From the NCBI GenBank assembly GCA_050506795.1, contig JBJHCF010000003.1, forward strand, positions 6,380 to 70,379: 64,000 nucleotides of DNA, in the 5' to 3' direction. Made by a program: the position numbers and the translations under genes. Below are positions 1-64,000 of the stretch, in pieces (within the stretch, counting starts at the first letter, position 1; each line of letters opens with the position of its first letter). This DNA is from Opitutia bacterium. GTDB taxonomy: Bacteria; Verrucomicrobiota; Verrucomicrobiia; Opitutales; T3Sed10-336. The notes under the pieces were generated by a model. The model did no database searches, had not been told where the DNA came from, and saw only the letters and a program-made list of their open reading frames with translations.

Positions 1-621
1 GGCGACGAGGCTTTTTTTTGGGCGGAACCGGGAGGTACCCCGCCGTTTGAATACGCATGGAGCAGAGACGGCGAGACACTTCCTGGGGCTGATGAAACGA
101 ATTACGTCATTTCCAGCGTCAACAGGGGAGATATCGGAGGATACCGCCTGGAAGTGCGAAACCCGGCCGGAATCGCACAAGGCGAGCCGATCCTTCTGGC
201 GGTTGTGACGCATTTCGAAGACTGGCTGGAAACGTATCAGGCGGAGTTGCCTGAGGGAGAGCGTGCTCCAGGGGACGATCCGTACAACACAGGGATTCCC
301 AACCTCCTTGCGTACTCTCTCGATCATCCGCCGGGCCTGTCCCGGAGTGACCTGCCTTTCGCTTCGGTTCATAGGCTGACTGTGGACGGCGTGGAGGGCG
401 ATTTTGTGACGTTTACTTTCACCCGAAGCATCGGAACCGATGACTTAATATATCATCCGGAAGTGTCGAGTGACATGGAAAGCTGGGATCCGTTGCCCCC
501 GGCGAACGTGGTCAGTATTGTCCGGGAGGGAAGCCGGGAGACCGTTACCGTCCGCGATGTTGCAATGATCGAGGAATTGAACCGATCACGGTTCTTTCGC
601 GTGAGATTGGAGAAGAAATAG
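1..621 (+). CDS. C-terminal part (5'-truncated by the window edge) of a secreted protein: Ig-like domain plus the recurring Verrucomicrobia-type C-terminal domain
   Basis: Frame 1 is open from base 1: GDEAFFWAEPGGTPPFEYAWSRDGETLPGADETNYVISSVNRGDIGGYRLEVRN, an Ig-like pattern (Y-x-W...G-x-Y). It ends with PNLLAYSLD...EVSSDMESW...RFFRVRLEKK. Confidence 0.8.
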   Translation, partial: GDEAFFWAEPGGTPPFEYAWSRDGETLPGADETNYVISSVNRGDIGGYRLEVRNPAGIAQGEPILLAVVTHFEDWLETYQAELPEGERAPGDDPYNTGIPNLLAYSLDHPPGLSRSDLPFASVHRLTVDGVEGDFVTFTFTRSIGTDDLIYHPEVSSDMESWDPLPPANVVSIVREGSRETVTVRDVAMIEELNRSRFFRVRLEKK

Positions 622-711
622 GCAGGAGAGTCCAGACCCACTCCGGATTCGGGTTTATCGTATCCGAAAGCCTAGATTGACTTTCTCGTCTGAAGCGGAG
701 TCTATAAAATC

Positions 712-1806
712 ATGACAAGTCGCGCTTTCCTTCTTTCGTTTCTGATTTTCGTCGCGGCTGTTTTTGCTGCCTGCCGGCATCATTACGTCGAGCATGGGCA
801 ACCGGTCGCGGTTCATTTGCACGAGTGGAGTGAACTTGCCGCGGATGGCTGGGTGGTTTCCGGAAGTTGGACTGTTGCGGATGATACCAGGGATCCGTGG
901 AGGCGGTTGGAAGGCGCCTTGTGGCGTATCGAACTGGAGTATTCCCCAGGCAGTAGTCGGATAGGGAGCCATTATCACCGATCGGCGGAGTGGAGGGAAA
1001 GGTTCTCGGTGGATACGGATGGCACCGCCCGGTACCATCAGGAAGCGTTTGCCATCACGTTCTTTCCGGACGGCCGGGCGGAGCTTGTGTTTGATGAGGA
1101 CCACCTGCAGGAACTGGGCGATTTGGTTCCCTTTGAGGACACCTTCCAAAACCGGAGCTACCTCGTTCTTAACAATCTTTCGCTGGACTCTATTCGTGCC
1201 CTGATCAGTGCCGGCTATCAGGTGACTTTTGAGGACCTGCAGGTGTTGCATCGTGGGGGGGTGAGTCCGGTTTTTGCGGTCGATATCGCCGCCGCGGGTT
1301 ACCGATTTTCGGTTGCCGACCTCGTCCAGTTGCGACGTAGTGGCGTCTCGGCGAGTTTTGCAAAAGACTTGCGGGAAGGAGGCTGGGAACTCACCGCCGA
1401 TGAATTGACGCAACTGCGGCGCTCTGGCGTTTCAGCGGATCATGCCAATGGGATGCGTGAAGTCCTCTCCGATCCGACCGTTCAGGAGATTATCGCGCTG
1501 CGGCGCAGCGGCGTTTCGGCCGGCTATGCCCGGGAACTGTACGAGGCGGGTTATGCTTTTGGCAGCGAGGATCTGATTGCTCTCCGTCGCTCCGGAGTGA
1601 GTTCTCAGTACGCGCGCGAGGTTCGGGACGCCGGATATATCTTTTCAGCGGAAGAATTGATAAGCTTGCGACGGGCAGGTGTATCATCCAGGTTCCTTGC
1701 CGACTTGCAGAGTGAAGGCATTCCTCAATATCCCGTGGAGTCATTAATCGAATTTCGGCGCCGCGGATTGTCGGCTCAGACAATTCGAATGATCAGGGAG
1801 CATTAG
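712..1806 (+). CDS. Putative lipoprotein with seven tandem ~28-aa helical repeats (L-R-R-S-G-V-S core)
   Basis: N-terminal hydrophobic stretch ending VFAAC (lipobox-like). The C-terminal half consists of 7 repeats such as FSVADLVQLRRSGVSASFAKDLREGGWE. Confidence 0.75.
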   Translation: MTSRAFLLSFLIFVAAVFAACRHHYVEHGQPVAVHLHEWSELAADGWVVSGSWTVADDTRDPWRRLEGALWRIELEYSPGSSRIGSHYHRSAEWRERFSVDTDGTARYHQEAFAITFFPDGRAELVFDEDHLQELGDLVPFEDTFQNRSYLVLNNLSLDSIRALISAGYQVTFEDLQVLHRGGVSPVFAVDIAAAGYRFSVADLVQLRRSGVSASFAKDLREGGWELTADELTQLRRSGVSADHANGMREVLSDPTVQEIIALRRSGVSAGYARELYEAGYAFGSEDLIALRRSGVSSQYAREVRDAGYIFSAEELISLRRAGVSSRFLADLQSEGIPQYPVESLIEFRRRGLSAQTIRMIREH

Positions 1807-2074
1807 GTGATGCGCGTAGGGACGGATGGAATCGGGTTTGTTTGGGACGATTCAGGCGCAATGTTTCCGCGGTGAGGGCCTCGTTTCTCATACTGTAAGA
1901 TCACGTCATCCTCTACTTTACGGCAATTCTCTTGATGCTTATGTTCAGAAAACCCTTCGGGTTCCGTATCGAATGAGAAGCTTCGGGTCGATTGTAAGTG
2001 CGCCGGTCCGGCAGATCCCCGTTTCGGGGTTCGAGCAGTCATCCGGTACAAGCCAGTGATGAAAGAGAAAATCT

Positions 2075-2398
2075 ATGAAGAAAACACGTTGGACAGGATT
2101 AATCGCCAGTTTGCTATTGTTTTTGGGAGTTGCCGCGTATGGTGAAGAGAGGTCCGAGAGGATCGTCGTATCCCGGGAGGTCGTGGGCGAGGATGGCAGA
2201 GTTTTCGAATACGAAAGACCCGTCATAGGGGCTGACATTTCATGGGTCCCATCACAGGAAGACAGGGGGATGGTCTTTTCCGATAAGGGAGTCGAGAAGG
2301 ACGTGCTGGAGATACTCGCGGACAATAGGTTCAACTGGATAAGGCTTCGCCTGTTTGTCGACCCAACCGCGGAGAAGGTTTCAGTTTACGTGTTTTAG
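2075..2398 (+). pseudogene. Truncated GH53 endo-beta-1,4-galactanase (N-terminal fragment only)
   Basis: Signal peptide, then GADISW...KDVLEILADNRFNWIRLRLFVDP, the GH53 N-terminal signature. Homology stops at about 2378 and a stop follows 6 codons later; the catalytic glutamates are absent. Confidence 0.75.
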
Positions 2399-2475
2399 AG
2401 GAGAAACCGCAGACCGAAACGTAGCCTCGGCGCTTCCGTGCTCGGCATCCCAAACCCGCTCCCCGCGGTCGCTCA

Positions 2476-2520
2476 ACCGTAGCGCCGTTCTTCAGACGGC
2501 GTCTCCAACCGGCCGACAAA
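2476..2520 (+). repeat. REP-like element, family A, copy 1 (GTAG + hairpin CGCCGT-TCTTCAG-ACGGCG)
   Basis: 41/45 nt identical to 47141-47185. A GTAG tetranucleotide directly precedes a 6-bp stem. Confidence 0.7.
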
Positions 2521-2797
2521 ACGCCCGCTTCCAAATCCGGGCCCCGCCTTGTGCGCACACCGTCTCCATAGGTCGCGGCAAACTTTATTAAAGGGGAAAC
2601 CGACAGCCCCAACACCATGGGTATTATGAAGTCCAAAAAACTATATCGCTATTCCGTCATTGCGAATGGGTATCTTCCGGGGGGACCGTCTTTCTGGTCT
2701 TATCGCCTCTTTCAGGAACTTTCGTCGGATCGCGCTGGAGATCTGCTCCGCGCCAATGACGACTACAAAGGGCGGATCTGTACAACCTCGCTAACTG

Positions 2798-3781
2798 TCA
2801 ATAACGGAGCCGATCCCGATAGACGGAAGGATCTTCCCTGGGCATCCAGCCTGACCGAAGCGCCGCTTCCACTTCGAGCCGCCGCGATTCGGTGATCAAA
2901 GGATAGTTTTGCAATCCCACAATCGCCTCCTCGATCAGCTGGTCTCTTTGCAACAGGGTCGCTTCTCTCCTTGCCCGGGCGTCTTGGAGTTGCTGGCGGG
3001 CTCGCCGCAGTTCCGCCTCGACCTCGGCGGCGTCTCGGTCGCGGAGTTCGCGGATTTTCTCCGTACGAGTGGAGATCAGTTCTTCGATAGTGGCCAGTAT
3101 ACGTTGACTCATCCGGACTCTCGCATCGAGGTGGAGTAATTCTCTCGAATCGACCGCGGCTCTCCCCCAGATGATCGCGACCCTTTCCTCGGGAGTGAGA
3201 TCGGGAGAAAGATTCTCGGGCTCGCGACGGACCTTGCTCACAATCTCTCCGGTGTGCAGATCGAACTGGTAGCGAAGTTCATCCACGGTATCCAATTGAA
3301 ACACCTGGCCGCCACGGAACGATGGTGTTTCGTTGTGGTGGAGCCAAATAGGGCCAGTTGAGCTAAACCTGTTTCGTGGATAGTATTCGACCAGATCGGA
3401 GATTTCATACCGTTTAAGCTCCTCACCGCGTTTGTAAAAGGCAATGGCGAGACCATCATTCCTGTCGCCCTCGTCGAAGTCGCCCGCGGACCAGTCGCCC
3501 AGCCGGACAAGAAAATCGCCGTCCCCGCTCAAGCGCAGGTTCCTGGAGTACCAGCCACTGACCCGCCAGCGCTCGGAAAAGGTACCGTCGGCTTCGATTC
3601 CGTAACAAACTCCGAACGCCTCGGATTGTTCCGCCCCTGGGGGGCCGGGAATCATGGTAAAGAACACATCGGGGTGCCAGGCTGGCACCGTAATGTGGGG
3701 ACTTGGCGGAAACCGCTCTCCGCCGAAGAATGTAGTCGAGAGGGCACAGGAGGCCATGAGAAGTAGCAGATGAAGTTTCAT
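2798..3781 (-). CDS. Hypothetical secreted protein with C-terminal coiled-coil region
   Basis: 327-aa ORF with signal-peptide-like start (MKLHLLLLMASCALS), an aromatic beta-rich N-terminal half and an E/R/L-rich helical tail. Confidence 0.65.
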   Translation of the reverse strand: MKLHLLLLMASCALSTTFFGGERFPPSPHITVPAWHPDVFFTMIPGPPGAEQSEAFGVCYGIEADGTFSERWRVSGWYSRNLRLSGDGDFLVRLGDWSAGDFDEGDRNDGLAIAFYKRGEELKRYEISDLVEYYPRNRFSSTGPIWLHHNETPSFRGGQVFQLDTVDELRYQFDLHTGEIVSKVRREPENLSPDLTPEERVAIIWGRAAVDSRELLHLDARVRMSQRILATIEELISTRTEKIRELRDRDAAEVEAELRRARQQLQDARARREATLLQRDQLIEEAIVGLQNYPLITESRRLEVEAALRSGWMPREDPSVYRDRLRY

Positions 3782-3902
3782 GGGGGATTTAAGGTTGGAT
3801 TTTGGAAACGTTTTATTGTCTATCGCCCGTTTCAGGGGTCAATTGTCCGGATGATGGAAGCGCCGATGCTGCGTAGTCCGGGCCTGCGTTGGGCTGTACC
3901 GG

Positions 3903-4319
3903 CTATTCCGGCTGGCCGGAGCCGACGAGGTAGATCATGCGCCAGATTTGAGCGGTGTCGCCGCGCTCGACGACCTGCATTGGACTGGCACCGTGAAAAC
4001 CTTTATTTGGAGTGCGAAGCCACGTGCCGATCGACCCTGGTTTCATGAGTTCCTCAAGGGCCTGGAGCAGGGAGCGCAACTCCCGGAGGGTCCGCATGGA
4101 AGCCGCACTGGTCTTTTTTCCGCTCGCCCAGTTTTCCACGGCACGCGGGGAATAGCCTGTCAGGCGGGTTATGTCCAGCCGGGTAAGACCGTAGCGGAGA
4201 CAAATCTCTCGAAGGTTAGGGGCAGCGCTTTCCCCGATTGCCGTTTCGTAAGCCGCCGTGATTTCCTCGACGCGGCCAGGGCGTTTCGCACGAGAATTCT
4301 TTCCCTTCGTTGATTTCAT
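3903..4319 (-). CDS. Xre/MbcA/ParS-type antitoxin (HTH + DUF2384-like C-terminal domain)
   Basis: HTH-like LTRLDITRLTGYSPRAVENWASG, then WLRTPNKGFHGASPMQVVERG, which matches the MbcA/ParS C-terminal pattern. ATG at 4319 chosen as start. Confidence 0.85.
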   Translation of the reverse strand: MKSTKGKNSRAKRPGRVEEITAAYETAIGESAAPNLREICLRYGLTRLDITRLTGYSPRAVENWASGKKTSAASMRTLRELRSLLQALEELMKPGSIGTWLRTPNKGFHGASPMQVVERGDTAQIWRMIYLVGSGQPE

Positions 4320-4380
4320 CCATCTACCGATACGACAGGTTTGCCGGCGGCGCAAGCTAAAATGCCTGCAGAAGTGCATA

Positions 4381-4983
4381 TCAATCCGGGCGAAGCCAGC
4401 GGTTCAATTCGACCGCATCCTCAATTTTTACCGTGCTGTCATTGCTCAGATTCTCGGGAGAGAAGGTCAGGGTGCGCGCACGATGATCCCGTGCGGACCT
4501 CGCAATCAACCCTTCAAATCCCAGGGAAAAGGTTGCCCGCCCAACCGCCTGAGAAAGGCATTCTTTCCCGGTGTCATTGAGACTGGCCCAATCTTCTCCG
4601 AGCAACTCGGCCCACTTTAACCAAGTTTCGTCCTCGGGGAGTTTGGCGAGATTACAAACCTTCGCAAGATTGACCCATATCGGAACAAGCATGTAAGCGC
4701 GGGCTTTTGACGGAGGCATCTGAAACCCTTCCTGCTTTCCGCGCGCTTCTTTTACTGCCAGAAGATCCGTTGAAGCACGAGAGACAGCTCGTTCCTCGCC
4801 GGGGGGCATCCAACGTCCGCCGTAGCGGCGTGTTCCCTGGCCGTTGAGAAGGGCTTCGGGGGACGCAAATTGTGGTGTCGCACACCGGAAGAAACGGCCC
4901 TCGGCTCGCTGCCGAGCTGTTTCCCGGTGCTTTTGGATTTCACGGCGAATCGCGTGAAATCGCGGATGGGGTTCCGTGGTCAT
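4381..4983 (-). CDS. RES-domain toxin (NAD+-targeting family), possibly degenerate
   Basis: FFRC...LLNGQG...GGRWMPPG...KE...GFEGLIARSAR...FSPENL, with R, E and S positions recognisable. Adjacent to an MbcA-type antitoxin. ATG at 4983. Confidence 0.85.
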   Translation of the reverse strand: MTTEPHPRFHAIRREIQKHRETARQRAEGRFFRCATPQFASPEALLNGQGTRRYGGRWMPPGEERAVSRASTDLLAVKEARGKQEGFQMPPSKARAYMLVPIWVNLAKVCNLAKLPEDETWLKWAELLGEDWASLNDTGKECLSQAVGRATFSLGFEGLIARSARDHRARTLTFSPENLSNDSTVKIEDAVELNRWLRPD

Positions 4984-5097
4984 AGGGTTTTTGTAATAAC
5001 ATGAAAGAGATTGGAGCGTAGAGGGAAGAAATCGGAGTGGCGAGTGGAACAACCCAAAGACATCGGTAACGGGGATCCTGGCTTTGCGCCGTGGGGT

Positions 5098-8000
5098 TCA
5101 AAGCAGCACCACGACAAAAAACGCGAACAGCACTGCGAACAGGGTGGCGTTGGCGAATTTGACGAAGGCTACGTTGCGCCGGAAAAAGTTCATCAGCCGG
5201 TCGCTGGTGAGGCCGCGCCAGGCGAGGAGGATGATGATCAACAAGGGCAGAATGAAGGCCAGGTTGTAGACCAACAGGTAACCGAATGCGGCCAGGCGTT
5301 CGGCGCCGCTTTGCAGGACCAGCATGATGGTGGGGGCGTACATTTGGCCGGTGCAGGCGAGTTCCAGCAGGGCGATCGCCATGCCGGTGAGAAACGCGGC
5401 TGTGACAAAGTGGCTGTGCTTTACGCCGGAGCGTACGAGAGCGTTGATACGCAGTTTCAGCGGACGGGGCAGTTGCAGAGCGGTTTCCTCCAGTTTTCCC
5501 CGAAGGCAGAGAATGCCGTCACGAATGCTGAGAATGCAGATAACCAGGACCAACCCGGCCAGGATCCAGTTTACGGCGCGCGCTACCGGCTCCAGAGTGG
5601 TGAGTTGACCGATGAGACTGTAAAAGCCGATGCCGATGGCGAAATAGGCGATAAAGACGCCGAGCACAAAAGCGACTCCCACCTGCATGATCTGGGTGGG
5701 CGTCCGCCGGGCCACTTGCAGGTAGGAGAGGAAGAAGATAATCGTGGCGAAGGCACAGGGGTTGAGGCCGTCGAGGAGTCCGGCCGAAAGCACCACCGCG
5801 AAGGTGAATCCGTGAAAGCGTTCCAGGATGCGGGCATCGGCGGCGGCGACCGCCTGTTCGGGCATGGTCAGGACGGACGCGTCCCGCCCCAATGAGCCGC
5901 CGAGGAGTTGATTGAGTGAGTCCAAGCTGATTTCGTCCCGGACCAGGACCCCGGCCGCCGTGACAATGGTTGGGACTACCAGACGATTGCTGATTGGAAC
6001 CTGGAACGTCTCGCTGAGATGTTCGTTCAGGCGGATGGCCGAGGTATCCCGGATGTTGTGATTGTGGATTTCGATCTCCGGGAACAAAGGCCGCAACCGG
6101 GCGAGGTAGTCGCGGACCTGGGCGCAATCGGCGCAGCCGGTCTGGGTGAAGAAGATGACCGGAAGTGTTCCGTTGGGGGCCGTTTCCGCGATCGTTGCCG
6201 GCTGGTCGCCGTTTTCAGGGAGGCGGAGGGCCGTCACGGCCGGTTCCTGGCGGAGTTCGGCGGTTACCACTTCGGAGGCGGGGGTCTCCTCGGTGGCGGG
6301 GACTTCGGCTTCCCGGAGTGCGCGGAAATGAGCCCGAAGGTTATCGATAGTCAGCCGTTGGTTGAAATTATTGAAAGGATAGCCGGTGTTGCGAACATAA
6401 CGAAGCAACCTCTCGTGCTCCGGCCCCATGGACCGGTAATGGGTGTACACGAATCCGGAAACCCAGGACTCGACGCGAAATCGATCCGTGTCGGACGATT
6501 CGAGGGCGTCCAGGTGGGCGGTCAGGGTTTCGGGGTTTTCGATGGTCTCGTAGATGTCGGCCAGGGCGACCAGAGCGCGCAGGCGCAGTTGCCGCACCGG
6601 ATCGGCGGTCATCTCGCGAAGCGGCTGCTCCACCGAGGGCGGCAGACGTTCGTTGTTCGGGCTGGTTGTGCCAAGTGTGGTGTGTGTCACGTTGGACCAG
6701 GAGGAGCTCGAGTAGGCGTCGGAGTATTGGTTTGACCACCAGGATTCATTGCGCTGCACCGCTGCCGGCAGCACCTCACGTACCCGGTAGTCGCTGTCTC
6801 CGGCGATCTGCGCGGCGAGTTCGGGCAGGATCGCGGGACGACTTTGCACTGCCAGGCGGAGGGCGGCGCGGCGGACGAGAGGATCGGGCTGCATGGCCTG
6901 GCTGAGGATCCAGGAACGGTCCTCTTCCCAGGTGATGACCTGTGGCCAGAATACCAGGACAAAAACGCGCAATGCGGTGTCGTTGGATTGTTCATACGTG
7001 TCGCGCAGAATCGTTCGGGTTCGCTGCCGTTCGGGCCCGGTTAAGCGGTGGTAGCTGGGAATGTCGTCGAGGAAACGCTGAAAGTAGGTCGGAACGGGAT
7101 CCGGAGCGTGTGCCAGGATAAACTCGAGGTTGTCCGCGAAGGAACCGTGTTCGAAGAGAGAACGGACCACTCCCCAGGAATGGCTCTCCAGGCGAGGGAA
7201 CAGGCTCCTCAGAAGTTCGACGACGTGCGGATCCGGGTAATCGGAAAGGGATTCCGCCAGGTCGGCGATCTCCCGGGAGGAGAGGGTTTCGATGCGATCC
7301 TTAAGGGTTTCGATGCCCAGTGAGGATCCGATACGGGTCAGAAAGACGGCTGCTTCCAGCGCCACTTCCTCGTCTCCTCCAGAGCGCGCCGCTTCCGCCG
7401 CCTGTTCGAAGGCGGCCAGCGGATGCCTTGTCTCTGGCGAATCGTCGCGGGTCGACTGGTCTCGCGAACCGCCGGAGAAGAGCCGTTGGAGGATGTTTCC
7501 CTGACTCGCGGTCGAGCCCCTTCCGTCCGGATCTTCCCCCAGTCGGGGCAACCGGGCGGACGATGGGTCGAATCGCCGCAGGACCGCCAGTTTTTGGCCG
7601 CGGGTTCCGTCTTTCAACAGGGCGAGAAGCCGTTCGCGGTGGTTCTCGTCTCCGGCGCCTCGGGCGGCCAGCGATTGGGTTGCCGCGATGGAGAAATCCT
7701 CGTTGGGATGATCCAGGAAGCGCCGGGCCATGGAGAGTTGGCTTTCGCGCAGGTTCCCCAGGAAGGAAACAAATTCCGCTTCCCGGCCGGGAGGGAGGCT
7801 TTCAAAAAGGCGATTGGCAAACTCCGGGGGAAGGGGCCAGTCGTTTTGGATGTAGATGCCGAGAACCGCCAGACGCACCGATTCATCCTCCAGAAACAAT
7901 TCGGACAGCATTGGCTGTTGCGCGATGCCGCCCACCCGTCCCAGCGCGGAAAGGGCGCTGAGGCGAACAAACTCGTCTTCATCCCGCACCCGTTCCGCCA

Positions 8001-9450
8001 CATCGGGGGCCAGGGAGGTAAGCCTGAGTTGTTCGACGGTTTCCAATGCGGCGGCGCGCACCCGCCAGCGCGGGTCGGCCAGCAGGGCGCCGATGACTCC
8101 GGTGTCGTGTTCGAAGTCGGAGAGGTGGCGCAGATAATCGAAAGCGAGGATGATCAGATCCTCGGACTCCTCCCGGAGCGCGTCGGTGAGAAGGGCCACT
8201 GTGGACTGGGATTCGATTTCCCCGATGGCCCGCAGGATGCCGACCCGCACATCCGTATCGGTTTCCTCCCGCCACATGGCTTCGATGGCCGGCATGCTGT
8301 CGGCTCCGCCGGCGAGAGCCAGGCGCTCCACCGCACTTTCCCGGACCAGCGGGTCGGGATCACGCAAAAACTCCTGGAGCAGATCCAGGGAGCGCGGCGC
8401 ATATCCGGTCAGCGTTCCCAGAGCCCTCATGCGCACGCCGGGGTCGCCGAAGACAAGGTCGCGGGACAGTCTTTCCGGCCGTTCGGCGGACCAGGTCAGC
8501 AGGACCGCGGCGTAGCGGGCCTGGCGCAGGAGATTGCGCTCCCGGCCGGTCAGGGCCGAATCGTCGGATTCCCGCTCCCTCAGATGTCTCGCCACCGGCA
8601 GACCGCCTTCCATCAACATCGCCAGGGCGCGACGGGAACGCTCGGGGTCCCGGGAGAAGAGTTCGGTCACGTATCCGTCGACCTGCCGCTGCGTGAACGC
8701 GGTGGCGGCGCCCGTCGGCGGGCGATCGGAATCGCTCAGGCCGGTTTCCCATTCCTCCCAGCGAAGGAGGGCGGCGGATTGGTCGGCGGGGGGAATCCAG
8801 GGATCGTAGCCGAACGACTCCCCGGCGCGGGCCTCCAGAACCTCAGTGGCTCCCAGGCGCACCTGGAGCGCGGGGTGCGCCAGCGCCTCGACCAGCCGCG
8901 CGGAGGGAAAGGGAGTTTCGTTCAGGAAGGCTTGCAGGCGGGCGGAACGGTCGCGGCTGATCCCCAGGTCGCGCAGGCGGTCTTCGAAGGCATCATCCAG
9001 CGCGGGTTCCGGGGATTCCGGCGGTTGACTGGCTTCGGCCAGGAACGCCAGCAGTGTTTCGCGGTCGGGGTAACCGATATGACGCCGGCGAACGGTGTGG
9101 TCCGGATAAACCGCCAGCAGGGTAGGCAAACTGTGAATACGCTCGCGCAAGGCAAGGTTTGTGTGTGCCACGGCGTCAAGGCGCACGTTGATAAACGACT
9201 CGAGGGAGGTTTGCACCTCGGGGTCGTCCCAGTGCCGGTCGAGGCGCGCGCTCCATTCGCAGTCCGCGGCGTGAAAGTACACCAGCATCGGTCGGGAGCT
9301 ATCTTCCGCATCCCGCAGGCCGGTCTCCCAGGACGAGCCCCATTCGGCTTGTGCCGGAAGGGCGCCGGTCACGGCGACGACACTCGCGACCGCCGCTGCC
9401 GAAAAGGCGCGGAAGGGATTGGCGAAGATGTTGGCGGGTCCCGGGATCAT
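5098..9450 (-). CDS. Large fusion protein: signal peptide, thioredoxin-like domain (CxxS), HEAT repeats, glutaredoxin-like domain (CxxC), DsbD/CcdA-like transmembrane domain
   Basis: Motifs in order: LVYFHAADCEWS; many HEAT units (DPDPLVRESAV, DPRWRVRAAAL, DEDEFVRLSAL); FFTQTGCADC; then AGLLDGLNPCAF...LELACTGQMY among about 6 TM helices. Start ATG 9450 lies 27 nt after the upstream stop. Confidence 0.8.
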   Translation of the reverse strand: MIPGPANIFANPFRAFSAAAVASVVAVTGALPAQAEWGSSWETGLRDAEDSSRPMLVYFHAADCEWSARLDRHWDDPEVQTSLESFINVRLDAVAHTNLALRERIHSLPTLLAVYPDHTVRRRHIGYPDRETLLAFLAEASQPPESPEPALDDAFEDRLRDLGISRDRSARLQAFLNETPFPSARLVEALAHPALQVRLGATEVLEARAGESFGYDPWIPPADQSAALLRWEEWETGLSDSDRPPTGAATAFTQRQVDGYVTELFSRDPERSRRALAMLMEGGLPVARHLRERESDDSALTGRERNLLRQARYAAVLLTWSAERPERLSRDLVFGDPGVRMRALGTLTGYAPRSLDLLQEFLRDPDPLVRESAVERLALAGGADSMPAIEAMWREETDTDVRVGILRAIGEIESQSTVALLTDALREESEDLIILAFDYLRHLSDFEHDTGVIGALLADPRWRVRAAALETVEQLRLTSLAPDVAERVRDEDEFVRLSALSALGRVGGIAQQPMLSELFLEDESVRLAVLGIYIQNDWPLPPEFANRLFESLPPGREAEFVSFLGNLRESQLSMARRFLDHPNEDFSIAATQSLAARGAGDENHRERLLALLKDGTRGQKLAVLRRFDPSSARLPRLGEDPDGRGSTASQGNILQRLFSGGSRDQSTRDDSPETRHPLAAFEQAAEAARSGGDEEVALEAAVFLTRIGSSLGIETLKDRIETLSSREIADLAESLSDYPDPHVVELLRSLFPRLESHSWGVVRSLFEHGSFADNLEFILAHAPDPVPTYFQRFLDDIPSYHRLTGPERQRTRTILRDTYEQSNDTALRVFVLVFWPQVITWEEDRSWILSQAMQPDPLVRRAALRLAVQSRPAILPELAAQIAGDSDYRVREVLPAAVQRNESWWSNQYSDAYSSSSWSNVTHTTLGTTSPNNERLPPSVEQPLREMTADPVRQLRLRALVALADIYETIENPETLTAHLDALESSDTDRFRVESWVSGFVYTHYRSMGPEHERLLRYVRNTGYPFNNFNQRLTIDNLRAHFRALREAEVPATEETPASEVVTAELRQEPAVTALRLPENGDQPATIAETAPNGTLPVIFFTQTGCADCAQVRDYLARLRPLFPEIEIHNHNIRDTSAIRLNEHLSETFQVPISNRLVVPTIVTAAGVLVRDEISLDSLNQLLGGSLGRDASVLTMPEQAVAAADARILERFHGFTFAVVLSAGLLDGLNPCAFATIIFFLSYLQVARRTPTQIMQVGVAFVLGVFIAYFAIGIGFYSLIGQLTTLEPVARAVNWILAGLVLVICILSIRDGILCLRGKLEETALQLPRPLKLRINALVRSGVKHSHFVTAAFLTGMAIALLELACTGQMYAPTIMLVLQSGAERLAAFGYLLVYNLAFILPLLIIILLAWRGLTSDRLMNFFRRNVAFVKFANATLFAVLFAFFVVVLL

Positions 9451-9476
9451 GGATACACTTTGAGTCGAACCGGGCG

Positions 9477-10175
9477 TCAATGCAGCAGCGAGTACATGAG
9501 AATATTCACGTTGAGGCGATCGGCATTGCGTATTTCGTTGCCGCCGCAGCAGCAACAGCCGTTGGTGTTGGCGGTGTTGTTGAGCCCGTGCCGGGAATAT
9601 ATCAGAACGATTTTCCCCTGGTGGGTGATGCCCTCCAGGTAGGCGTTCTCGTCGCTACTGGCCAGGTCGAGGGTATCGATGGTGTACACGGTCCGGAAAA
9701 TCGGGTGGTCCATGGGGATGCGGGTCAATTCAAGTCCGTCATCTCCGAGCACCTGAACCATGTTTCGGCGAAAAGCGCGGTCCCAATCGCTGCTGGAACA
9801 CCCGGCGGAGGCGAGCATAAACCCTCCGTTGGTGAGGTACCGGCGGAGGTTGTCGCGTTCGTTGGCGGTGAAGTTGAAGTCCGACTCTCCGGTGATCATG
9901 ACGAACGGGTAGCGGAAAAGTTCTTCGGAATTCAGCCGTACGCTGCGAAACCGGCGTTCGGTGGGAATGGCGGTTTCCCGTTGCATAATGGACAGAAACT
10001 CGTCGCTGAAGCAGCGCGAGGTGTTGGTGCCGGCGTAGATCAGGTTGGCGCACTGGATGGAACGCGACTGGACCATGGCGGCTGCCTGTTGGGTGACTAA
10101 GCCGAGGGTCAGTACGAAAGCGACGAGCAATGCGGTCGCGGATCGGCAGAGGTGTCTCAGGTTCTTTGTTTTCAT
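9477..10175 (-). CDS. DUF4159 domain protein with CCCC motif
   Basis: LFRYPFVMITGESDFNFT..ERDNLRRYLTNGGFMLASAGC, PMDHPIF, and LEGITHQGKIVLIYS fit the DUF4159 pattern. C-terminal GCCCCGGNEI; signal peptide present. Confidence 0.8.
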   Translation of the reverse strand: MKTKNLRHLCRSATALLVAFVLTLGLVTQQAAAMVQSRSIQCANLIYAGTNTSRCFSDEFLSIMQRETAIPTERRFRSVRLNSEELFRYPFVMITGESDFNFTANERDNLRRYLTNGGFMLASAGCSSSDWDRAFRRNMVQVLGDDGLELTRIPMDHPIFRTVYTIDTLDLASSDENAYLEGITHQGKIVLIYSRHGLNNTANTNGCCCCGGNEIRNADRLNVNILMYSLLH

Positions 10176-10185
10176 GACGATGGAT

Positions 10186-12993
10186 TCATGGTTCGGAATT
10201 AAGATTGTCCAGAGATTGGAAATACCGGCGGGCGGCATCCCGGTAACGTTCGGGCATGGGTTGCAGAAGAAGCGAGTCCCTGGGATCGGATACGGCAGCT
10301 TCGGCTTCGATCGCGGAACCCGTTTCGACGCGGGTGGCGCCCGTGCCGGACCCCGGACCTCCCGCGCCGTCCCTCCCGGTGGCGCCGGCGCCCTGATAGG
10401 CCAGCCCTTCGCGGGCGGGCGAGAATCCGCTGCGTTGCGGGCCGTAAACCGGCACGCCGAGAGGCGATCCCGGACCGCTCATCCAGGCGCCTTCGCCGCC
10501 CATCCCGGCGCCTCTGCCTCCGCCGATGCCGAAGCCGCGTCCCTGGCCCGGGGAGCCGGGCATCCCGCCGGAGCCGAGGAGCGAACTCAGCATTTGGGCG
10601 AGAGTCTGGTTGAGGTCGGGCAGGGTGAAATTCAGATTGCCTTCGCACATCCCGCCGAAGGCGCCGTCGGAGCATTGTTCGAGCAGGGATTCCAGACTCT
10701 CCAGCGCGCGGTTGGCATGGGTGAGCATGGCGCCGGGGCGGACCTCGCGTCCGGCTTCGGAGGCGTCCTCCATATCGACTGGAATTTGCAGGAGGTAGAT
10801 CAAGGTGGTCACCTCCATGGCGCTTTCCCGGAGAGAGTAGTAACGCGGCTCATTGGGCAGGGCGTCCACGGCGTCTTTGATGGCATGGGCCACGGATTCC
10901 AGTTCCTCGCGGAGGTCGTCCTGTGCCTCACCCAGGTCGCGGATGGTTTCCGTATCGACGCCGCCGGCGCGGTTGACCTCACGATCCATGTGACGCGTCA
11001 GGTCGCGCTGATTTTCCACCACGGCGGAAAGGCGGGCGGCGAGTTCCATCAACTCGTGAATCCGGTCCAGCGTTTCCGCGTCCTCCCGGAGGTTGTCCCA
11101 CTCCTCGTTCTCGGGCCCGTTCCAGCGCTCGCGCATGGCGGCCAGGGTTTCATCGGCTTGCGGGTCTCCGAGGTTCATCCGTCCCAGTTGTTCCTGCTGG
11201 GCGGCCAGGGCGTCGGCCGACTCCCGCCAGAGGGCGGCGGCGGTGCTCTCGATGTCGTAGGCGGGGAAATCGTCGGCCAGGGCATCCATGACGCCGCGCG
11301 CGTTCTCCATCGCCTCGGCAAGAGCGTCTTTCAGGGCTTGCAGTTCGGACTCGTCCGCGCCGTCCCGCATCGCTTCGCGCAGGGCGTCGATCGCTTCGGT
11401 GACGACTTCCAGGGCCAGGTGCGTCTCTTCCATCTTACGGACGAAGTCACGAATGGTCAGCTCGCTGCGGAGAAATTCGGCGTAGGTTTCCTCGTCGATG
11501 ATCTCCACGCGGACCAGGTTGGAGGTGACGGCGCCACTATCGGGATTGGTGTCGCGGGCCTGGGCGTAAAACTCGAGCACGTTGCCCGGTTCGGCTCCGA
11601 GACGGGCCAGGTCGATGCGTTCGTGGATAGGCAGTGCGGTTTCGGGCGCTGCCGGACCGAGGTGATGCGAACGGTCGCGAAAACGCCCCAGGCCCCGCCA
11701 GAGATCCACCCGGCGGATTCCGAGGTCGTCGCGGGCGTACCCTTCCAGATTGAGGACCGTCGACGGCGTGGCCAGGGAGTAGGCAGGCGGCTCGGTCAGG
11801 GCGATCTCCGGTGGATTGTCGGTCTGGGCCTTCTGGGTGAGTTGGAAAGGCTCGCGACTGCGGGTGCCGCGCAGGTCTTCCAGGATCACTTCGAGTTCGG
11901 CGTCGCTTTCCAGGAACCAACGAAAGCGCGCCGTGCTGCCTTCCAGAATCTCCGCCTGCACCGCACGGGTACCGTCCTCGTTGTGCAGGGTGAGGCGTCC
12001 GGTGGCGAGGGGACGATTACTGGCGACCGAGAGCGTGAACTCGGCGCCGGCGTGGCCCTCGATGACCTCTTCGCGCAGCAGGCGATCCGTGACCGGCAGG
12101 CGGGTGTAGGCGGGCGGTTCGGTGCGGAGGCGGGCCGCCAGGATGCGCGGTTCGTACTGCACCGGCAGTGTCATCCAGCGGGTACGGGCGCGACCGGTGG
12201 CGAAGGCGATCCGCATTTCTCCGGTGAGATTTTCCACTTCCTGTACAAACCGGCGTTCCGATTCCTGGAAACAGATCCGTTCGCTTTCTCCGCCAGGGCC
12301 GCGCAGGAGGAGCACCACCTGCTCGCGCAGTGGCGGACCGTGCACCTCCACTGCCAGTTCGGCGGTGTCGCCGTAATACACGGGCTCCTCCGGCAGGTGG
12401 AGGGTGAAATGGTATCGCGAATACGGAGGGTGGTCCTGCCACGGAAAGAGCACTCTCGGGTAGGTAGTGGAAAAAACCGGGAAGAGCAGCAAGCTGACCA
12501 AGGCCACACCGCAGGTACAGCAGAGTGCAAAGCGCATGCCCGATCGGGCGGACGGGTTGTACTGGATCCGCTTTTCCGGGTGGGCGTCCAGGATGCCGGC
12601 GCCTTCGTCCAGCAGGTGTTCGGACAGGTACCGTTTGAAAGGTGAGACCGAATCCCGGGCGAGTTCCTCTCGGGCCTGGAGGGAGGAAAGCACAGGATGC
12701 CGTCCGTCCGCCGTGCGGTCGGCGTAACGGGCGAAATCGGAAAGCGTGCGCGCGCGGTGGCGGGCGGTGAACCAGAGGATCGCCCCCAGGCAGAGCCCGG
12801 TCCAGACCAGGGCCAAGGTGCCGCGCGCGGCGGCCGGAAGGGCCAGCAGGGCGTCGATTGCGGCCAGCCCCAACCATCCGGCGAGAAACACACCGCCCAG
12901 CCGGAGGAGTGAACCGGCCAACAGACCGTTCACCCAGACTCGATGGAGGCGGGAGAGGAGGTCGGAAAACCGGTGGTGTGAGGTGTCGTTCAT
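10186..12993 (-). CDS. Membrane-anchored Ig-like/coiled-coil protein (DUF4175-like) typical of PVC MoxR-vWA operons
   Basis: Three N-terminal TM segments, beta-rich middle (PPAYTRLP, DNPPEIALTEP, ARDDLGI), long acidic coiled coil, Gly-rich linker and terminal MPERYRDAARRYFQSL. ATGA overlap with the upstream gene. Confidence 0.7.
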   Translation of the reverse strand: MNDTSHHRFSDLLSRLHRVWVNGLLAGSLLRLGGVFLAGWLGLAAIDALLALPAAARGTLALVWTGLCLGAILWFTARHRARTLSDFARYADRTADGRHPVLSSLQAREELARDSVSPFKRYLSEHLLDEGAGILDAHPEKRIQYNPSARSGMRFALCCTCGVALVSLLLFPVFSTTYPRVLFPWQDHPPYSRYHFTLHLPEEPVYYGDTAELAVEVHGPPLREQVVLLLRGPGGESERICFQESERRFVQEVENLTGEMRIAFATGRARTRWMTLPVQYEPRILAARLRTEPPAYTRLPVTDRLLREEVIEGHAGAEFTLSVASNRPLATGRLTLHNEDGTRAVQAEILEGSTARFRWFLESDAELEVILEDLRGTRSREPFQLTQKAQTDNPPEIALTEPPAYSLATPSTVLNLEGYARDDLGIRRVDLWRGLGRFRDRSHHLGPAAPETALPIHERIDLARLGAEPGNVLEFYAQARDTNPDSGAVTSNLVRVEIIDEETYAEFLRSELTIRDFVRKMEETHLALEVVTEAIDALREAMRDGADESELQALKDALAEAMENARGVMDALADDFPAYDIESTAAALWRESADALAAQQEQLGRMNLGDPQADETLAAMRERWNGPENEEWDNLREDAETLDRIHELMELAARLSAVVENQRDLTRHMDREVNRAGGVDTETIRDLGEAQDDLREELESVAHAIKDAVDALPNEPRYYSLRESAMEVTTLIYLLQIPVDMEDASEAGREVRPGAMLTHANRALESLESLLEQCSDGAFGGMCEGNLNFTLPDLNQTLAQMLSSLLGSGGMPGSPGQGRGFGIGGGRGAGMGGEGAWMSGPGSPLGVPVYGPQRSGFSPAREGLAYQGAGATGRDGAGGPGSGTGATRVETGSAIEAEAAVSDPRDSLLLQPMPERYRDAARRYFQSLDNLNSEP

Positions 12994-15197
12994 AACAGTC
13001 CGAGCCGGCGGCGGATGGCCCATTCGGTTCCGGCCAGGCCGACCAGCATAAGGAGGAGCCAGGAGGTGTCCCATCGCGTTTGCCAGGTGGCCTCGCCGCT
13101 GTCGGCGAGGGTCCCGGCGGGATCGCGCGCATCGGCATCCTGGATACGGAAGGTTTCATCGGCGGAGTAGGATGTTCCTCCGGTGGCCCGGGCCAGGCGG
13201 CGCAGGAATTCGTGATCGGCGCTCAGGTTGTCGCTTTCGGCCGCGGGCGGAACGACTTCCAGGTGGGCCGAGGCGGACGGGCCTTCGGCGCCCGGGGTGT
13301 GGACTTCGATCCGGTACAACCCGGGTTGGTCCAGTTCGAGGAAGGCCTGCCAGCGGTAATTTCCGCGGGTGACCGGCGACGCCCGGAAACGCCGAACCTC
13401 CTCGCTGCCGCGAATCACCGCGATGTTCGGTTCGGCGGCGGGCCCCGTGTCGTCTTCCCTTTCGGCCACAAAGAGACGGACCGATTCGCCCGCGCGGATT
13501 GTTGTTTGTCCGAGCCGAACGGCGTAATCCTGGCCGGGCAGGAATTCGTTGTAGGTGCTCGTCCACTGGATGAGCTGCGCCCAGAAATCCCGGTAGAATT
13601 CGCCCGCTTCCTCAAGTTGGGGAAAGAAATCCCATTCCCACAGCCCTTCCGCGTTTAGGGCCACGACCATGCCCTGGCCGAGCCGCCGCACCGCGAGCAA
13701 GGGGATGGGGGACCGACCGTTTCCTCCGTCTCCTTCCACCAGAACCTGGGCGAAGGAAGCCAGCCCTCCCACCCGGCGGACGCCGCCCAGTGAAGGAGTC
13801 TTATCCCAGAGCGGGTCGAGGTGTCCGGGCAGGCCATGACCGAACAAGCCCGCGCTTTCGCCGTGCAGCGTCGGCTGCCAACGGACGGCCGCGGTATGGA
13901 ATTCCCCCCAGGCGAAGGGTTGCAGACGCTCCAGGGACTCGTTTTCGCCCTGCCACGGTTTGCCCCGGGTGAAGAGCAGGGCGCCGCCGTGGTCGGCGAC
14001 GAAGCGGTGCAGGAGATCGGCGCGGGTTTCGTCGACGAAATACTCCACGCCTTTGCCGAAAAGCACGAGATCGTATCGGTTCAGTTCCTCCAGACTGGCG
14101 GGAAAGACCGCGGCCGATTCTTCGGTCAGTCCGGCCTCTTCCGCCCCGACGTGAAAGAACCGGTCGGCGGTCACGCGGTGCACGGTGGACAGCCGCACGT
14201 GGGCGGACTCGCGCAGGAGTTGCACGATGAATTTGGTGTCCCAGTGGGGCGAACCTTCCACCAACAGGACGTGCAAATCGCCCTCCAGCACCACCAGGCC
14301 GAGCGGGGCCTCGTTGTTGCTCAAACGGACCTCACCGGGCTGAGCCGGGCTGCGCAGACGGTACTCGTAGAAGCCCGGGTCGAATGGAGGGAGTTCGAAG
14401 GAAAAACCCGCTTCGCCTCCGTCGTCGAGCGTCACCCGTTGGCGGTCGACCACCTCCCCGGCGCCGTTCAGCAGTTCGATCTCGGGACGAAGAGGGCCGA
14501 GGCCGACGGCGCGGATGTGTCCCCGCACCACCGGACGCTGATCGTTAAAAACGGTGATGCGCCTGGGACGGGCGCGGATCTCCAGGTCGGGAACCTCCAC
14601 CTCCCCGCCGACGCCGTAGGTGTGAATCGGCGCGCCGGCTTCGCGGGCGCGCCGGATGGCCTCCGCCGGATCGGAGTCCGGGACTTCCCGGCCGTCGCCG
14701 GCCACCAGCACACCAAGCGGATCCACCGCTCCGGGAACGCGCGACCAGACCCGTTCCAGGGCGGCGGCGAGTCCGGTGCCGCCGGATTCCGCCAGCGGCG
14801 CTTCCGGCCAGGCGCCGTCGATGGGTTCCAGGTCCGAGGCATAGGTAAAACGGTAGACCGGGACGCCGTCGCTTTCGATCCGGCGCTCGGCGGCGGCCAG
14901 CCATTCTCGAGCCCGTTGGTAGCGTGTTTGGCCGTCCGCGTCGGGCACCGCCATGCTGGGGCTGCGATCGAGCAACAGGACCCAGGCGCCGGTCTGTTCG
15001 CTGGGACGCTCTTTCCACTGGCCCGGGTTCAGGGCGAGGACCAGAAGGAGAACGGCCACGGCGGCGCGCAGGGAAAACAGTCCGGCGCGGGCGAGCGGTT
15101 CCCGGCCGCGGGTGCTTCGCCAATTCAGGTAAAGCAGGACCGCGCCGCCGGCGATGGCCAGCGGGATGAGGTATTCCATGGGTATCAGAGGATTCAT
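12990..15197 (-). CDS. vWA-domain plus glutamine-amidotransferase-like membrane protein
   Basis: Two N-terminal TMs, MIDAS-like LLDRSPSM and AGDG, VLLVEGSPHWDTKF, LNRYDLVLFG, and a C-terminal TM (GLAGTEWAIRRRLGLL). ATGA overlaps on both sides. Confidence 0.8.
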   Translation of the reverse strand: MNPLIPMEYLIPLAIAGGAVLLYLNWRSTRGREPLARAGLFSLRAAVAVLLLVLALNPGQWKERPSEQTGAWVLLLDRSPSMAVPDADGQTRYQRAREWLAAAERRIESDGVPVYRFTYASDLEPIDGAWPEAPLAESGGTGLAAALERVWSRVPGAVDPLGVLVAGDGREVPDSDPAEAIRRAREAGAPIHTYGVGGEVEVPDLEIRARPRRITVFNDQRPVVRGHIRAVGLGPLRPEIELLNGAGEVVDRQRVTLDDGGEAGFSFELPPFDPGFYEYRLRSPAQPGEVRLSNNEAPLGLVVLEGDLHVLLVEGSPHWDTKFIVQLLRESAHVRLSTVHRVTADRFFHVGAEEAGLTEESAAVFPASLEELNRYDLVLFGKGVEYFVDETRADLLHRFVADHGGALLFTRGKPWQGENESLERLQPFAWGEFHTAAVRWQPTLHGESAGLFGHGLPGHLDPLWDKTPSLGGVRRVGGLASFAQVLVEGDGGNGRSPIPLLAVRRLGQGMVVALNAEGLWEWDFFPQLEEAGEFYRDFWAQLIQWTSTYNEFLPGQDYAVRLGQTTIRAGESVRLFVAEREDDTGPAAEPNIAVIRGSEEVRRFRASPVTRGNYRWQAFLELDQPGLYRIEVHTPGAEGPSASAHLEVVPPAAESDNLSADHEFLRRLARATGGTSYSADETFRIQDADARDPAGTLADSGEATWQTRWDTSWLLLMLVGLAGTEWAIRRRLGLL

Positions 15198-17200
15198 GAC
15201 GCTGTTCCCTCCTTGTCCGGGCGGGCCAGACGACAGAAAAGCGCCTCGGCCAGCAACAATCCGGCGGCCAGCGCCAGGAACCAAGGCCACCAGTCCACCC
15301 CTTCGCGCAGACGCCGGACCTGGTTGGCGTGGTTCAGGGTGATGGCGGTTTCGCTGGTGAACGTATCCGGGTTACGGGTACGGAGATCCGACTGGTCGGC
15401 GGGAAACCGCACGGCGGTGAGCCCGACCGTGCGACCATCGCTGCGCCAGGAGTAAACGCCGGGTTCAGGCAGAGGGGCGGTCAGAAACCGGTCGAAGCGG
15501 GCGTCGCCCTCCCAGGCCGGCCTCTGATTGTGGTCGCGGGGCCCCTCCAGCACCGGCTCGCGGACCCCCCAGTCCGCCGGAAAGGCACGGCTGACGCTTC
15601 GTCCGGCGAGCGTTTCGCGGCCGGGGACACTGATACCGTCGCGCGCGGTGCGGGCGATTTCGCCGGCCAGGGCGAGGAACTCCGGAAGCAGGGCGTAGGC
15701 GGCGCGACCGTTTTCCTCCAGGGGAATATTCCATCCGTAAATCCGGCCCGCCCCCGCGGATTCGCGCACCAGCGCCGGGGTGTCGTCCTGCCAGGCCAAC
15801 AGCACGGCGACGGGATCGCCGCCGTTGCGAGAGGGCCAGACAACACGCTCTTGGTAGGTCCCGCGCGCGGGATCGCCAAAATCGCCCCCGGAAAACACCT
15901 CGAACAGCGGGTCGTCCGGGAGCAGGAGGCGCAGGGACTGGGGTTCCCGCAGGTTTTGCCGGGTGAGGGGGGCGCCGTTTTGAGCGCTGCCCGGGGTCGG
16001 GTGCCAGATCACGGTGCCGCCGCGTTCGAAGACGGGTTCGAAGGCGGGGAGGGCGCGGGGGTCGTCGCCCGCCCAGATCACCACTTCGGCCTCGTTAAGA
16101 CCGGGTTGTCCCGGTTCAAATACGTTAACGCGGGTCCCGTCGAGGGAGCGAAAGGCGCGTTCCCAGAACGGATTGGGCCGGACGGAATCGCCGGCCAGGG
16201 CGACGGTGGTTCCGGCGGTGACTTCGACGACGACGTCGCGGAAGTTGTCGAGGGGGAAAGCGTCTTCGGGCAGCGCCGCCCGCACGGCGTATTCGCCCGG
16301 TTCCTCCCAGTGCAGGATCGTGGTGACGAGGCGGCTTTCCCAGGCTTCCAGGAAGACATCTTCGCTTTGCCGGAAATTGCCGCTGGAAAACAGGACTTCG
16401 AGGCGGCGGGGTTGATCGGAGTAGTTGATGACCTCGCCGGTGGCCGCTACGGTTTCCCCCGCACGCGGGCGTTCGGGTTCCAGGAAGAGGCGGCGGAGGG
16501 CGGTGTTGGCGGGCGAGGTGTCGGTCGCCACCGGCAGGACGGCCATCCGAATCGAATCGGGGATCGGGGGAAGCGGGGACTCCCAGGTGCCGCGCTGGAA
16601 ATCGGAAATCAGGATCAGTTCCCGCGGACCTTCGGTTTGGCCGAGGTGGTCGAGCGCGGTTGCCACCGCAGCGGCCCCGGATCCGGATTCGTGGGTGACG
16701 CGGGCCCGTTGCAGGGATTCGCGGAGGAAGTCGGTGTTGCGGGAGGGTTGGGCGGCGACGGCCACGGGCCGTTCGCGCACCCAGATGACATTGGCGCGAT
16801 CGCCGGTACGCAGGCTGCCCAGCACGGCGCTGGCTTCGGCCAATGCGCGATTAAAACGGCTGCCGCCTCCCGCGTCGTAGGCCATGGAGGCGGTGGCATC
16901 AACCACCAGGACGACGGTTCTGCCGGCGTCCTCCTCTTCGGACCAGGCCTGGGCTTCGTAGGTGCGCGGTTGCAGGAACGCCAGCAGCAGAGCGATCACG
17001 GCGGCGGTGCGCAGCAGGAGGAGCAGCCAGTCTTTGGGACGCTGCCATTTGCGGGTTTTGCGAACGCCGCGCAGGATGAATTCGATGGAGCTGAACTCGT
17101 AGCGGCGCGGCCGGAGACGGGCGATGAGGTGCACGAGGAAGGGCAACCCGGCCAGCACGGCGAGGGGAAGAAGGTGAGGGTTGCCGAAACTCCAGTTCAT
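15194..17200 (-). CDS. BatA-like N-terminal double-TM domain plus vWA-domain protein
   Basis: FGNPHLL...LPFLVHLI...EFSSIEF...WLLLLLRTAAV...AFLQP (BatA domain); VVDATASM and LILISDFQ (vWA); C-terminal TM WWPWFLALAAGLLLAE. Confidence 0.85.
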   Translation of the reverse strand: MNWSFGNPHLLPLAVLAGLPFLVHLIARLRPRRYEFSSIEFILRGVRKTRKWQRPKDWLLLLLRTAAVIALLLAFLQPRTYEAQAWSEEEDAGRTVVLVVDATASMAYDAGGGSRFNRALAEASAVLGSLRTGDRANVIWVRERPVAVAAQPSRNTDFLRESLQRARVTHESGSGAAAVATALDHLGQTEGPRELILISDFQRGTWESPLPPIPDSIRMAVLPVATDTSPANTALRRLFLEPERPRAGETVAATGEVINYSDQPRRLEVLFSSGNFRQSEDVFLEAWESRLVTTILHWEEPGEYAVRAALPEDAFPLDNFRDVVVEVTAGTTVALAGDSVRPNPFWERAFRSLDGTRVNVFEPGQPGLNEAEVVIWAGDDPRALPAFEPVFERGGTVIWHPTPGSAQNGAPLTRQNLREPQSLRLLLPDDPLFEVFSGGDFGDPARGTYQERVVWPSRNGGDPVAVLLAWQDDTPALVRESAGAGRIYGWNIPLEENGRAAYALLPEFLALAGEIARTARDGISVPGRETLAGRSVSRAFPADWGVREPVLEGPRDHNQRPAWEGDARFDRFLTAPLPEPGVYSWRSDGRTVGLTAVRFPADQSDLRTRNPDTFTSETAITLNHANQVRRLREGVDWWPWFLALAAGLLLAEALFCRLARPDKEGTAS

Positions 17201-18063
17201 CGGATCAATCCGTCGAAAAGGTGGTGAATGGGTTTGTCGGTACGGGCCAGCACGTGACGAATCTGTCGCCGGGTCGCCAATTCGCGCAGGCTGCGCAGGT
17301 GGGCGGCGAAAGCGTCCTCGTAGGCGGCACGCAGGTGTTCGATATGGGCGATTTCCCGGCGGCCGGTCTCCATGTCGACGAAGGCGGTCAGGCCGCGACC
17401 CCGCAGCTCCATTTCGTCCGGGTGCACCAGGTGGTAGAGGTGAATCTTGAAACCGCGGTGAATCCAGGGGGAGAGGGCTTCAAAGATTTCGGCCGGATTG
17501 TCCAGGAAATCGGATACGATCACCAGGGTGCCGCGTCGCCGCACCAGGGGAAGCGCGCGGCTCAGGGATTCGGCCAGACGGGTTTGGCCAGCGGGGCGGT
17601 TGGATTCAAGGGCCTGGAGTATGCGGTGCAGGTGCCGGTTGGTGCTGCCGGAGGGGAAGAACTCGCGGGGAGCGGTGTCGAAGATTTGCAGAGAGACCTG
17701 ATCGCGGTTCTTGACGACCAGGTAGCACAGGGCGGCGGCGAAAAAGGAGGCGTGGTCGAGTTTGGATGCCGGTTGCCCGAAGCCCATGGAGGCGCTGCTG
17801 TCGAGGAGAATGTGACAGTCGGTGCTGGTTTCGATTTCGAAAGTGCGCAGGTACGGGCGTTCGGTGCGGGCGTAAACGCGCCAGTCGAGACTCTTGATGT
17901 CATCGCCGGGTGAATACGGACGATGATCGCGAAACTCGGTGGACAAACCGGTGCGGTGTGACTGGTGGCGGCCCGCCAGGTAACCCTCCGCCAGGGCTTT
18001 GGGGGCGAACTCAAAGCTGTTGAGGCGGGCGAGATCTTCGGCCCTGAGGTATTTCCAGGCCAT
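17197..18063 (-). CDS. DUF58 domain protein
   Basis: GRHQSHRTGLSTEFRDHRPYSPGDDIKSLDWRVYARTE and ILLDSSASMGF, the canonical DUF58 motifs. Confidence 0.93.
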   Translation of the reverse strand: MAWKYLRAEDLARLNSFEFAPKALAEGYLAGRHQSHRTGLSTEFRDHRPYSPGDDIKSLDWRVYARTERPYLRTFEIETSTDCHILLDSSASMGFGQPASKLDHASFFAAALCYLVVKNRDQVSLQIFDTAPREFFPSGSTNRHLHRILQALESNRPAGQTRLAESLSRALPLVRRRGTLVIVSDFLDNPAEIFEALSPWIHRGFKIHLYHLVHPDEMELRGRGLTAFVDMETGRREIAHIEHLRAAYEDAFAAHLRSLRELATRRQIRHVLARTDKPIHHLFDGLIR

Positions 18064-18067
18064 GACG

Positions 18068-19063
18068 TCAATCCAGGTTTTGCAGCAGGTGATCGATGAT
18101 CTGATCCGCGCCGATCCCTTCCCCCGTGGCGTGGTAGCTGGGGATTACCCGGTGGCGGAGAACCGGGCGGGCGAGGTCGCGCACTTCCTCGATCGAAGCC
18201 CCGTGCCGTCCGCGGGCCAGGGCGAGGGCGCGCGCGGCCAGGGTGAGACATTGGGAGGCGCGCGGGCCGGCGCCCCAGGCCACGTACTTGCGCACGAAGT
18301 CGTCCGCGCGATCGCCCTTGGGACGGGTGGCGTTGACCAGTCCCAGGATGGCGTCGAGGACGTGTTCCGGAAGAGGGACATCGTAAACCAGGTTCTGGAG
18401 TTCGAGCAACTCGGCGCCGGTCAGCACCGTCTCCGGGGTGATCTTCTCGCGCTTCACCGTGCGGTGAATGACCTCCTTTTCCTGGTCGATGTCCGGATAA
18501 TCCACGGTGAGATTAAAAAAGAAACGGTCGAGTTGGGCTTCCGGCAGCGGGTAGGTACCTTCGTGTTCGATCGGATTTTGTGTGGCGAACACCACGAACG
18601 GTTCCTCCAGCACCAGGCTTTTGCCCGCCACCGTCACCTGTTTTTCCTGCATGGCCTCGAGCAGGGCCGACTGCGTCTTGGGAGGGGTGCGGTTGATCTC
18701 GTCGGCCAGAATGAGGTTGGCGAAGAGGGGACCCTGCAGGAACACGAACCGCCTCCCTTCGGGAGTGTCCTGCAGGATCTCGCTGCCGAGGATGTCGCTC
18801 GGCATCAGATCGGGCGTGAACTGAATGCGCCGGAAACTGAGCCCGAGGACCTGGCCGAGCGTGCTCACCAGGAGCGTCTTGGCCAGGCCCGGCACCCCCT
18901 CGATCAGGCAGTGGCCCTTGCAGAGCAGGGCGACCAGCATCCTCTCCACCACCTGGTCCTGGCCGACGATTACCTGGCCGAGGTTTTCCTTGATGCGTTT
19001 GATTTCGGTTTGCACGGTCTCCCACTGCTGGGAGGGAGGGGATTCGGGTGTGCGTGTATTCAT
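18068..19063 (-). CDS. moxR: MoxR family AAA+ ATPase
   Basis: Walker A EGVPGLAKT, RIQFTPDLMPSDI, Walker B LADEINRTPPKTQSALLEAMQE, ATQNPIEHEGTYPLPEAQLDRF, WGAGPRASQ. Confidence 0.96.
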   Translation of the reverse strand: MNTRTPESPPSQQWETVQTEIKRIKENLGQVIVGQDQVVERMLVALLCKGHCLIEGVPGLAKTLLVSTLGQVLGLSFRRIQFTPDLMPSDILGSEILQDTPEGRRFVFLQGPLFANLILADEINRTPPKTQSALLEAMQEKQVTVAGKSLVLEEPFVVFATQNPIEHEGTYPLPEAQLDRFFFNLTVDYPDIDQEKEVIHRTVKREKITPETVLTGAELLELQNLVYDVPLPEHVLDAILGLVNATRPKGDRADDFVRKYVAWGAGPRASQCLTLAARALALARGRHGASIEEVRDLARPVLRHRVIPSYHATGEGIGADQIIDHLLQNLD

Positions 19064-19088
19064 GGATCGGTAATGGCAGGATTGACGG

Positions 19089-19640
19089 TCAGGAGCCTCC
19101 GAGAAGTTTCTCCAGTTCTGCAAGGATGCCGCGCGCCCCGACGCGGTCACCGTCGGGCGGGTGACTGTGCGCCACCACTTCGCCGTCGCGATCGAGGATC
19201 ACCAGGCCGGGGATCGCGCGGGTGCGGTTGCCGGCGGCCGGGACCACATCGTCGAGTCGATCATAGGCCACCGCCGGCCAGGGCATGGGGTAGTCGTTCA
19301 TATACCCGGCCATTTCTTCGACGCTGCGGTCGCGGCTGTAGAAGATCAATTCGAAGTTGCCGTGTTCCTCCTTCAATTCGTTGTACTTCTCGATCAGGTC
19401 GGGCGTGAACTGACGGCAGGGGCCGCACCAGGCGGCGGAGTAATAGAAGACGTAATAATCGGCGTCGTTCAGTGCGCCGTAGTCTTCGACAGGCGCGGTG
19501 CTTTGATTGGTCCCCGAATTGACCAGTGCCCCGTCAAGGGCCAGGGCAACAGGGGAAGCGGGCCGCTCTTCGGCGGTCGCGAAGGGCGCCGCAAGCAAGG
19601 CGAGCGACGCGAACAGGGGAAGCAGTTGCTGTTTCATCAT
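19089..19640 (-). CDS. Secreted thioredoxin-like protein (nucleoredoxin/tryparedoxin type)
   Basis: Signal peptide; FYYSAAWCGPCRQFTPDL...FELIFYSRD...MPWPAV...IPGLVILD. Confidence 0.9.
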   Translation of the reverse strand: MMKQQLLPLFASLALLAAPFATAEERPASPVALALDGALVNSGTNQSTAPVEDYGALNDADYYVFYYSAAWCGPCRQFTPDLIEKYNELKEEHGNFELIFYSRDRSVEEMAGYMNDYPMPWPAVAYDRLDDVVPAAGNRTRAIPGLVILDRDGEVVAHSHPPDGDRVGARGILAELEKLLGGS

Positions 19641-19767
19641 GTACCTGGGTTGGGATTTAGGGATTCGAGGTTGTTTATGAACTCCTCGAGGGATGATGGC
19701 AAGCCGAATTGGCCGACGCCCGGCACGGTGGTTTTTTGCGAGTTTTGATACGCATTTCTTAGCGAGA

Positions 19768-19839
19768 AATCTCAAATTTTAAAATTTTCGATCTGAAATG
19801 CTTTTTTCATGCGGCCTTCCGAGGCCAAATGAAAAAGCC
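19768..19839 (-). repeat. ~70-bp dispersed element with internal palindrome, copy 1
   Basis: Its reverse complement shares AAAAAAGCATTTCAGATCGAAAATTT (26 nt identical) plus AAATTTGAGATT and a GGCCT..AGGC hairpin with 29596-29664. Confidence 0.75.
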
Positions 19840-20009
19840 GCGGGCCGTCAGTTTTCGCACCTCGGCCACCTTTGATTTGCCGTATTGGACGAACTCATGT
19901 GCTCTAATCCTGACCCCTGATACCGGTTTGTGAGCCTTGACAAAGGCATTCCGGTCTGATTTGCTGTTCTGACAGCTTGCCGCAACCTCCATTTGAACCG
20001 GAACAAAAG

Positions 20010-22109
20010 ATGAATATAACTTTCCCCGGCCCGGCAGCCGTCGCGCTGTTTGCGTTCGCCCTTCTGGCGACGCCTCCTGCCGCCCTTGCGTCGACGGAAG
20101 CCGAAGAGGGCGTGGGTCCGGCCTTTCCGATTAGAACGGAAATTGAAATATTGGTCGAAGACGCGGAGAATCTTCTGGCCAAAGTCACCCTCACCTTTCC
20201 CGATACCGGTTACGAAGTAACCGACTGGGGGCAGGTTGTGCGCGACATCGACCGGATTTATGTCTCGGTTGAGGCCGTCCGGGCCCGGGAGAATGTTTGG
20301 CCCATGGAAACGGCTTTTTCCCACGAATACTCCTTCGCTCAACTTGATCCCGGCGAATTCACCTTCGAGGTCTTGTCCCGCGGCGAGCGCCTTGCGGCGG
20401 AGGTGTTCGAGGTTGGTATCGAGGACATGCCAACGGCATTCCCTCACCGGACCGACATCGAAATCCACCAGAACGACACGCCCCGCGTCAGAGCCGCAGT
20501 CGGACTAACGTTTCCGCATACGGGTTACATGGTGGTCGATTGGGGAAACGTCGAGCGTGACGGCAGCCGGGTTTATGTCTCGGTCGAGGCTATCCGGATT
20601 GGGAGCTGGTCCTTTCATATGATAACAACCCTGTCCCACGAATACGCCTTCGGCATCACCGTGCCGGGCGAATATACCTTCGAGGTCTGGTCGCACGGGG
20701 AGCTTCTCGGGACGGAATCGTTTGTTGTCGAGCCGTTCGTCCCGCCACCGGAATTCCCCGCCAGCGCAAAAGTGCAGTTTCTCCGGGACGAAGCCCTGGG
20801 CGCGATCGCCGAAGTCACAGTCTCCTTCCATGAGAGTGGCTGGATTGTCCGGGATTGGGGCAGAGTGCTGCGCCGGGGGGGACCCGCGCGCAGTGGCCAT
20901 TTGTGGTTGATTTACGCCACAATCGACCGGTTGGATGACGCCGAACTGGAAAGCCTCTCATTCGACCGCCGCCATATCGTTGAGTCTCGCCACCGGTATG
21001 TCCTTGGCGATATCGAGGAGAGTGGAGAGCATTACCTGCAATTCTTCGTCAATGACCTCGAGCTCGCCAGAGCGACGTTTGTCATCGGCACGACACCCTC
21101 CGGCGACAAGGGCCTTGAGGTGACCGAGCATCCCCTCTTCGGCCTGCGGTCGTTCGAGATTATCAGGGAGGATGACGAACTGATGGGCAGATTGGGAGTG
21201 GTGCTGGGGAACAGCAATGAGGTCATCACCGATTGGGGAGAGCTCCAGAAGGACGGACGGCACCTTTGGGTCGATGTCAAGGCGGAGTATGCCGCCGAGG
21301 TCGGCGCCACGGTGATCCGGACCGAGTTTCACGATTATCCGATCGACGAGCTGCCTCCGGGCGATTACACGTTCACGCTTTACTCGCGAGGCCAGCAGAT
21401 CGGCACCATTCGACATTCCCAGCCGCAACCGGGCAGTCCGGCTGTCGAGCTGACGATTCGGAACGAAGAGGGTGACTATTTTGCCGACTTGGCCTTTGAT
21501 CCGGGAGAGAGTGGCTGGGGCGTCGCGCAGTGGAGCCGCTTGCGCCTTGCAACCCATACCTTTTCCGCCGAGGCCGAGATTGACGAGACCGCGGGAGTTG
21601 ATGCCATCCAGCGTCACAGCTATCGCCTCGGCGCTCTGCACCCGGGGCACTACCGCTTCGCGATCCTGGGCTCCAACGGCTTCGTCAGCCACCACAATTT
21701 ACGTATCGGAGAAACCGATACGACGGTCGATCCATTCGACCAATGGCAGAGAGCCCGGCAGGCGATTGCGGGCGAGGAAACCGAGGGAAGCCTGCTCGAA
21801 TACGCATTTGCCCTTGATCCCAACGAAAACCCGGCCAGTCCGGTGCGCATCATTCGGCGGAACGGCAGCAATGGCGGCACACGGTTCGCCGTCATCTATC
21901 GCGAACCGACTACAGCCGCCGATCTCAAATACGTGGTTGAGGCCTCCCGGGATCTCTTGGAGTGGAAGGATATTACCGCTCAGACGTTGGTACGCCAGAC
22001 CACGATCGCGCCTGACGGAACGCCGGTGCGCGAACTGGAGCTGCCGGAGGACGACCACCCGAATCGTTTCCTGCGGGTGCGCGCGATCCGCTCGCCCCGG
22101 GAACAGTAA
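20010..22109 (+). CDS. Secreted protein with five ~95-aa beta-rich repeats plus the recurring C-terminal domain
   Basis: Signal peptide; repeats with (V/I)xDWG...HEY...PGxYTF; tail LLEYAFALDP...YVVEASRDLLEW...RFLRVR. The ORF track opens at 19977; ATG 20010 preferred. Confidence 0.8.
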   Translation: MNITFPGPAAVALFAFALLATPPAALASTEAEEGVGPAFPIRTEIEILVEDAENLLAKVTLTFPDTGYEVTDWGQVVRDIDRIYVSVEAVRARENVWPMETAFSHEYSFAQLDPGEFTFEVLSRGERLAAEVFEVGIEDMPTAFPHRTDIEIHQNDTPRVRAAVGLTFPHTGYMVVDWGNVERDGSRVYVSVEAIRIGSWSFHMITTLSHEYAFGITVPGEYTFEVWSHGELLGTESFVVEPFVPPPEFPASAKVQFLRDEALGAIAEVTVSFHESGWIVRDWGRVLRRGGPARSGHLWLIYATIDRLDDAELESLSFDRRHIVESRHRYVLGDIEESGEHYLQFFVNDLELARATFVIGTTPSGDKGLEVTEHPLFGLRSFEIIREDDELMGRLGVVLGNSNEVITDWGELQKDGRHLWVDVKAEYAAEVGATVIRTEFHDYPIDELPPGDYTFTLYSRGQQIGTIRHSQPQPGSPAVELTIRNEEGDYFADLAFDPGESGWGVAQWSRLRLATHTFSAEAEIDETAGVDAIQRHSYRLGALHPGHYRFAILGSNGFVSHHNLRIGETDTTVDPFDQWQRARQAIAGEETEGSLLEYAFALDPNENPASPVRIIRRNGSNGGTRFAVIYREPTTAADLKYVVEASRDLLEWKDITAQTLVRQTTIAPDGTPVRELELPEDDHPNRFLRVRAIRSPREQ

Positions 22110-22390
22110 GCAATATTGAGCTCGCCGACGTCCGGGCGCCACAACGGGAGGGGAACTACGATCACGCGGATCCGCGCGAATCTTTTTTTGGAGGCGAAGC
22201 TGAGCGGGGGTTAAGGATAAATAGCCCAAACCAACATACGGGTCAGGTGGCGGATGATCCATGCGGGCTGGTATTTGTCGAAATCAGCAAGGCCACGGGG
22301 AGGCAGCAGGTTGAATTTAAAAGAATTGGATTTTGGAGTGGAACAGAGATGTATACTTATATATAAAAACGATAAAATCCTAATTCGACC

Positions 22391-23665
22391 ATGCACCACA
22401 CCCGCAGATCCTTCATTATTCGCACGGCCGCTCTCGCCGGTCTCTCCGTCATCCTGCCGTCGCGCGCCTTCGGTGAGATCAGGCGCACCGCGGCAAACGA
22501 CCGTATCACCGTTGCCGGCATCGGCCTTGGCCCGCGCGGACGGATTTTGTTACACGATTTCCTCGAGCAGCCCGACGTCCAATTTGTCGCAATCGCTGAT
22601 GTCCAGGCTGTCAATCGCGAAATTATTCGCCGTTACGTGAACCGCCACTACGGCAATGAAGATTGTGCGACCTACACCGACATGCAGGAACTCCTCGCCC
22701 GGCCCGACATTGATGCCGTCGTCATCGCCACTGGCGACCGCTGGCACGGCACCGCCTCGATCTACGCCGCCCGCGCCGGCAAGGACATCTTTTGCGAAAA
22801 ACCCTGCTCAATGAGCATAGTGGAGAGCCAGCAGCTCGATTCCGAGGTGAAAAAAGCCGGGCGTATCTACCAGGGGGGAATGCAGCGCCGCAATGTCGAC
22901 AATTTCGAAGTCGCCGTCGATCTCGCGCGATCCGGGAGACTCGGGAAACTCCACACCCTCCACGCCGGCATCTTGCTGCCGCAGCCTGCCAGGCCCGACC
23001 TTCCCGGCGAACCCGAACCCGAGCCCGACGTCGTTGATTGGAACGGCTGGCTTGGACCCGCCCGGCACCGTCCCTACAACCAGGAATACGTCCGCGGGGA
23101 TTGGCGCCACCGCGAGGGACTTTACGCCGGATGGGGTCTGCACGAATGGGCTTCGCACACCGTGAACCTCTGCCAATGGGCCGCCGATGCCGACGACTCC
23201 GGACCCGTCGAGTTTTGGAACGAAGACGACCAACTCTGCGCCCGCTACGCCAATGGCGTAAAGCTTGTGATGCGCCTCGCCGGCTTCAGAGACGAGGGCG
23301 ACTGGCTGGGCCTGGGCACCTGCCCCGTCCGTTTCGAGGGCGAGAACGGGTGGGTCGAAGCGGGCGACCGCGGAAGGCTTGCCCTCAGTGAATCGTCCCT
23401 TCTTCCGGGAGATATGCCGCCTGTAATGAGCGGCACCGATGCCTCGCGGCACATCCGCGAGTTTCTGGATGCGGTAAAATCCCGCGGCGACACCGCCTGC
23501 AATTCCACCATTACACGTCACAGTGAGAACGCCTGTCACGCTGCCGCCATCAGTTGGAAACTCGGACGCAAACTCACGTTCGATCCCGCGACCGAAAGCT
23601 TCCCGGGCGACGCCGAAGCCAACGCCCTCCGCTCCCACACCCGCCGCGAGCCGTTTACAATTTGA
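22391..23665 (+). CDS. Tat-exported Gfo/Idh/MocA family oxidoreductase
   Basis: TRRSFII twin-arginine signal; GIGLGPRG, IDAVVIATGDRWH, DIFCEKP. Confidence 0.92.
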   Translation: MHHTRRSFIIRTAALAGLSVILPSRAFGEIRRTAANDRITVAGIGLGPRGRILLHDFLEQPDVQFVAIADVQAVNREIIRRYVNRHYGNEDCATYTDMQELLARPDIDAVVIATGDRWHGTASIYAARAGKDIFCEKPCSMSIVESQQLDSEVKKAGRIYQGGMQRRNVDNFEVAVDLARSGRLGKLHTLHAGILLPQPARPDLPGEPEPEPDVVDWNGWLGPARHRPYNQEYVRGDWRHREGLYAGWGLHEWASHTVNLCQWAADADDSGPVEFWNEDDQLCARYANGVKLVMRLAGFRDEGDWLGLGTCPVRFEGENGWVEAGDRGRLALSESSLLPGDMPPVMSGTDASRHIREFLDAVKSRGDTACNSTITRHSENACHAAAISWKLGRKLTFDPATESFPGDAEANALRSHTRREPFTI

Positions 23666-23938
23666 GGACAGGCCGCGTTCTCTTGAAATCTTAACCCTTT
23701 CTTCGAGGGTGTTTGCGCTTCGATCCGCAATAGCATTCCGGATTTGCGGGTCTGGACCGTGTGATGCGTTTAACGGATACTTGCGTCCGGCATTAATGGA
23801 GCTAATACCGGAGGCCAATAGGAAATCTTTGTTTTGATGTGAGGAAGGAACAGGTTACTGTTGCCCAGTCTTTTCCGATTCTGGTTTGGGTAAAAGGGAT
23901 TGCCTGCGCGATTCGGGAAGTTACACACTGATTTTTCC

Positions 23939-24628
23939 ATGCAAAATTTCGCTCGATTGTTCCGTTCCTCTCTGGGGAAGAAATATGTGATGGCCGTTAG
24001 TGGATTGATTCTGCTGCTGTTTGTGATCGGCCACTTGATCGGCAATTTGCAGATTTTCGCGCATCCCGACGTGATCAACGCCTACGCGCACTTTCTCCAG
24101 AACATGGGACCGGGGCTCTGGGCGGTGCGGTTGATTTTGCTGATCACCGTGGTGGCGCACATTTGGGCGGCGGTGGAGCTCACCCTTGAAAACAAACGGG
24201 CTCGTCCCGAGACCTACCGCGAGGATGACACCATTCAGGCCAGCTACGCCTCCCGCACCATGCGGATCAGCGGATTCATCGTGCTGGCGTTCCTGATCTT
24301 CCACTTGGCCCACTATACGCTGCAGGTCGTCGACACTGAATACCAGGAAATGTACACCACCCTGGCCGACGGAACGGAGGTCCACGATGTCCATGCGATG
24401 ATGGTGAAAGGATTCCAGAGCGTTTGGATTTCCCTTTTCTACCTGATCGGAGTCGGCTTGTTGAGCTGGCACCTGCGTCACGGATTCGCCAGCATGTTCC
24501 AGTCGATCGGCCTGCGCAACGCGGCCATCGCACAGCCGCTGGAGAAAACGGCGATCGGGTTCGCCATCCTTTATTTTCTCGGCAATGCCTTGATCCCCAT
24601 CGCCGTCCTGGCCGGATGGGTATCCTAA
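23939..24628 (+). CDS. sdhC: Succinate dehydrogenase/fumarate reductase cytochrome b subunit (b558 type)
   Basis: GKKYVMAVSGL..LLFVIGHLIGNL, AHIW, FHLAHY, WHLRHGFASMFQS (heme-ligand His residues); directly upstream of sdhA. Confidence 0.92.
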   Translation: MQNFARLFRSSLGKKYVMAVSGLILLLFVIGHLIGNLQIFAHPDVINAYAHFLQNMGPGLWAVRLILLITVVAHIWAAVELTLENKRARPETYREDDTIQASYASRTMRISGFIVLAFLIFHLAHYTLQVVDTEYQEMYTTLADGTEVHDVHAMMVKGFQSVWISLFYLIGVGLLSWHLRHGFASMFQSIGLRNAAIAQPLEKTAIGFAILYFLGNALIPIAVLAGWVS

Positions 24629-24665
24629 TTGACCCCGGATAACGTTTCTTCCACCGCGACTTTCC

Positions 24666-26578
<1,913 letters not shown>

Positions 26579-26579
<1 letters not shown>

Positions 26580-27337
26580 TGGATCTGAAACTCAGAGTCT
26601 GGAGACAGAAGAACCGGGACGCCGAGGGCGGTCTCGTCGAGTATGACGCGAAGGATATCGATCCGGAAATGTCCTTTCTGGAGATGCTCGACGTCATCAA
26701 CGAACGCCTGGTGGCCGCCGGCGACGAACCGATCGCCTTCGATCACGACTGCCGCGAAGGCATTTGCGGCGCCTGTTCTGCGACAATCAACGGCATTCCC
26801 CACGGTCCCCAGCGGGCTACCACGGTCTGCCAGTTGCACATGCGGCATTTTAAGGACGGCGATGTGCTGACCATCGAACCCTTCCGCGCCAAAGCATTTC
26901 CCGTGGTTCGCGACCTGGTGGTTGACCGGAGCGCTTTTGACCGCATCATCGAAGCCGGTGGATTTGTATCGGTTCGCACGGGCAGCGCCCCTGAAGCCAA
27001 CACCCTCCTGGTGCCCAAGCAGGATGCCGACTGGGCCATGGATGCCGCGTCCTGTATTGGCTGCGGTGCTTGTGTGGCCGCCTGCAAGAATGCCTCTGCC
27101 ATGCTCTTTGTCGCCGCCAAGGCCGGCCACCTGAACACTCTCCCGCAAGGCAAACCGGAAAAGGACCGGCGCGTACTCAACATGGTCGCCGCCATGGACG
27201 AAGCCGGGTTTGGCAACTGCACCAATCAATACGAGTGCTCCGCCGTTTGCCCGAAGTCCATCAGCGAAGATTTCATCGCCCAACTCAATCGCGACTACCT
27301 GAAAGCTTCGTTGAAGAAGTGCCTCACCCGAGGTTGA
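26579..27337 (+). CDS. sdhB: Succinate dehydrogenase/fumarate reductase iron-sulfur subunit
   Basis: [32 protein letters not shown]; TAATG overlap with sdhA. Confidence 0.97.
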
Positions 27338-27506
27338 GCGACAAGGCGGTCCGGGCCTGGAGACCTACTACACCGGAGAGAGCGTAGCGCGCTGGCGGAC
27401 GCGGCCACCGGGCAAAGGCTTGGTGCTTCGGTGGGAGATAATGTTGAAAAGCGAGGGGTCGTACTGAACGCCCTTCGCTTTTTCGTGGATTCGTGCCGGA
27501 GGCCGG

Positions 27507-29363
27507 TCAGTCTTCGGCCGCGGTACCGAGGAGCTCTACCAGAGCGATCTGCATGGAGCCGCCGCCTCGGACGCTCGGGAAGATGACCTGGTAGTGACGG
27601 AAAGCCCGGTCGTTTTCGAATCCGGCGGCCCAGGTGGCGTGACGGCCGGGAAAGGCGTCGACGGATCCGCCGGCTATTTCATGCCAATTCTCTCCGTCAT
27701 TGGAACCATGGATCCGGTAAGCGGACGGATCCCGTTCGGGGGCGTCGTTGGCGCTGGTGAGACGAATGGCCTCGACGACGGCGGGCCGGGAAAGGGTGAC
27801 CTGGAACCCGGTGGGTTCGGAACCGCCGTCAAAATGCAGGTACTTGGTGTTGGTGTCGCCGTCGATGGCGTTGGCGACTCCCTCGTTCCCGGGAGAGTTC
27901 TCATGCGGGATGGCAATGATTTCGTCCGAGGGGTCGGTTACCACGTTCGAGCGGGGATCCGGTTCGAACGGCGGCACCCCTGGGCCCTCATAGCCAAGCG
28001 CCGGGTTGCCGTTGTCGTAGAGTTTGTCCACGGACCACAGGAGACCGCGGGCGACGAAGTCCTGGAAAACCCGATGTTCCATGGTTTCGTTATGGTGTCC
28101 AATCGTGGTGCCGAAAACCCGCACGCCTTCGTACTCGTTGGTCCAGATTACGGTGTGATAACGATCGGTATCCTGGCCGTAGGCGTGGGCGAGGGGGGTG
28201 GCGTTGGCGTAGACCTCGGCGATCTCGTAAAGCTCTCCCCGCGGAGTCTGCCAACCATCCTCGGGGAAGCCTTTCATTATCGGGTGTTCCGGTTCGAGCG
28301 GTTCAACAAAGAACGGACGGTGCGCTTCGTGACGGTGACTGCGCACTCCGCCGAATTCGAACCAGCGGGTGGTTTGGGTGCGGAAGCTGTGAATGGCGCA
28401 GTGCAGGAAAACCGCTGGCACCCCGAGATCAACGTGCATTTCGACGATATCTTCGATCGGTCCGGGGCCGGGGGTGCCGGTAATGCAGAAGTTGTAAACG
28501 ACCACGTCGAAACCTTCCATCCAGTTCTCCTGATTGAAGCGCTCGGGCCAATGATCCGAGTTGGTTCCGGCATCGTGTTCGATGGTCCAGTCGATCCGTG
28601 TCCGGTAACCCAGGCCCTCGGTCACGATAGCCTCCTGGGCCGCGTAATCATGCCAGCCGCCGCCGGTCACGTAAAGGGCGCGGATTGGTTCGGGACGGGT
28701 TACTTCCCGCAGTTCGATATTGCGGTAATGGATGACCGAATCCGGGTCGTGGGCCTGAAGCGCGACGGTTCCGCTGGAGAAACGGCGCGGACCGGTGACG
28801 CCTTCCGGTTCGGTGAAATCCATGACCTGTTCACCGTCGACATTCACGATGATGCGATTGCCGATTACTTTGAAGTGAAGATGAAACCATTCTTCATCGA
28901 CGTGCGGTGCGTCGTCGAGAATGTTGGCCACCGCGTAAATGGATCCGGTTTTGATGCGGTCGCCATGGGTGGCGTTGACCTGAACCTCGTGACCGTGACG
29001 CGGCCAGCCCGTTTCCTGGTATTGGGTGTGGAAAAAGACTCCGGAGTTGGCGCGATAAAAGGTCTTTATATCCATCCGCATCTCGAAATCGGTGAAATTG
29101 GCGCCGCCCACTTCTCCTTCGTAAAAGAGATGCGCCCGGGGGCCGTCGACGATAATTATTCCGTCCTCCACGGAAAAGGAGTCGGGATTTTCGGACGCCC
29201 GCCAGCCGTCGAGGGTTTCTCCGTCGAAGAGGGATACCCATCCGTCGTTGTCGTCGGCATTAAGGGTCACCGCCATCAGTCCGGCCAGGGCCGAAATCAA
29301 GGCGAAGCGGAAAAAGCTGGATCCAGTTAGGATTCTGAAGGGTGTTCTCGTGGTTTTGTTCAT
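27507..29363 (-). CDS. Secreted DUF1080 (3-keto-disaccharide hydrolase) + ThuA-like + F5/8 type C (discoidin-like) protein
   Basis: LFDGETLDGW...ANSGVFF...EVQV...ALQAHD...YRNI; ALYVTGGGWHDY...TIGHHNET; AIDGDTNTKY...YRIHGSNDGENW. Confidence 0.85.
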   Translation of the reverse strand: MNKTTRTPFRILTGSSFFRFALISALAGLMAVTLNADDNDGWVSLFDGETLDGWRASENPDSFSVEDGIIIVDGPRAHLFYEGEVGGANFTDFEMRMDIKTFYRANSGVFFHTQYQETGWPRHGHEVQVNATHGDRIKTGSIYAVANILDDAPHVDEEWFHLHFKVIGNRIIVNVDGEQVMDFTEPEGVTGPRRFSSGTVALQAHDPDSVIHYRNIELREVTRPEPIRALYVTGGGWHDYAAQEAIVTEGLGYRTRIDWTIEHDAGTNSDHWPERFNQENWMEGFDVVVYNFCITGTPGPGPIEDIVEMHVDLGVPAVFLHCAIHSFRTQTTRWFEFGGVRSHRHEAHRPFFVEPLEPEHPIMKGFPEDGWQTPRGELYEIAEVYANATPLAHAYGQDTDRYHTVIWTNEYEGVRVFGTTIGHHNETMEHRVFQDFVARGLLWSVDKLYDNGNPALGYEGPGVPPFEPDPRSNVVTDPSDEIIAIPHENSPGNEGVANAIDGDTNTKYLHFDGGSEPTGFQVTLSRPAVVEAIRLTSANDAPERDPSAYRIHGSNDGENWHEIAGGSVDAFPGRHATWAAGFENDRAFRHYQVIFPSVRGGGSMQIALVELLGTAAED

Positions 29364-29595
29364 GGTCTTTATGGCAGTTCGGCTTTTTGTTGATGATTAT
29401 TGAAGTCGATAATCGGCATTGGTCCCGCTGGTCGAAGCTAATTCGTAACGCCGTGAATAGGTCGCGGAGCAGGGCGAATTCGCGGTCGGGCGCCATGTTC
29501 TTTCGGTGTGAACGGAGATTGGGAGAATTCTATACATCATGCAAGGGAAACCGGTTTTTTCAAGCGGGGAGGACGGGAAACGGGAAGGGGGAGAG

Positions 29596-29664
29596 GGCTT
29601 TTTTATATGGCCTCTGGAGGCTTCAAAAAAAGCATTTCAGATCGAAAATTTGAAATTTGAGATT
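29596..29664 (+). repeat. ~70-bp dispersed element with internal palindrome, copy 2
   Basis: Inverted near-copy of 19768-19839. Confidence 0.75.
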
Positions 29665-29872
29665 CTTCGCTTCGGAACGCGGATCAAAGCTCGCCGATTT
29701 AAAGACCGTGGGAAGGGGGGAGTGGTGTGGAATCTCATTTCGATGGCGACGGTAGTCGAAGTACGCCTGGTATCTTTCACCTGATTTATATAGAGATTTT
29801 CACGAAGGACCTTGGATGGCGGCGGTTCTGTCGCTTGACCTTTCCCCTCGCTTCGATAGGGTTTTGGGCATT

Positions 29873-31462
29873 ATGTCTTACCCGCAATCGAGTATTAGTT
29901 CAGGAGTTGCCGGAATCCGATGGATCCTGGGCGTGTTGTTATTGTGTTCGGCGACCCCGACGATGGGCGAAGCCCCTTTTCGTGCCATTTTTAACGGCGA
30001 GGATTTGACCGGCTGGGACGGCGATGAACGTTACTGGAGTGTTGAGGACGGCGTGATCGTGGGGGCGGCGGAAGCCGGAGCCTTGGATCGCAACACTTTC
30101 CTCATATGGAACCAGGGTGAAGTGGATGACTTCGAATTGCGCTTCCGCTACCGCATCACGAGCGACTGGGCGAACTCCGGGGTGCAGGTGCGTTCGGAGA
30201 GACTGGAAGACTATGTGGTGGCCGGATATCAGCCGGACATTGCCACCGAAGATTGGATCACGGGCATTCACTATGAGGAACGAGGTAGGGGGATTCTCGC
30301 CAGGAGGGGAGAACGTACGGTTATCGACGCGGATGGCGAGCGTACGACCAGCCGCTTCGCTTCTGAAGAGGAATTGTACCGCGAGATTCGTCCGCGCGAC
30401 TGGAACGAGTATCACGTCGTGGCCCGCGGCAATCGGATCACGACCCGGATTAACGGAGTCCGCATGCACGAGGTCGAAGACCATTCGCCCGAAGCCCGTC
30501 GCAGTGGCGTGATTGCCTTCCAGCTGCATACGGGGCCGGCGATGCGAATTGAGTTTTCGGACGTGGAGCTACGAAGGCTGCCGACGGAAGGGCGTCGTAA
30601 AGTGGTGTTCTGGGCCGGACCGCGGAGTCACGGTTTCGGTCACCACGAGCACAGGGCGGGCAGCCTGCTGTTGGCCGAAATGTTGAATCGGCATTTTGGC
30701 GACGAGATTATCGCCACAGTGTACAGCAACGGTCGTCCGGCGGATCCCACCGCGTTCGACAACGCCAATGCACTGGTGATGTTTAGTAACGGCGGCGGCG
30801 GGCATCCGGTGCGACCCCACCTGGAGGAGATCGATGCCCTGGCCGAAAGCGGAGTTGGAATTGGCGCCATTCATTACGCGGTGGAGCCGCATCCCGATGA
30901 TTCCGACTATTTCGAGCGCTGGCTCGGCGGGTATTTTCGTATCCACTGGTCGGTAAATCCGCATTGGACCGCGAACATTGAAACCCTGCCGGAGGACCCG
31001 CTTACCCGCGGGGTGCGGCCGTTCAGTCTTTACGACGAGTGGTATTATCACATGGCCTTTCGCGATGAAATGGAAGGTGTGGTTCCCATACTCAGCGCCT
31101 TGCCGCCGGAAGAATCGCTCAATCGCCCCGACGGACCTCACAGTAATAATCCGCATGTCCGGGAGGCTGTGCTGGAGCGCGGGGAAGCTCAGCACTTGAT
31201 GTGGCGTTCCGAACGGCCCGGCGGCAAACGCGGTTTCGGGATCACCGGCGCTCACTACCACTGGAACTGGGCCCAGGACGACTTCCGCACCGCGGTGCTC
31301 AATGCCATCGTGTGGATTGCCGGGGCGGAGGTGCCGGAAGACGGTGTGCCGTCGCACACGCCCACTCTGGAGGAATTACTGGAAAACCAGGCCTACGACA
31401 TGCCGGAGAATTTCGATCGCGGACAGATCCAGCAGCAACTCGACGCCTGGCGGGAGCGCTGA
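29873..31462 (+). CDS. Secreted DUF1080 + ThuA-like protein
   Basis: IFNGEDLTGWDGD...NSGVQVRS...GYQPD...AFQLHTG; VVFWAGPRSHG..HHEH..G...GAIHYAVE...DEWYY...GAHYHWNW. The ORF track opens at 29816; ATG 29873 preferred. Confidence 0.85.
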   Translation: MSYPQSSISSGVAGIRWILGVLLLCSATPTMGEAPFRAIFNGEDLTGWDGDERYWSVEDGVIVGAAEAGALDRNTFLIWNQGEVDDFELRFRYRITSDWANSGVQVRSERLEDYVVAGYQPDIATEDWITGIHYEERGRGILARRGERTVIDADGERTTSRFASEEELYREIRPRDWNEYHVVARGNRITTRINGVRMHEVEDHSPEARRSGVIAFQLHTGPAMRIEFSDVELRRLPTEGRRKVVFWAGPRSHGFGHHEHRAGSLLLAEMLNRHFGDEIIATVYSNGRPADPTAFDNANALVMFSNGGGGHPVRPHLEEIDALAESGVGIGAIHYAVEPHPDDSDYFERWLGGYFRIHWSVNPHWTANIETLPEDPLTRGVRPFSLYDEWYYHMAFRDEMEGVVPILSALPPEESLNRPDGPHSNNPHVREAVLERGEAQHLMWRSERPGGKRGFGITGAHYHWNWAQDDFRTAVLNAIVWIAGAEVPEDGVPSHTPTLEELLENQAYDMPENFDRGQIQQQLDAWRER

Positions 31463-31472
31463 GGAATTCGGC

Positions 31473-32048
31473 TCAGGTTTTTTTCAGCTTATATTCGGCG
31501 GCCCGGTGGTGAACCGGGCCGCCGGTTTGCAGGTAGCTCACCCAGAGGGAAAAAGCGTCCACGCGAAAGGGGCCTCCGGTGTAATCACGGTGCCGCTTGA
31601 GGAAGTCGTTGGCGGATCCGCCGGCGGCGGGATTGATGCGGGCCAGGGTGATGTGCGGATGAAATCGCCGGGTTTCCGGCTCCAATCCGGCGGCGATGAC
31701 CGCTTCTTCCACCTTGCCCTGTAATTGGAATAATCGAGGGTGCCCGGAACCAACACCGGCCCAGAAAACGCGGGGGTTTCCGCGCGGAGGAAACCGGCCG
31801 ACGCCTGCTGGGGTAAGGAGAAACGGTTCGACCGCGATGCGTGCGAGACCTTCGGCCAGACGCCGGACGATTTCGGAATCGGCGCCGCCGATGTAACGGA
31901 GCGTCAGGTGCATCTGTTGGCGCGGCGTCCAGCGGATCCCGGATGACTCGATTTGGAGCGATGCCAGATCGTCTTTGATCGCGTCGGGGAGAGTCACGGC
32001 GACAAACCAACGCCCTCCCGGAGAAAACAACGACTCGTCGATCTCCAT
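31473..32048 (-). CDS. thpR: RNA 2',3'-cyclic phosphodiesterase (2H phosphoesterase)
   Basis: RWFVAV, two HxT motifs (MHLTLRYIG, PHITLAR), PRVFWAGV. Confidence 0.92.
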   Translation of the reverse strand: MEIDESLFSPGGRWFVAVTLPDAIKDDLASLQIESSGIRWTPRQQMHLTLRYIGGADSEIVRRLAEGLARIAVEPFLLTPAGVGRFPPRGNPRVFWAGVGSGHPRLFQLQGKVEEAVIAAGLEPETRRFHPHITLARINPAAGGSANDFLKRHRDYTGGPFRVDAFSLWVSYLQTGGPVHHRAAEYKLKKT

Positions 32049-32140
32049 ATTCCACGACTACCGAGATTCCGGACGAAAATCAATATTCCTGATTCCGGTT
32101 ATCTCCGTTCGAACGGCGGATAAAATCGGCCGAACCGCAC

Positions 32141-32178
32141 AAAAAAAGAGCGCGGCATTAAAGCCGCGCCCGTTTTTT
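32141..32178. terminator. Bidirectional intrinsic terminator-like hairpin
   Basis: A7, stem GCGCGGC/GCCGCGC with 6-nt loop, then T6; lies just downstream of the minus-strand oxidoreductase stop (32225). Confidence 0.75.
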
Positions 32179-32224
32179 GAATTAGGCGACAGGGTAGGTC
32201 GCCTCAATCCATTGACGTTTGAAA

Positions 32225-33511
32225 TCAGGCGCTGCCCGGAATCGGGGCGACTCCCTCTTCCGGGAGCTCGACGTCGTCCGCGTTTTCGAAGTCCTCGGCC
32301 GTCGGGGTGATGGTGAGATTGTACCACTCCGAGTCGGTGCGTTCGGTCAGATCGATCCAGCGTACGATGGCCCCGCTGTAGGCGGAAATGCGGCCCATGA
32401 TGGCGGCGACGGTGGCGTCGGTTACATCTTTGGTCTCGTTCAGGCCCTGATCCTCGAGGATGCTTTCGAGCAGTGCCACGTGCTCCTGCACCATGCTGTT
32501 GTCATGTCCGGCCACTTCCGGCAAAGTGACTTCGCGGCCGTCGAACCGGGCGATCCGGCTGCCGCCGATCACGGTGCCTTCGGTACCGGTGAGCATTTCG
32601 CCAACCCGCGTGTAGGTGCCGTTGATTTGGCGACACATGCTATGGATGTTGCAACCGTCACCGTAGTCGAGGTCGACGCTGAAGAAATCGTAGAGATTGC
32701 CGGTGCGCCGACGCGCGCGTCCGCCATAACCCAATGCGATACGTGGGTTGCGTCCAACGAACCAACTGGCGACGTCGATATTGTGCATGTGCTGCTCGAC
32801 GATATGGTCGCCCGAGGTTTCGAGAAAGTTCACCCAGTTGCGGGCCATGTACATGGCGTTGGATTCACCGTCCCGCCGGTCGCGGACCCAGAGCTGGTTC
32901 TGGTTCCACATCACCTTGCCGCCGACGATGTCGCCGATGGCGCCGTCCCGGATCGCCTGGGCGAGAGCCTTGTAGCGGCGGTCGTGGCGGCGTTGGGTGC
33001 CGGCCACCACGGAGAGGTTTTTGCGGCTGGCTTCCTCCCCAATGGCATACATGCGACGCGCTCCCGGCGCATCAACGGCCACCGGTTTTTCGATAAAGCA
33101 ATGGCAATCGGCGGCGATCGCCGCTTCGAAGTGAGCCGGGCGGAAATTGGGGGGGGCGCAGAGCAGAGCCACGTCCATGGGAACCTCAAAGAGTTTGTGG
33201 TAGGCATCGAATCCCACGAAACGATGTTCCTCGGGAACGCCGAATTGGTTGCCGGCCTGGTTGACCGACGATTCCTGGACGTCGGCCACCGCCACGAAAC
33301 GGATTTCGACTCCGGCTACTTCTCCCGCCTGGCGGATATCGTTCATTGCACCCCGGCCTCGCCCTCCGGTACCGACCGCTCCAACCCTAATCACGGGCCG
33401 GCCGGCATTGTTGGCCGCCAGTCCGGCCGCTGGCAGGACACTGAGCGCCGCTCCGGCGACCGTCAGGTTCTTGAGGAAATTGCGTCTGCTTTGTAGGTTC
33501 CTGTTCATCAT
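32225..33511 (-). CDS. Tat-exported Gfo/Idh/MocA family oxidoreductase
   Basis: SRRNFLK signal; GAVGTGGRG, LCAPPNFRPAH, FIEKPVAVD, GTQRRH, VEQHMHNID. Confidence 0.92.
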   Translation of the reverse strand: MMNRNLQSRRNFLKNLTVAGAALSVLPAAGLAANNAGRPVIRVGAVGTGGRGRGAMNDIRQAGEVAGVEIRFVAVADVQESSVNQAGNQFGVPEEHRFVGFDAYHKLFEVPMDVALLCAPPNFRPAHFEAAIAADCHCFIEKPVAVDAPGARRMYAIGEEASRKNLSVVAGTQRRHDRRYKALAQAIRDGAIGDIVGGKVMWNQNQLWVRDRRDGESNAMYMARNWVNFLETSGDHIVEQHMHNIDVASWFVGRNPRIALGYGGRARRRTGNLYDFFSVDLDYGDGCNIHSMCRQINGTYTRVGEMLTGTEGTVIGGSRIARFDGREVTLPEVAGHDNSMVQEHVALLESILEDQGLNETKDVTDATVAAIMGRISAYSGAIVRWIDLTERTDSEWYNLTITPTAEDFENADDVELPEEGVAPIPGSA

Positions 33512-33758
33512 ATCTATCTGATCGTGTTGGTTTTCGTATTTCAGAGGTGCCGGAGTCTGGAAAATCCTGCGCCGGTCTAGCCGGCAGGACAGATCGTCGC
33601 GACTGGAAATGAATTGAAAATATTTCGTGCGGTAATGTCAACCAACCATGGAGGTCTTCTGACGGAACTAACCGGGGCGGTGTTCTCTGCTATTAGTCGG
33701 CCGAATAATACTTTCGTGGTTGTCCTGTCGCCGTTTGTGGCATTGATTGGATGGTCCT

Positions 33759-35333
33759 ATGGAACAGCGGCCAATTGTGGAGAAAATAAACGTCCGAGAA
33801 GCCACACGCGACGATATCGAGGTGTTGGTCGAACTCAACCGATTGGCCTACCCGGACCGATCGGAGGAGAATGTGGTTTGGGGACGCAGCCATTTGCTGA
33901 GCCACCTGCGGACCTTTCCCCAGGGGCAACTGGTGGCGGAAATTGACGGGCGCGTGGTGGGGGGCGCTTCGGCGCTGATCGTCGACATGGGCCCGGAACC
34001 CCTGCGTCCTCACACCTGGGCGGGAGTGACCGACAGCGGGTATTTCACCAGTCACAACGCCAAAGGCGACACGCTTTATGCCGCAGACATCTACGTGCAT
34101 CCGGAATACCGCCGTCGCGGTGTGGCGAGGGCTTTGTACGCGGCCCGGAGGGACCTGTGCCGCCGGTTCAACCTGCGTCGCATCCTGGCGGGCGGGCGCT
34201 TGTGGGGGTATGTCGAACATGCCGAACGATTCTCTCCGGAGGAGTACGCGGAGCGGGTGTCCGAAGGCGACTTGAGCGATCCCGTTCTTGGGTTTCAACT
34301 GGCCGAGGGTTTCGAGTTGCGCGGGATCCTGCCCAATTACGTGCGCGATCCCCGGGGGAAAAATTACGCGCCCCTGCTGGAGTGGTTCAATCCCGACTAC
34401 GTGGCGCCGGAGAAGGGGCGTCGCAAAGTGCGGCTGGCCTGCGTTCAGTACCAGATGCGCAAACTGGAGTCCTTTGACGAATTCGCTCGCCAGGTGACTT
34501 ATTTCGTGGACATCGCCGCCGACTACGGCAGCGATTTTATCCTCTTGCCCGAGTTTCTGACCGTGCAGCTTCTGTCCCAGACCGGAACCCTGACGCCCGG
34601 AGAGGGGATCAAGGAACTGGCGAAACTGACGCCGCGCTACAAGGAGCTGATGAGCAGCCTCGCCACCAGTTACGGGATGACCCTGATCTCCGGGAGCCAC
34701 CCGGTGGAGGAGGGCGATCGCATGCTCAACACCTGTTTCGTCTGCCTGCCGGACGGCAAGGTGGAGTGCCAGCCGAAATTGCACATCACTCCCAACGAGC
34801 GGAAATGGTGGAAGATCAGCGGTGGCAAGAATCTCCGTGTATTCAACACGCCCAAAGCCAAGATCGCGGTTTTGATCTGTTACGACATTCAGTTTCCGGA
34901 AGCCGCGCGTTACCTGGCGGACGAAGGAGTCGAGATCATTTTTGTGCCGTTCTGTACGGACAATCGGCAGGGGTACCTGCGGGTGCGCTACTGCGCCCAG
35001 GCCCGCGCCATTGAAAACCAGGTCTACGTAGCCCTGGCCGGCACCGTGGGCAACCTGCCCGATGTCTCCAACATGGACGTGCAGTACGCCCAGTCCGCGG
35101 TGCTGACCCCCTCCGACTTCGCCTTCGCCCGCGACGCCATCGCCTCGGAGGCCGATTTCAACGAGGAGACCATTCTGGTGTGCGATGTGGATATCGACGA
35201 CCTCTATGAAGCCCGTAGCCAGGGAACCGTCACTCCGTACCTGGACCGCCGGCGCGACCTGTTTCAATACACCTGTAAACTGGAACGCTCCGATCAGATC
35301 AGGCGGTCCGCGGTTGAAGGGCCCCTGGGTTAG
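33759..35333 (+). CDS. Bifunctional GNAT acetyltransferase / carbon-nitrogen hydrolase (nitrilase superfamily)
   Basis: GNAT motif A VHPEYRRRGVA; nitrilase triad LLPEF, QPKLHIT, ICYDIQFPE. Confidence 0.9.
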   Translation: MEQRPIVEKINVREATRDDIEVLVELNRLAYPDRSEENVVWGRSHLLSHLRTFPQGQLVAEIDGRVVGGASALIVDMGPEPLRPHTWAGVTDSGYFTSHNAKGDTLYAADIYVHPEYRRRGVARALYAARRDLCRRFNLRRILAGGRLWGYVEHAERFSPEEYAERVSEGDLSDPVLGFQLAEGFELRGILPNYVRDPRGKNYAPLLEWFNPDYVAPEKGRRKVRLACVQYQMRKLESFDEFARQVTYFVDIAADYGSDFILLPEFLTVQLLSQTGTLTPGEGIKELAKLTPRYKELMSSLATSYGMTLISGSHPVEEGDRMLNTCFVCLPDGKVECQPKLHITPNERKWWKISGGKNLRVFNTPKAKIAVLICYDIQFPEAARYLADEGVEIIFVPFCTDNRQGYLRVRYCAQARAIENQVYVALAGTVGNLPDVSNMDVQYAQSAVLTPSDFAFARDAIASEADFNEETILVCDVDIDDLYEARSQGTVTPYLDRRRDLFQYTCKLERSDQIRRSAVEGPLG

Positions 35334-35406
35334 ATCGGGAATTGCGGCTTTTCTTGGGAAAAATACTTGCCAAGCGGGCGACGTGGTCTTTTCTTGAGTA
35401 AATAAG

Positions 35407-36012
35407 GTGAAAAAGTCAAGTAATATTCATCCTATTTTCGATCAGGTTCTTACACGTGAAGACAAGGAACAGCGTACGGGGCAGCGCGCCCGTGTGATCT
35501 GGTTTTACGGCTTGTCCGGATCGGGAAAAAGCACGTTGGCGAACGCGCTCGAACGCCGCCTTTACGGGGAAGGGTTTTTCACCACCTTGCTCGATGGCGA
35601 TAACGTGCGCGGAGGCCTGAACGCCAATTTGGGATTCTCCGATGAGGACCGCGACGAGAACATCCGGCGTATCGCCGAGGTGTCGAAGCTCTTCGTGCAG
35701 GCCGGTCTGATCGCCATCAATTCCTTCATCACTCCCTTGCGCCGCCAACGGGAATCCGCCCGTGCCATTTTGGGCGAGGACCTGATCGAGGTGTACGTTC
35801 GCTGTTCCTTCGAAAAATGCGCCGAGCGGGATGTGAAGGGACTTTATGCCAAAGCGCGTGCCGGAGAAGTCGCGGCGTTTACGGGTAAGGACTCCTCGTT
35901 CGAAGAGCCGGAGTCACCGGATCTGGTGATCGAAACAGAGAAGAATAAGATTGAGGAGAGCCTCGCCGAGGTGTACCGCTTTGTGCTTCCCCGGATCAAG
36001 GCGAACGCCTGA
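35407..36012 (+). CDS. cysC: Adenylyl-sulfate kinase
   Basis: WFYGLSGSGKST, LDGDNVR, ENIRRIAEV, RDVKGLY, FTGKDSSFEEP. Confidence 0.95.
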   Translation: MKKSSNIHPIFDQVLTREDKEQRTGQRARVIWFYGLSGSGKSTLANALERRLYGEGFFTTLLDGDNVRGGLNANLGFSDEDRDENIRRIAEVSKLFVQAGLIAINSFITPLRRQRESARAILGEDLIEVYVRCSFEKCAERDVKGLYAKARAGEVAAFTGKDSSFEEPESPDLVIETEKNKIEESLAEVYRFVLPRIKANA

Positions 36013-36047
36013 TTCGGGCCTCACTGGAATACTTTCGTGGATTGATT

Positions 36048-36953
36048 ATGACGTCTTACAACCTAACTCATTTGCAGCAACTCGAAGCTGAAGCGATCTT
36101 CATCATGCGTGAAGTCGCGGCCCAGTTTGAGCGCCCGGTGCTGATGTTTTCCGGAGGCAAGGATTCCATTGTGATGGTCCGGTTGGCTCAGAAAGCGTTT
36201 CACCCGGCCCGCTTTCCGTTTCCTTTGCTGCACATCGATACCGGCCACAATTTCCCGGAAACCCTCGAGTTTCGCGACAATTTGGTGAAGGAACTCGGCG
36301 AGCGCCTCATCGTGCGCACGGTGCAGGACTCCATCGACCAGGGAAGGGCGTCCGAGGAAAAAGGGCCCAATGCCAGCCGAAACGCGTTGCAGACCGTGAC
36401 ACTGCTCGATGCGATCGAGGAGTTTTCCTTCGACGCCGCCATCGGGGGCGCCCGGCGGGACGAGGAAAAGGCGCGGGCGAAGGAGCGTTTCTTCTCCCAT
36501 CGCGACGAGTTCGGGCAATGGGATCCCAAGAATCAGCGCCCCGAACTCTGGTACCTCTTCAACGGCAAAAAGAGCGTCGGCGAGCACTTCCGGATTTTCC
36601 CTCTTAGCAACTGGACGGAAATGGATGTCTGGCAGTACATCGCCCGGGAAAAGCTGGCGTTGCCCACCATCTATTTTTCCCACGATCGAGAGATCGTCGC
36701 CCGCAACGGGATGATACTGGCCAATTCGCCTCACATCACGGTCGGGGACAAGGAAAAGGTGGAAACCCGGCGCGTGCGTTTTCGCACGGTGGGCGACATG
36801 ACCTGTACCGGGGCGGTGGAGTCGGTGGCGGATTCCATCGACGATATCATCGCCGAGGTCGCCGCCGCCCGCGTCACGGAACGCGGCGGGCGGGCTGACG
36901 ACAAACGTTCGGAAACCGCGATGGAGGACCGGAAAAAACAAGGATATTTCTAA
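36048..36953 (+). CDS. cysD: Sulfate adenylyltransferase subunit 2
   Basis: LEAEAIFIMREV, FSGGKDS, GGARRDEEKARAKER, RFRTVGD, MEDRKKQGYF. Confidence 0.97.
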   Translation: MTSYNLTHLQQLEAEAIFIMREVAAQFERPVLMFSGGKDSIVMVRLAQKAFHPARFPFPLLHIDTGHNFPETLEFRDNLVKELGERLIVRTVQDSIDQGRASEEKGPNASRNALQTVTLLDAIEEFSFDAAIGGARRDEEKARAKERFFSHRDEFGQWDPKNQRPELWYLFNGKKSVGEHFRIFPLSNWTEMDVWQYIAREKLALPTIYFSHDREIVARNGMILANSPHITVGDKEKVETRRVRFRTVGDMTCTGAVESVADSIDDIIAEVAAARVTERGGRADDKRSETAMEDRKKQGYF

Positions 36954-38230
36954 TGAGCGACCAAGCGCAAAAACTCGAAGAAATGGATCTGCTCCGCTTT
37001 ACCACGGCGGGCAGTGTGGACGACGGAAAAAGCACCCTGATCGGGCGCTTGATGTACGACACCAAGACGATCTTTGAGGATCAACTGGAGGCGATCGAAA
37101 CGACCAGCCGCCAACGCGGCGACGAAAACGTCAATCTCGCTCTGCTGACCGACGGTTTAAAAGCCGAACGCGAGCAGGGAATCACCATTGATGTGGCTTA
37201 CCGTTATTTCGCCACGCCGAAACGGAAGTTCATCATCGCCGACACCCCCGGCCACATCCAGTACACCCGCAACATGGTGACCGGGGCGTCCACCGCCAAC
37301 CTGGCCGTCATTTTGATCGACGCCCGCAAAGGGGTGGTGGAACAGACCTGCCGCCACGCCTTCATTGCGTCCCTTCTCAATATTCAGCACGTGGCGCTCT
37401 GCGTGAACAAAATGGATCTCGTCGATTATGACGAATCCGTTTACGACGCTATCGTCAAACGTTTCCGCGAGTTCGCGTCGCGACTCAACATCAACGACAT
37501 CGCCTTTTTCCCCATCAGCGCCCTGAAAGGCGACAACGTGGTGGAAAAATCGGAAAACATGGCCTGGTACAAGGGACCTTCGCTGCTGTACCATCTGGAG
37601 AGCGTATACGTCGGCAACGATCACAACCATGTGGACGCCCGGTTCCCGGTCCAATGGGTGGTGCGCCCCCAGTCCGACAAGTATCACGATTTCCGCGGCT
37701 TCGCCGGCAAGGTGGCCGGCGGGGTGTTTAAACCGGGCGATGAAGTGACGGTCCTGCCGTCCGGATTCTCCAGCCGTATCAAGTCTATACATACATTCGA
37801 CGGCGAAATCCATGAAGCCTTCGCGCCGATGTCGGTCGCCATCACCCTGGATGACGAAATCGACATCAGCCGGGGTGACATGATCGTCAAGCCGAACAAC
37901 CGTCCCGAGGCGCAGCAGGACCTGGAAATGATGATTTGCTGGTTCAACGAGAAAAAGCTCAAATCCGGCGGAAAGTACGAGATTCGGCACACCACCCAGG
38001 ATGCCAAGGCATTGATCAAAGAGGTTCGCTACAAGGTAAATATCAACACTCTCCACAAGATCGAGGACGACCTGGAGGTGGGTCTCAACGATATCGCGCG
38101 GGTGAGCGTGCGCACGTCGCGGCCGCTTTTTACCGACAGCTACCGGAAAAACCGCCTCACCGGCAGTGTCATCCTGATCGATCCGTTCACCCATGAAACG
38201 GTGGCGGCGGGTATGATCGTGCACCGTTGA
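36953..38230 (+). CDS. cysN: Sulfate adenylyltransferase subunit 1 (GTPase)
   Basis: AGSVDDGKST, EREQGITIDVAYRYF, DTPGH, NKMD; TAATG overlap with cysD. Confidence 0.97.
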   Translation: MSDQAQKLEEMDLLRFTTAGSVDDGKSTLIGRLMYDTKTIFEDQLEAIETTSRQRGDENVNLALLTDGLKAEREQGITIDVAYRYFATPKRKFIIADTPGHIQYTRNMVTGASTANLAVILIDARKGVVEQTCRHAFIASLLNIQHVALCVNKMDLVDYDESVYDAIVKRFREFASRLNINDIAFFPISALKGDNVVEKSENMAWYKGPSLLYHLESVYVGNDHNHVDARFPVQWVVRPQSDKYHDFRGFAGKVAGGVFKPGDEVTVLPSGFSSRIKSIHTFDGEIHEAFAPMSVAITLDDEIDISRGDMIVKPNNRPEAQQDLEMMICWFNEKKLKSGGKYEIRHTTQDAKALIKEVRYKVNINTLHKIEDDLEVGLNDIARVSVRTSRPLFTDSYRKNRLTGSVILIDPFTHETVAAGMIVHR

Positions 38231-38240
38231 CGGAGAGCGA

Positions 38241-39119
38241 ATGAGCTGGATTTCGGTCTGGGGGCTGGCCGCTCGGCCGCGAACGTTGCCGGCCGCCGCC
38301 GCTCCTGTACTCGTCGGGACCGCGCTGGCGGTCGCGGACGGGTTGTGGCAGCCAGGGGCGTTTTTGTTCTGCCTGGTATTTGCTTTGCTGGTACAGATTG
38401 GAACCAATTACGCCAATGATTATTACGACTTCATCAAGGGAGCGGATTTTGCCGGACGTCTCGGACCCGCCCGGGCCACCGCGGAGGGGTTCGTTCGACC
38501 GAACGTCATGCGTCGCGCCGCTTTCACTGCGTTCGGGCTCGCTTTCCTGGCGGGCCTGCCCCTGATCGCCTTCGGAGGCTGGTGGTTGCTTCCTGTTGGG
38601 GTGATCTGCATTTTATGCGGCCTCGCCTACACCGCGGGTCCCTGGCCGCTGGCTTACACCGGGTTGGGAGATGTGTTTGTATTCCTGTTTTTTGGCGTGG
38701 TGGCGGTGACTGTCACCTATTACGTTCATACCGGAGTTGTCACCGGAGCGGCCTTCACGGTTTCCATTCCGGTCGGCGCGTTGATCACCAATGTATTAGT
38801 GGTGAACAATCTGCGCGATCGCCGCACCGACGGTCTGGCGGGGAAAAAAACGCTGGCCGTCCGTTTCGGCGAGAGTTTCTCTCTGGCGGAGTACATCGGA
38901 TTGCTGGTGCTGGCTTTCGGAGCGGTGGCGGTGTTGGGGGTGACCCGTCCGGGGTGGGTGGTTTTGCTTCCGCTGACCTTGATTCCGTGGGCGATCCTTT
39001 TGCTCAGACGCTTCCTGAGCGCTGATTCCGGTCCGGAATACAATTCCGTGCTTTCCGAAACCGCGATATTCGCGCTGGCGTTCAGCCTATCGCTTTCGCT
39101 GGCTTTGCTCTTGTCCTGA
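38241..39119 (+). CDS. menA: 1,4-dihydroxy-2-naphthoate polyprenyltransferase (UbiA family)
   Basis: RPRTL, QIGTNYANDYYDF, YTGLGD, VVNNLRDRRTD..AGKKTLAVRFG; multiple TM helices. Confidence 0.9.
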   Translation: MSWISVWGLAARPRTLPAAAAPVLVGTALAVADGLWQPGAFLFCLVFALLVQIGTNYANDYYDFIKGADFAGRLGPARATAEGFVRPNVMRRAAFTAFGLAFLAGLPLIAFGGWWLLPVGVICILCGLAYTAGPWPLAYTGLGDVFVFLFFGVVAVTVTYYVHTGVVTGAAFTVSIPVGALITNVLVVNNLRDRRTDGLAGKKTLAVRFGESFSLAEYIGLLVLAFGAVAVLGVTRPGWVVLLPLTLIPWAILLLRRFLSADSGPEYNSVLSETAIFALAFSLSLSLALLLS

Positions 39120-39278
39120 GGATTCGGCCGCACGTCTAATAGGAATGGCACGGTTAAGCAGGTTCATCGTTTGAGAAACGGAATCGAAATCGGAATCGCT
39201 CCTCTGTTTCCAGGGGAACGGCCGATGCAATTCAGCTATGCTCCTTCGATCCACCGCCCTAACCGGGTGCCATTCCCT

Positions 39279-41900
39279 CTAATCGGGATCCGCGAAGAAT
39301 GGGTGTTCCGGATCTCCGGCGCTGAGCATGAAGGCGAACAGAGCCCGCACCTGCTCTTCGTCCAGGCGATTGGTGAGGGCCGGGGGCATGGGAGACAGCG
39401 GTGAACGATACTGTTCGACTATCCGGTCCCGCCGGATTTGGGTGAGGTCGCCCGGCGCAAACGGGTCGGTGATAATCATCAGGGAATCCTGGCTGAGGTT
39501 GGCCACGCGGCCGATAATCTGCGAGCCGTCCTCGAGGACAAAGACGGTGTCGGCGTATTGGTCGGAGACGTTGGTGTTGGGATAGACGATTTTTTCGGCG
39601 ATGTCGCGAACGGAAAAACGTTGTGCCACCCGGGTAAGGTCCGGTCCGGAGATTCCCCCCTGGCCGGCGATCCGGTGACAGGCGAAACATGCGCCGAGGC
39701 TGAAAGCCTGTCGAGCCTGGTCGAAAGAAACGCCTTCCAGCTTTTCCCGCGGAGTTACCGCTTCCGTTAACTGGTCAACCGACCAGTGACGCTGATAAGG
39801 CGCGGCGGCAAGGTCACCCGGGACAGCCTGCGACTCGATTTCCACTTCCAGGAGGGCAGCCAACGCGGACCGTTCCGTCTCGCTCAAGGTCGCTTCGGCG
39901 TTGTTTCGAATGTCGCGGAGAAACCCGAGAAAACTCGCGCCGCCCCGGGTGCGCCCGGCGGAGGTAAACCAGGAGAAATAACGTGCCCGCTGCTCCGGAC
40001 TCCAGCCGGTCTCCGCGGCGCTGAGAACTTTGGCGTAGTGTATCTGATCCTCCACCGTTTCGGAGTTCTCCATCAGGTTCAGCGTCCGCTCGACGGCCCG
40101 CGGCATTTTCAGGTAGACGGCCAGGCGGCTGAGTTCGCGGTTCTCCTCGCGCGATGCCGCCGGAAAAAGCGGGTCGAGTTGTGCCAACGCGCCGGCGCGG
40201 AGGTCCCCTTCGGGCTCGCCCATGCGAGTGAATATCAACTGGTAGGCGCGCAGGAAAGCGAGTCGTTCCATCCGGGACAACTCGGTGAAATCAAGGCGTT
40301 GCAACTTTTCGACCAGGGGTGCTTGCAGTTCGGGGCTCCCCTGGCGTGCCAGGGCGATCACCGCTTCGATCGAAGTCCTCGGATCGGACGCTTCCAGCGC
40401 GCGATCCCGCCACCGGTCGACCGGCTGGTGCTCGATGGCCACCCTGGCGGCATAGCGTATCAAACGGTCCTCGTGATTCAGATGCGGCCAGGCGGCGTCG
40501 ACGGCGCGGTCGTCTTCCATCCCGTGAAAGGTTTCCAGTTCCCGGCGCAAGAGGTGCAGGCGCTCCACTTCCGGATCGGTGAAACCGGCGGCTTCCATCG
40601 GTTGAACAGGTTCGTTCCCGACGTAGGTGATCCGGTAGAGTTCGGACTGTGAGCTTCGTCCTCCCGTGGTAAAATACATGGCGCCGTCGTGCGGGTTGGC
40701 GCGCAACGCCGTGATGGCCAGGGGCGATCCCGACAGGAACGGTTCCGGCTCCTCGGCCCGGTAGCTGGAGCCTTCGGGGTGGATACGCGCGATGTCGAGT
40801 TTACCGAAGGACCAGTCGGCCAGAAACAATGCCTCACGGTAACGGGCGGGGAACGCGGCGTCGTAACCGAAGGTCACCGCGGTGGGCGAACCGACCCCCA
40901 TATCCAGGAAAGCCGGTGTGGAATCCGGGTAATAGTCCGGCCACTTGCCCGAGCCGCTGCGCCAACCCAGTTCGCTGCCGCTGGTGGCGTGGTTCACGCG
41001 GGTCGGGCGGTACCAGGGCGTGCCGATATCCCATTCCATGTCGGAATCGTAGGCGAAAAGATCGCCGTGTTGATTGAACGCGATATCGTATGCGTTTCGA
41101 TAACCGGTGGAATGGATATGAACGTCGGATCCGTCCGGCTTCAGGCTGGCGATGTAACCGCCCGGCGCCAGAACTCCGACCGCATGACCCCGGGCGTCCC
41201 AGAGGCGGGGGAGAAGCAGATCCTCATCCCACTGCGGAGGCACGCGGGTCCGAACGTAGGGCGGCATCCCGGTGAAGTTGCCCGCGACGATGAAAAGACG
41301 TTCGCCGTCGGGAGACAACCGGATGGAATGCGGGCCATGTTCCCCTTCGCCGCGGAGGGGCAGCAGGTGTTGTGCGGTGTCGAATTGATCGTCGCCAGTG
41401 GAGTCGGTCAGACGGTAAAGCCCCGGTCCCGACCCGAAACCGTCCGCAGCCACCATAACATAGAGGGAATCGAAAGCGTATTTGAGCCCCTGTGCGCCGC
41501 CGATAGGTCGACCTGCCGGGTCTCCCTCTTCGTCCCGGACCAGTACCTCAAGGGCCTCCACCAAAACCGGACCGGTTTCACCGATCGGGGGTGGTGTGAC
41601 GCGGTACAGGGGGCCGTATTGGTCGGAGGTGATCAACCGTCCCCGGGGGTCCACCGCCAGGGAAACCCAGGACCCTTGTTCCTCCCGGGGAACGGAGTAG
41701 AGGCGTTCGACCCGGAATCCATCCGCGATACGAAACCCCTCGGGAGCATTGGCTTCGACCCTTGCCTCGCTGATGGATGAAGGTGCGTCGGTGCTATCGC
41801 CGGGTACGGTTTCCGCCGGAGAGCATCCTTGAAGGAGAAGCAATACTCCCATGGCCGGGGTTGATGAGATGCGAAGTGTCATTCGGATGAGCTGTTTCAT
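39279..41900 (-). CDS. PVC-type membrane-bound dehydrogenase-like lipoprotein (beta-propeller + HEAT-like repeats + C-terminal c-type heme domain)
   Basis: Lipobox LLLLQGC; GYRNAYDIAF...DSDMEWD..G.PWYRPTR; CFACH heme motif followed by GPDLT. The ORF track opens at 42170; ATG 41900 preferred. Confidence 0.85.
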   Translation of the reverse strand: MKQLIRMTLRISSTPAMGVLLLLQGCSPAETVPGDSTDAPSSISEARVEANAPEGFRIADGFRVERLYSVPREEQGSWVSLAVDPRGRLITSDQYGPLYRVTPPPIGETGPVLVEALEVLVRDEEGDPAGRPIGGAQGLKYAFDSLYVMVAADGFGSGPGLYRLTDSTGDDQFDTAQHLLPLRGEGEHGPHSIRLSPDGERLFIVAGNFTGMPPYVRTRVPPQWDEDLLLPRLWDARGHAVGVLAPGGYIASLKPDGSDVHIHSTGYRNAYDIAFNQHGDLFAYDSDMEWDIGTPWYRPTRVNHATSGSELGWRSGSGKWPDYYPDSTPAFLDMGVGSPTAVTFGYDAAFPARYREALFLADWSFGKLDIARIHPEGSSYRAEEPEPFLSGSPLAITALRANPHDGAMYFTTGGRSSQSELYRITYVGNEPVQPMEAAGFTDPEVERLHLLRRELETFHGMEDDRAVDAAWPHLNHEDRLIRYAARVAIEHQPVDRWRDRALEASDPRTSIEAVIALARQGSPELQAPLVEKLQRLDFTELSRMERLAFLRAYQLIFTRMGEPEGDLRAGALAQLDPLFPAASREENRELSRLAVYLKMPRAVERTLNLMENSETVEDQIHYAKVLSAAETGWSPEQRARYFSWFTSAGRTRGGASFLGFLRDIRNNAEATLSETERSALAALLEVEIESQAVPGDLAAAPYQRHWSVDQLTEAVTPREKLEGVSFDQARQAFSLGACFACHRIAGQGGISGPDLTRVAQRFSVRDIAEKIVYPNTNVSDQYADTVFVLEDGSQIIGRVANLSQDSLMIITDPFAPGDLTQIRRDRIVEQYRSPLSPMPPALTNRLDEEQVRALFAFMLSAGDPEHPFFADPD

Positions 41901-42176
41901 ATCTTGCTGGTGCAGTATGAGGTTAAGCGACTCGGTTGCGAGGCGAGCGCCCGGAATTTCATCGATCAAGACTCCGGGAGTTGATGGCGGTTTTGAGGAG
42001 CAACCTGTTCGCCGTGGCGAGATATGGCAAGAAGGGAATCCCGCCGGATTGTTTTCAAACCCGTTAGCGAGAAAAAGGTTTGGCAAAGACTTCCGAAAGG
42101 GACAGTTTGTTTTTTCATCACTCCTCCCCGACTGACCCTTGCCCGGGTCATGGGAAAACCCTGAAGACAAAAAGCG

Positions 42177-42779
42177 ATGATCAACGAATGGTGGACCGGG
42201 TTGGATTTCTCACTGCAGATATTCTACGGGATCGGGATCTTTGCTTTGTTTCTGCTCGTGTTGCAGTCACTCCTGCTCATGATCACCGGCGGTGACGACG
42301 GGGGTGACATCGATTTCGATCCGGGCACCACGGGAAGTTATTTTTCCTTCAAGGGACTCACCGCCCTGGCAATGGGATTCGGGTGGACCGGGGTGATTTG
42401 TATGAAGGCGGGCCTGTCGCCGGCGCTCGCCGCAGTGATCGGGGTGGTGGTGGGCATCGGTATCGAAGCCGCTTTTCTCCTCCTCATGGCCCAGGTGTCG
42501 CGGTTGCAGAGCGACGGCACCTTCAAAACGGAATCGGCGGTGGGGTGTTTCGGCACGGTGTACGTCACGGTGCCCCCCAAAAGCTCCGGTGCCGGCGAGG
42601 TGGTGATTAAGACCGGGACCCGCAGCGTGCACATTCGCGCGTTCACCGAGGGCGAGCGGCCCCTGCGAAACGGCGACGAAATAGAAGTCGTTGGCCTCCG
42701 GGGAACCGCGGTCCTGGTCAAACCGGTCGGCGGCGGCGAGGAAGCCGCGCCGGCCGCAGGGACGGCCCCGTCCAGTTGA
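42177..42779 (+). CDS. NfeD-like membrane protein (flotillin partner)
   Basis: Three TM segments, then OB-fold-like GTVYVTVP...GEV...EIEVVG...VLVKP; directly upstream of a flotillin gene. Confidence 0.8.
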   Translation: MINEWWTGLDFSLQIFYGIGIFALFLLVLQSLLLMITGGDDGGDIDFDPGTTGSYFSFKGLTALAMGFGWTGVICMKAGLSPALAAVIGVVVGIGIEAAFLLLMAQVSRLQSDGTFKTESAVGCFGTVYVTVPPKSSGAGEVVIKTGTRSVHIRAFTEGERPLRNGDEIEVVGLRGTAVLVKPVGGGEEAAPAAGTAPSS

Positions 42780-42839
42780 TTCTCGCGCGGCCCTTTTTTT
42801 CCGGCCGCGCTCGTTGCTTCAAACCACAAAAAAGAGATT

Positions 42840-44261
42840 ATGGAAATGGACATCATTATCGGACTCGGCGGGTTGCTCCTCCTGTTGCTCGTTTCATTGG
42901 CTGCGGCCTTTGCCTGTTACAAACGGTGTCGTTCGGACCAGATTCTGGTAGTGTACGGAAAAGTGGGTACGGGGGAGAGCGCCCGGTGTATCCACGGCGG
43001 CGCCGCTTTTGTCTGGCCGTTGCTGCAGGGGTACCAGTTCCTGGACCTGACCCCGATGAACGTTGACGCCAACCTGACCGGGGCACTTTCGCAACAGAAC
43101 ATTCGTATCGATGCCCCGGCCTCCTTCACCATCGGGATTTCGACCACTCCGGAAATCATGAAGAACGCGGCGGAGCGCCTGCTCGGTCTCAACCTGGGCA
43201 ACATCCGGGACATGGCGCAGGAAATCATCATGGGGCAGATGCGTCAGGTGATCGCCTCCATGACCATTGAGGAAATCAATTCCGACCGGGAGAAGCTGAT
43301 CGATGGTGTGACAAAATCCATAGCCACGGAATTGGACAAGATCGGGCTCCGCCTGATTAACGTGAACATTCGCGACGTGACCGATCAGGGGGGCTATATT
43401 GAGGCGCTCGGACAGGAAGCCGCCGCCAAGGCTGTCAACGAAGCCAAGGTCAAGGTGGCCGAAGCCCGTCGCTTCGGTGAGGTCGGCAGTGCTTTGGCGG
43501 ACAAGGAACGGACCGTGCAGGTGGCATCCGCACAGGCGGATGCCAAAGAGGGCGAGAACGAATCCGCCATCCGGGTTGCCGCTTCCGAAGCGACCCGCCG
43601 TTCCCGGGAGGCCGAGTACCTGGAGAAAGCGGAAACCTCGGAACGAATCGCCCAGGCGAATATCGAAGCCAACTCCTATGAGGCCAAAAAACGGGCGGAA
43701 GAGGCCAGGGCCGACGTCGAGCGGGCCACCCAGTACGCCAACGAAATCGTGCCGGCGGAAACGCAGCGTGACCGCATTCGGGTGCACGCCGAGGCCGAAG
43801 CGCAGAAGCAACGCGTGGAGGCGGAAGGCCGGGCCGATGCCATCCGTTCGGTGCAGAAGGCGGAAGCGGACGGTATTCAGGCCAAACTGGAAGGTCGCGC
43901 CGAAGGTTTCAAACGTTTGACCGAAGCCGCCGGAAGCCGTCCCGATCTCGCGATCAATTTGCTGATGGTCGAACAGATGCCCAACCTGGTCGAAGCGCAG
44001 GCGGAAGCCATCAAGAACCTCAAGATCGACAAGGTCACCGTCTGGGACGGTGGCGGCGCCAACGGCGAAGGCTCCACCAAGAACTTCGTTCGCAGCCTCG
44101 GGGGCGCCCTGCCGCCCCTGCACGCCATCGCCGCCCAGGCCGGAATCGAACTGCCGGAGTTTATGGGCCGGGTGCAAAGCGACCGCGAAATCAAAAAGTC
44201 GCCCGGTGAATCGAAACGCCCGGCGGGCAGTGATAATCGGAAGCAATCCAGCGAGGATTAA
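42840..44261 (+). CDS. Flotillin-like SPFH domain protein
   Basis: N-terminal TM; SDQILVVYGK, IHGGAAFVWP, GQMRQVIASMTIEEINSDRE, LINVNIRDVTD; AE-rich coiled coil. Confidence 0.93.
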   Translation: MEMDIIIGLGGLLLLLLVSLAAAFACYKRCRSDQILVVYGKVGTGESARCIHGGAAFVWPLLQGYQFLDLTPMNVDANLTGALSQQNIRIDAPASFTIGISTTPEIMKNAAERLLGLNLGNIRDMAQEIIMGQMRQVIASMTIEEINSDREKLIDGVTKSIATELDKIGLRLINVNIRDVTDQGGYIEALGQEAAAKAVNEAKVKVAEARRFGEVGSALADKERTVQVASAQADAKEGENESAIRVAASEATRRSREAEYLEKAETSERIAQANIEANSYEAKKRAEEARADVERATQYANEIVPAETQRDRIRVHAEAEAQKQRVEAEGRADAIRSVQKAEADGIQAKLEGRAEGFKRLTEAAGSRPDLAINLLMVEQMPNLVEAQAEAIKNLKIDKVTVWDGGGANGEGSTKNFVRSLGGALPPLHAIAAQAGIELPEFMGRVQSDREIKKSPGESKRPAGSDNRKQSSED

Positions 44262-44305
44262 TCCGCGCCCGGATTTAAAGCGCTACTGAACGTTGCGGGG
44301 ACCCC

Positions 44306-44341
44306 CGTCGGGGTCAGCCCTTAAAATAGGGGACCCCGACG
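44306..44341. terminator. Strong hairpin between convergent genes (terminator or REP-like)
   Basis: Perfect 10-bp arms CGTCGGGGTC/GACCCCGACG. Confidence 0.55.
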
Positions 44342-44360
44342 AACCCGGCCCGGGAGTGAG

Positions 44361-45392
44361 TCAAAAAGAGTAGCTCACCTGGACGCGGCTGTGGAGCAGC
44401 GTTTCGGTTCGACGTTCCTTTTGGGGGCGTTGCACGGAAAGCGGTGTGTAGAAGAAGCCTCCGGAGAGTTCCAGCCTATCGGTGATCGGATAGCTCATTC
44501 CCGCGGTGGCGGCCCAGGTGTAACCGTCGGTGTAGAGCCGGCGGTTGTCGCGGCGTACCGGGTTTTGCCGGGGGGCGTCCACCTCGAATTCCAAGTCCAT
44601 GTACTGCCCGGAGAGGCCCGCGTAGGTCACAAGATCCGTTTCCACTCCCGGGATTCCATCGAGACGGTAAGACACCGCCAGTTCGACTCCATGAACGATC
44701 GCCCGCAGCGTGTCGTTTGATGTTCCGGAACAGAACGGGGAGAATGCCGGTTCGTGCGTTCGGCCCTCGGGACAGGTGAAGGACCCGCGCACGTGGGAGT
44801 ATTGAGCGAAAACGCGGGCGCCCAGGCGAAACGATTCCGTTTCCCACAGGGGTCGGTTCAGGGAAACCGCGTACAGGGCGGCGCGGGCGTCAAACGCATC
44901 TAGCGGCGGCGCATAACTGAACGTCGCGGAAAAATCAGCCGGGAGGCCGATTGTGAGCCGCGGACGAAAGATCGCGGGCGCCTTGTTGAGGTCTTCCGGC
45001 TTGCTTCCCCCGAAACCCACCCGCTGTTCGTCTTCATCGAGCGTCGGCAGGTGGATGAATTCCAGGCTCAGGACGGTTTCCCAGGGCTCCATTGGTTTCG
45101 GCGCCCCGTAACCAGTGAACAACATGGCGGAGGCGAAGTACTTCATCGCCCAGGCTTCCGGCGCACGATGAAAGTCGACTTCCTCTGATGGCGCCTGTTG
45201 TCCGTAGGCGGGAACAGGGCCTCCGCCAAGTGCTGGAATCAAGATGAAACAAAAGACGATCCCTGTCCGATAACCCGGCGAGCTTTGGAGGCCGAAGCGC
45301 CTGGTTTTCGCATGCGAGAAACGGTTGCCGGTGTCGGTTGGTGAGGTCTTGTTCATGCGGTCGCCGTACGGTTGTCGATTCTCCGCGTTCAT
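44361..45392 (-). CDS. Putative outer-membrane beta-barrel protein
   Basis: Alternating amphipathic strands; C-terminal VQVSYSF with terminal Phe; one short Cys pair. Start codon uncertain. Confidence 0.6.
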   Translation of the reverse strand: MNAENRQPYGDRMNKTSPTDTGNRFSHAKTRRFGLQSSPGYRTGIVFCFILIPALGGGPVPAYGQQAPSEEVDFHRAPEAWAMKYFASAMLFTGYGAPKPMEPWETVLSLEFIHLPTLDEDEQRVGFGGSKPEDLNKAPAIFRPRLTIGLPADFSATFSYAPPLDAFDARAALYAVSLNRPLWETESFRLGARVFAQYSHVRGSFTCPEGRTHEPAFSPFCSGTSNDTLRAIVHGVELAVSYRLDGIPGVETDLVTYAGLSGQYMDLEFEVDAPRQNPVRRDNRRLYTDGYTWAATAGMSYPITDRLELSGGFFYTPLSVQRPQKERRTETLLHSRVQVSYSF

Positions 45393-45439
45393 GCCGTTGA
45401 TTCCTCGTTCAGGTTTAACTTTCAGTCGATCGCGCGCGG

Positions 45440-46225
45440 CTACTCCACCCTAACCCGGTAAAACCGCGACGGTTCCTCCGGATCGGCATCGGAGATCTGC
45501 ACCGGGTCGCCATTGCCTTCGATCACTTCGAGCACCTGCCATTCCAGGGTGTCCAGCGGGCCTTCGAGCGCGTTGACGTATTCCACCGTGTAGGTGCGGT
45601 CGGGCTCGGTGGAGAAAGAAAGTTCGACGACGCCATCGTTAAAGACGACATTCAGCGACCCGGGCGTCTCCGGTTCCGCCGGCGGAGGCGTCAGTTCCGC
45701 GGTGTCGCCGGCGAAGTTCCGCACCGTTGCCGGTTCCACCACGTCTCCGTTCCGGTCCAGGGAACGAAAACCGTCGGTCGGGATGAAATCGTAGGTCAGA
45801 ATATTGTGGGGGGAGGCCCAGGCCATATCCTCCATGTCGAAGGTGGCGGTATTTTCGAACACAACACGGATAAAGTTTTCCGGTATGATAAAATCCGGTT
45901 CCACCCCCTCGATCGGCCCGGTGGCCAGAAGCATGAAACGTCCCGCCGTGGATTGACCGCCCGTGTCCAGGTTTGACGGAAACGTATAGCTTTGCTGGTC
46001 TTCCCCGCCGTCACGGTAGGTGAATATCGTCTGCCCTGCCACGAATTCTTCGTTCGAGGAGGGATTGAACATTTGTATGAATTGCACGGAGCCGTCCGCA
46101 TTGGAGTAGATTTGCCGGATCTCCCAGAGATGAAATATTCCGTAGGCACGTTCGCATACGAAAAGACCTGCTGAGATCATCAGGGCCGATAAGGCGCAAC
46201 CTTTAAGGCGTTTACAGGGGCTCAT
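45440..46225 (-). CDS. Secreted protein (FHLW...YSNADGSVQF domain) with a short version of the recurring C-terminal domain
   Basis: Signal peptide; tail YTVEYVNALE...W...RFYRVRVE. Confidence 0.75.
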   Translation of the reverse strand: MSPCKRLKGCALSALMISAGLFVCERAYGIFHLWEIRQIYSNADGSVQFIQMFNPSSNEEFVAGQTIFTYRDGGEDQQSYTFPSNLDTGGQSTAGRFMLLATGPIEGVEPDFIIPENFIRVVFENTATFDMEDMAWASPHNILTYDFIPTDGFRSLDRNGDVVEPATVRNFAGDTAELTPPPAEPETPGSLNVVFNDGVVELSFSTEPDRTYTVEYVNALEGPLDTLEWQVLEVIEGNGDPVQISDADPEEPSRFYRVRVE

Positions 46226-46388
46226 ACCGGATCTCCTTCCTCATTTTGTGGTGGTAAGAACGAATCTGGCCATCCGTCAGGGCAGTGGAGCCAGCAGCAG
46301 GCTCGGAGCCAGATCAGGTTGTATCGGAAGGCAAAAATATAAATTTCGAGTTGTCAAACAAAAATATTTCTACACTATAAATCTTCAA

Positions 46389-46955
46389 ATGATTGCTTCC
46401 CGTCTATCAGTCGTTTTGTTGGTGGCCGCTCTGTTATTCGCCCGCCAAGACGTTAATGCCGATGCTCCGGTGACGTTGCAGGTCGATAAGGAAAACTCCC
46501 ACATCGTGGCCCACGTCAAGGCAACCGGGCACCGGTTCGAAGCTGTTGTGACCGACTTTGAACTCGACCTTTTTTGGGATCCCGAGTCCGGCCGTATCAG
46601 CGGAGCCCGGCTGGTTTTTGATTTCGAAGATGTCGAGACCGGTCGCTCCCGCCGGGATCGGGAGATGTTGGAATGGCTCGATCACGATACCTATCCGGAG
46701 GCGACCTTTATCCTCAATACGATCGAGGAGGTGGACGGCGAAACGGTGGCAAGCGGAACGTTTTCGCTTTACCGGACCGAGCGCGACATTGAGTTTCCGG
46801 TCACCCTCGAGGAGAGGGACGGCGTCCTGCACGTCCGCGCCGAAACGATCCTGGATCATCGCGACTGGGAACTCGAAACGATTCGAGCCATGCTCTTCAT
46901 GACGGTCGATCCCGAACTCGAAATCAAGATCGACATTCGGGCCGCGCTGCCCTGA
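46389..46955 (+). CDS. YceI family protein
   Basis: VDKENSHI, VETGRSRRDREM..WLDHDTYPEATF, GTFSLYRTERDIEFPV, LDHRDWEL. ATG 46389 preferred. Confidence 0.85.
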   Translation: MIASRLSVVLLVAALLFARQDVNADAPVTLQVDKENSHIVAHVKATGHRFEAVVTDFELDLFWDPESGRISGARLVFDFEDVETGRSRRDREMLEWLDHDTYPEATFILNTIEEVDGETVASGTFSLYRTERDIEFPVTLEERDGVLHVRAETILDHRDWELETIRAMLFMTVDPELEIKIDIRAALP

Positions 46956-47140
46956 GTCGTGTTTCAAGGGAATGCGGCGCAGTGCGAGATGCTCTTTGGA
47001 GTGCCCTGATCTTACCCTGCGTTGGCGAGTTTCCTTAAAATCACGTATTTTCCCGCCTGCAAATCCAGTCGGGGGTTGCCGAAAATGAAGCCGATCTCGA
47101 ACGGTTCCTCAAACGCTGAACCTGCTTAGCCGTGCCCTTC

Positions 47141-47185
47141 ACCGTAGCGCCGATCTTCAGACGGCGTCACCAAGCGACCGACAAA
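47141..47185 (+). repeat. REP-like element, family A, copy 2
   Basis: 41/45 nt identical to 2476-2520. Confidence 0.7.
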
Positions 47186-47236
47186 CCGGCCGTGCCTCGA
47201 AACCGGAACCCGCTTCGCCCGAAGAAAGAATGGTCA

Positions 47237-47334
47237 CACGGAGGCACGGAGACACGGAGGGTAAGGCAGCAGAACCAGGAACCAGGAACCCCCAAACCGA
47301 CCTTCAACCACAGATACCGCAGATGGGCACAGAT
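47237..47334 (+). repeat. Cluster of short tandem repeats: CACGGAG(G/A) x3, AACCAGG x2, C(A/G)CAGAT x3
   Basis: Read directly at 47237-47260, 47273-47290 and 47309-47334. Confidence 0.7.
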
Positions 47335-47371
47335 TGGGGCGAGGGGCGAGGGCGAGCGGTGGGAGACGCGA

Positions 47372-47415
47372 TCAGGACATAGGTAACACTTTGGGTTCAG
47401 GACATGGGTAACACT
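47372..47415 (+). mobile_element. Probable IS481-family terminal remnant (tandem TCAGGACAT(A/G)GGTAACACT)
   Basis: A 19-nt unit is repeated at 25-nt spacing (47372-47390, 47397-47415) and resembles the repeated subterminal motif of IS481-type ends. No transposase follows. Confidence 0.45.
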
Positions 47416-47557
47416 CTATCGTTGCGATTATGCCATATCAGCATGGTCTGGTTATTGATAAATACGGGCTTGCAATGTTCGATGTTCTTGTCGAACGAGG
47501 TACGTCGGGCGGTTCAACGTAACGAGCGAATGAGATTGATATGAATGTGCGGCCTTA

Positions 47558-47890
47558 ATGGTAATTTTCACCAGTGATAACGGCCCTGAGTCGATTGCGT
47601 ACGAGCGTAATCTAAATCATGGACACTACATACATAACACCTATCGCAACGCGTATGCGATCAGGCATGATGAATGGCTTCTTATCGCCGCTGAAACGGG
47701 TGGGATTTCTGACGTTCCCTCCTGGTTTGATGAAGAGAGAGGCTACGTTAAGAACGAATATCCGGGCGAACTCTATAACCTCGTGAACGACCTGGGACAG
47801 AAGCACAACCTGTATGGTGAGAAGCCTGATAAGGTGGAGGAGTTGACCGTGCTTTTGAAAGAAATTAGGACTAAAGGCCAAGTGCGTTGA
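47558..47890 (+). pseudogene. Sulfatase remnant (5'-truncated and internally deleted)
   Basis: VIFTSDNGP is joined almost directly to C-terminal IHNT..YAIRHDEWLLI...ELYNLVNDLGQKHNL; no N-terminal CxPxR motif. Confidence 0.75.
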
Positions 47891-47905
47891 TACCCCCTTG
47901 TTATT

Positions 47906-48895
47906 GTGCAGAGAGCTGAGATCCGACAGGACGACTTCGATTTTGCTCGCATCTATTGCGGTCGTCATTGGTCTGAAATAGACGGAGAGCGTATCCACGT
48001 CACCGAGCGAAACGCGCAGGATTCACTCGAGTTTCTGAGAGAACGTCCGGCCGATCAGCCTTTTGTGCTCAGCCTTTCCTTTTTTGCTCCCCACGCCGAG
48101 GACTCCGCGGAAGAGCAATATCTGCCGCAGGACTGGAGTGCGAAATACTATGAAGGCGTGAAAATACCCGAGTCGGAGACGATGGATGTAGCCTACCTGG
48201 AGGCGCTGCCGGAATTTCTGTCCCACGAGTCCAACGAAGGACGAGTCCGTTTTCATTGGCGTTTCGATACGCCGGAGCGATATCAGGAATACATGACAAA
48301 CTATTTCCGTCTCATCACGGAGGTGGATGAAGCGGTCGGGCGACTCATTGCGGAGCTCAAGGAGCAAGGGGTGTATGAAAACACCTTGATCATTTTCATG
48401 GGTGACAATGGCTATTTTTACGCCGATCGCGGTCTGGCGGACAAGTGGTATCCGTATGAGGAGTCGATTCGGGTTCCTTTGATCGTATACGACCCCCGGT
48501 TGCCGGCGGAGGAACGTGGAATCACCCGGGATGAAATGGTTCTGAACATTGATTTGGCGCCAACCATCCTTGCGGCCGCGGGCTTACCGGTTCCGGAGGT
48601 TGTGCAAGGCGAAGATCTGGCGCCGCTTTATCTGAGTGCTGAGCGCCCGCAGTGGCGCGAGGAGTTTTTATATGAGCATCCGACCATCACCAACAGGAAT
48701 CGTATTCCAACGTCACACGCCGTGGTGCGACGGGACCTGAAATACGCCCATTGGCCGGAGTGGGACTATGAGCAGCTCTTCGATTTGCGGGTGGACCCTA
48801 CAGAGAAGTCGAACCAAGTGGACAACCCCGCTTACGCGAGCGAATTGACGGAAATGCGGCAGCGGTTGGCAGAGTTGCTGGAGGCTGCGAAATGA
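47906..48895 (+). pseudogene. 5'-truncated sulfatase
   Basis: PFVLSLSFFAPH, NTLIIFMGDNGY, KWYPYEESIRVPLI, NIDLAPTIL, LFDLRVDPTEKSN. The signal peptide and formylglycine CxPxR motif are missing. Confidence 0.75.
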
Positions 48896-49022
48896 TCCTG
48901 TTTATCGAACGCAAACCCAGCCGAAGTCGGGTGAAAGCGATTCTTTGTTGGTTCGAATAGGAATCTCCTGAAAACCACGCAAGCCAGGGAGTTAATATGA
49001 AGAAATGGAACATGAGCCCAGG

Positions 49023-49270
49023 ACCGGGAACGGCGATCTCAATAATCAGGGCACGCACGAACTCGACATCGCCCGATGGGCGCTCGATCCCGAGATGCAT
49101 GATCGTCATCCCACCCGTGTCATGTCCCTCGGTGGACGTTATGTCTGGGATGACCAGGGGGAGACCCCGAACAAGTGAATGCGAGTATGCACGAAGGCCA
49201 TTACGCGAGCGCTCTGGGGCACCTGATGAATAATTCCTGCCGGCTCGGCGTGGAAAAACCGTTTTCCCGC
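49023..49270 (+). pseudogene. Two fragments of a Gfo/Idh/MocA oxidoreductase
   Basis: Manual translation: 49023-49178 TGNGDLNNQGTHELDIARWAL...VMSLGGRYVWDDQGETPN*, and 49187-49270 MHEGHYASALGHLMNNSCRLG in another frame. Both match middle and C-terminal motifs of PVC oxidoreductases. Confidence 0.65.
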
Positions 49271-49271
49271 G

Positions 49272-49595
49272 ATGCATTCCCCTCCGAGTATGCTTCGGCA
49301 GCTTTATGAGCAACAGCAGGCCTGCCGGCCCGAAGACATCAATGATGGGCGCGTCTACGGCCCCGATCTTGATTACGAGGAAGCCGACGAGCGGCCCGGC
49401 CCCTCCGCATGGATCGACGGAGAGTGGAAGTTACATCGCCGCGCTGGCGATCACTTGCTGTTCCACCTCGGCGACGATGAGGGGGAGCAAAACAACCTGA
49501 TTGATCGACACCCCGAGCGCGCTGAGCAAATGCGAATCGAACTCCACCAGTGGGAAGAATCGGTCATACGCAGCATGCGCGGCGAGGATTACTGA
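49272..49595 (+). pseudogene. Sulfatase C-terminal fragment
   Basis: AWIDGEWKLH...LLFHLGDDEGEQNNLIDRHPERAEQM...W...V..S..G.DY, a typical sulfatase C-terminus. Confidence 0.7.
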
Positions 49596-49928
49596 GTGAA
49601 TGTCATCGTGCTTCCCAGGCCGGATGCTGGGCATCTCGGCGCGCCGATATCGACCTTATCGGTCAGGAACAAAAGTCTGCCGCGAGTGAACCGCGAGGTT
49701 TCTTCGACTGGCTCAGCCTGCGGATTCCGATCGGCGGACGCATGCAAGGAAAGCAAACCTGCGAGGGTTTGAAGAGAACCGGACCACCGATGGAGCAAAA
49801 AGAACGATTCGCTGTAACGGCCGAGTCGGACTGATTCACGATCAGCGAGCTTTGCCGCCGCCGGGGAAGAAATTTTGTGGGAAACCTAGGGCTTTTTGGG
49901 CCTTTCCGAGTAGTCTGAACAGTGAAAG

Positions 49929-49963
49929 GTAGAGGGCCATTCACCCTTACGGATGAATGGCCC
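49929..49963 (+). repeat. GTAG-led palindrome (REP-like, family C; may also terminate the minus-strand gene ending at 49978)
   Basis: GTAG-A-GGGCCATTCA-N10-TGAATGGCCC, with perfect 10-bp arms. Confidence 0.55.
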
Positions 49964-49977
49964 GGGCCACACGGATT

Positions 49978-50109
49978 TTATTTTTTCTTCACCGCTGTTC
50001 CCGTTTGCTGAAAAAGGGCAAGGTGCTTTTTCCTCTTTTTCGCTTTTTTCGTTTTTGTCTGCTCATGCGCAGCCTTTTTATTGATCGCTTTCGGAGATTT
50101 GTCACCCAT
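49978..50109 (-). CDS. Small Lys-rich protein (43 aa, MGDKSPK...), in frame with the upstream gene
   Basis: GAAAGGAAA Shine-Dalgarno-like sequence immediately upstream of ATG 50109; strongly basic 43-aa product. Confidence 0.5.
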   Translation of the reverse strand: MGDKSPKAINKKAAHEQTKTKKAKKRKKHLALFQQTGTAVKKK

Positions 50110-50757
50110 GTCTAATTTCCTTTCGTGTCTTGTTGTGTTGGTTTGTGTTGCCGTTTCATCCGGCAAGATTTTCACGTTTGTCTCAAGTCTCGTTCCATTG
50201 AGACTTCCGGCTGGGGTAAGATTCTTCATCCATGACCCCGCTCCCACCGTTCGAACATCTTCGATTGTGTAAAAGGGAACGGGTTGCAGGGACCTGATAA
50301 ACTTCAAAAGATCCTTTAGTCTGCGGCGCTCGGATACTATCAGAAATATCTCAACGCCTCCCTTGGATCCGGCCGCCTGAACCGAGGTAACACCATAGGA
50401 TCTCTCGCTGAGTCCCTGCAACAATCCCGAAGACCCTCCAACGGTTATGACACGAACGATCTGGTACCCTAATGCCAGTTTTTCTTCAATCAACATGCCA
50501 ACGTACGTACCCGCCGAGACGCCTCCAGCCCAGGCAATGAAACACGCCCAGTTGTTAAGGTTTTGCATGACCTGGGTGATTGCGATGAGCCAAATGCTTA
50601 CCTCAATGAATGCCAGGCCCGGAACCAATAGTCGAAATCCTTTGTAGATTAGAATTTGGCGTAATGTTGCCAGGGTCACATCGATAAGCCTCGCAAAGAA
50701 TATCAAACCGGGCATCAAAACCCAGGAGATGTAGTCGAAATTGAAAAAGGAATCCAT
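49978..50757 (-). CDS. DUF2179/DUF5698 (UPF0316-like) membrane protein, reading through into the small Lys-rich ORF
   Basis: LIFFARLIDVTLATLR...FIEVSIWL...GTYVGMLIEEKLALGYQIVRVIT...GVTSV.A.GSKG.V...FYTIEDVR. Confidence 0.85.
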   Translation of the reverse strand: MDSFFNFDYISWVLMPGLIFFARLIDVTLATLRQILIYKGFRLLVPGLAFIEVSIWLIAITQVMQNLNNWACFIAWAGGVSAGTYVGMLIEEKLALGYQIVRVITVGGSSGLLQGLSERSYGVTSVQAAGSKGGVEIFLIVSERRRLKDLLKFIRSLQPVPFYTIEDVRTVGAGSWMKNLTPAGSLNGTRLETNVKILPDETATQTNTTRHERKLDMGDKSPKAINKKAAHEQTKTKKAKKRKKHLALFQQTGTAVKKK

Positions 50758-50991
50758 CGATGCTTTATGCAAAACCAATAATGAAGAATCTATTTCCGGC
50801 TAATCTAAGAAACCGGTGACCGCATAACCTATCTTCAGGTGGATAGTTCAGGAACCACCTGAATACCGTCACCCTACAGGTATTAAGAGCACAATGCCTC
50901 AACGCTCGAGGGCTGACTCATGAAGACCATCAAGCGGCCATGAGCCTGCACCTCCAGTCCGCGGCACCTGAGTGCCGATAGACAGGCGAAT

Positions 50992-51345
50992 GTGCGCCAG
51001 CGCGAGTGAATTAGCGTAATTCCGGTTCGAGCCGGAAAGTGGGGAAGGTGGCCCGATGATCTCAGGGGAGGGTGCAATTGGAGCGTAACACCCTCGCTGC
51101 CGCGATCATCGGGATAGCGGAAGGAAGATCAAACTGAACGCTCCGTGAACAAGCCGATAAAGAATAAACAGCGATAAACTCATTCGAATTATGATTTTAT
51201 CCCTTTCGTCTCGTATGTCAAATGGAAAGATGATCGATTTACCGAATGTATGGTGTTTGGTCGGGGTGAAGATTCAAAGTCTTCCATAAGCCCGCAGGTG
51301 TGGCGTTGATCTGGCCGCCGTTGTGTAGAATTCAATACCCAACGC
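50992..51345 (+). mobile_element. Probable 5' fragment (domain I) of a group II intron, IIB-like; ORF and domains V/VI absent
   Basis: Starts GTGCG. Nested hairpins TTCCGG-TTCGAG-CCGGAA and CCCGATGATC...GAGGGTG...CACCCTC...GATCATCGGG, followed by GCGGAAGGAAG, CTGAACGC, AAGCCGATAAAG and CATAAGCCC, which I recall from chloroplast-like bacterial group IIB introns. Not verified by a covariance model. Confidence 0.55.
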
Positions 51346-51352
51346 ATCCCCC

Positions 51353-51839
51353 TTAGTCCGGCGGCGGACCGACCTCAATCTCCACTTCCGTTCTCTGCCC
51401 GGCCTGCAACGACACGTTGCGGTAGCTCACCCAGCGGAAGGGCCGCGTTTGAAGGATCACGGATTCGAGTTCATCGAGAGGGATTGTAAAAGGGTAAGAT
51501 GGAGGGATTGATACGTTCCGCACCTTGGACCGCGCTTGATCCCACATCGTTACCCCGCGAATCCGCTCTCACCCCGTCCGTCTCAATTGCAACCTCCACG
51601 GGCCCCGTCTCCACCGCATGCACGACCGGGTTGACCGTTTTTACCTGCACAACCGACCAACCGGGCAACACAAGCGACAACACCGGCAACGCCAGCACAC
51701 CCGCCACCGCAGCGGTCCAGACCAGATGCCGCGCCGCCGCCGAACTTTTCCGCATACCAAGGACCGCGACCGATGCGACAGACAGGATAACGGCACCCTT
51801 AATCAGAATATCGAAAAAGAAAAAAGTCAGGTTTTGCAT
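51353..51839 (-). pseudogene. Internally deleted M56/BlaR1-type membrane sensor-peptidase
   Basis: N-terminal ILIKGAVIL...RKSSAAARHLVWTAAVAGVLALP (M56 N-terminus) joins out of frame at about 51550 to a C-terminal piece (PFTIPLDELESVILQTRPFRWVSYRNVSL). HExxH domain absent; lies downstream of a BlaI gene. Confidence 0.8.
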
Positions 51840-51885
51840 GGGAGACCCGGGTTAAGTGACACTCGCGATAAATTCATCCTTCCGC

Positions 51886-52293
51886 TCAGTTTCCTTTGCG
51901 TTCGGCCTCCTCGATCATCTTTTTGAGGCGCTGCAGTTCTTCTTCGGAAACACCCGCATTCTTCTGGGCCAGGTAGGCGCCGACCGCGTTTTCAAGCGAG
52001 CCGTCGAAGAACGTTTCGAGAACGCGCTGCAGCGCGGACCGTCCCACCCGGACGCGTTCGGCGCGCGGACTGTACACGTGCTCGCGACCCGCCTTGCGGC
52101 GTTTGACCAGCCCCTTGTCGCCAAGGATCTTCAACATCGTCCTCACCGCGGTGTGCGCCGGCGGATCGGGCAATGCGGGTTGAAGTTCGTTCACACTGAC
52201 CTCGCCCCGCACGTAGAGAAAGTCCATGATCTGGCGTTCTCGCCGGGTCAAGTGGAGATGCGTGTCGGATTTGGAGGAGACCGATTTTTTCAT
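51886..52293 (-). CDS. BlaI/MecI/CopY family transcriptional repressor
   Basis: LTRRERQIMDFLYVRGEVSVNEL...AVRTMLKILGDKGLV...HVYSP...VLETFFDGSLENAV. Confidence 0.93.
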   Translation of the reverse strand: MKKSVSSKSDTHLHLTRRERQIMDFLYVRGEVSVNELQPALPDPPAHTAVRTMLKILGDKGLVKRRKAGREHVYSPRAERVRVGRSALQRVLETFFDGSLENAVGAYLAQKNAGVSEEELQRLKKMIEEAERKGN

Positions 52294-52296
52294 TTC

Positions 52297-52351
52297 GCCA
52301 AAGTTTTAGCGAACATGGCGGAATATCAACACAAAATGCTAAATTTTTAGC
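52297..52351. promoter_or_regulatory. Pair of 14-bp inverted repeats GC(T/C)AAA-N2-TTTAGC, candidate BlaI-family operator
   Basis: GCCAAAGTTTTAGC at 52297-52310 and GCTAAATTTTTAGC at 52338-52351, immediately upstream of the repressor start. Confidence 0.6.
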
Positions 52352-52669
52352 GAAATTTTTCTGATAAACTATTGGTTGACTCTTTTCGATGTGATGCTCG
52401 AGGGAGGGGTCGGAAGGAGTCCCTGCTTCTGCTGTTCGTTAAAACGTGTGCCATTCGTGGTTCGAGGTCGCGCGGAGTGAGGTCGCCGGATTGAAGAATA
52501 GACAACGGGAGGAATTTGCCTCAGACAGAGAAGGCGGCGATGAACGCGGCGAAACAAGAGAATCATTGATCCATGTATCGCTTGACCGCAAAGTGGTACT
52601 CGGGCCGATTGGCTACCTCTTCAAGGGGGCGTGGTGGACGGTCGAAAAGTTGTTTGTGATCCGAAGATA

Positions 52670-52772
52670 GTCCGCGTTCACCGCATAAAACAGGTGACGC
52701 GGACATTCCTGTCTGCGAGGTCTCGGCGTGAGACGGGCGGGAGGGACAGACAGGAATGTCTGTGTCACCTGT
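52670..52772. repeat. REP doublet (REPIN-like) hairpin, family B, plus a partial third copy
   Basis: 26-nt arms at 52690-52715 and 52747-52772 (ACAGGTGACGCGGACATTCCTGTCTG / CAGACAGGAATGTCTGTGTCACCTGT, 2 mismatches). Partial inverted copy GTCCGCGTTCACC at 52670-52682. Confidence 0.7.
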
Positions 52773-52773
52773 G

Positions 52774-55700
52774 CTAATCCAGGCTGGCCAGATAGGCGAG
52801 GAGATCCCGGATTTCGCGTTTGGTGAGGACGGGTTCGACCGAGGGCATGGAGGAGGGGGCGTCGATGCGTTCGGCCACCTCGGTCCGGGCGATCGACCTG
52901 ACTTCTCCGCCGACATCCATTACCAGATGGGAGTCGGATTCTTCGCGCAGGATGCCAATGATTCTTTCGCCGTCCTGGAGATCGAGGCTGACGATGCCAT
53001 AGCCGGGAGTGATACGGGCGTTGGGGGCAACCAGCGCCTGCAGAATCTCCTCGCGAGTGGAGCGTGCGCCAAGGTTGGTGAGATCCGGTCCGGCGTCACC
53101 TCCGCGCCCCTGGATGGCGTGACAACGCACGCAGGAGGCGGCTGGATGGTCGCGGAATATTTGTCTCCCGGTGGCGATGTGCCCACCGTAGAGGGTTTCC
53201 GCAAAGGCGGCGACGGCATTGTCACCCTCAAGGGTCGCACGGTATTCGACCAGCGCTTCAATCAGCGGTGGGTGTTCGGTGGCTTCAGCCGCTTCGATGA
53301 GATCGAGATGGAGTTCCACGGGCAAATCACGGGCCACAAGTTGTGCCAGATAGGTTTCGAGGTGAGCGAAGGCGCGCTCGTTGCCCAGCCGGCCGAGGGC
53401 CGACAGAGCGGTTTGTTGTTCGCGCAGGGATCCTTCCTCGACCACGTCCGCCAGCAGGTTGGCCAGTTCGGGCCCCCCGTAGTCGAGGGAGGGGGCCAGG
53501 TTCAAGGCGGCACGACGGACATCGCTGTTGGCGTCGGCCATGGCCCGCTCCACGGCGTCGGGCAGGAGATCACTCTCCATCCGATTCAGGGCGTTCAGCG
53601 CCGCGGCACGGACGCTGGAGGAGCCGTCTTCGCGCAGCAGGGTCATCAGGAGCGGCGCCGCGTCCCGGACCGCCAGCCGGCCGGCCACCTCGATGGCGGC
53701 GGCGCGAACGGCGGAGTTGGGCTCGGCGGTGAGAAGGTATTCCATTTCGGCGCTCACGGCGTCACGGGCCAGGGCGGGATCGTTTTCCAGCGGCCCGCGA
53801 TGCCAGCCGTCGACCCGATCCAGAATCGAAGGTGCGGGCCAGACGGCCAAGACGTCCAGGGCTTCCACCCGCATGGTTTCCGGGGCATCCGGGCGCACCG
53901 CGTAGGCGGCCAGCCGACGGGCGGCGGCCTGGTCCCCGACCCGGAGATTGGCGTTGATGGCGCGACGGAGCAGCGGTTCCCGGGTGAAGCGTTCCTCTTC
54001 AAGGGTCCGCGCCAGTTCGGGAAGGGCGGCGGGGATGGAGCGGTCGTCGTTGATGGCGCGGGCGGCTTCGACCACGACCAGTTCGTCTTCGTCAGACAAA
54101 AACGCCGCCACGCCGGGGGCCTCCATGCGACGCAGAGCCACCACCGAAGCGATACGCAGGGCCCGCGACGGGTGATCAGCGTAGGCGGTCAGCGGTTGCG
54201 CCCGGCCGATGCGGGCCAGGGCGATGGCCCCGCCGTGGCGGAGGTAGGCGTCCCGGTCATCGTTCTCCACCAGCATCTCGGCGATTGCCTCGAGAGCCGG
54301 GCCGTGGCCGATCCGTCCGATGGCTTCGGTGGCGAAGAACTTCGGGCGGCTGTGTTCGTCGCGCAGCAGGCCGATCAGGGCCTCTCCGGCGCCTTCGTGC
54401 CGCACGTCTCCCAAAACCCGGGCGGTTTGAGCGCGGATTTCCGGATCTTCGTCGGCGAGGAAAGGAATCAGATGGCCGGCCAGATCGTTTCCGGCACGAA
54501 TCATTTGTCCCAGGCCCCAGAGGCCGTGAATGCGGGCCAGTTGATGTTCGCTCTGCTCCACTGCGGCGAGCAGGGCGGCGCTTCCCGGTTCCTCGCGGCG
54601 CGCCAGTTCGAACTGGGCCTTCTGCCGCACGCGCATATCGGGGTGGTGCAACAAAGGGGCCAGAGCCCCAATCTCCCGTTCACTGAAATCTTCGCGGATC
54701 AGGGTTTCCGTTTCCCGTCGGAGGTCGGACCCCCGGGTCTCCGGAGTATCCAGCTTCCAGATTCGTCCGGCGCCGTTCATTCCCCAGCCTGAGATCCAGT
54801 CGGCGAAGTACAGCGCGCCGTCGGGCGCGAAGGCCAGGCTGGTGGGCAGCAGGCCGGACAGGAGGGTGTGTTGTTCCGCCAGTTCAAAGCCGGCGCCGGC
54901 CTCCTCCAGGCTGAAGGCGACAATGCGCGATTGCGGAGGTGAGCCGACAAAGTGGGTGACGAAAAAATGGTCTTTCCATTCCTCGGTGAAGGCGGTGCCG
55001 GGGTTGTAGGCGAAGCCCGAAGGGCCGGAGCGGAACGCGGCGATCGGGGGGAGAATGTAGGCGGCCTGATCTTCGAAGCGCGGCCGAAAGAGTTCCTCGT
55101 CCATCCACACCTTGTAACTGTTGTTCGCCGGGTCGCCGTATTTGCCGAATTGCCAGTTGATACGCCAACCGCTGTCGGAACCGTTGACCAGGTAAACAAA
55201 ACGTTCGTGTTCGCCGCCGTGGTCGCCGTCGTTGTCGACCGAAACCAGGTTTCCGTACTGGTCGAAAGCGAATTCGTGCGTGTTGCGCAAACCGCTGGCG
55301 AAGACCTCGAAGTCGCTGCCGTCCGGATTGGCACGCATGATGACGCCGGTGTTGGGGTATTCCCAGCGGGTCCCGTCGGGGGCTTCCACGTTGATGCCGT
55401 AGTCGCCGATGGCCCAATAGATGCGACCGTCGGGGCCGACCACCGGACCGGAGAGGCCGTGACCGGAGAACCCGATGTGCACCCCGAACCCGTGAGCAAT
55501 CGATGCCTTTTCGTCGGCCCACCCGTCGCCGGTGGTATCGCGCAGCCGCCAGAGGTCGGGTGCGACCGTCACGTAGACGTCGTCGCCATAGGCGAGCACG
55601 CCGGCCGCGATGTCGGAAACCTCGTCATTGAATCCCTCATACAGCACCTGGGACCGGTCGGCCAGGCCGTCGCCGCTGGTGTCTTCGATCCGGAAAACCC

Positions 55701-56238
55701 GTTCCTGCAGCACGGTGAGATCCCTCCAGTCGTGAGATCCATCCTGATTGTAGTCGGGAAGCCATTGGTTTTGGTCGCTTCTTTCCGGCGCCAGCTCCGC
55801 GCGCAGAAAGGATCGCCGGTCTTCCACTGTCTCCCAGGTGATGGACGGAATCATCCAGTCGCGCCGGTCGCGAATATCAAATTCCGATTGCCGGTGCCGG
55901 GTGGTCTGGGTCACCAGGACGCGCCCCTGGTCGTCCACATCCAGGGCCACCGGATCTCCAAGCAATTTTTCCGACGCCCAGAGGGAAACCTCGAAACCAT
56001 CCATCAGGTTCACCGAAACCTCGCTTCGGATCTCATCCCTATCCCGGGCCGCTTCCTCGGGTTGCAGTTCCACGATCTCGATCAACGGTTCACGGGTCTC
56101 GTGCACCGGCGCGGAATCGGCGGTTGTTTCTTCGAGCTGGGTATCGCGGGCGCATCCGGAGAGGAGAAGTAATATTCCGGCAAGGCTCAAAATCGGCGTC
56201 ACCCGGAGTGGGAAGGGTTCTGATTGGTGGTGGTGCAT
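52774..56238 (-). CDS. PVC-type membrane-bound dehydrogenase-like lipoprotein (DUF7133/propeller + HEAT repeats + c-type heme domain)
   Basis: Lipobox LLLSGC; GFGVHIGFSGHGLSG, GLRNTHEFAFD..GNL...DNDGD; many HEAT units; CVRCH followed by GPDLT; ALVAPNARITPGY. Confidence 0.9.
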   Translation of the reverse strand: MHHHQSEPFPLRVTPILSLAGILLLLSGCARDTQLEETTADSAPVHETREPLIEIVELQPEEAARDRDEIRSEVSVNLMDGFEVSLWASEKLLGDPVALDVDDQGRVLVTQTTRHRQSEFDIRDRRDWMIPSITWETVEDRRSFLRAELAPERSDQNQWLPDYNQDGSHDWRDLTVLQERVFRIEDTSGDGLADRSQVLYEGFNDEVSDIAAGVLAYGDDVYVTVAPDLWRLRDTTGDGWADEKASIAHGFGVHIGFSGHGLSGPVVGPDGRIYWAIGDYGINVEAPDGTRWEYPNTGVIMRANPDGSDFEVFASGLRNTHEFAFDQYGNLVSVDNDGDHGGEHERFVYLVNGSDSGWRINWQFGKYGDPANNSYKVWMDEELFRPRFEDQAAYILPPIAAFRSGPSGFAYNPGTAFTEEWKDHFFVTHFVGSPPQSRIVAFSLEEAGAGFELAEQHTLLSGLLPTSLAFAPDGALYFADWISGWGMNGAGRIWKLDTPETRGSDLRRETETLIREDFSEREIGALAPLLHHPDMRVRQKAQFELARREEPGSAALLAAVEQSEHQLARIHGLWGLGQMIRAGNDLAGHLIPFLADEDPEIRAQTARVLGDVRHEGAGEALIGLLRDEHSRPKFFATEAIGRIGHGPALEAIAEMLVENDDRDAYLRHGGAIALARIGRAQPLTAYADHPSRALRIASVVALRRMEAPGVAAFLSDEDELVVVEAARAINDDRSIPAALPELARTLEEERFTREPLLRRAINANLRVGDQAAARRLAAYAVRPDAPETMRVEALDVLAVWPAPSILDRVDGWHRGPLENDPALARDAVSAEMEYLLTAEPNSAVRAAAIEVAGRLAVRDAAPLLMTLLREDGSSSVRAAALNALNRMESDLLPDAVERAMADANSDVRRAALNLAPSLDYGGPELANLLADVVEEGSLREQQTALSALGRLGNERAFAHLETYLAQLVARDLPVELHLDLIEAAEATEHPPLIEALVEYRATLEGDNAVAAFAETLYGGHIATGRQIFRDHPAASCVRCHAIQGRGGDAGPDLTNLGARSTREEILQALVAPNARITPGYGIVSLDLQDGERIIGILREESDSHLVMDVGGEVRSIARTEVAERIDAPSSMPSVEPVLTKREIRDLLAYLASLD

Positions 56239-56645
56239 GGAGGCGCAGTACGGTGAGAATCTTCTGATTGGAAAATAGCCGATCGAATCAGAATGTCACC
56301 GTTTGGCCAGTAAAAAACCCGGATCCGGAACGGGAGAAAGGTCCTTTTCGGACAGGAACTTATCCGGCCGATCCGACGAAATAGGGAGCGCCGGGAAAAT
56401 TAATGGGGTGAAGGAGCCGGAGGAACGGGATATATTAGCTTAGATTAACTTGTGAGAGAAACGGGCTGATGCTCCCGACAGGTGCGGATGCTCGGTTTGG
56501 GAGGTTAGATGGAAGGAAATGATTCAATCGCCGTAATTCCTGACGGTTGATGGCTGTTTTGTGTTCAGCGATCGTGGGGAAGGTGGAAATTCGGATTGAT
56601 CCGTGACGCGGGATGACGGGGTAAACAAATCAATAGGAGGAGGGT

Positions 56646-57158
56646 ATGAACAGTAGGAATGGCTTCGGGCGAAAGGAGCGAGCGCGGCCACGCGGGGACG
56701 TCTGGTCTGTCGACTCGAAATCAAGTGGTCCCGGTCAGTCGAGAACGGGAGGAGCTGGAACGGGGGAGCGATGGAATATCAACCGGACCATTCTGTTGGT
56801 TGAAGACGACCGGTCGGTGCGGGATATGTTGACCATAGTACTCAGACGGTTGGGTTATCAGGTCCTGTCGGCGGCCGACGGACCGCGGGCGATCGAACTC
56901 TGGGATTGCTCGGGCGTGAAGATCGATCTGTTAATGACCGATCTGGGCATGTCCCGGGGGATGAATGGTTTGGAACTGGCTCAGCGGCTTCGCGAGGAAA
57001 AGAGCGATTTAAAGGTGATTGTTTTCAGCGGTTTCATCACCGAGGCCGTTGAAAGGAAAATCCTGGCGACTGAGGATACGATCTCGCTGCAAAAACCATT
57101 TGACCAGCAGACGCTGGCCCGGGCGGTGAGTGAATTCCTGGCGGTGGGTCGAACCTAG
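56646..57158 (+). CDS. Stand-alone response regulator receiver domain protein
   Basis: ILLVEDD, IDLLMTDLGM, VIVFSGF, LQKPF. The N-terminal ~46 aa do not look homologous and the start is uncertain. Confidence 0.8.
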   Translation: MNSRNGFGRKERARPRGDVWSVDSKSSGPGQSRTGGAGTGERWNINRTILLVEDDRSVRDMLTIVLRRLGYQVLSAADGPRAIELWDCSGVKIDLLMTDLGMSRGMNGLELAQRLREEKSDLKVIVFSGFITEAVERKILATEDTISLQKPFDQQTLARAVSEFLAVGRT

Positions 57159-57346
57159 TCCCGGACGAAACGTTTTATCGAGTATGTTCGGGTTCTTCGG
57201 AATCGGTTGGACGGCACTCTCTTTCGGGTTTAGGAGTGTCAGGGAATCCGAACGCAATGTTGCCGTTATTCATATCCGGTTCGATCTCATGTCGGCGCCT
57301 GCAGGTCCCGGGCACGGAGTGCCGCCGAGAAGCGATTCTTTCGAAG

Positions 57347-59914
57347 GTGACGAGGCCCGGATGTTTTTTGGCGGTGCTCCTCCTGATAATCGCCCTAGCC
57401 GGAATCGCTGACGCCGACGAAATTTCCCCGCCTGATCAGGTATTCGCCGGACACCATGCACCGGTTTCCACGGTGGACTTTTTTCCGGATGGTGAAACGC
57501 TGCTGACCGCCGGATTCGATGGTGTTGCCCGCCTGTGGAGCCGAAGCGGCGGCGACCCGATTCACGTTCTAACCGGGCATGACGGTTGGATCCATTCGGC
57601 CGCGATCTCAGGCGACGGCAGGCGGCTGGCCACCGGAGGGGCGGACGGTTCGATCCGGCTTTGGGATGCGGAATCCGGTGAGGTTGTGCGAATCTTTTCG
57701 GCGCCCTGGGGAGCCGTGACCGCGTTGGCGTTCTCGCCGGGTGGCGAAGGGCTGGCGAGCGGGAGTTCCACTGGCGCGACCACGATTTGGAGCGTCTCGA
57801 ACCAAGAGCCGGTGCGATCGTTTGGCGGGGGCGGAGGCGCGGTGAGTTCATTGGCATTTGCTCCTGACGGAATTCGAGTCCTGGCCGGGGACTGGGAAGG
57901 CGGAGTCCGCCTCTGGGATACGGCGACCGGGGGGCTGATCCGGGAGTTTCGAGGACACACCGGAGCGGTGACGTCGGCGACCTTCTGGCCGAGCGGAGCA
58001 AGTGTGTTGACGGGAAGCCTGGACGGCACCGCGCGTTTCTGGCAGGTTGCCACCGGGGAGGAAATCCGGCGATTTCAGGCCGGCGCCCCGGTATCGGCCG
58101 CCACCTTGTCGGCGGCGCAAACGATTGTAGTCACGGCCACCATGGAGGGCTCGGTTCGTATTTGGAATTTGGCGACGGGAGCGGCGATCAACACCTGGCC
58201 GGCCCACGACGCGGCAATCGGCTCGGCGGCAATGTCTCCCGACGGCATGCGTCTGTTGACCGGAGGAGGTGAGGGCACGGCCCGTTTATGGCGGACGTTT
58301 CCAGTGGGATACGCGGTGCAGGTTCTGGAGACGCCGTCATTTGGTGAGAATATCGTCGGCGAGCAGGAGACCGGGGTTGTGCGTTTGCGCAACGCCCTGA
58401 CGACGCCGATCGATCTGCGATGGGGAACGCTTCCGGAAGGCTTCACCATTTCGGGGGATCTGCGCTCCCTGGCGCCGCGTGAGACACGTGAGTTTACGCT
58501 CAGGTTTACCCCGCGCAGGGAAGGGTTGCAAACGGGACCCCTGGTTTTGTCGGCTTCCAATCTGTCGGGCTCCAAAACGATTGTTCTTTCCGGTGAAGGT
58601 GTATTGTATCGTCCGATACACACGATGGAAACGCAGACCCAACCCGTGCATGCGGCGGATTTATCGGTTGACGGAAAGTTTCTGATCACCGGAGGCGCGG
58701 ATCGTACCGCGGTTGTGCGCGAAACGCAAAGCGGCGAAGTCCTGGCCTTGCTTCCCGGCCACGGGGCAACGGTTCAGGCCGCGGCGCTTTCAGCGGACGG
58801 CCTTTTCGCCGTCTCCGGTAGCGGTCAGGGCCGGATTTACCTGTGGGATTTGGAAGACGGGCCGGTGGCAGAGCCGACCAGGAGTTTCAGCGGGCATTTC
58901 GGGGCGATTTATACGGTGTCTATTTCTCCCGACGGCCGGCGTTTTGTCACCGCGGGCTGGGACAATACCGTCAGACTCTGGTGTCGCGAAAGCGGAGATT
59001 TGGTGCATGCGTTTTCGGGGCATACCCGTCAGGTGATTTCGTCTGCATTTTCTCCCGACGGGGGCCTGGTGCTCACCGGATCGGCCGATTCCACGGCTCG
59101 CTTATGGAACGTGGAATCGGGCGGATTGGTGCAGGCATTTTCTCCGGGCGTCGGCCGGATCAATGCCGTGGTGTTCTCGCCTTGCGGGCGGCGAATTCTG
59201 ACCGGAGGGAGTGACGGCGCTGCGAGGTTGTGGTCGGTGGAAACCGGAGAGTTGCTCTTGAGCTTTGCCTACGGCGAGGGGTGGGTGGTTTCGGCGGCCT
59301 TTTCCGACGATGGGAGATGGATTCTTACCGGGCATCTGGATGGGCGGGCGCGGTTGGTTGACGCCGTAAACGGAGATCTTCTGCGTACCTTTCCGGCCAC
59401 CGGAACGGCGGTGCGCCTGGTCCGTTTTTTTCCGGGGAGTTCGCGGGTTTTTTTCCTGGGCAATGATGGCCGGGCGACGATCTGGTCAACGGTGGTGGAT
59501 TTCCCGATCACTTTCGGTGAATGGGTCGAGGCGTTGCCGCCCGGGAACGATGCGCGCCCTGGAGGCCGACCACCCGGAAGGCGACTGGCGAACCTGGTAA
59601 GGTACGCTTTGGGACACCAGGCCGACCGGGCGGAGGAGGGATTGTTGCCGGAGGTGACCAGGGGTGATGACGGGGCGGTGATTTTTGAATTCGATCGCCT
59701 GGCCCGCCGCCCCGATACGTCGATCAGCCTTGAAGTGTCGAATGATCTGAATACCTGGGAAACTGTCGCGTTGGCGGTGGGACTCGGTCCGTTTCTCCCC
59801 ACGGGAGAGGGAGGAGTCACTGTGATTGGAGACCTCCGAGAGAGGAGGGTTCTTGTGGTCGACGAACACCCGTATCGTCGGGCCTTCCGCTTGGTCGTGC
59901 GCCTGGAAGAGTAG
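57347..59914 (+). CDS. Secreted WD40 protein: two 7-bladed propellers separated by an Ig-like domain, plus the recurring C-terminal domain
   Basis: 14 GH..WD-type units counted (7+7); central FGENIVGEQETGVVRLRN...LRFTP; tail NLVRYALG...LEVSNDLNTW...RAFRLVVR. The ORF track opens at 57236; GTG 57347 gives a signal peptide. Confidence 0.85.
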   Translation: MTRPGCFLAVLLLIIALAGIADADEISPPDQVFAGHHAPVSTVDFFPDGETLLTAGFDGVARLWSRSGGDPIHVLTGHDGWIHSAAISGDGRRLATGGADGSIRLWDAESGEVVRIFSAPWGAVTALAFSPGGEGLASGSSTGATTIWSVSNQEPVRSFGGGGGAVSSLAFAPDGIRVLAGDWEGGVRLWDTATGGLIREFRGHTGAVTSATFWPSGASVLTGSLDGTARFWQVATGEEIRRFQAGAPVSAATLSAAQTIVVTATMEGSVRIWNLATGAAINTWPAHDAAIGSAAMSPDGMRLLTGGGEGTARLWRTFPVGYAVQVLETPSFGENIVGEQETGVVRLRNALTTPIDLRWGTLPEGFTISGDLRSLAPRETREFTLRFTPRREGLQTGPLVLSASNLSGSKTIVLSGEGVLYRPIHTMETQTQPVHAADLSVDGKFLITGGADRTAVVRETQSGEVLALLPGHGATVQAAALSADGLFAVSGSGQGRIYLWDLEDGPVAEPTRSFSGHFGAIYTVSISPDGRRFVTAGWDNTVRLWCRESGDLVHAFSGHTRQVISSAFSPDGGLVLTGSADSTARLWNVESGGLVQAFSPGVGRINAVVFSPCGRRILTGGSDGAARLWSVETGELLLSFAYGEGWVVSAAFSDDGRWILTGHLDGRARLVDAVNGDLLRTFPATGTAVRLVRFFPGSSRVFFLGNDGRATIWSTVVDFPITFGEWVEALPPGNDARPGGRPPGRRLANLVRYALGHQADRAEEGLLPEVTRGDDGAVIFEFDRLARRPDTSISLEVSNDLNTWETVALAVGLGPFLPTGEGGVTVIGDLRERRVLVVDEHPYRRAFRLVVRLEE

Positions 59915-59983
59915 GGGGCGTCCGGCGATGGAGTGGTTCGGGATTCGGGGATCGCGTTGCCCGGTCCGGTCAAAGGGAGGCGG

Positions 59984-62900
59984 TCAATTCTTCTCCAGGC
60001 GAAGACGAAGGAAGTAAGGCTCCGGCGATTGGACCGGATCGGCCAATCGGAAACGGACCGTGCGTACGGTCGGGTTCTCTTGCAGGGTTTCGGTTTGGCC
60101 TTCCGCCGGCTCCCAGGACTGGAGGTCTGTGGAGGCTTCCACGTGAAAAGTAATATCGGTGGCTGCTTTCAGGCGGGTGTAATCGATATAGGGATAGGAC
60201 TCGCCTTTTTCGACCAGAATGCCCGCCCGGGGCAGCGAGGCGGACAGCGGCGCCGACGGATCGAGGCCGAGCGCGTATCGCATTAGATTGGGGACTCCCC
60301 GGTCGCCTGGGTCGGCCATGGGCCCGAACTGTTGCGGGTTCTCCATGGCATCCGTTCCGAACGCATTGCGCGCCCAGTCGTCGTAGTGTATTGCATGAAT
60401 CGATACGTTAGCGGAAATCAGGTAGTCGATTCGACCCGTGTCCCAGTTATTGACTCCCACCCACCAGACTCCGGGTTCGGGGTGCAAGAACTGGCAGAAC
60501 TCCTCCTGGACGCCGGCGAGAAAGGGACGGCAATCAAAGGAATTGAGATCGGGCTTTTCCCCCTTGCGGACGTAGAGGTCGGCGTCACCGCTCAAACCCG
60601 CCAGAACAACCTCCAATTGTCCCGCCTGCATGTGGGGGACCTCGACCCGGTAATACTTCCAGTCGTACTGGCGTTCCCGGCCGGTGATAAAATCCGCACG
60701 AACCGATCCCGGAGCGAGGGTTGTCGGTTCGACACCGGCCTGCTCAACGGTCAGCAGGACACGGCCGCCGGCGCTGATGGTGGCCGTGCGGGGCAGTGCG
60801 CTCCCCTGGTGGGCGGCCGCGCCGTAAATGACGTCGGTGCTGCCGCTTCCGCTGCGCGGGGTGAGGAACAGGAGCCAGTCGGCGCTGCTTTCGAGGCTCC
60901 ACTGGCAATTGGTCAGCGAGCTTTCCAGCCGGGCCGTGAAGTAGCCGCCTTGTGAAGGCAGGGTCACCGTGCCCTCGCCCAGGGTGAAGTGGCAAGCCGG
61001 TTCGACTTCGAACACCTCCGGCAATTCGATTGAATCTCCGTCCGGGGAGAACAGTTCCAGATTCCACTGTCCGGCGGGCGCGGCGTAGAGATCGAAGCGG
61101 GCGGTGATGACGGACGGGGTGACCTGAATGCCGAATCCCTCCGCCGCGCCACCTTGCGGGCCGGTGAGGCGGAGGTTGGTTCCCGGCAGAAATCCGGCGC
61201 CATGAATTTCCACCACGGCCACTCCGTTGTTGGGTGCGGACTGAGGTTCGATGAAGTCGACCTGGGTGACGGTCGTTTCGGCTGCGTCCACGGAGGCGCC
61301 GGTGACGATGAGGGAATAGATTTGCTCGGATCCCGGCTGCGCCTCGTCATATTCCACCCGCACGGTATAGGTTCCATTTTGGGGTTCGGGAATGTCGACC
61401 CGAAGAGTGTTGTCGACATGGTTTCTGCCGGTGGTGGCCGGCGCCGCCGGATTGGCGGGGTCGAGGCGAAAGGGGTGATGCCGGAAAGATCCGTCGGGCG
61501 AGAGAAGCGACAGGTGAAGATTATTCACCAGGGTGGGCGAACGCTGATCCGTTTCGGATACCGGCCCGGTCGGCGGGGGATCCGTCCAGGAGAGGGTTGC
61601 CAGGATGGGGGAGTCTTCGTCCCAGGTTACCCGGTATTCCCGAGCCGGCCGTGAGGAGGTAAGCGAATCTTCGATGAACACCCGGCTTCGGGGAGAAGCG
61701 GCGTAGCGACGCACGATGGCGGCCGCGGCTTCGGTATTGATCAATCCCCATCCGTAACGGTAGTCCGGGCCCGGATTGCCGAGATCGTCGGCGGAGTGGA
61801 TCAAAAGGGCTTTGAGTGTGCTCGCTCGGGGGGCATGTCCCGGGAAATACTCCCGGTAGAGCTCGGTTAGCAGCGCGAGTGACCCGGTGGTGGCCGGAGC
61901 CGCCATACTGGTACCGGAGGCCCGACCGTACCAGCCGTCGAGGGCCACCGGAGAAAGCACGCCGACACCGTGAGCGACCAGATCGGGCTTGATGCGGCCG
62001 TCGTCGGTGGGTCCCCAGGAACTGAACGCCGTCATTCTGGCGTCGAATCGACCGCTCCGCTGGGAGGCGGGGAGAAAGTCGATGGCGCCAACGGTAAGGA
62101 CGTTCTTGGCGATCTGATAGGAATTTACGGTGTCGAAACCCCGCTTGTAGACCGCGTCTCCCGGCGGATGCAACTCGGGGTCGTAGGGAACGACTCGATC
62201 GTTGATCAGGACCGGATCTCCTTTTCGAGGATCGCCGGAGCGGTGGTTGCCGGCCGCCCACACGGAGAGCAGGTAGGGCGAAGAATGAGCCAGCACGTCG
62301 GTGAGGTAGGCGAACTCGTCATAACGGCCGAACCGGTCGTGGCCGGTGAACACGAAGGCGTTGCGTTCGCCGAGGAAAACCCAGCCCGCGACCAGTCCGT
62401 AGGAATGATTGGCCAGGGAGATGGTGCCGGGTTCTCCGGGGTAAAACGGAGCCCGGCCGGCCATTTCGGCGAGCGCCTGGTTCCAGTCATAACCCTCAAT
62501 CGTGGCCTGCGGCGCCACTCCGGTCGCCGGGGCGTGAGTGCCGCGGGCGGCGATGGTGCCGGCAACGTGGGTGGAATGGTGTGAAAAGAAAGGCGCACTG
62601 TGGTGATTGATAACGCGTCCGCGGTCGAATTCGCTATGGCTGGCGAGGATCCTGGCTTCGTCCCAAACGCCGACATGCACCCCTTTGCCGGTGGCTGAAA
62701 AACGACCGGGGCCGAGAATCGGGCGGGATCGGACCGATTGCGCTGCGACGGCGTTGAAGGTGGTTCGGTATAACGGCACACCGTTTTCAAAGGCCACCAG
62801 TTCGAGGGTGCGCCCGTCGTTGTCGACCGTACGGGCGGGGAATCCGCGGCGCCGGGCTTCCTCGCGGGCGGCGGCCTCGCGGTGCAGGCTGTATTCACGC

Positions 62901-63271
62901 AGGGTTTGCGCGAGGGATTCCCGATCCCGGCTGGATTGCCATGCCAAGGCGGCCGGCGCGGGCAAAGGGGGCGGTACATCGAACGAATCCGGAGGCGTGT
63001 ATTCGTTTTCCTGAAACGGTTTTCCGGTTTCGGTCCCGGCGGAGGGTAGAAATCGGCCTGGAGGCAACGGCATGACGGGCGGTTGCGCCGCCGTTTCGGA
63101 ATTCTGCCGGAAGCCGGTCGGACTCTCCGATGCCATGGCGCCACCGGTTTCGGCGGCGGGCGGTACGGGCGTGGGATGTTGGATCGTCGTATCGTCGATA
63201 CGAACCAGCAGGGAAGCGGCCGCCGCCAGGGCGAGGGTGAGAACCAGGAAGAAATGACGACGACCAAACAT
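59984..63271 (-). CDS. Secreted S8 subtilisin-like serine protease with BACON-like, PPC and recurring C-terminal domains
   Basis: Catalytic triad VGVWDEA, HSTHVAGTIAA, SGTSMAAP; DDGRIKPDLVA; PPC GDADLYVRKG..P....FDCRP; tail PNLMRYALGLDP...VEASTDLQSW...YFLRLRLEKN. Confidence 0.92.
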   Translation of the reverse strand: MFGRRHFFLVLTLALAAAASLLVRIDDTTIQHPTPVPPAAETGGAMASESPTGFRQNSETAAQPPVMPLPPGRFLPSAGTETGKPFQENEYTPPDSFDVPPPLPAPAALAWQSSRDRESLAQTLREYSLHREAAAREEARRRGFPARTVDNDGRTLELVAFENGVPLYRTTFNAVAAQSVRSRPILGPGRFSATGKGVHVGVWDEARILASHSEFDRGRVINHHSAPFFSHHSTHVAGTIAARGTHAPATGVAPQATIEGYDWNQALAEMAGRAPFYPGEPGTISLANHSYGLVAGWVFLGERNAFVFTGHDRFGRYDEFAYLTDVLAHSSPYLLSVWAAGNHRSGDPRKGDPVLINDRVVPYDPELHPPGDAVYKRGFDTVNSYQIAKNVLTVGAIDFLPASQRSGRFDARMTAFSSWGPTDDGRIKPDLVAHGVGVLSPVALDGWYGRASGTSMAAPATTGSLALLTELYREYFPGHAPRASTLKALLIHSADDLGNPGPDYRYGWGLINTEAAAAIVRRYAASPRSRVFIEDSLTSSRPAREYRVTWDEDSPILATLSWTDPPPTGPVSETDQRSPTLVNNLHLSLLSPDGSFRHHPFRLDPANPAAPATTGRNHVDNTLRVDIPEPQNGTYTVRVEYDEAQPGSEQIYSLIVTGASVDAAETTVTQVDFIEPQSAPNNGVAVVEIHGAGFLPGTNLRLTGPQGGAAEGFGIQVTPSVITARFDLYAAPAGQWNLELFSPDGDSIELPEVFEVEPACHFTLGEGTVTLPSQGGYFTARLESSLTNCQWSLESSADWLLFLTPRSGSGSTDVIYGAAAHQGSALPRTATISAGGRVLLTVEQAGVEPTTLAPGSVRADFITGRERQYDWKYYRVEVPHMQAGQLEVVLAGLSGDADLYVRKGEKPDLNSFDCRPFLAGVQEEFCQFLHPEPGVWWVGVNNWDTGRIDYLISANVSIHAIHYDDWARNAFGTDAMENPQQFGPMADPGDRGVPNLMRYALGLDPSAPLSASLPRAGILVEKGESYPYIDYTRLKAATDITFHVEASTDLQSWEPAEGQTETLQENPTVRTVRFRLADPVQSPEPYFLRLRLEKN

Positions 63272-63453
63272 CAGTGAACTGCGGGAATTCCGGAGTGAAT
63301 CCGGTGGCGAATGAGGAAAACATAGACCCGCTTTTCCTTCGGTTCAAGCTCCGCGCTTGTTCGGGGTGGGAGGCTTGTTTTTAAGTTGTCACCTCAGATC
63401 CCATTTTGGAAAATGAGAGACAGGAAAACGGAGTATAAAAACCCCGGATAATT

Positions 63454-63900
63454 ATGGAATCAAAGGTTAAGGAAATTCTGGCCTGCAAAGGCGACACGGT
63501 TTACCAGGTTTCTCCCTCCAGTAGCGTGCTTGAGGCGATTCAGCTCATGAATGATCGCAAAATCGGCGCCCTCCTGGTGACGGAGCAGGGATGTCCGGTA
63601 GGAATGTTTACGGAGCGCGACGTTCTCACCCGGGTGGTCCCGCCGGGGCTCGACGCGGTGCGGACCAGGGTGGAAGAGGTGATGAGCAAAGATCTGATCG
63701 TGATCCGGTCGGACATTTCCATTCAGAATGCCATGCGGATCGTCACGGAAAAAAAACGCCGGCATTTGCCGGTGGTCGAAGAGGGACGGTTGCTTGGGTT
63801 GATCTCGATCGGGGATCTCACCCGGTGGTTGGTGCGCGAACACGAGAACGAGGTTGAAACCCTGCTCGAGTACATCAACGGCCCCCAGGTGAGGGGATGA
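63454..63900 (+). CDS. CBS domain pair protein
   Basis: VSPSSSVLEAIQLM..RKIGALLV...GMFTERD...VEEVMS...RHLPVVEEGRLLGLISIGDL. Confidence 0.93.
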   Translation: MESKVKEILACKGDTVYQVSPSSSVLEAIQLMNDRKIGALLVTEQGCPVGMFTERDVLTRVVPPGLDAVRTRVEEVMSKDLIVIRSDISIQNAMRIVTEKKRRHLPVVEEGRLLGLISIGDLTRWLVREHENEVETLLEYINGPQVRG

Positions 63901-63957
63901 TTCCGGGCTTTCGATTCCGGCCCGATGTGCTATTGGTCAGGAGCAGTTCCGCCCCTT

Positions 63958-63989
63958 AACCAAGAACCAAGAACCAGGAACCAAGAACT
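63958..63989 (+). repeat. Heptamer tandem repeat AACCA(A/G)G x4
   Basis: AACCAAG AACCAAG AACCAGG AACCAAG AACT; same unit as 47273-47290. Confidence 0.75.
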
Positions 63990-64000
63990 GCGTTCCGATC

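Follow-up and report, generated by a model that had tools for sequence, protein, structure and literature searches.

A C-terminal domain family of Verrucomicrobiota as a candidate protein-localisation tag

A module of ∼130 residues that ends otherwise unrelated secreted proteins is, judging from its sequence, a strong candidate for a new protein-localisation tag, because the large Verrucomicrobiota-restricted family to which it belongs occupies in related proteins the position of the PEP-CTERM signal. The window analysed here, the whole stretch of 64,000 nucleotides from an Opitutia bacterium, holds four full copies of this module and a fifth, partial one. Verrucomicrobiota are abundant polysaccharide degraders of soil, freshwater, the ocean and guts, and how their large enzymes and adhesin-like proteins are placed on or outside the cells is largely unknown. 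If the module is indeed a phylum-wide C-terminal tag, it would allow the surface and secreted proteome to be predicted from sequence, give a handle on the machinery by phylogenetic profiling and provide a fusion tag for protein display in Verrucomicrobiota.

Module copies in the window and their cargo

The original prediction was that four proteins of the window share a C-terminal module and that a fifth ends in a shorter version of it. All five ORFs and their tails are present where they had been placed, and the homology of the four tails was borne out by pairwise BLASTP and by an independent, non-circular profile made from eight metagenomic relatives, none of them from the window. The BLASTP alignments always lay at the extreme C-terminus (E=2.6e-11 for the Ig and S8 tails, E=2e-6 for WD40 and S8, E=3e-5 for WD40 and Ig, and E=2e-4 for the repeat protein and S8). 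With the independent profile the S8, Ig, repeat-protein and WD40 tails reached 77.1, 66.8, 48.8 and 25.7 bits, respectively (E=5e-23 to 3e-7), and about 1,000 composition-matched shuffles reached at most 5.9 bits; a profile search did not find the module in any further ORF of the window. It is carried by about one in ten genes of the window. Related contigs have approximately one additional copy per 29 kb.

The first full copy (202..621, plus strand; deep profile E=9.9e-35 over profile positions 2-139, independent profile 66.8 bits) is the C-terminus of a large Ig/BACON protein, in which an Ig-like domain (1..201, plus strand; Pfam Ig_2 E=8e-5) lies directly N-terminal to the module. This gene extends past the window start, and its full-length form is P0020, of 1564 aa, whose C-terminus is identical to the window fragment and which carries DUF6242 and BACON domains too. 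The second copy (21732..22109, plus strand; deep profile E=9.3e-27, independent profile 48.8 bits), with the most degenerate loop, ends a 699-aa repeat protein (P0019; N-terminus MNITFPGPAAVALFAFALLATPPAALA) composed, according to its translation, of a signal peptide and about five beta-rich repeats of ∼100 aa (20010..21731, plus strand; Y_Y_Y-like match, E=1e-6). The third (59507..59914, plus strand; deep profile E=1.4e-22, independent profile 25.7 bits, E=3e-7) follows a signal-peptide-like segment, two WD40 propellers and a choice-of-anchor-D-like middle domain (57236..59506, plus strand; WD40 E=1.7e-100, 12 repeats; choice_anch_D 27.9 bits, under the cutoff of 45); the start codon of this gene is uncertain, and the orthologue P0021 begins at the ATG at 57257. 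The fourth (59984..60397, minus strand; deep profile E=8.9e-42, independent profile 77.1 bits) ends a 1095-aa S8 subtilase (N-terminus MFGRRHFFLVLTLALAAAASLL) with a signal peptide, an S8 peptidase and a PPC domain (60398..63271, minus strand; Peptidase_S8 E=1.5e-33, PPC E=1.4e-13). The cargo domains (Ig/BACON, beta-rich repeats, WD40 and S8 plus PPC) are unrelated, as had been proposed. Hydrophobic N-termini are present in all five proteins, although the Ig protein, which had been counted among the complete ones, is not complete in the window: its N-terminus lies outside because the gene is cut by the window edge, and it is the full-length record P0020 that starts in a signal-peptide-like manner. 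None of the five has a C-terminal TM segment and secretion or sortase genes were not found in the window, both in line with the original prediction.

The fifth protein, secreted and of 261 aa, is a true homologue, but of the beta half of the module only. Its tail (45440..45655, minus strand, ending ...RFYRVRVE) is a beta-sandwich-only variant which matches just profile positions 61-137, with a marginal E of ∼0.01 by HMM; the alignment of its family tails to the module gave an hhalign probability of 97.3% and E=2.7e-11. The same cargo carries a full module in P0263 (E=1.2e-31), and the beta-only tail may be a reduced form of the same localisation device. This cargo is a signal peptide plus a 'choice-of-anchor'-type domain of ∼170 aa (45656..46225, minus strand), with relatives that have PEP-CTERM, RTX, dockerin or other tails. 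Sequence and neighbourhoods also define a conserved downstream partner (44361..45392, minus strand), of ∼340 aa, with a signal peptide and the ending ...RVQVSYSF, which is probably an outer-membrane beta-barrel; orthologous neighbourhoods have at this position a gene for 299-326 aa, one of them with a weak OMP_b-brl match, and keep a divergent YceI gene as well. The partner gene belongs to the context of the fifth protein and lies outside the module itself.

Anatomy and distribution of the family

AlphaFold2 predicts for the module a helix, a TSP3/EF-hand-like loop and another helix packed on a six-stranded fn3/Ig-like sandwich, and two independent models have this one topology (pLDDT 91.9 and 90.6, the former being the S8 copy, with pTM 0.82). 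The motif of the original prediction corresponds to the most conserved columns of the family, which are F/Y2, W5 (94%), N27-L28, Y31-A32, E77, S79, D81-L82 and W85 (98%), and F122, R124 (98%) and R126. The N-terminal helix carries F/Y-x-x-W, and the 12-residue loop has in the family consensus the exact EF-hand/TSP3 spacing (D-x-D-x-D-G-x-x-N-x-x-E), with liganding positions conserved at 48-75%; it is intact in roughly half of the family and degenerate in all window copies, in which these positions are lost. A short helix (N-L-L-E-Y-A-L-G-x-D-P) follows the loop, and after the highly conserved last strand (R-F-L-R-L-R-V) only two to four residues remain, 56% of the proteins ending in Pro. Of 120 ORFs, 115 have both the helix-loop half and the beta half. 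The module has no match among the families of Pfam and NCBIfam, and a PDB sequence search with it was empty. Foldseek comparison of the two models with the PDB returned only generic beta-sandwiches (best E=4e-3 and 3e-2, TM≤0.45), so the fold is uninformative on function.

The family is previously uncurated and comprises 10,760 representative clusters (50% identity) at E≤1e-3 and 1,157 at ≤1e-10; it would add to Pfam and NCBIfam a family currently missing from both despite its more than 10,000 clusters. The expected specificity for Verrucomicrobia was found in species-representative genomes, where 77 of 79 loci, sampled as the best 80 of at least 517 matches to one peptide pattern, are labelled Verrucomicrobiota or a lineage thereof; as the taxonomy rests on this sample, the module may also be present in other PVC phyla. 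The C-terminal position holds across the family, since 111 of 119 ORFs (93%) end within five residues of the stop, as do 35 of 40 (88%) unseeded copies found only in flanks. Internal copies amount to ∼5-12% and are not as frequent as C-terminal ones. There are nevertheless 2-5 tandem copies in 57 of the 165 top-scoring proteins, and in some cases 200-1700 further residues or other conserved domains come after a copy. The N-termini of module ORFs are more hydrophobic than those of their neighbours (median 2.13 vs 1.10), with a hydrophobic N-terminus in 66 of 98 full-length members and a lipobox-like motif in only two; at the other end, the maximal 18-residue hydropathy within the last 40 residues is 1.39, with no C-terminal TM segment. 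The cargo independence seen in the window extends to dozens of unrelated cargo types, among them S8, WD40, Ig, Calx-beta, trypsin, cyclophilin, LTD and discoidin domains, as well as FGE-sulfatase, beta-lactamase, FG-GAP, RCC1/LamG, DUF5122 propeller, PATR and GH141.

Alternation with PEP-CTERM and likeness to other tails

PEP-CTERM is known in Verrucomicrobiota (10.1101/2023.06.07.544157), and within the same genomes it occupies, on homologous cargo, the C-terminal slot that the module has elsewhere, the two being mutually exclusive. In the cargo family of the fifth protein this slot is taken by PEP-CTERM in 33 of 121 members, by RTX-like repeats in 11 and by the beta tail in 17, apart from dockerin-type or other tails and the full module of P0263. 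The PATR and LamG cargo clusters of Verrucomicrobiota contain 26 members with the module as their terminus; among the 10 complete paralogues without it, six have a textbook PEP-CTERM end and four have neither. No protein had both signals among the 23 PEP-CTERM ORFs and 120 module ORFs of shared contigs. The analogy with PEP-CTERM is only positional: PEP-CTERM consists of a ∼25-residue motif, a TM helix and a basic tail, whereas the module is a soluble folded domain of 130 residues without TM helix or basic tail, and the PEP-CTERM pattern (PEP motif, TM helix, Arg-rich tail) was found in none of the 120 module ORFs. The swapping shows that the two are equivalent in position, not that they are equivalent in function.

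With dockerins (PF00404) and bacterial TSP3 (PF18884) the module has in common a Ca-type D-x-D-x-D-G loop followed by a helix, a usually C-terminal location on diverse secreted enzymes and a similar docking logic. Unlike dockerins, it has one loop instead of two, degenerate in about half of the members and fused to a beta-sandwich; with this single loop and no PF00404 match at E≤1, it is not a type I dockerin. The similarity to planctomycete dockerin-like segments is at the level of the motif (only 7-9 bits), and TSP3_bac gave a single sub-threshold match (E=0.013) in one of the eight relatives. A ∼30-residue DxDxDG..NLLEYA..DP loop-helix is also shared with the pilus-like system protein Amuc_1099. 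Its family (NF042425) scored 12-17 bits in four of the eight relatives, at profile positions 107-157 of 321; these scores are far under the 50-bit cutoff, with only 30 of the 321 positions matched, and membership was rejected in favour of motif similarity.

Docking, export and other possible roles

Our preferred, tentative reading is that the tails are copies of a Verrucomicrobiota-wide, cargo-independent C-terminal domain acting as a surface-retention or docking module. The proteins would cross the inner membrane via Sec by means of their N-terminal signal peptides, and the folded C-terminal domain would then serve as the localisation module, docking, without a covalent link, to a conserved part of the cell envelope of Verrucomicrobiota. 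Such docking would retain or position the cargo (proteases, WD40 and other propellers, PATR adhesin-like repeat proteins, glycosidases and cyclophilins), and the module may in this way fill the role of the PEP-CTERM/exosortase signal on paralogous cargo. The tandem copies and the copies followed by other domains are unlike T9SS CTDs and more in keeping with a unit that folds and then binds or docks than with a secretion tag that is cleaved off; the optional Ca-type loop was also counted for docking over a cleaved signal. Nevertheless, the single, strictly terminal copy found on most proteins suits an export signal equally well.

An outer-membrane export signal is indeed the main rival, though a rather unlikely one: a C-terminal sandwich functionally like a T9SS CTD, recognised in the periplasm by a putative translocon. 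This translocon could be T2SS-like or pseudopilin-based, and the tail may be cleaved afterwards. The T9SS CTD of Bacteroidota (Por_Secre_tail, TIGR04183/PF18962) is, like the module with its predicted sandwich, a cargo-independent C-terminal Ig-like beta-sandwich of Sec-exported proteins, with many copies per genome, a restriction to one phylum and machinery encoded elsewhere (PMC4804311, PMC5445135). These hallmarks speak for export, as do the ∼90% of copies that end within five residues of the stop, the conserved last strand and the 56% of proteins ending in Pro. Furthermore, DUF1559 prepilin-type genes adjoin module genes on the same strand, 10 of 14 at a distance of at most 200 bp (the expectation within 500 bp being 12%), but this neighbour is present at only ∼8% of module genes. 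The 2-5 tandem copies, and the internal ones preceding 200-1700 residues, which could not serve as a terminal signal, argue against it. Moreover, the module is not a T9SS CTD by sequence, with no TIGR04183/PF18962 or type B match at E≤1 in the window proteins or canonical relatives, and it differs from one in the helix/TSP3-like-loop/helix subdomain added to the sandwich, in its occasional tandem and internal copies and in its host, T9SS having been reported only in Bacteroidetes (PMC5445135). T9SS CTD structures were absent from the top 50 fold matches in either search, neither the window nor the 79 loci contained T9SS machinery (PorK/L/M/N, Sov, PorU/V), and no conserved translocon gene was found near these loci.

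It is improbable that the module is an ordinary ligand-binding (lectin/CBM-like) or substrate-targeting domain which binds an environmental polymer, its C-terminal position being incidental. The fold does resemble fn3, CBM21, CBM29 and the accessory beta-sandwiches of glycosidases, tandem copies occur as in CBMs, and the Ca-type loop and some glycosidase cargo agree with such a role; however, the fold matches are insignificant and generic, and much of the cargo (WD40, cyclophilin, beta-lactamase, S8, PATR) is not carbohydrate-active. None of the characterised CBM or Ig families matches the module, and identity with a CBM, discoidin or fn3 domain was rejected, as there were only sub-threshold traces of DUF3999 and F5_F8_type_C, faint echoes that would favour ligand binding, and no specific fold match. 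CBMs usually show a much weaker C-terminal bias than the ∼90% of the module, about half of the copies, among them all those of the window, have a degenerate Ca loop, and ligand binding does not account for why homologous cargo alternates so strictly between the module and PEP-CTERM. It is very improbable that the module has no partner and serves as a structural cap or helps its protein to fold, be it as an intramolecular chaperone or as a stabilising end-domain. Such a role would agree with the mainly aromatic or aliphatic nature of the most conserved residues, probably in the core, with the lack of a partner among our findings and with the PPC-like C-terminal beta-sandwich extensions of secreted peptidases, the S8 protein here having a PPC domain; but the cargo is structurally unrelated and folds without the module in other phyla, the module is interchangeable with a membrane sorting signal, and R124 (98% conserved) and the polar E-x-S-x-D face are conserved. 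Phylum restriction is also hard to reconcile with a generic stabiliser.

Beyond surface docking as such, a more specific and quite improbable proposal invokes an envelope pathway not yet described in Verrucomicrobiota, or perhaps in the wider PVC group. The module would be its docking element on the cargo, and DUF1559/H-X9-DG prepilin-type proteins, which make up a very large family without a known function, would form an exporting or displaying pseudopilus or fibre. If true, this would amount to a T9SS-CTD-like tagging system made from type II/type IV pilin-like parts, and it would explain both why DUF1559 genes lie so close to module genes on the same strand and why Amuc_1099 has the loop-helix motif in common with the module.

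Carriers and distribution of the C-terminal module

Five proteins encoded in the window, identified from their ORFs and translations, carry the module in full or in part: a large Ig/BACON protein, of which the window holds the C-terminal 206 residues (1-621, +), a 699-aa repeat protein (20010-22109, +), a double WD40-propeller protein (57236-59914, +), a 1095-aa S8 subtilase with a PPC domain (59984-63271, −) and a fifth protein of 261 aa (45440-46225, −). Pfam and NCBIfam recognized the cargo domains of the window proteins and left the tails unmatched. According to the original prediction, unrelated secreted proteins share this C-terminal module, and two comparisons bear this out. In pairwise BLASTP the four long tails match one another with E=2.6e-11 to 2e-4, every match lying at the extreme C-terminus, and a profile built from eight metagenomic relatives only gives them 77, 67, 49, and 26 bits, compared with a peak of 5.9 bits for ∼1,000 shuffled tails. 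The six-frame ORFs of the window contain no further copy. The predicted signal-peptide-like N-termini and lack of a C-terminal TM helix hold for all five proteins: each has a hydrophobic N-terminus of this type and none a C-terminal TM segment, the Ig protein having been judged from P0020, its full-length record of 1564 aa, whose C-terminus is the window fragment. The fifth protein, said to end in a shorter version, matches the beta half of the module alone (E about 0.01), and an hhalign comparison of 16 beta tails with the alignment of the module gave a probability of 97.3% (E=2.7e-11), so that this tail is a genuine reduced homolog. A beta-only tail as a common variant among relatives was ruled out, as the helical and beta halves occur together in 115 of 120 ORFs.

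We have shown that the module is a folded domain in two parts, that its family is very large, uncurated and restricted to one phylum, and that it is strongly C-terminal, cargo-independent and found on signal-peptide proteins. When 1.84 billion representative proteins were searched exhaustively with the profile, 10,760 clusters matched with E≤1e-3 and 1,157 with E≤1e-10. Scanning species-representative genomes with one conserved peptide pattern yielded at least 517 confirmed matches, and 77 of the best 79 loci, which were those analyzed, are labeled Verrucomicrobiota or a lineage thereof (Opitutaceae, Akkermansiaceae, Verrucomicrobiaceae, Terrimicrobiaceae, and Chthoniobacterales), the other two being a bin labeled Lentisphaerae and an unclassified one. 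These 79 loci (1.2 Mb) hold 120 module-bearing ORFs, 41 of them in the flanks (∼1 per 29 kb), and the 64-kb window contains four. The module ends within five residues of the stop codon in 111 of 119 ORFs (35 of 40 for unseeded flank copies), and 56% of module proteins have a terminal Pro. Of the 165 proteins with the highest scores, 147 carry a copy no more than 15 residues from the C-terminus and 57 carry two to five copies in tandem, a share inflated by the ranking on score; at a few loci 200-1700 residues lie beyond the module. The cargo is highly diverse, and a hydrophobic N-terminus is present in 66 of 98 full-length members, with a lipobox-like motif in only two. In one family, represented by the metagenomic relatives P0022, P0027, and P0048, three to five modules in tandem precede a conserved C-terminal domain of ∼300 aa that ends in PYQP, is 55-65% identical between members and has no Pfam match.

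Predicted fold and relation to known families

AlphaFold2 modeled the S8 tail with a pLDDT of 91.9 and a pTM of 0.82, and the model of a canonical relative, obtained with an 88-sequence alignment (pLDDT 90.6), agrees with it in layout. The predicted arrangement is a helix with the motif F/Y-x-x-W, a loop, a short helix N-L-L-E-Y-A-L-G-x-D-P and a beta-sandwich of six strands, at the end of which stands R-F-L-R-L-R-V. Across 316 aligned copies, conservation is highest at W5 (94%), G24, N27, L28, Y31, A32, S79, D81, L82, W85 (98%), F122, and R124 (98%). The loop, D-x-D-x-D-G-x-x-N-x-x-E, has the exact EF-hand/TSP3 spacing. Because its liganding positions are poorly kept (48-75% by per-column frequencies in the same 316 copies) and are lost in every window copy, Ca2+ binding looks optional.

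Neither Pfam nor NCBIfam offered a family that matches the tail: scans with the window proteins and with canonical relatives gave no more than faint traces of DUF3999, F5_F8_type_C, TSP3_bac, MtsD, and Amuc_1099, the last three of which span just the ∼30-residue loop-helix of canonical relatives. Membership of Amuc_1099 and of the dockerins was rejected, the similarity being at motif level only. Among PDB sequences the family profile matched nothing relevant, and two Foldseek searches of the PDB found no specific fold, the hits being generic fn3, Ig, CBM21, and CBM29 sandwiches (best E=4e-3 and 3e-2, TM≤0.45). By the tests run, the module belongs to none of the PEP-CTERM, dockerin, and Amuc_1099 families, and probably not to the T9SS CTD or TSP3 families either. 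We found no account of it in the literature searched on Verrucomicrobia sorting signals, the loop-helix motif, choice-of-anchor domains, or DUF1559.

Anchor swapping and candidate roles

PEP-CTERM has been documented in Verrucomicrobiota (10.1101/2023.06.07.544157). In the Verrucomicrobiota PATR and LamG cargo clusters (1 and 7), 26 members end in the module, and among 10 complete paralogs without it six end in a textbook PEP-CTERM and four in neither. Across the loci PEP-CTERM ends 23 ORFs and the module 120, none has both, and the two types share contigs. The module and PEP-CTERM are mutually exclusive on homologous cargo, and the module occupies the slot of a known sorting signal, a choice-of-anchor pattern. 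Independently of these clusters, the ∼170-aa cargo domain of the fifth protein is widespread in a family search, its labeled relatives including ones from an Opitutales MAG, planctomycete MAGs (Phycisphaeraceae and Lacipirellulaceae) and proteobacterial MAGs (Betaproteobacteria, Burkholderiales, and Usitatibacter). The endings in this family are PEP-CTERM-like (33 of 121), RTX-like (11), the beta tail (17), dockerin-type and others, and one relative, P0263, ends in a full module (E=1.2e-31). The middle domain of the WD40 protein (57236-59914, +), at residues 368-439, resembles NCBIfam choice-of-anchor D below threshold (27.9 bits against a cutoff of 45); going by its name, choice-of-anchor D is defined by its presence alongside varying C-terminal anchors, in keeping with anchor swapping.

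The fifth protein belongs to a trio (44361-46955) made up of a divergent YceI gene (46248-46955, +), the beta-tail gene (45440-46225, −) and, 47 bp downstream, a ∼340-aa gene whose product has a signal peptide, ends in VSYSF and is probably an OM beta-barrel. Three orthologous contigs (L081-L083) keep this arrangement, one of the partners having a weak OMP_b-brl match.

The proposal that the tail is a sorting or attachment signal is partly supported and gains strength from anchor swapping. We infer that it is a localization module. Non-covalent docking or retention on the envelope is the reading that we favor, tentatively, because copies occur in tandem and internally, the domain is folded and stable and its Ca-type loop optional, and no logic of terminal cleavage is apparent. 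A serious, if rather unlikely, rival is a signal for outer-membrane export resembling the T9SS CTD (whose properties are taken from PMC4804311 and PMC5445135), for which the strictly terminal position in most proteins and the proximity of DUF1559 genes speak. A plain lectin or CBM role is improbable and a structural cap highly so, both fitting the swapping and the cargo spectrum less well.

As predicted, the window encodes no secretion or sortase machinery; its genes are ordinary ones, such as sdhCAB, cysC/D/N, a MoxR-DUF58-BatA operon, and ThuA-type enzymes. Neighbor clustering at the 79 loci revealed no conserved secretion or sortase gene near module genes, and two apparent neighbor "families" proved to be antisense low-complexity artifacts. 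One unexpected signal came from prepilin-type genes (N_methyl plus DUF1559): 10 of 14 are at most 200 bp away from a same-strand module gene. The median gap is 34 bp, that of random points being ∼3 kb, and the share within 500 bp is 71%, compared with 12% expected (binomial p about 4e-7 by our own arithmetic, which ignores relatedness). The adjacent pairs, at related loci L013, L014, L020, L033, L034, L045, L052, L053, and L068, come in both gene orders; the cargo clusters involved number at least three and the contig sources about nine. As only ∼8% of module genes have a DUF1559 neighbor and the searchable literature offered no function for DUF1559, we regard this adjacency as a lead and not as a mechanism.

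Other features of the window

The window contains no tRNA genes and no Rfam matches. An operon of Bat-type aerotolerance-like genes (10186-19150, −), encoding a MoxR AAA+ ATPase, DUF58 and BatA/VWA proteins and two further large proteins without family match, lies directly upstream of the module-bearing repeat protein and divergent from it. A RES-domain protein (4381-5052) sits beside a protein (3903-4379, −) whose C-terminal region is of the Xre/MbcA/ParS antitoxin type, and the two (3903-5052, −) are a probable RES-Xre toxin-antitoxin pair. A 107-aa ORF (2075-2398, +) whose match to glycoside hydrolase family 53 is confined to about the first 54 positions of that family (E=2.7e-10) looks like a truncated gene remnant. 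The segment 47558-52300 may be decayed or inserted: G+C falls to its minimum for the window (0.54) in the 48-52 kb region, where several small ORFs match no family, a BlaI/MecI-type repressor lies at 51886-52293, and a sulfatase ORF (47906-48895) covers only profile positions 146-300 of 301, the N-terminal catalytic part being missing. Finally, a divergent pair of paralogous fusions of 3-keto-disaccharide hydrolase and ThuA (27507-31462), one of them also with a discoidin domain, is flanked by GFO/IDH/MocA oxidoreductases, and this neighborhood looks like a sugar-oxidation cluster.

Follow-up and report, generated by a model that had tools for sequence, protein, structure and literature searches.

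The operon at positions 5098–19640 of the window, the whole 64,000-nucleotide stretch of Opitutia bacterium DNA that was analysed, carries a conserved redox component at its 3' end. Genes g2–g8, which encode a MoxR-type ATPase, a DUF58 protein, a BatA-type protein, two further membrane proteins, a cysteine-rich DUF4159 protein and a large fusion protein, are one conserved envelope module of the PVC bacteria (Verrucomicrobiota, Lentisphaerota and Kiritimatiellia) and of more distant lineages. On balance, we lean towards a module in which the fusion protein, g8, would be a DsbD/ScsB-like reductase with the DUF4159 protein, g7, as its client.

With the most plausible start codons, all eight genes lie on the minus strand and are numbered here from the 5' end of the operon. 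Gaps of 25, 4, 10 and 26 nt separate g1/g2, g2/g3, g6/g7 and g7/g8, respectively, and ATGA overlaps could be read from the sequence at g3/g4, g4/g5 and g5/g6. The tight same-strand packing of eight genes described in the initial annotation is confirmed, no gap being longer than 26 nt. Every one of the Cys motifs it had listed (WCGPC, CxxS, CxxC, a membrane Cys pair and CCCC) is also present; because the CxxC, the membrane Cys pair and CCCC are invariant in homologues, they lie far beyond chance. Promoter and terminator scans of the operon did no better than shuffled sequence, and g2–g8 are presumably co-transcribed as one module.

Conservation was followed across 57 genome loci and 25 metagenome loci, these being the ones with enough sequence; the genome loci were searched with a 13-sequence DUF4159 alignment, and one locus, L027, was a false negative of the scan. 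The order MoxR–DUF58–BatA/vWA–X–Y–DUF4159 is kept in these 82 related loci, and an exported Trx-fold CxxC protein lies directly 3' of DUF4159 in 71 of them (50 of 57 genome loci and 21 of 25 of the more distant metagenome loci), with ten examples confirmed by Pfam. The earlier assignment of the last gene to the operon is thereby borne out, g8 being conserved as a true part of the operon and not placed there by chance. Family-specific Trx/Grx profiles run over 1.85 Mb of loci matched 109 ORFs immediately 3' of DUF4159 and a single one elsewhere; the latter also adjoins DUF4159, in convergent orientation. Look-ups from the g8 side fell within two genes of DUF4159 in six of six cases, and the HEAT-fused form of g8 was found only beside DUF4159. 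In PVC loci the partner usually comprises a signal peptide, an optional Trx_7 domain, ~900 aa of HEAT repeats, a Grx-like CxxC domain and a six-helix NPC/CTGQ domain, and distant operons retain Trx and HEAT. In distant operons this slot also houses other electron carriers: a tetrahaem cytochrome c at 7 of 29 loci and, at a single locus, a PepSY_TM protein. Eleven of the 82 loci, five Akkermansia among them, keep CCCC without a redox partner in cis. A DUF4159–Grx–membrane fusion (P0034) was considered as a Rosetta stone and set aside as weak evidence, because its DUF4159 part is truncated and without CCCC, it lies outside any MoxR operon, and it could stem from deletion of sequence between the two neighbouring genes.

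The first gene of the operon, g1 (19089–19640, minus strand), encodes a secreted TlpA/ResA-like thioredoxin of 183 aa with a hydrophobic N-terminal signal, the active site WCGPC (19416–19430) and matches above threshold to Pfam Thioredoxin_8 (2.5e-14; 53.8 bits, cut-off 27) and Redoxin (3.8e-10; 40.2 bits, cut-off 26.6). These features are shared with TlpA, ResA and CcmG, the classic acceptors of CcdA or DsbD electrons, from which g1 differs in that its tie to an operon is only the 25-nt gap in one genome. A phmmer search with g1 (E ≤ 1e-4) detected no homologue on the upstream side of MoxR in the related loci, and in a genome with a g8 that is 91% identical (locus L010) g1 is absent and the operon begins at MoxR. 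The initial annotation had the operon bracketed by redox genes; because g1 was found ahead of MoxR in no relative and g8 is conserved, the operon is not redox-bracketed but has a conserved redox tail. Its expectation that redox genes would recur in homologous operons held for the g8-type partner, seen in 71/82 loci, but not for g1, seen in none. By sequence comparison, g1 appears to be lineage-specific and a recent add-on in the window genome, not a conserved operon part. It may be an additional acceptor of the same electrons as g8 passes on, an idea raised because g8's own Trx_7 domain is here only CxxS. That g1 compensates for this CxxS is speculation, as DCEWS is also the motif in the 91%-identical relative, where g1 is not present in cis.

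In the MoxR/vWA part of the operon, the cytoplasmic g2 (18068–19063, minus strand; 331 aa) is a MoxR-type AAA+ ATPase, matching Pfam AAA_3 (1e-61), AAA_lid_2 (1e-14) and bpMoxR (1.5e-12), and its position is kept in those related loci that reach that far upstream. Beginning 4 nt downstream, g3 (17197–18063, minus strand; 288 aa) is a DUF58 protein, a vWA-like MoxR partner (Pfam DUF58 5e-46, VWA_2 4e-10). The BatA-type membrane protein g4 (15194–17200, minus strand; 668 aa) matched Pfam BatA (1.5e-15) and VWA_2 (1.4e-10) and NCBIfam TIGR02226 two_anch (5e-13), and is predicted to be anchored at its N-terminus by two transmembrane segments, which are followed by a vWA domain and, at the C-terminus, by one further membrane helix. 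The positions of g5 (12990–15197, minus strand; 735 aa) and g6 (10186–12993, minus strand; 935 aa) are also conserved in related loci, and both are conserved membrane proteins to which no family was assigned. With two N-terminal membrane helices and no Cys, g5 gave no Pfam or NCBIfam match at 0.01 (best Pfam signal VWA, 0.027), no relative in a PDB sequence search and no detectable paralogy with g4. After three N-terminal membrane helices, g6 continues with a helical or coiled stretch and ends in a Gly-rich tail; no Pfam or NCBIfam family matched, and the PDB sequence search was empty.

Bat-like MoxR/vWA operons occur widely, with effects on aerotolerance and virulence known from several bacteria, and the general view of MoxR–vWA pairs is that they remodel a dedicated client or insert metal into it. 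The window operon has in common with the Bat operon of Bacteroides fragilis, and with its spirochaete and Francisella homologues, MoxR and DUF58 genes followed by a BatA-type gene and then by further membrane or periplasmic proteins. In place of the BatC/BatE TPR proteins and BatD it has g5, g6, a Cys-rich DUF4159 protein and a HEAT-reductase fusion; no TPR or BatD match was found in g5–g8, where HEAT repeats are present instead and g5 shows no more than the VWA signal noted above. As no BatB vWA protein, BatC/BatE TPR protein or BatD was detected in this set, the operon is Bat-like and not a Bat operon. An AAA_3 MoxR ATPase beside vWA-domain partners is likewise common to NorQ/NorD, RavA/ViaA and CbbQ/CbbO, unlike which the window operon has presumed clients in the periplasm and a thiol-redox component of its own. 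The MoxR–vWA–YebA operon of PMC3495828 is a different system, and literature searches found no account of the window's operon type with DUF4159 and a HEAT-reductase fusion.

The candidate client, g7 (9477–10175, minus strand), is a secreted protein of 232 aa with a GATase1/ThuA-like fold, and belongs to DUF4159 (PF13709; 1.7e-29, 103 bits against a cut-off of 25.9). Its AF2 model (pLDDT 87) gave PDB 4I66 (Hoch_4089) as the top Foldseek match (E 4e-13, TM-score 0.70/0.80), and a profile search matched the same entry at 1.2e-16. Fold and Pfam family are thus common to g7 and 4I66 (DUF4159/ThuA-like/GATase1-like), and the difference between them lies in the cysteines. Conserved Cys residues of g7 include C42, C55, C126 (in SAGCS, 9798–9800) and the run CCCC (9546–9557, within GCCCCGG). 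In alignments, the short secreted DUF4159 form has seven conserved Cys, CCCC among them, whereas the set is missing from 41 of 44 long forms and from 4I66; the nucleophile-elbow Cys and CCCC, both present in the window subfamily, are absent from 4I66 and from the long BatA_N-fused forms. CCCC was found in 80 of 80 related genome loci, a count that the search pattern partly guaranteed. The Cys-rich state is specific to the short secreted subfamily, for which the protein collection searched yielded 2943 sequence clusters (E ≤ 1e-10). In the g7 model C126, at the position of the nucleophile elbow, sits between strand 119–124 and helix 129–146, and H157 and E214, which might complete a His/Glu triad of the class I glutamine amidotransferase kind, are invariant in the alignment. 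A full-text literature search for the family name returned only the Pfam database paper, and searches on DUF4159, PF13709, TIGR02226 and Akkermansia with MoxR gave nothing relevant.

The last gene, g8 (5098–9450, minus strand), encodes a fusion protein of 1450 aa. A signal peptide is followed, in order, by a Trx_7 domain (about 9001–9318; Pfam Thioredoxin_7 1.5e-7) with the motif DCEWS (CxxS) at 9250–9261, a HEAT solenoid of ~900 aa (about 6181–8883; Pfam HEAT_2 1e-26), a Grx-like domain (about 5881–6180) with GCADC, its CADC at 6124–6135, and a six-helix membrane domain (5101–5820) with Cys codons at 5755–5757 (NPC, helix 1) and 5353–5355 (ACTGQ, helix 4). Matches to Pfam Glutaredoxin (1.2e-3) and SfLAP (1.5e-5) fell below cut-off. 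The Grx-like domain scored 19.4 bits against the cut-off of 22.9 for Glutaredoxin PF00462, which 25 of 41 relatives matched at E ≤ 0.01; PDB profiles matched glutaredoxins at about 4e-4 and Foldseek found thioredoxins, and "Grx-like thioredoxin fold" is the safe name for this CxxC domain. Of only 7 Cys in the protein, five are in the redox motifs. The Grx CxxC, NPC and CTGQ occur in 42 of 42 strong g8 homologues and in all 41 aligned family members, in which the cis-Pro position and E..CTGQ are also invariant. In an AF2 model (pLDDT 86.8) there are six membrane helices, of which the first and the fourth are interrupted at their Cys residues.

The N-terminal Trx_7 domain of g8 is optional, being missing in about 40% of PVC homologues; it is degenerate (CxxS) in the window's own clade, and in many relatives the thioredoxin is of the canonical CGPC or CxWC kind. 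Some variants have the six helices swapped for one helix and then a basic tail, which, together with the signal peptide, puts both the HEAT and the Grx part on the periplasmic side. In eight PVC homologues the Grx domain is retained and the Cys-bearing membrane domain is lacking, so the membrane conduit is dispensable in cis.

For comparison with known reductases, the mechanism of DsbD has been described, and two Cys arranged in helix 1 and helix 4 are the DsbD/CcdA pattern (PMC3322552). This pattern is found in g8, with two invariant Cys in helices 1 and 4 of the six-helix model. As in CcdA there are six helices, and as in DsbD and ScsB the N-terminus is periplasmic and one or two thioredoxin-fold CxxC domains are fused on the periplasmic side, here including the Grx-like domain, put outside the membrane by the signal peptide. 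Unlike DsbD, CcdA and ScsB, which are general hubs, g8 is tied to one operon, and its redox domains are N-terminal to the membrane domain with the ~900-aa HEAT solenoid in between; it also has neither the Ig-like alpha domain nor the C-terminal gamma domain of DsbD. Similarity to the Pfam families is below threshold: the window's membrane domain matched neither DsbD (PF02683) nor DsbD_2 (PF13386), its best Pfam match being SfLAP (25 bits, cut-off 35), and 2 of 41 relatives touched DsbD_2 at E ≤ 0.01. When a Pfam-annotated DsbD_2 protein was compared with a g8 membrane domain by phmmer, the two aligned on the SPC/NPC motif (E 1.5e-5); hhalign against one DsbD_2 protein gave E 0.0048 but a probability of 7%. 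A CcdA fold was not recovered by the PDB profile search or by Foldseek of a Grx–membrane model, both of which found the Trx-fold part only, and hhalign of helices 1–3 against 4–6 detected no significant internal 3+3 repeat (E 0.076). Of the DsbD/CcdA-like label in the initial annotation, the membrane Cys pair stands as invariant, but the family assignment rests on weak similarity, by which the membrane domain may be placed in the DsbD/CcdA superfamily.

In the mechanism we favour, the cytoplasmic MoxR ATPase and DUF58 would work with the three inner-membrane proteins g4, g5 and g6, and two components, the secreted DUF4159 protein and g8, would face the periplasm. Most likely g8 would act like DsbD or ScsB, its six-helix domain taking electrons from cytoplasmic thioredoxin via the helix 1/helix 4 Cys pair and handing them to the Grx-like CxxC domain just outside the membrane. 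From there they could pass to the N-terminal Trx_7 domain where it is intact or, alternatively, straight to clients docked on the HEAT solenoid. Among possible clients the strongest candidate is DUF4159, with seven Cys that would otherwise oxidise in the periplasm. Anatomy and synteny together suggest this path from the membrane Cys pair through Grx/Trx to DUF4159, and with it the probable direction of electron flow and the putative identity of the client. A bolder version, rather unlikely when taken as a whole, has the operon both assemble a new periplasmic redox enzyme and power it. DUF4159 would then be an active GATase1-like enzyme with a Cys nucleophile, and its CCCC would hold a redox cofactor or a metal centre; the enzyme would be assembled by the MoxR/vWA complex and would receive electrons via interchangeable lineage modules, namely the HEAT-tethered DsbD-like conduit in PVC and the tetrahaem cytochrome c or PepSY_TM haem protein elsewhere.

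Metal handling, to which we give a similarly low probability, could also account for the Cys motifs. CCCC, the periplasmic CxxC and the membrane Cys pair would bind or relay a thiophilic metal or build a metal or Fe–S centre in DUF4159, with MoxR/vWA as an insertion machine, as in NorQD or the chelatases, and the membrane domain as a LysE-superfamily transporter. Four Cys in a row are not what one usually finds at a purely structural disulfide site, haem proteins fill the same operon slot in distant relatives, and the best Pfam neighbours of the membrane domain are SfLAP and DsbD_2, which we take to belong to the LysE clan, home also to metal exporters. MoxR/vWA pairs are best known for metal-cofactor insertion (PMC9976466, PMC13036017). 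The soluble domain, however, has the full thioredoxin-fold redox signature (CxxC at a helix start and cis-Pro), relatives with canonical CGPC or CxWC thioredoxins are many, the two-Cys helix-1/helix-4 layout is that of DsbD/CcdA, and none of g1–g8 matched a metal-binding family in Pfam or NCBIfam.

The constancy of the Grx CxxC in every strong g8 homologue and aligned family member also argues against redox sensing, in which the g8 cysteines would be a periplasmic switch gating the MoxR/vWA machine and not an electron supply. We regard this as quite improbable, since the fused transmembrane two-Cys domain is most simply an electron source and other lineages add electron carriers (cytochrome c, PepSY_TM), even though the N-terminal Trx domain can be absent, is of monothiol type in the window, and some homologues are without the Cys-bearing membrane domain. 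Sensing would suit the relation of the Bat phenotype to oxygen and the Leptospira bat mutants, which had no oxidative-stress defect, signalling being suggested (PMC3557215). A shade less probable again is an oxidase or isomerase role, in which g8 would make or rearrange disulfide bonds in DUF4159 or in a different product of the operon. A CxxS motif is characteristic of thioredoxin folds of the isomerase-like or trapping kind, and the odd number of conserved DUF4159 Cys could include structural disulfides. However, isomerases, too, depend on a reductant of DsbD type, so that the idea overlaps with the main model, and a membrane domain of the DsbD kind, as opposed to DsbB or VKOR, speaks for reduction. 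Far less probable than any of these is that g8 and g1 are housekeeping periplasmic reductases (e.g. for cytochrome c maturation) merely lying beside a MoxR operon. That g1 is not conserved with the operon would fit, as would the unrelated contexts of the closest stand-alone Grx–membrane relatives (47–52% identical); for g8, coincidence is excluded because the synteny extends over 71 of 82 loci from distant lineages and the HEAT-fused form was found nowhere but beside DUF4159.

According to an older proposal (1999), summarised in PMC3557215, Bat proteins export reducing power. The operon analysed here ends in a giant, undescribed membrane protein that resembles a built-in thiol reductase for a Cys-rich periplasmic protein. 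Operons of this type appear to hard-wire a DsbD-like reductase to a MoxR/vWA machine and point to one Cys-rich periplasmic protein as the likely client, by which the vague reducing-power hypothesis becomes open to direct experiments. The analysis defines a Cys-decorated DUF4159 subfamily, and g8 would add a fourth architecture, Trx–HEAT–Grx–membrane, to the DsbD superfamily. Should DUF4159 prove to be a new periplasmic redox enzyme, this would be the first concrete biochemical job for Bat-like operons.

The operon at 5098–19640 of the window comprises eight genes, all on the minus strand, which are referred to as g1–g8 in coding order (g1 at the 19640 end). Based on Pfam and NCBIfam searches, g1 encodes a Thioredoxin_8/Redoxin protein (WCGPC motif) that carries a signal peptide, g2 a MoxR AAA_3 ATPase, g3 a DUF58 protein, and g4 a BatA-type protein in which a vWA domain accompanies a double membrane anchor (TIGR02226); the large membrane proteins g5 and g6 had no family match in either database. 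The g7 product is a DUF4159 protein carrying GCCCCGG close to its C-terminus, and g8 encodes 1450 aa, comprising a signal peptide, a Thioredoxin_7 domain (DCEWS), HEAT repeats, a glutaredoxin-like (Grx) domain (GCADC), and six membrane helices. On sequence inspection with the most plausible starts, junctions of 25, 4, 10, and 26 nt were found at g1/g2, g2/g3, g6/g7, and g7/g8, respectively, together with three ATGA overlaps (g3/g4, g4/g5, and g5/g6). Gene count, strand, gaps, overlaps, and Cys motifs were all as reported in the initial annotation. Upstream, the operon borders a divergent gene at 19977. On its other side, about 115 nt past g8, begins a probable RES–Xre toxin–antitoxin pair (3903–4983, minus strand, as for g8), in which a RES-domain protein (4381–4983; Pfam RES, 6.8e-8) is succeeded by an ORF (3903–4379) with a weak Xre/MbcA/ParS C-terminal antitoxin signal. 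GC content is 0.62–0.68 within the operon (6001–18000), about 0.61 at the g1 end, and 0.56–0.60 in the 6-kb flanks on either side.

The C-terminal 360 aa of g8 (Grx domain and membrane helices) fall within a large family whose members otherwise stand alone, at ∼390–550 aa; one source names these "CcdA/glutaredoxin," and the nearest of them lie in genomic neighborhoods unrelated to the operon. The full-length architecture forms a separate family of at least 59 cluster representatives (1050–1550 aa, the N-terminal thioredoxin domain being optional), found directly 3' of MoxR–DUF58–BatA–X–Y–DUF4159 in every case looked up, where X and Y are the counterparts of g5 and g6. Scanning species-representative genomes with a DUF4159 alignment gave 80 loci, the named ones being from Verrucomicrobiota, Lentisphaerota, or Kiritimatiellia, bar two labeled Planctomycetia and Neomarinimicrobiota. 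The g2–g7 order is conserved across these loci, and a g8 homologue directly follows DUF4159 in 50 of the 57 with enough downstream sequence. The complete Grx and six-helix module is present in 42 of these homologues; 7 keep the Grx CxxC domain with the six helices swapped for one membrane helix and a basic tail, and 1 has a different, Cys-free membrane domain.

The g2–g7 order was found again in metagenome loci, retrieved with distant DUF4159 sequences 30–40% identical to g7, and a thioredoxin-fold CxxC protein lies within one to two genes after DUF4159 in 21 of the 25 with enough sequence. Most of these partners are N-terminal thioredoxins (CGPC or CxWC) fused to HEAT repeats (1100–1390 aa) without the Grx–membrane module, and a few are stand-alone thioredoxins of 260–300 aa; ten examples were confirmed by Pfam. 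Family-specific thioredoxin and Grx profiles, run over the 1.85 Mb of sequence fetched for these loci, picked out 109 ORFs immediately 3' of DUF4159 and 1 elsewhere; the latter also adjoins DUF4159, in convergent orientation. It is close to certain that g8 is a conserved member of the operon, as first proposed, and chance adjacency is excluded. Taken together, the genome, metagenome, and profile synteny shows that the short DUF4159 subfamily has a constant partner, a thioredoxin-fold domain carried on HEAT repeats, with an attached electron-carrying module that varies by lineage. In one relative, L083, a second MoxR paralogue (16082–17071, minus strand; E = 2e-86 against g2) sits ∼1.3 kb beyond the g8 homologue and points the opposite way.

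In distant operons, the slot between DUF4159 and the thioredoxin–HEAT gene holds a tetrahaem c-type cytochrome (four CxxCH) in 7 of 29 loci; no such cytochrome was found in the 80 PVC genome loci. Loci with a tetrahaem cytochrome (Pfam Cytochrome_C554/C7) directly after DUF4159 are L104, L131, L134, L135, L140, L145, L148, and L171. The last of these, looked up from the g8 side, has the same trio of genes and keeps it unbroken even though two genes of the opposite strand (5302–7319, minus strand), one for an AAA_15/AAA_21 ATPase and one for a 234-aa protein, separate DUF4159 from the g6 homologue. In L172 (8253–10004), also looked up from the g8 side, the slot is filled by a membrane protein of the PepSY_TM family together with a DUF4149 protein, and these may be another electron-carrying module.

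The upstream end of the operon differs. The initial annotation had the operon bracketed by redox genes, g1 and g8; in none of the related loci did phmmer detect a g1 homologue 5' of MoxR, and in GCA_003566885.1, whose g8 is 91% identical, the operon begins at MoxR, preceded by a divergent gene. Bracketing is therefore peculiar to the genome of the window. In most relatives (28 of the 31 whose upstream sequence is available, among L014–L086), MoxR comes directly after the end of another, large gene on the same strand; in L007 (1–352) and L009 (1–442) this gene encodes 960–1037 aa and has no Pfam domain. It is a possible eighth conserved member of the operon, one without a homologue in the window, where g1 holds that position. 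As far as the sampled relatives show, g1 is not part of the conserved operon, and chance adjacency is its best reading. It may still be co-transcribed, given a gap of 25 nt and no predicted terminator, although the signal scans did no better than on shuffled sequence.

Within g8, conservation centers on thiol motifs. Invariant in 41 of 41 family members are both Cys of the Grx-like CxxC, a Pro where the thioredoxin fold has its cis-Pro, the N-P-C of helix 1, and the E..C-T-G-Q of helix 4; CxxC, NPC, and CTGQ are kept in 42 of 42 strong homologues. The window protein has its membrane Cys in NPC (helix 1) and ACTGQ (helix 4), and 5 of its 7 Cys in 1450 residues fall within these motifs. The Thioredoxin_7 motif is less constant, being CxWC in most homologues and CxWS or CxWT in the window's clade; the first Cys is lost in two other homologues, and the domain is absent from about 40%. 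An AF2 model of the Grx and membrane part (pLDDT 86.8) has a thioredoxin fold followed by six membrane helices, of which 1 and 4 are broken at the Cys. From the signal peptide, and from the single-helix variants, whose C-terminal tails are basic, the HEAT and Grx parts are placed in the periplasm.

In DsbD, ScsB, and CcdA, a Cys pair in helices 1 and 4 relays electrons from cytoplasmic thioredoxin to a thioredoxin-like domain in the periplasm (PMC3322552). The g8 layout matches in both respects, but its architecture differs from DsbD and ScsB and sequence similarity is marginal. SfLAP, below cut-off, was the sole Pfam match of the window's membrane domain; DsbD_2 was touched by 2 of 41 relatives. 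A Pfam-annotated DsbD_2 protein aligned with one g8 membrane domain on the Cys motif (E = 1.5e-5), and the hhalign match had a low probability (E = 0.0048). Searches of the PDB by sequence and by fold, with the Grx–membrane part as query, recovered the thioredoxin part and nothing for the membrane domain. By its layout, g8 is a candidate member of the DsbD superfamily.

The short secreted DUF4159 proteins form a large family (2943 clusters at E ≤ 1e-10) and conserve C42, C55, C126 (in SAGCS), and C207–210. The best match of the g7 AF2 model (pLDDT 87) was PDB 4I66 (E = 4e-13), followed by ThuA-like proteins, the IFT52 N-terminal domain, and class I amidotransferase-like proteins; C126 is predicted to sit at a strand–Cys–helix "nucleophile elbow." CCCC is absent from 41 of 44 long forms, which Pfam describes as fused to BatA_N, and a SAGC-type motif from nearly all of those; 4I66 lacks C126 and CCCC. 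The Cys decoration therefore marks the short secreted subfamily. Among short-form loci, the only form with neighborhoods sampled, 71 of 82 have thioredoxin–HEAT partners; all 11 without a partner in cis still have CCCC, including five Akkermansia operons, which counts against strict dependence. Those five (L062, L073, L084, L088, and L089) end at DUF4159 with no g8 in cis; a convergent ATP synthase alpha/beta-family gene follows in L084 and L089, and in L062 the other strand carries a gene for a di-haem cytochrome c peroxidase downstream of the operon. A natural fusion that joins a signal peptide and a DUF4159 domain, cut to its first two-thirds and devoid of CCCC, to a Grx/CcdA-like module (P0034; L001, 10001–11677; also L002 and L003) occurs on five contigs outside any MoxR operon, with two small ORFs in front.

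We propose that g2–g8 would form a trans-envelope module in which the cytoplasmic MoxR/DUF58 pair would drive membrane proteins g4–g6, and g8 would act on the periplasmic side as a dedicated DsbD-type reductase, keeping reduced the thiols of a client held on the HEAT scaffold; DUF4159 would be the best candidate client. We hold this chain as a whole to be somewhat better than an even bet; which way the electrons flow, and which protein is the client, are both inferred. The main rival, in which the thiol motifs handle metal or build a metal center at CCCC, agrees with the metal-insertion role of other MoxR/vWA pairs and is considered unlikely here. A role in redox sensing is more doubtful again, and one as oxidase or isomerase slightly more so.

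With MoxR, DUF58, and BatA in common but no BatC, BatD, or BatE by Pfam, the operon is Bat-like, not a Bat operon. A full-text search for "DUF4159" gave the Pfam database paper alone, and related searches gave nothing on the operon. The reductase model fits the 1999 proposal that Bat proteins help provide reducing power to the periplasm (summarized in PMC3557215) and, if true, would put that proposal on a molecular footing for operons of this kind. The coupling of putative reductase and operon is widespread and undescribed, though not a new principle, and it makes the long-open function of Bat-like MoxR/vWA operons directly testable.

Follow-up and report, generated by a model that had tools for sequence, protein, structure and literature searches.

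The 1450-aa protein encoded on the minus strand of the window (the whole 64-kb stretch of DNA analysed) has a domain architecture that is new to the DsbD superfamily, and its most informative feature is its operon context. In Verrucomicrobia and relatives, the long form has a conserved place at the end of a seven-gene MoxR/VWA 'Bat-like' envelope operon. We lean towards a reading in which the protein would be a dedicated transmembrane reductase, the redox subunit of this operon, whose solenoid would dock an envelope complex and whose client would be the DUF4159 protein encoded next to it. The features are listed in Table 1.

Table 1. Features of the long-form gene and of the operon genes upstream of it (window coordinates).
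Feature	Residues	Coordinates	Strand	Details and evidence
Whole CDS	1450 aa + stop	5098..9450	-	SP-Trx(CxxS)-HEAT-Grx(CxxC)-6TM; ORF list, translation, database copy, collinear homologues
Signal-peptide-like N-terminus (...ALPAQA/EW)	1-35	9346..9450	-	Heuristic: hydrophobic window 13-33; similar N-termini in most family members
DsbD-gamma-like thioredoxin domain, monothiol active site	36-150	9001..9345	-	Thioredoxin_7, hhalign, dN/dS
C64-E-W-S67 active-site motif (CxxS)	64-67	9250..9261	-	Translation check; alignment
HEAT solenoid block 1	181-640	7531..8910	-	Pfam HEAT_2/HEAT; pLDDT mostly >90 for 251-640
HEAT solenoid block 2	675-900	6751..7428	-	AF2 helices; generic solenoid fold matches
HEAT/helical block 3	938-1050	6301..6639	-	Small beta-hairpin before (about 904-918); AF2 secondary structure
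Linker solenoid-Grx, low-confidence, weakly constrained	1051-1093	6172..6300	-	pLDDT <50; dN/dS about 0.5; low conservation
Grx-like minimal Trx fold	1094-1195	5866..6171	-	C1106-A-D-C1109 (6124-6135); conserved cis-Pro P1160
6-TM CcdA-like membrane domain	1196-1450	5101..5865	-	C1232 (5755-5757) in TM1 'NPC'; C1366 (5353-5355) in TM4 'ACTGQ'; hydropathy, AF2, hhalign, clan-level Pfam matches
DUF4159 gene, exported		9477..10175	-	Pfam; 26-nt gap upstream of long-form gene
'unk962', membrane-anchored, no family match		10186..13074	-	Position conserved in relatives
'unk766', two N-terminal TMs, no cysteine		12990..15290	-	Weak VWA match
BatA N-terminal double-TM + VWA protein		15194..17200	-	Pfam BatA, VWA_2; TIGR02226
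DUF58 protein (MoxR-partner, VWA-like)		17197..18063	-	Pfam DUF58 E=5e-46
MoxR-type AAA+ ATPase		18068..19150 (longest ORF; translation probably starts near 19063)	-	Pfam AAA_3 E=1e-61, AAA_lid_2, bpMoxR; 331-aa orthologue in L001

The longest minus-strand ORF at this position is 5098..9555 (TTG start, 1485 aa); the ATG at 9450 ('MIPGP...') gives the 1450-aa protein and is the start shared by an identical database copy and a 91%-identical relative. All the elements named in an earlier note on this DNA (signal peptide, thioredoxin fold with CEWS, HEAT repeats, CADC Grx-like domain and transmembrane cysteine pair) were present, and homologues are collinear. Comparison with two relatives revealed purifying selection in all domains, with dN/dS values of 0.04-0.27 in the folded ones. 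The earlier note knew of no long HEAT solenoid in the DsbD family. Our literature search likewise found no paper describing the HEAT-Grx-6TM architecture, but the long form cannot be called rare: it occurs widely among PVC-group bacteria, and public databases list it by generic names ('HEAT repeat domain-containing protein' or 'HEAT repeat protein/cytochrome c biogenesis protein CcdA/glutaredoxin'). The collinear architecture recurs at 49 independent reference-genome loci; among the best 150 cassette representatives, which stand for 50%-identity clusters, 71 share it. The core common to the family is HEAT-Grx-TM.

Residues 36-150 scored 35.9 bits with Thioredoxin_7 (cut-off 27) and aligned with the gamma domain of Escherichia coli DsbD (hhalign probability 98%, E=3e-13), with the cis-Pro loop retained. 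The CEWS motif aligns with CPWC or CGWC in relatives and with CVAC in DsbD. The thioredoxin domain is confined to a subgroup and absent from most aligned family members; where it occurs CxxC is usual and CxxS/T is a minority state, which arose several times. With a dN/dS of 0.15-0.21 for the domain, the CxxS site is maintained by selection in the present lineage. The site was correctly noted before, but it is not what defines the system. Being monothiol, the domain could form only mixed disulfides, which would need another thiol for their resolution.

The HEAT region spans approximately residues 181-1050 (HEAT_2 E=9e-27; structure model). HEAT repeats are therefore present as claimed, but over a length closer to 870 than to 1000 aa, and in three blocks separated by low-confidence loops. 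Structure prediction recovered these blocks; the placement of the solenoid relative to Grx-TM was uncertain (pTM 0.53). Conservation of the solenoid peaks in its N-terminal half, where 50 columns within residues 181-520 are at least 90% conserved, on par with the Grx domain, which speaks against the idea of an inert long-range spacer. The fold is similar to that of cargo-wrapping scaffolds.

For residues 1094-1195, the Pfam Glutaredoxin match falls just under the cut-off, a profile search against the PDB returned glutaredoxins (E~2e-4), and the domain is modelled with pLDDT >90. Its CxxC is kept in 50 of 51 aligned family members, the exception being a truncated protein of 1052 aa. Taken together, C1106, C1109, C1232 and C1366 are near-invariant in the 51 long forms and invariant in the 75-member cassette alignment. 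The Grx domain packs against the membrane domain in a confident model (pLDDT 86.7, pTM 0.78). Six hydrophobic helices lie within residues 1214-1450, and the AF2 helices are kinked at both cysteines. In an hhalign comparison with E. coli DsbD beta (E=3.6e-4, with a probability of only 37% against a single-sequence template), these cysteines fell on C163 and C285, and LQLP on LQLP. NPC and CTGQ were found in all 150 of the best cassette representatives, and the transmembrane models matched by family members belong to the DsbD clan only. The domain itself stays below the curated Pfam thresholds for DsbD_TM and DsbD_2, and PDB searches by Foldseek and by sequence profile matched no CcdA and no membrane protein. 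The comparisons support the assignment proposed earlier in the form of a distant member of the DsbD/CcdA superfamily in which both catalytic cysteine positions are kept. Simple heuristics on loop charge (K+R counts of 2.9/8.4/2.6 in predicted cytoplasmic loops vs 1.3/1.2 in periplasmic ones) indicate an N-out orientation by the positive-inside rule. With signal peptides in most members, this agrees with the periplasmic placement suggested before and predicts that everything ahead of TM1 lies in the periplasm.

The operon, which the earlier note missed, has the order MoxR-DUF58-BatA/VWA-X-Y-DUF4159, followed by the long-form gene. All six upstream genes were found in order at 29 of 33 long-form loci, and DUF4159 lies directly upstream at 43 of 45. 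The two that depart from this are L015, with none of the six operon genes upstream, and L054, with no DUF4159 directly upstream and only a partial MoxR-like match on the opposite strand. None of 29 short-form loci had any of the six genes. In the reverse direction, among 32 loci selected by DUF4159(CCCC), HEAT-Grx-TM came next in 20. In the other 12 Grx-TM was undetected within 10 kb downstream, so the system can do without the fusion, and such loci must draw their electrons from another source. At least six loci of greater divergence have a Trx(CxxC)-HEAT protein in the corresponding region, as judged by Pfam or CxxC inspection; without Grx-TM, this protein occupies the same position in the operon.

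This linkage bears on the rather unlikely alternative that the protein is a general supplier of periplasmic reductant, equivalent to DsbD/CcdA and serving cytochrome c maturation, disulfide isomerisation or sulfenic-acid repair, with an incidental place in the operon and a HEAT region that recruits many clients. In its favour, Grx-6TM is found widely as a cassette standing alone (2,069 clusters at E<=1e-30), its neighbours vary, it carries different N-terminal fusions (DUF1573/Ig, extra Trx, short HEAT), sources name it CcdA, and PVC genomes encode many exported HEAT-cytochrome c proteins, one of them inside the window. However, the long form is nearly exclusive to one operon position and short forms never occur there, and the retention of a Trx-HEAT protein at that place in divergent operons, even without the membrane cassette, argues that solenoid and redox domain belong to the operon function.

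The most likely client is the adjoining DUF4159 protein, the only cysteine-rich envelope protein in the operon (unk766 has no cysteine and BatA has one). It has seven conserved cysteines, including those of a GCCCCGGNEI motif, each kept in 42-45 of 45 orthologues. The CCCC motif is present in 120 of 120 members of this DUF4159 subfamily and absent from the solved DUF4159 structure 4I66. The earlier suggestion that the protein holds a client fits its tight operon linkage to this cysteine-rich exported partner. In P0123, two thirds of the DUF4159 subfamily sequence, with C63/C76/C147, is fused directly to Grx-TM; as the CCCC region is missing there, this fusion does not link the cassette to the CCCC motif specifically.

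The same cysteines could instead handle a thiophilic metal such as Cu(I), Ni or Fe, with the transmembrane cysteines, the Grx CxxC and CCCC/C147 of DUF4159 as ligands, MoxR/VWA as a metal-insertion chaperone and the 6-TM domain moving metal across the membrane. MoxR-VWA pairs often mature metal centres. CCCC and the three further invariant cysteines resemble a metal or cluster site, the membrane domain has weak matches to non-redox LysE-clan families (SfLAP, E=6e-6; the arsenical efflux permease ArsG, E=0.016), and ScsB has been linked to copper tolerance (PMC3322552). Nevertheless, we regard this explanation as improbable: both transmembrane cysteines align with catalytic rather than metal-binding cysteines of DsbD, the adjoining domain combines a Trx fold with a CxxC and a cis-Pro that are characteristic of thiol-disulfide oxidoreductases, and the N-terminal domain, where present, is homologous to DsbD gamma. 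A relay running in the oxidising direction, in the manner of DsbB/VKOR, would withdraw electrons from the periplasmic Grx/Trx and so equip DUF4159, as it is assembled, with disulfides, among them vicinal ones within CCCC. Which way the electrons flow cannot be read from sequence alone, and an even-numbered subset of DUF4159 cysteines (C63/C76 and CCCC) could form structural disulfides. This is a highly improbable option, since every characterised member of the DsbD superfamily is a reductase fed by cytoplasmic thioredoxin (PMC3322552), and no quinone-binding or DsbB/VKOR-like features were detected. Finally, the possibility raised in the earlier note that an assembly error or a frameshift joined separate Trx, HEAT and CcdA genes into this ORF has a practically negligible chance and was rejected, as nothing was found in its favour and the comparative data refute it: the frame is continuous with no internal stops, every domain is under purifying selection, and the uninterrupted architecture recurs at the 49 independent loci, from many studies and assemblers, as well as among the cassette representatives.

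As the dedicated reductase that we favour, the gene product would serve as the redox subunit of the seven-gene PVC-group envelope system. C1232 and C1366 would receive reducing equivalents from a cytoplasmic donor, thioredoxin by analogy, and then reduce the CxxC of the Grx-like domain on the periplasmic face. The HEAT solenoid, with its flexible linker to Grx and conserved N-terminal surface, may be a docking arm that binds an operon partner and presents it to the redox domains. The thiols of DUF4159 (C147 and the CCCC cluster) would thereby be kept reduced in an oxidising periplasm, and the N-terminal DsbD-gamma-like domain may act as an optional distal relay. According to PMC3557215, which cites Tang 1999, reduction of periplasmic proteins or export of reducing power has been proposed for Bat proteins. 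Because bat mutants of Leptospira lacked any oxidative-stress phenotype (PMC3557215), a redox role for Bat is itself unproven.

Compared with known systems, the membrane domain shares with CcdA the six helices, the conserved cysteines at helix kinks in TM1 and TM4, the N-out orientation (class definition in PMC3322552) and a periplasmic Trx-fold protein as electron acceptor. CcdA, however, is a membrane domain alone, whereas here it is fused to its Grx-like acceptor, the ~870-aa solenoid and, in some lineages, a Trx domain, its cysteine motifs are NPCAFAT and ELACTGQ, and its sequence is too divergent for the DsbD Pfam models. E. coli DsbD provides the gamma homology, the equivalent beta cysteines and the same principle, in which several domains relay electrons from the membrane to redox modules in the periplasm. 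It differs in having an Ig-like alpha domain and eight rather than six TMs; in our protein the gamma-like domain is N-terminal, ~1000 residues from the membrane domain, and monothiol in the present lineage, the acceptor nearest the membrane is an additional Grx-like domain, and the solenoid intervenes. What sets ScsB, the third DsbD-superfamily class, apart is likewise a new type of domain for substrate recognition, and the substrates of ScsB are encoded by neighbouring genes (PMC3322552); the same reasoning points to DUF4159 as the client. In contrast to our protein, whose recognition module would be the HEAT solenoid, ScsB has eight TMs, both alpha and gamma domains and, eight residues past the first TM cysteine, a diagnostic Lys where Phe1240 stands here. 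Classical Bat operons share the upstream MoxR AAA+, DUF58 and BatA double-TM + VWA genes, but a thiol-disulfide component is unreported for them in the PMC3557215 literature, whereas the PVC version has one. In place of BatC/D/E it has DUF4159 and two large unknowns, and Pfam detected no TPR domain in it. Monothiol (CxxS) Trx-fold proteins of the ERp44 type can hold clients as mixed disulfides. The N-terminal domain resembles them in its Trx fold, in the N-terminal nucleophilic Cys and cis-Pro loop that are kept, and in the Ser that replaces the resolving Cys, but its origin and context are unrelated: here it is added, in some members only, to a DsbD-type relay.

The window protein is encoded by a single uninterrupted ORF (maximal ORF 5098..9555), and translation from the ATG at 9450 gives a product whose start is the same in the public database copy and in a 91%-identical relative. 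ORF analysis, domain matches and structure models confirmed the layout described in the earlier note, in which a thioredoxin-like (Trx) domain with a CxxS site, HEAT repeats, a glutaredoxin-like (Grx) domain with CxxC and a CcdA-like membrane domain follow one another in one chain (see table). An assembly or frameshift fusion of separate genes was excluded because the same collinear protein was found at 49 reference-genome loci and in 71 of the best 150 representatives (50%-identity clusters) of the cassette formed by the Grx-like and six-helix (6-TM) domains; the chance that this ORF is an artefact is negligible. In addition, dN/dS values against two relatives indicated purifying selection on every folded domain; constraint is tightest in the Grx and TM parts (0.04-0.11) and loosest in the linker (~0.5).

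Coordinates of the window protein, its domains, the genes of its operon and further loci (positions are those of the window unless a residue range or another locus is named)
Feature	Position	Strand	Details
MoxR AAA+	18068-19150	-	gene 1 of run
DUF58	17197-18063	-	gene 2
BatA-N/VWA	15194-17200	-	gene 3
unk766	12990-15290	-	gene 4; 766 aa, membrane-anchored, no curated family match
unk962	10186-13074	-	gene 5; 962 aa, membrane-anchored, no curated family match
DUF4159	9477-10175	-	gene 6; 26-nt gap to window gene
Window gene	5098-9450	-	gene 7; 1450 aa
Signal-peptide-like segment	residues 1-35		ends in ALPAQA, before EW
Thioredoxin_7 domain	residues 36-150		35.9 bits (cut-off 27); C64-E-W-S67
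HEAT repeats	after Trx domain		HEAT_2 E=9e-27, 93.6 bits (cut-off 27.7)
HEAT solenoid blocks (three)	residues 251-640, 675-900, 938-1050		AlphaFold model
Linker	residues 1051-1093		low confidence
Minimal Trx/Grx fold	residues 1094-1195		C1106-A-D-C1109
Six hydrophobic helices	residues 1214-1450		NPC1232 in TM1, AC1366TGQ in TM4
RES-domain toxin	4381-5052	-	
Xre/MbcA/ParS-type antitoxin	3903-4379	-	
DUF7133 + HEAT_2 + cytochrome c	52774-56238	-	exported, 1154 aa
3-keto-disaccharide hydrolase + ThuA	27507-29363	-	paralogue of next
3-keto-disaccharide hydrolase + ThuA	29816-31462	+	divergent from previous
WD40 repeat protein	57236-59914	+	892 aa
P0123 (DUF4159-Grx-TM fusion)	L003:10001-11677		558 aa; first two thirds of DUF4159 subfamily + Grx-6TM; outside any MoxR operon
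Multihaem cytochrome c	L150:10616-11977		
Multihaem cytochrome c	L164:10633-12069		also at L156, L162, L147

An alignment of 51 relatives defined HEAT-Grx-TM as the conserved core of the family. The cassette also exists as stand-alone genes (the short form), which are abundant (2,069 representatives at E<=1e-30), occur in Verrucomicrobiota, Anaerolineae, Poribacteria and others, carry varied N-terminal periplasmic domains and are often labelled 'CcdA/glutaredoxin' in source databases. These stand-alone genes had no consistent operon partner and so gave no hint of a general client.

Within the cassette, the Grx-like domain was modelled with the beta-alpha-beta-alpha-beta-beta-alpha order of a glutaredoxin (PF00462) fold at pLDDT >90, and Foldseek returned Trx-fold matches for it. 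The window protein itself scored 17.6-21.4 bits against the Glutaredoxin model (cut-off 22.9), which was matched by 36 of 75 cassette members at E<=0.01 (best 3.7e-8). The G-C-x-x-C motif and the cis-proline P1160 were invariant in the domain, the CxxC being nearly invariant across the 51 aligned relatives. The domain adjoins TM1 on the predicted periplasmic side, as expected of the Trx-like acceptor of the DsbD superfamily, and packs on the membrane domain in the predicted model (pLDDT 86.7, pTM 0.78).

The membrane domain has a CcdA-like six-helix layout with both catalytic positions present. C1232 and C1366, corresponding to the cysteines by which the DsbD superfamily is recognised (PMC3322552), are nearly invariant in long forms (HEAT-Grx-TM proteins with or without the Trx domain) and invariant in the cassette alignment, and both lie at helix kinks in the predicted model. 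Neither Pfam DsbD_TM (PF02683) nor DsbD_2 (PF13386) matched the window protein, whose best Pfam-type matches in this region were SfLAP (26.3 bits, cut-off 35) and ArsG (E=0.016). DsbD_2, DsbD_TM and SfLAP belong to the same clan and matched eight, one and three of the 75 cassette members, respectively; those DsbD_2 and DsbD_TM matches that were inspected one by one all fell below cut-off, E. coli DsbD scoring 270.8 bits as a control. A profile of 57 cassette members could be aligned by hhalign with DsbD beta 178-346 (E=3.6e-4, probability 37%, single-sequence template), placing C1232 on Cys163, C1366 on Cys285 and the LQLP loop on the DsbD LQLP. When the Grx-TM model was compared with PDB structures by Foldseek, the soluble domain gave Trx-fold matches and the membrane domain no useful match, and the sequence profile of the cassette matched no membrane protein in the PDB. 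We place the membrane domain on a putative branch of the DsbD/CcdA superfamily that is distant and uncurated. As for its orientation, signal peptides are found at the N-termini of most family members, and the mean Lys+Arg content is 2.9, 8.4 and 2.6 for the loops TM1-2, TM3-4 and TM5-6 and 1.3 and 1.2 for the other two. By these heuristics the protein is therefore predicted to be N-out, with Trx, HEAT and Grx domains (~1200 residues ahead of the membrane domain) in the periplasm, as in DsbD.

Using a profile of the Trx-bearing members, the N-terminal domain aligned with E. coli DsbD residues 466-562 (probability 98%, E=3e-13), with CEWS on the DsbD CVAC active site and the cis-Pro loop kept; the domain is a homologue of DsbD gamma. 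Among the 51 relatives the domain occurs only in a subgroup, mostly with a CPWC or CGWC active site, and CEWS is limited to three proteins, that of the window and its two nearest relatives. When 71 long representatives were considered, an N-terminal CxxC was found in 37 and no such motif in 30, and CxxS/T appeared in four separate clusters (CEWS, CPWS twice, CRWT). Decay of the CxxS domain was rejected because its dN/dS against two relatives (0.15 and 0.21) equals that of the HEAT blocks (0.13-0.19) and because CxxS/T recurs in these four clusters.

Tandem helix-turn-helix repeats, recognised by HEAT_2 and in the AF2 model, form an alpha-solenoid whose blocks are set apart by low-confidence loops and a small beta-hairpin (AlphaFold model of 1200 residues, mean pLDDT 81.5, pTM 0.53). 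Foldseek matched it to SF3B1, CAND1, karyopherin-beta2 and PP2A-A (E down to 3e-8), which are generic cargo-wrapping solenoids. A "PBS-lyase-like" reading of the repeats was discarded, as the NblB match was weak and far below cut-off and generic HEAT similarity explains it. Conservation of residues 181-520 matches that of the Grx domain (50 columns reach >=90%) and is far lower in the distal blocks. This conservation speaks for a probable binding surface rather than a spacer. The earlier observation of the domain order is confirmed, and the earlier interpretation of the protein as a periplasmic scaffold is supported in part, the long HEAT spacer not being borne out. A second large HEAT-redox fusion, the DUF7133-HEAT_2-cytochrome c protein, is encoded elsewhere in the window, which suggests that the genome makes repeated use of such fusions.

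Seven closely packed genes on one strand end with the window gene. MoxR, DUF58 and BatA-N/VWA occur together, as in a Bat-type operon (Pfam, NCBIfam), and no TPR domain of the BatC/BatE type was found in the seven products. Promoter and terminator scans over the operon gave no more sites than in shuffled controls, so that co-transcription rests on spacing and conserved order. The same gene order was seen beside one Trx-bearing and one Trx-less relative, and MAGs assigned to Luteolibacter, Prosthecobacter, Haloferula and Opitutia contain related loci. In reference genomes, DUF4159 lies directly upstream at 43 of 45 long-form loci, and all six upstream genes are present in order at 29 of the 33 with at least 9 kb of upstream sequence; none of the 29 short-form loci had any of the six. 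The two unknown membrane-anchored proteins, unk766 and unk962, hold their operon position in ~30 genomes.

In the reverse test, loci were selected by DUF4159 and required to have enough downstream DNA, and HEAT-Grx-TM adjoined DUF4159 in 20 of 32. By tblastn, the remaining 12 comprised eight with a HEAT-like match without Grx-TM and four with neither, and ORF inspection and Pfam revealed, in that region of at least six of the 12, a protein with Trx(CxxC)-HEAT that lacks Grx-TM. A redox-active HEAT protein is therefore conserved as the last member of this type of operon, and PVC bacteria have joined it to its own putative membrane electron supply. Some divergent operons have a multihaem cytochrome c (Cytochrome_C554-like, four CxxC) between DUF4159(CCCC) and Trx(CxxC)-HEAT, a second hint that the system involves redox chemistry.

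Directly downstream of the window gene lies a RES/Xre toxin-antitoxin pair, toxin first. It looks like a local insertion, because the locus of the 91%-identical relative (L001) has an Lnb_N gene in its place; the GC content of this stretch is 0.56-0.58 vs 0.62-0.69 for the operon. Elsewhere in the window, one of the two divergent hydrolase-ThuA paralogues also carries an F5/8 type C domain, and the WD40 protein consists almost entirely of repeats, apparently forming two beta-propellers. Rfam reported no family at gathering score over the whole 64 kb, and thus no Rfam-detectable rRNA, tRNA or riboswitch.

DUF4159 is the sole cysteine-rich envelope protein of the operon (unk766 has no cysteine in 766 residues, BatA one). 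Its C63, C76 and C147, the last within 'SAGCS', and the motif GCCCCGGNEI are conserved in 42-45 of 45 orthologues, and CCCC is present in 120 of the 120 best database relatives. The only solved DUF4159 structure (4I66, an uncharacterised protein) is without CCCC and C147; therefore, these cysteines define an operon-linked subfamily within a family of 2,943 database clusters. None of the sources consulted names a function for DUF4159, and a literature search gave nothing relevant. A direct fusion of the first 145 residues of this subfamily to the Grx-TM cassette was found in P0123, whose family has 15 member sequences on several contigs. By pairwise BLASTP, its DUF4159 part is 52% identical to that of the window and keeps the equivalents of C63, C76 and C147. 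Our analysis brings DUF4159 forward as a predicted periplasmic protein with an invariant CCCC motif.

We slightly favour a role of the window protein as a dedicated reductase, for which we infer which way electrons flow, which cytoplasmic donor provides them and which client receives them. In this scheme, the two TM cysteines would take up the electrons and pass them to the CxxC of the Grx domain. A partner encoded in the operon, DUF4159 being the likeliest, would bind to the flexibly tethered HEAT arm and have its thiols maintained in the reduced state. The assignment of DUF4159 as the specific client is tentative. The gamma-like Trx domain may serve as an optional distal relay, the CEWS form making only mixed disulfides that another thiol, plausibly Grx, would resolve. 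Alternatively, the protein may be a general-purpose supplier of reductant, which seems unlikely. It is improbable that the system handles thiophilic metals, with the conserved cysteines as ligands and MoxR/VWA as an insertion chaperone, and a relay running in the oxidising direction is very improbable.

Taking the dedicated reductase further, the seven-gene PVC operon could conceivably encode an unrecognised membrane-spanning machine for maturation or maintenance, a speculative reading that we put forward with considerable doubt. Its ATPase module in the cytoplasm (MoxR/DUF58) and its VWA proteins in the membrane would be coupled to an electron conduit of their own, which runs across the membrane from 6TM to Grx, continues to Trx in proteins that have this domain, and is mounted on a HEAT scaffold. 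The whole would build, or keep active, an unusual Cys-cluster site of DUF4159 in the periplasm (GCCCCGG plus a nucleophile-elbow-like Cys). PMC3557215 relates an older proposal, in which the role of Bat operons is to reduce proteins of the periplasm or to export reducing power. Such a machine, if real, would supply the missing redox component of that proposal and would also give the DsbD superfamily a fourth class of architecture. The function of MoxR/VWA 'Bat-like' operons has been unsettled since 1999; with a putative thiol-redox conduit now placed inside one, a redox role becomes directly testable, the natural CxxS domain offering a built-in mixed-disulfide trap.

The proposed relay would work on the same principle as the DsbD superfamily defined in PMC3322552, and would agree with the reducing-power proposal (PMC3557215). 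Only three transmembrane thiol reductase architectures are described in the literature consulted, CcdA, DsbD and ScsB, each understood through its own substrate-recognition domain and gene neighbours. DsbD consists of an alpha domain (DsbD_N, Ig-like), an 8-TM beta domain and a C-terminal gamma domain, whereas the window protein has no DsbD_N match, six TMs and a gamma-like domain that is N-terminal and CxxS. With CcdA it shares the number of TMs, six, and the cysteines in TM1 and TM4, but CcdA is a membrane domain only. ScsB has a conserved Lys at the eighth position after the first TM cysteine, eight TMs and an ScsB-type alpha domain (PMC3322552); the window protein has Phe1240 at this position (C1232+8) and six TMs. 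The protein therefore appears reductase-like but outside all three classes, and we classify it as a variant of the superfamily with a new architecture. Members of its family are already in public data under generic names; a literature search on CcdA, HEAT and glutaredoxin gave nothing relevant, and we found no paper on the family. Although the chemistry of the domains is familiar, neither this architecture nor its operon association nor the CCCC partner has been reported, and they make an old question testable. To the three known layouts the family would add a fourth: its 6-TM carrier is preceded by a fused Grx-like acceptor, and a conserved HEAT solenoid would act as the recognition arm.
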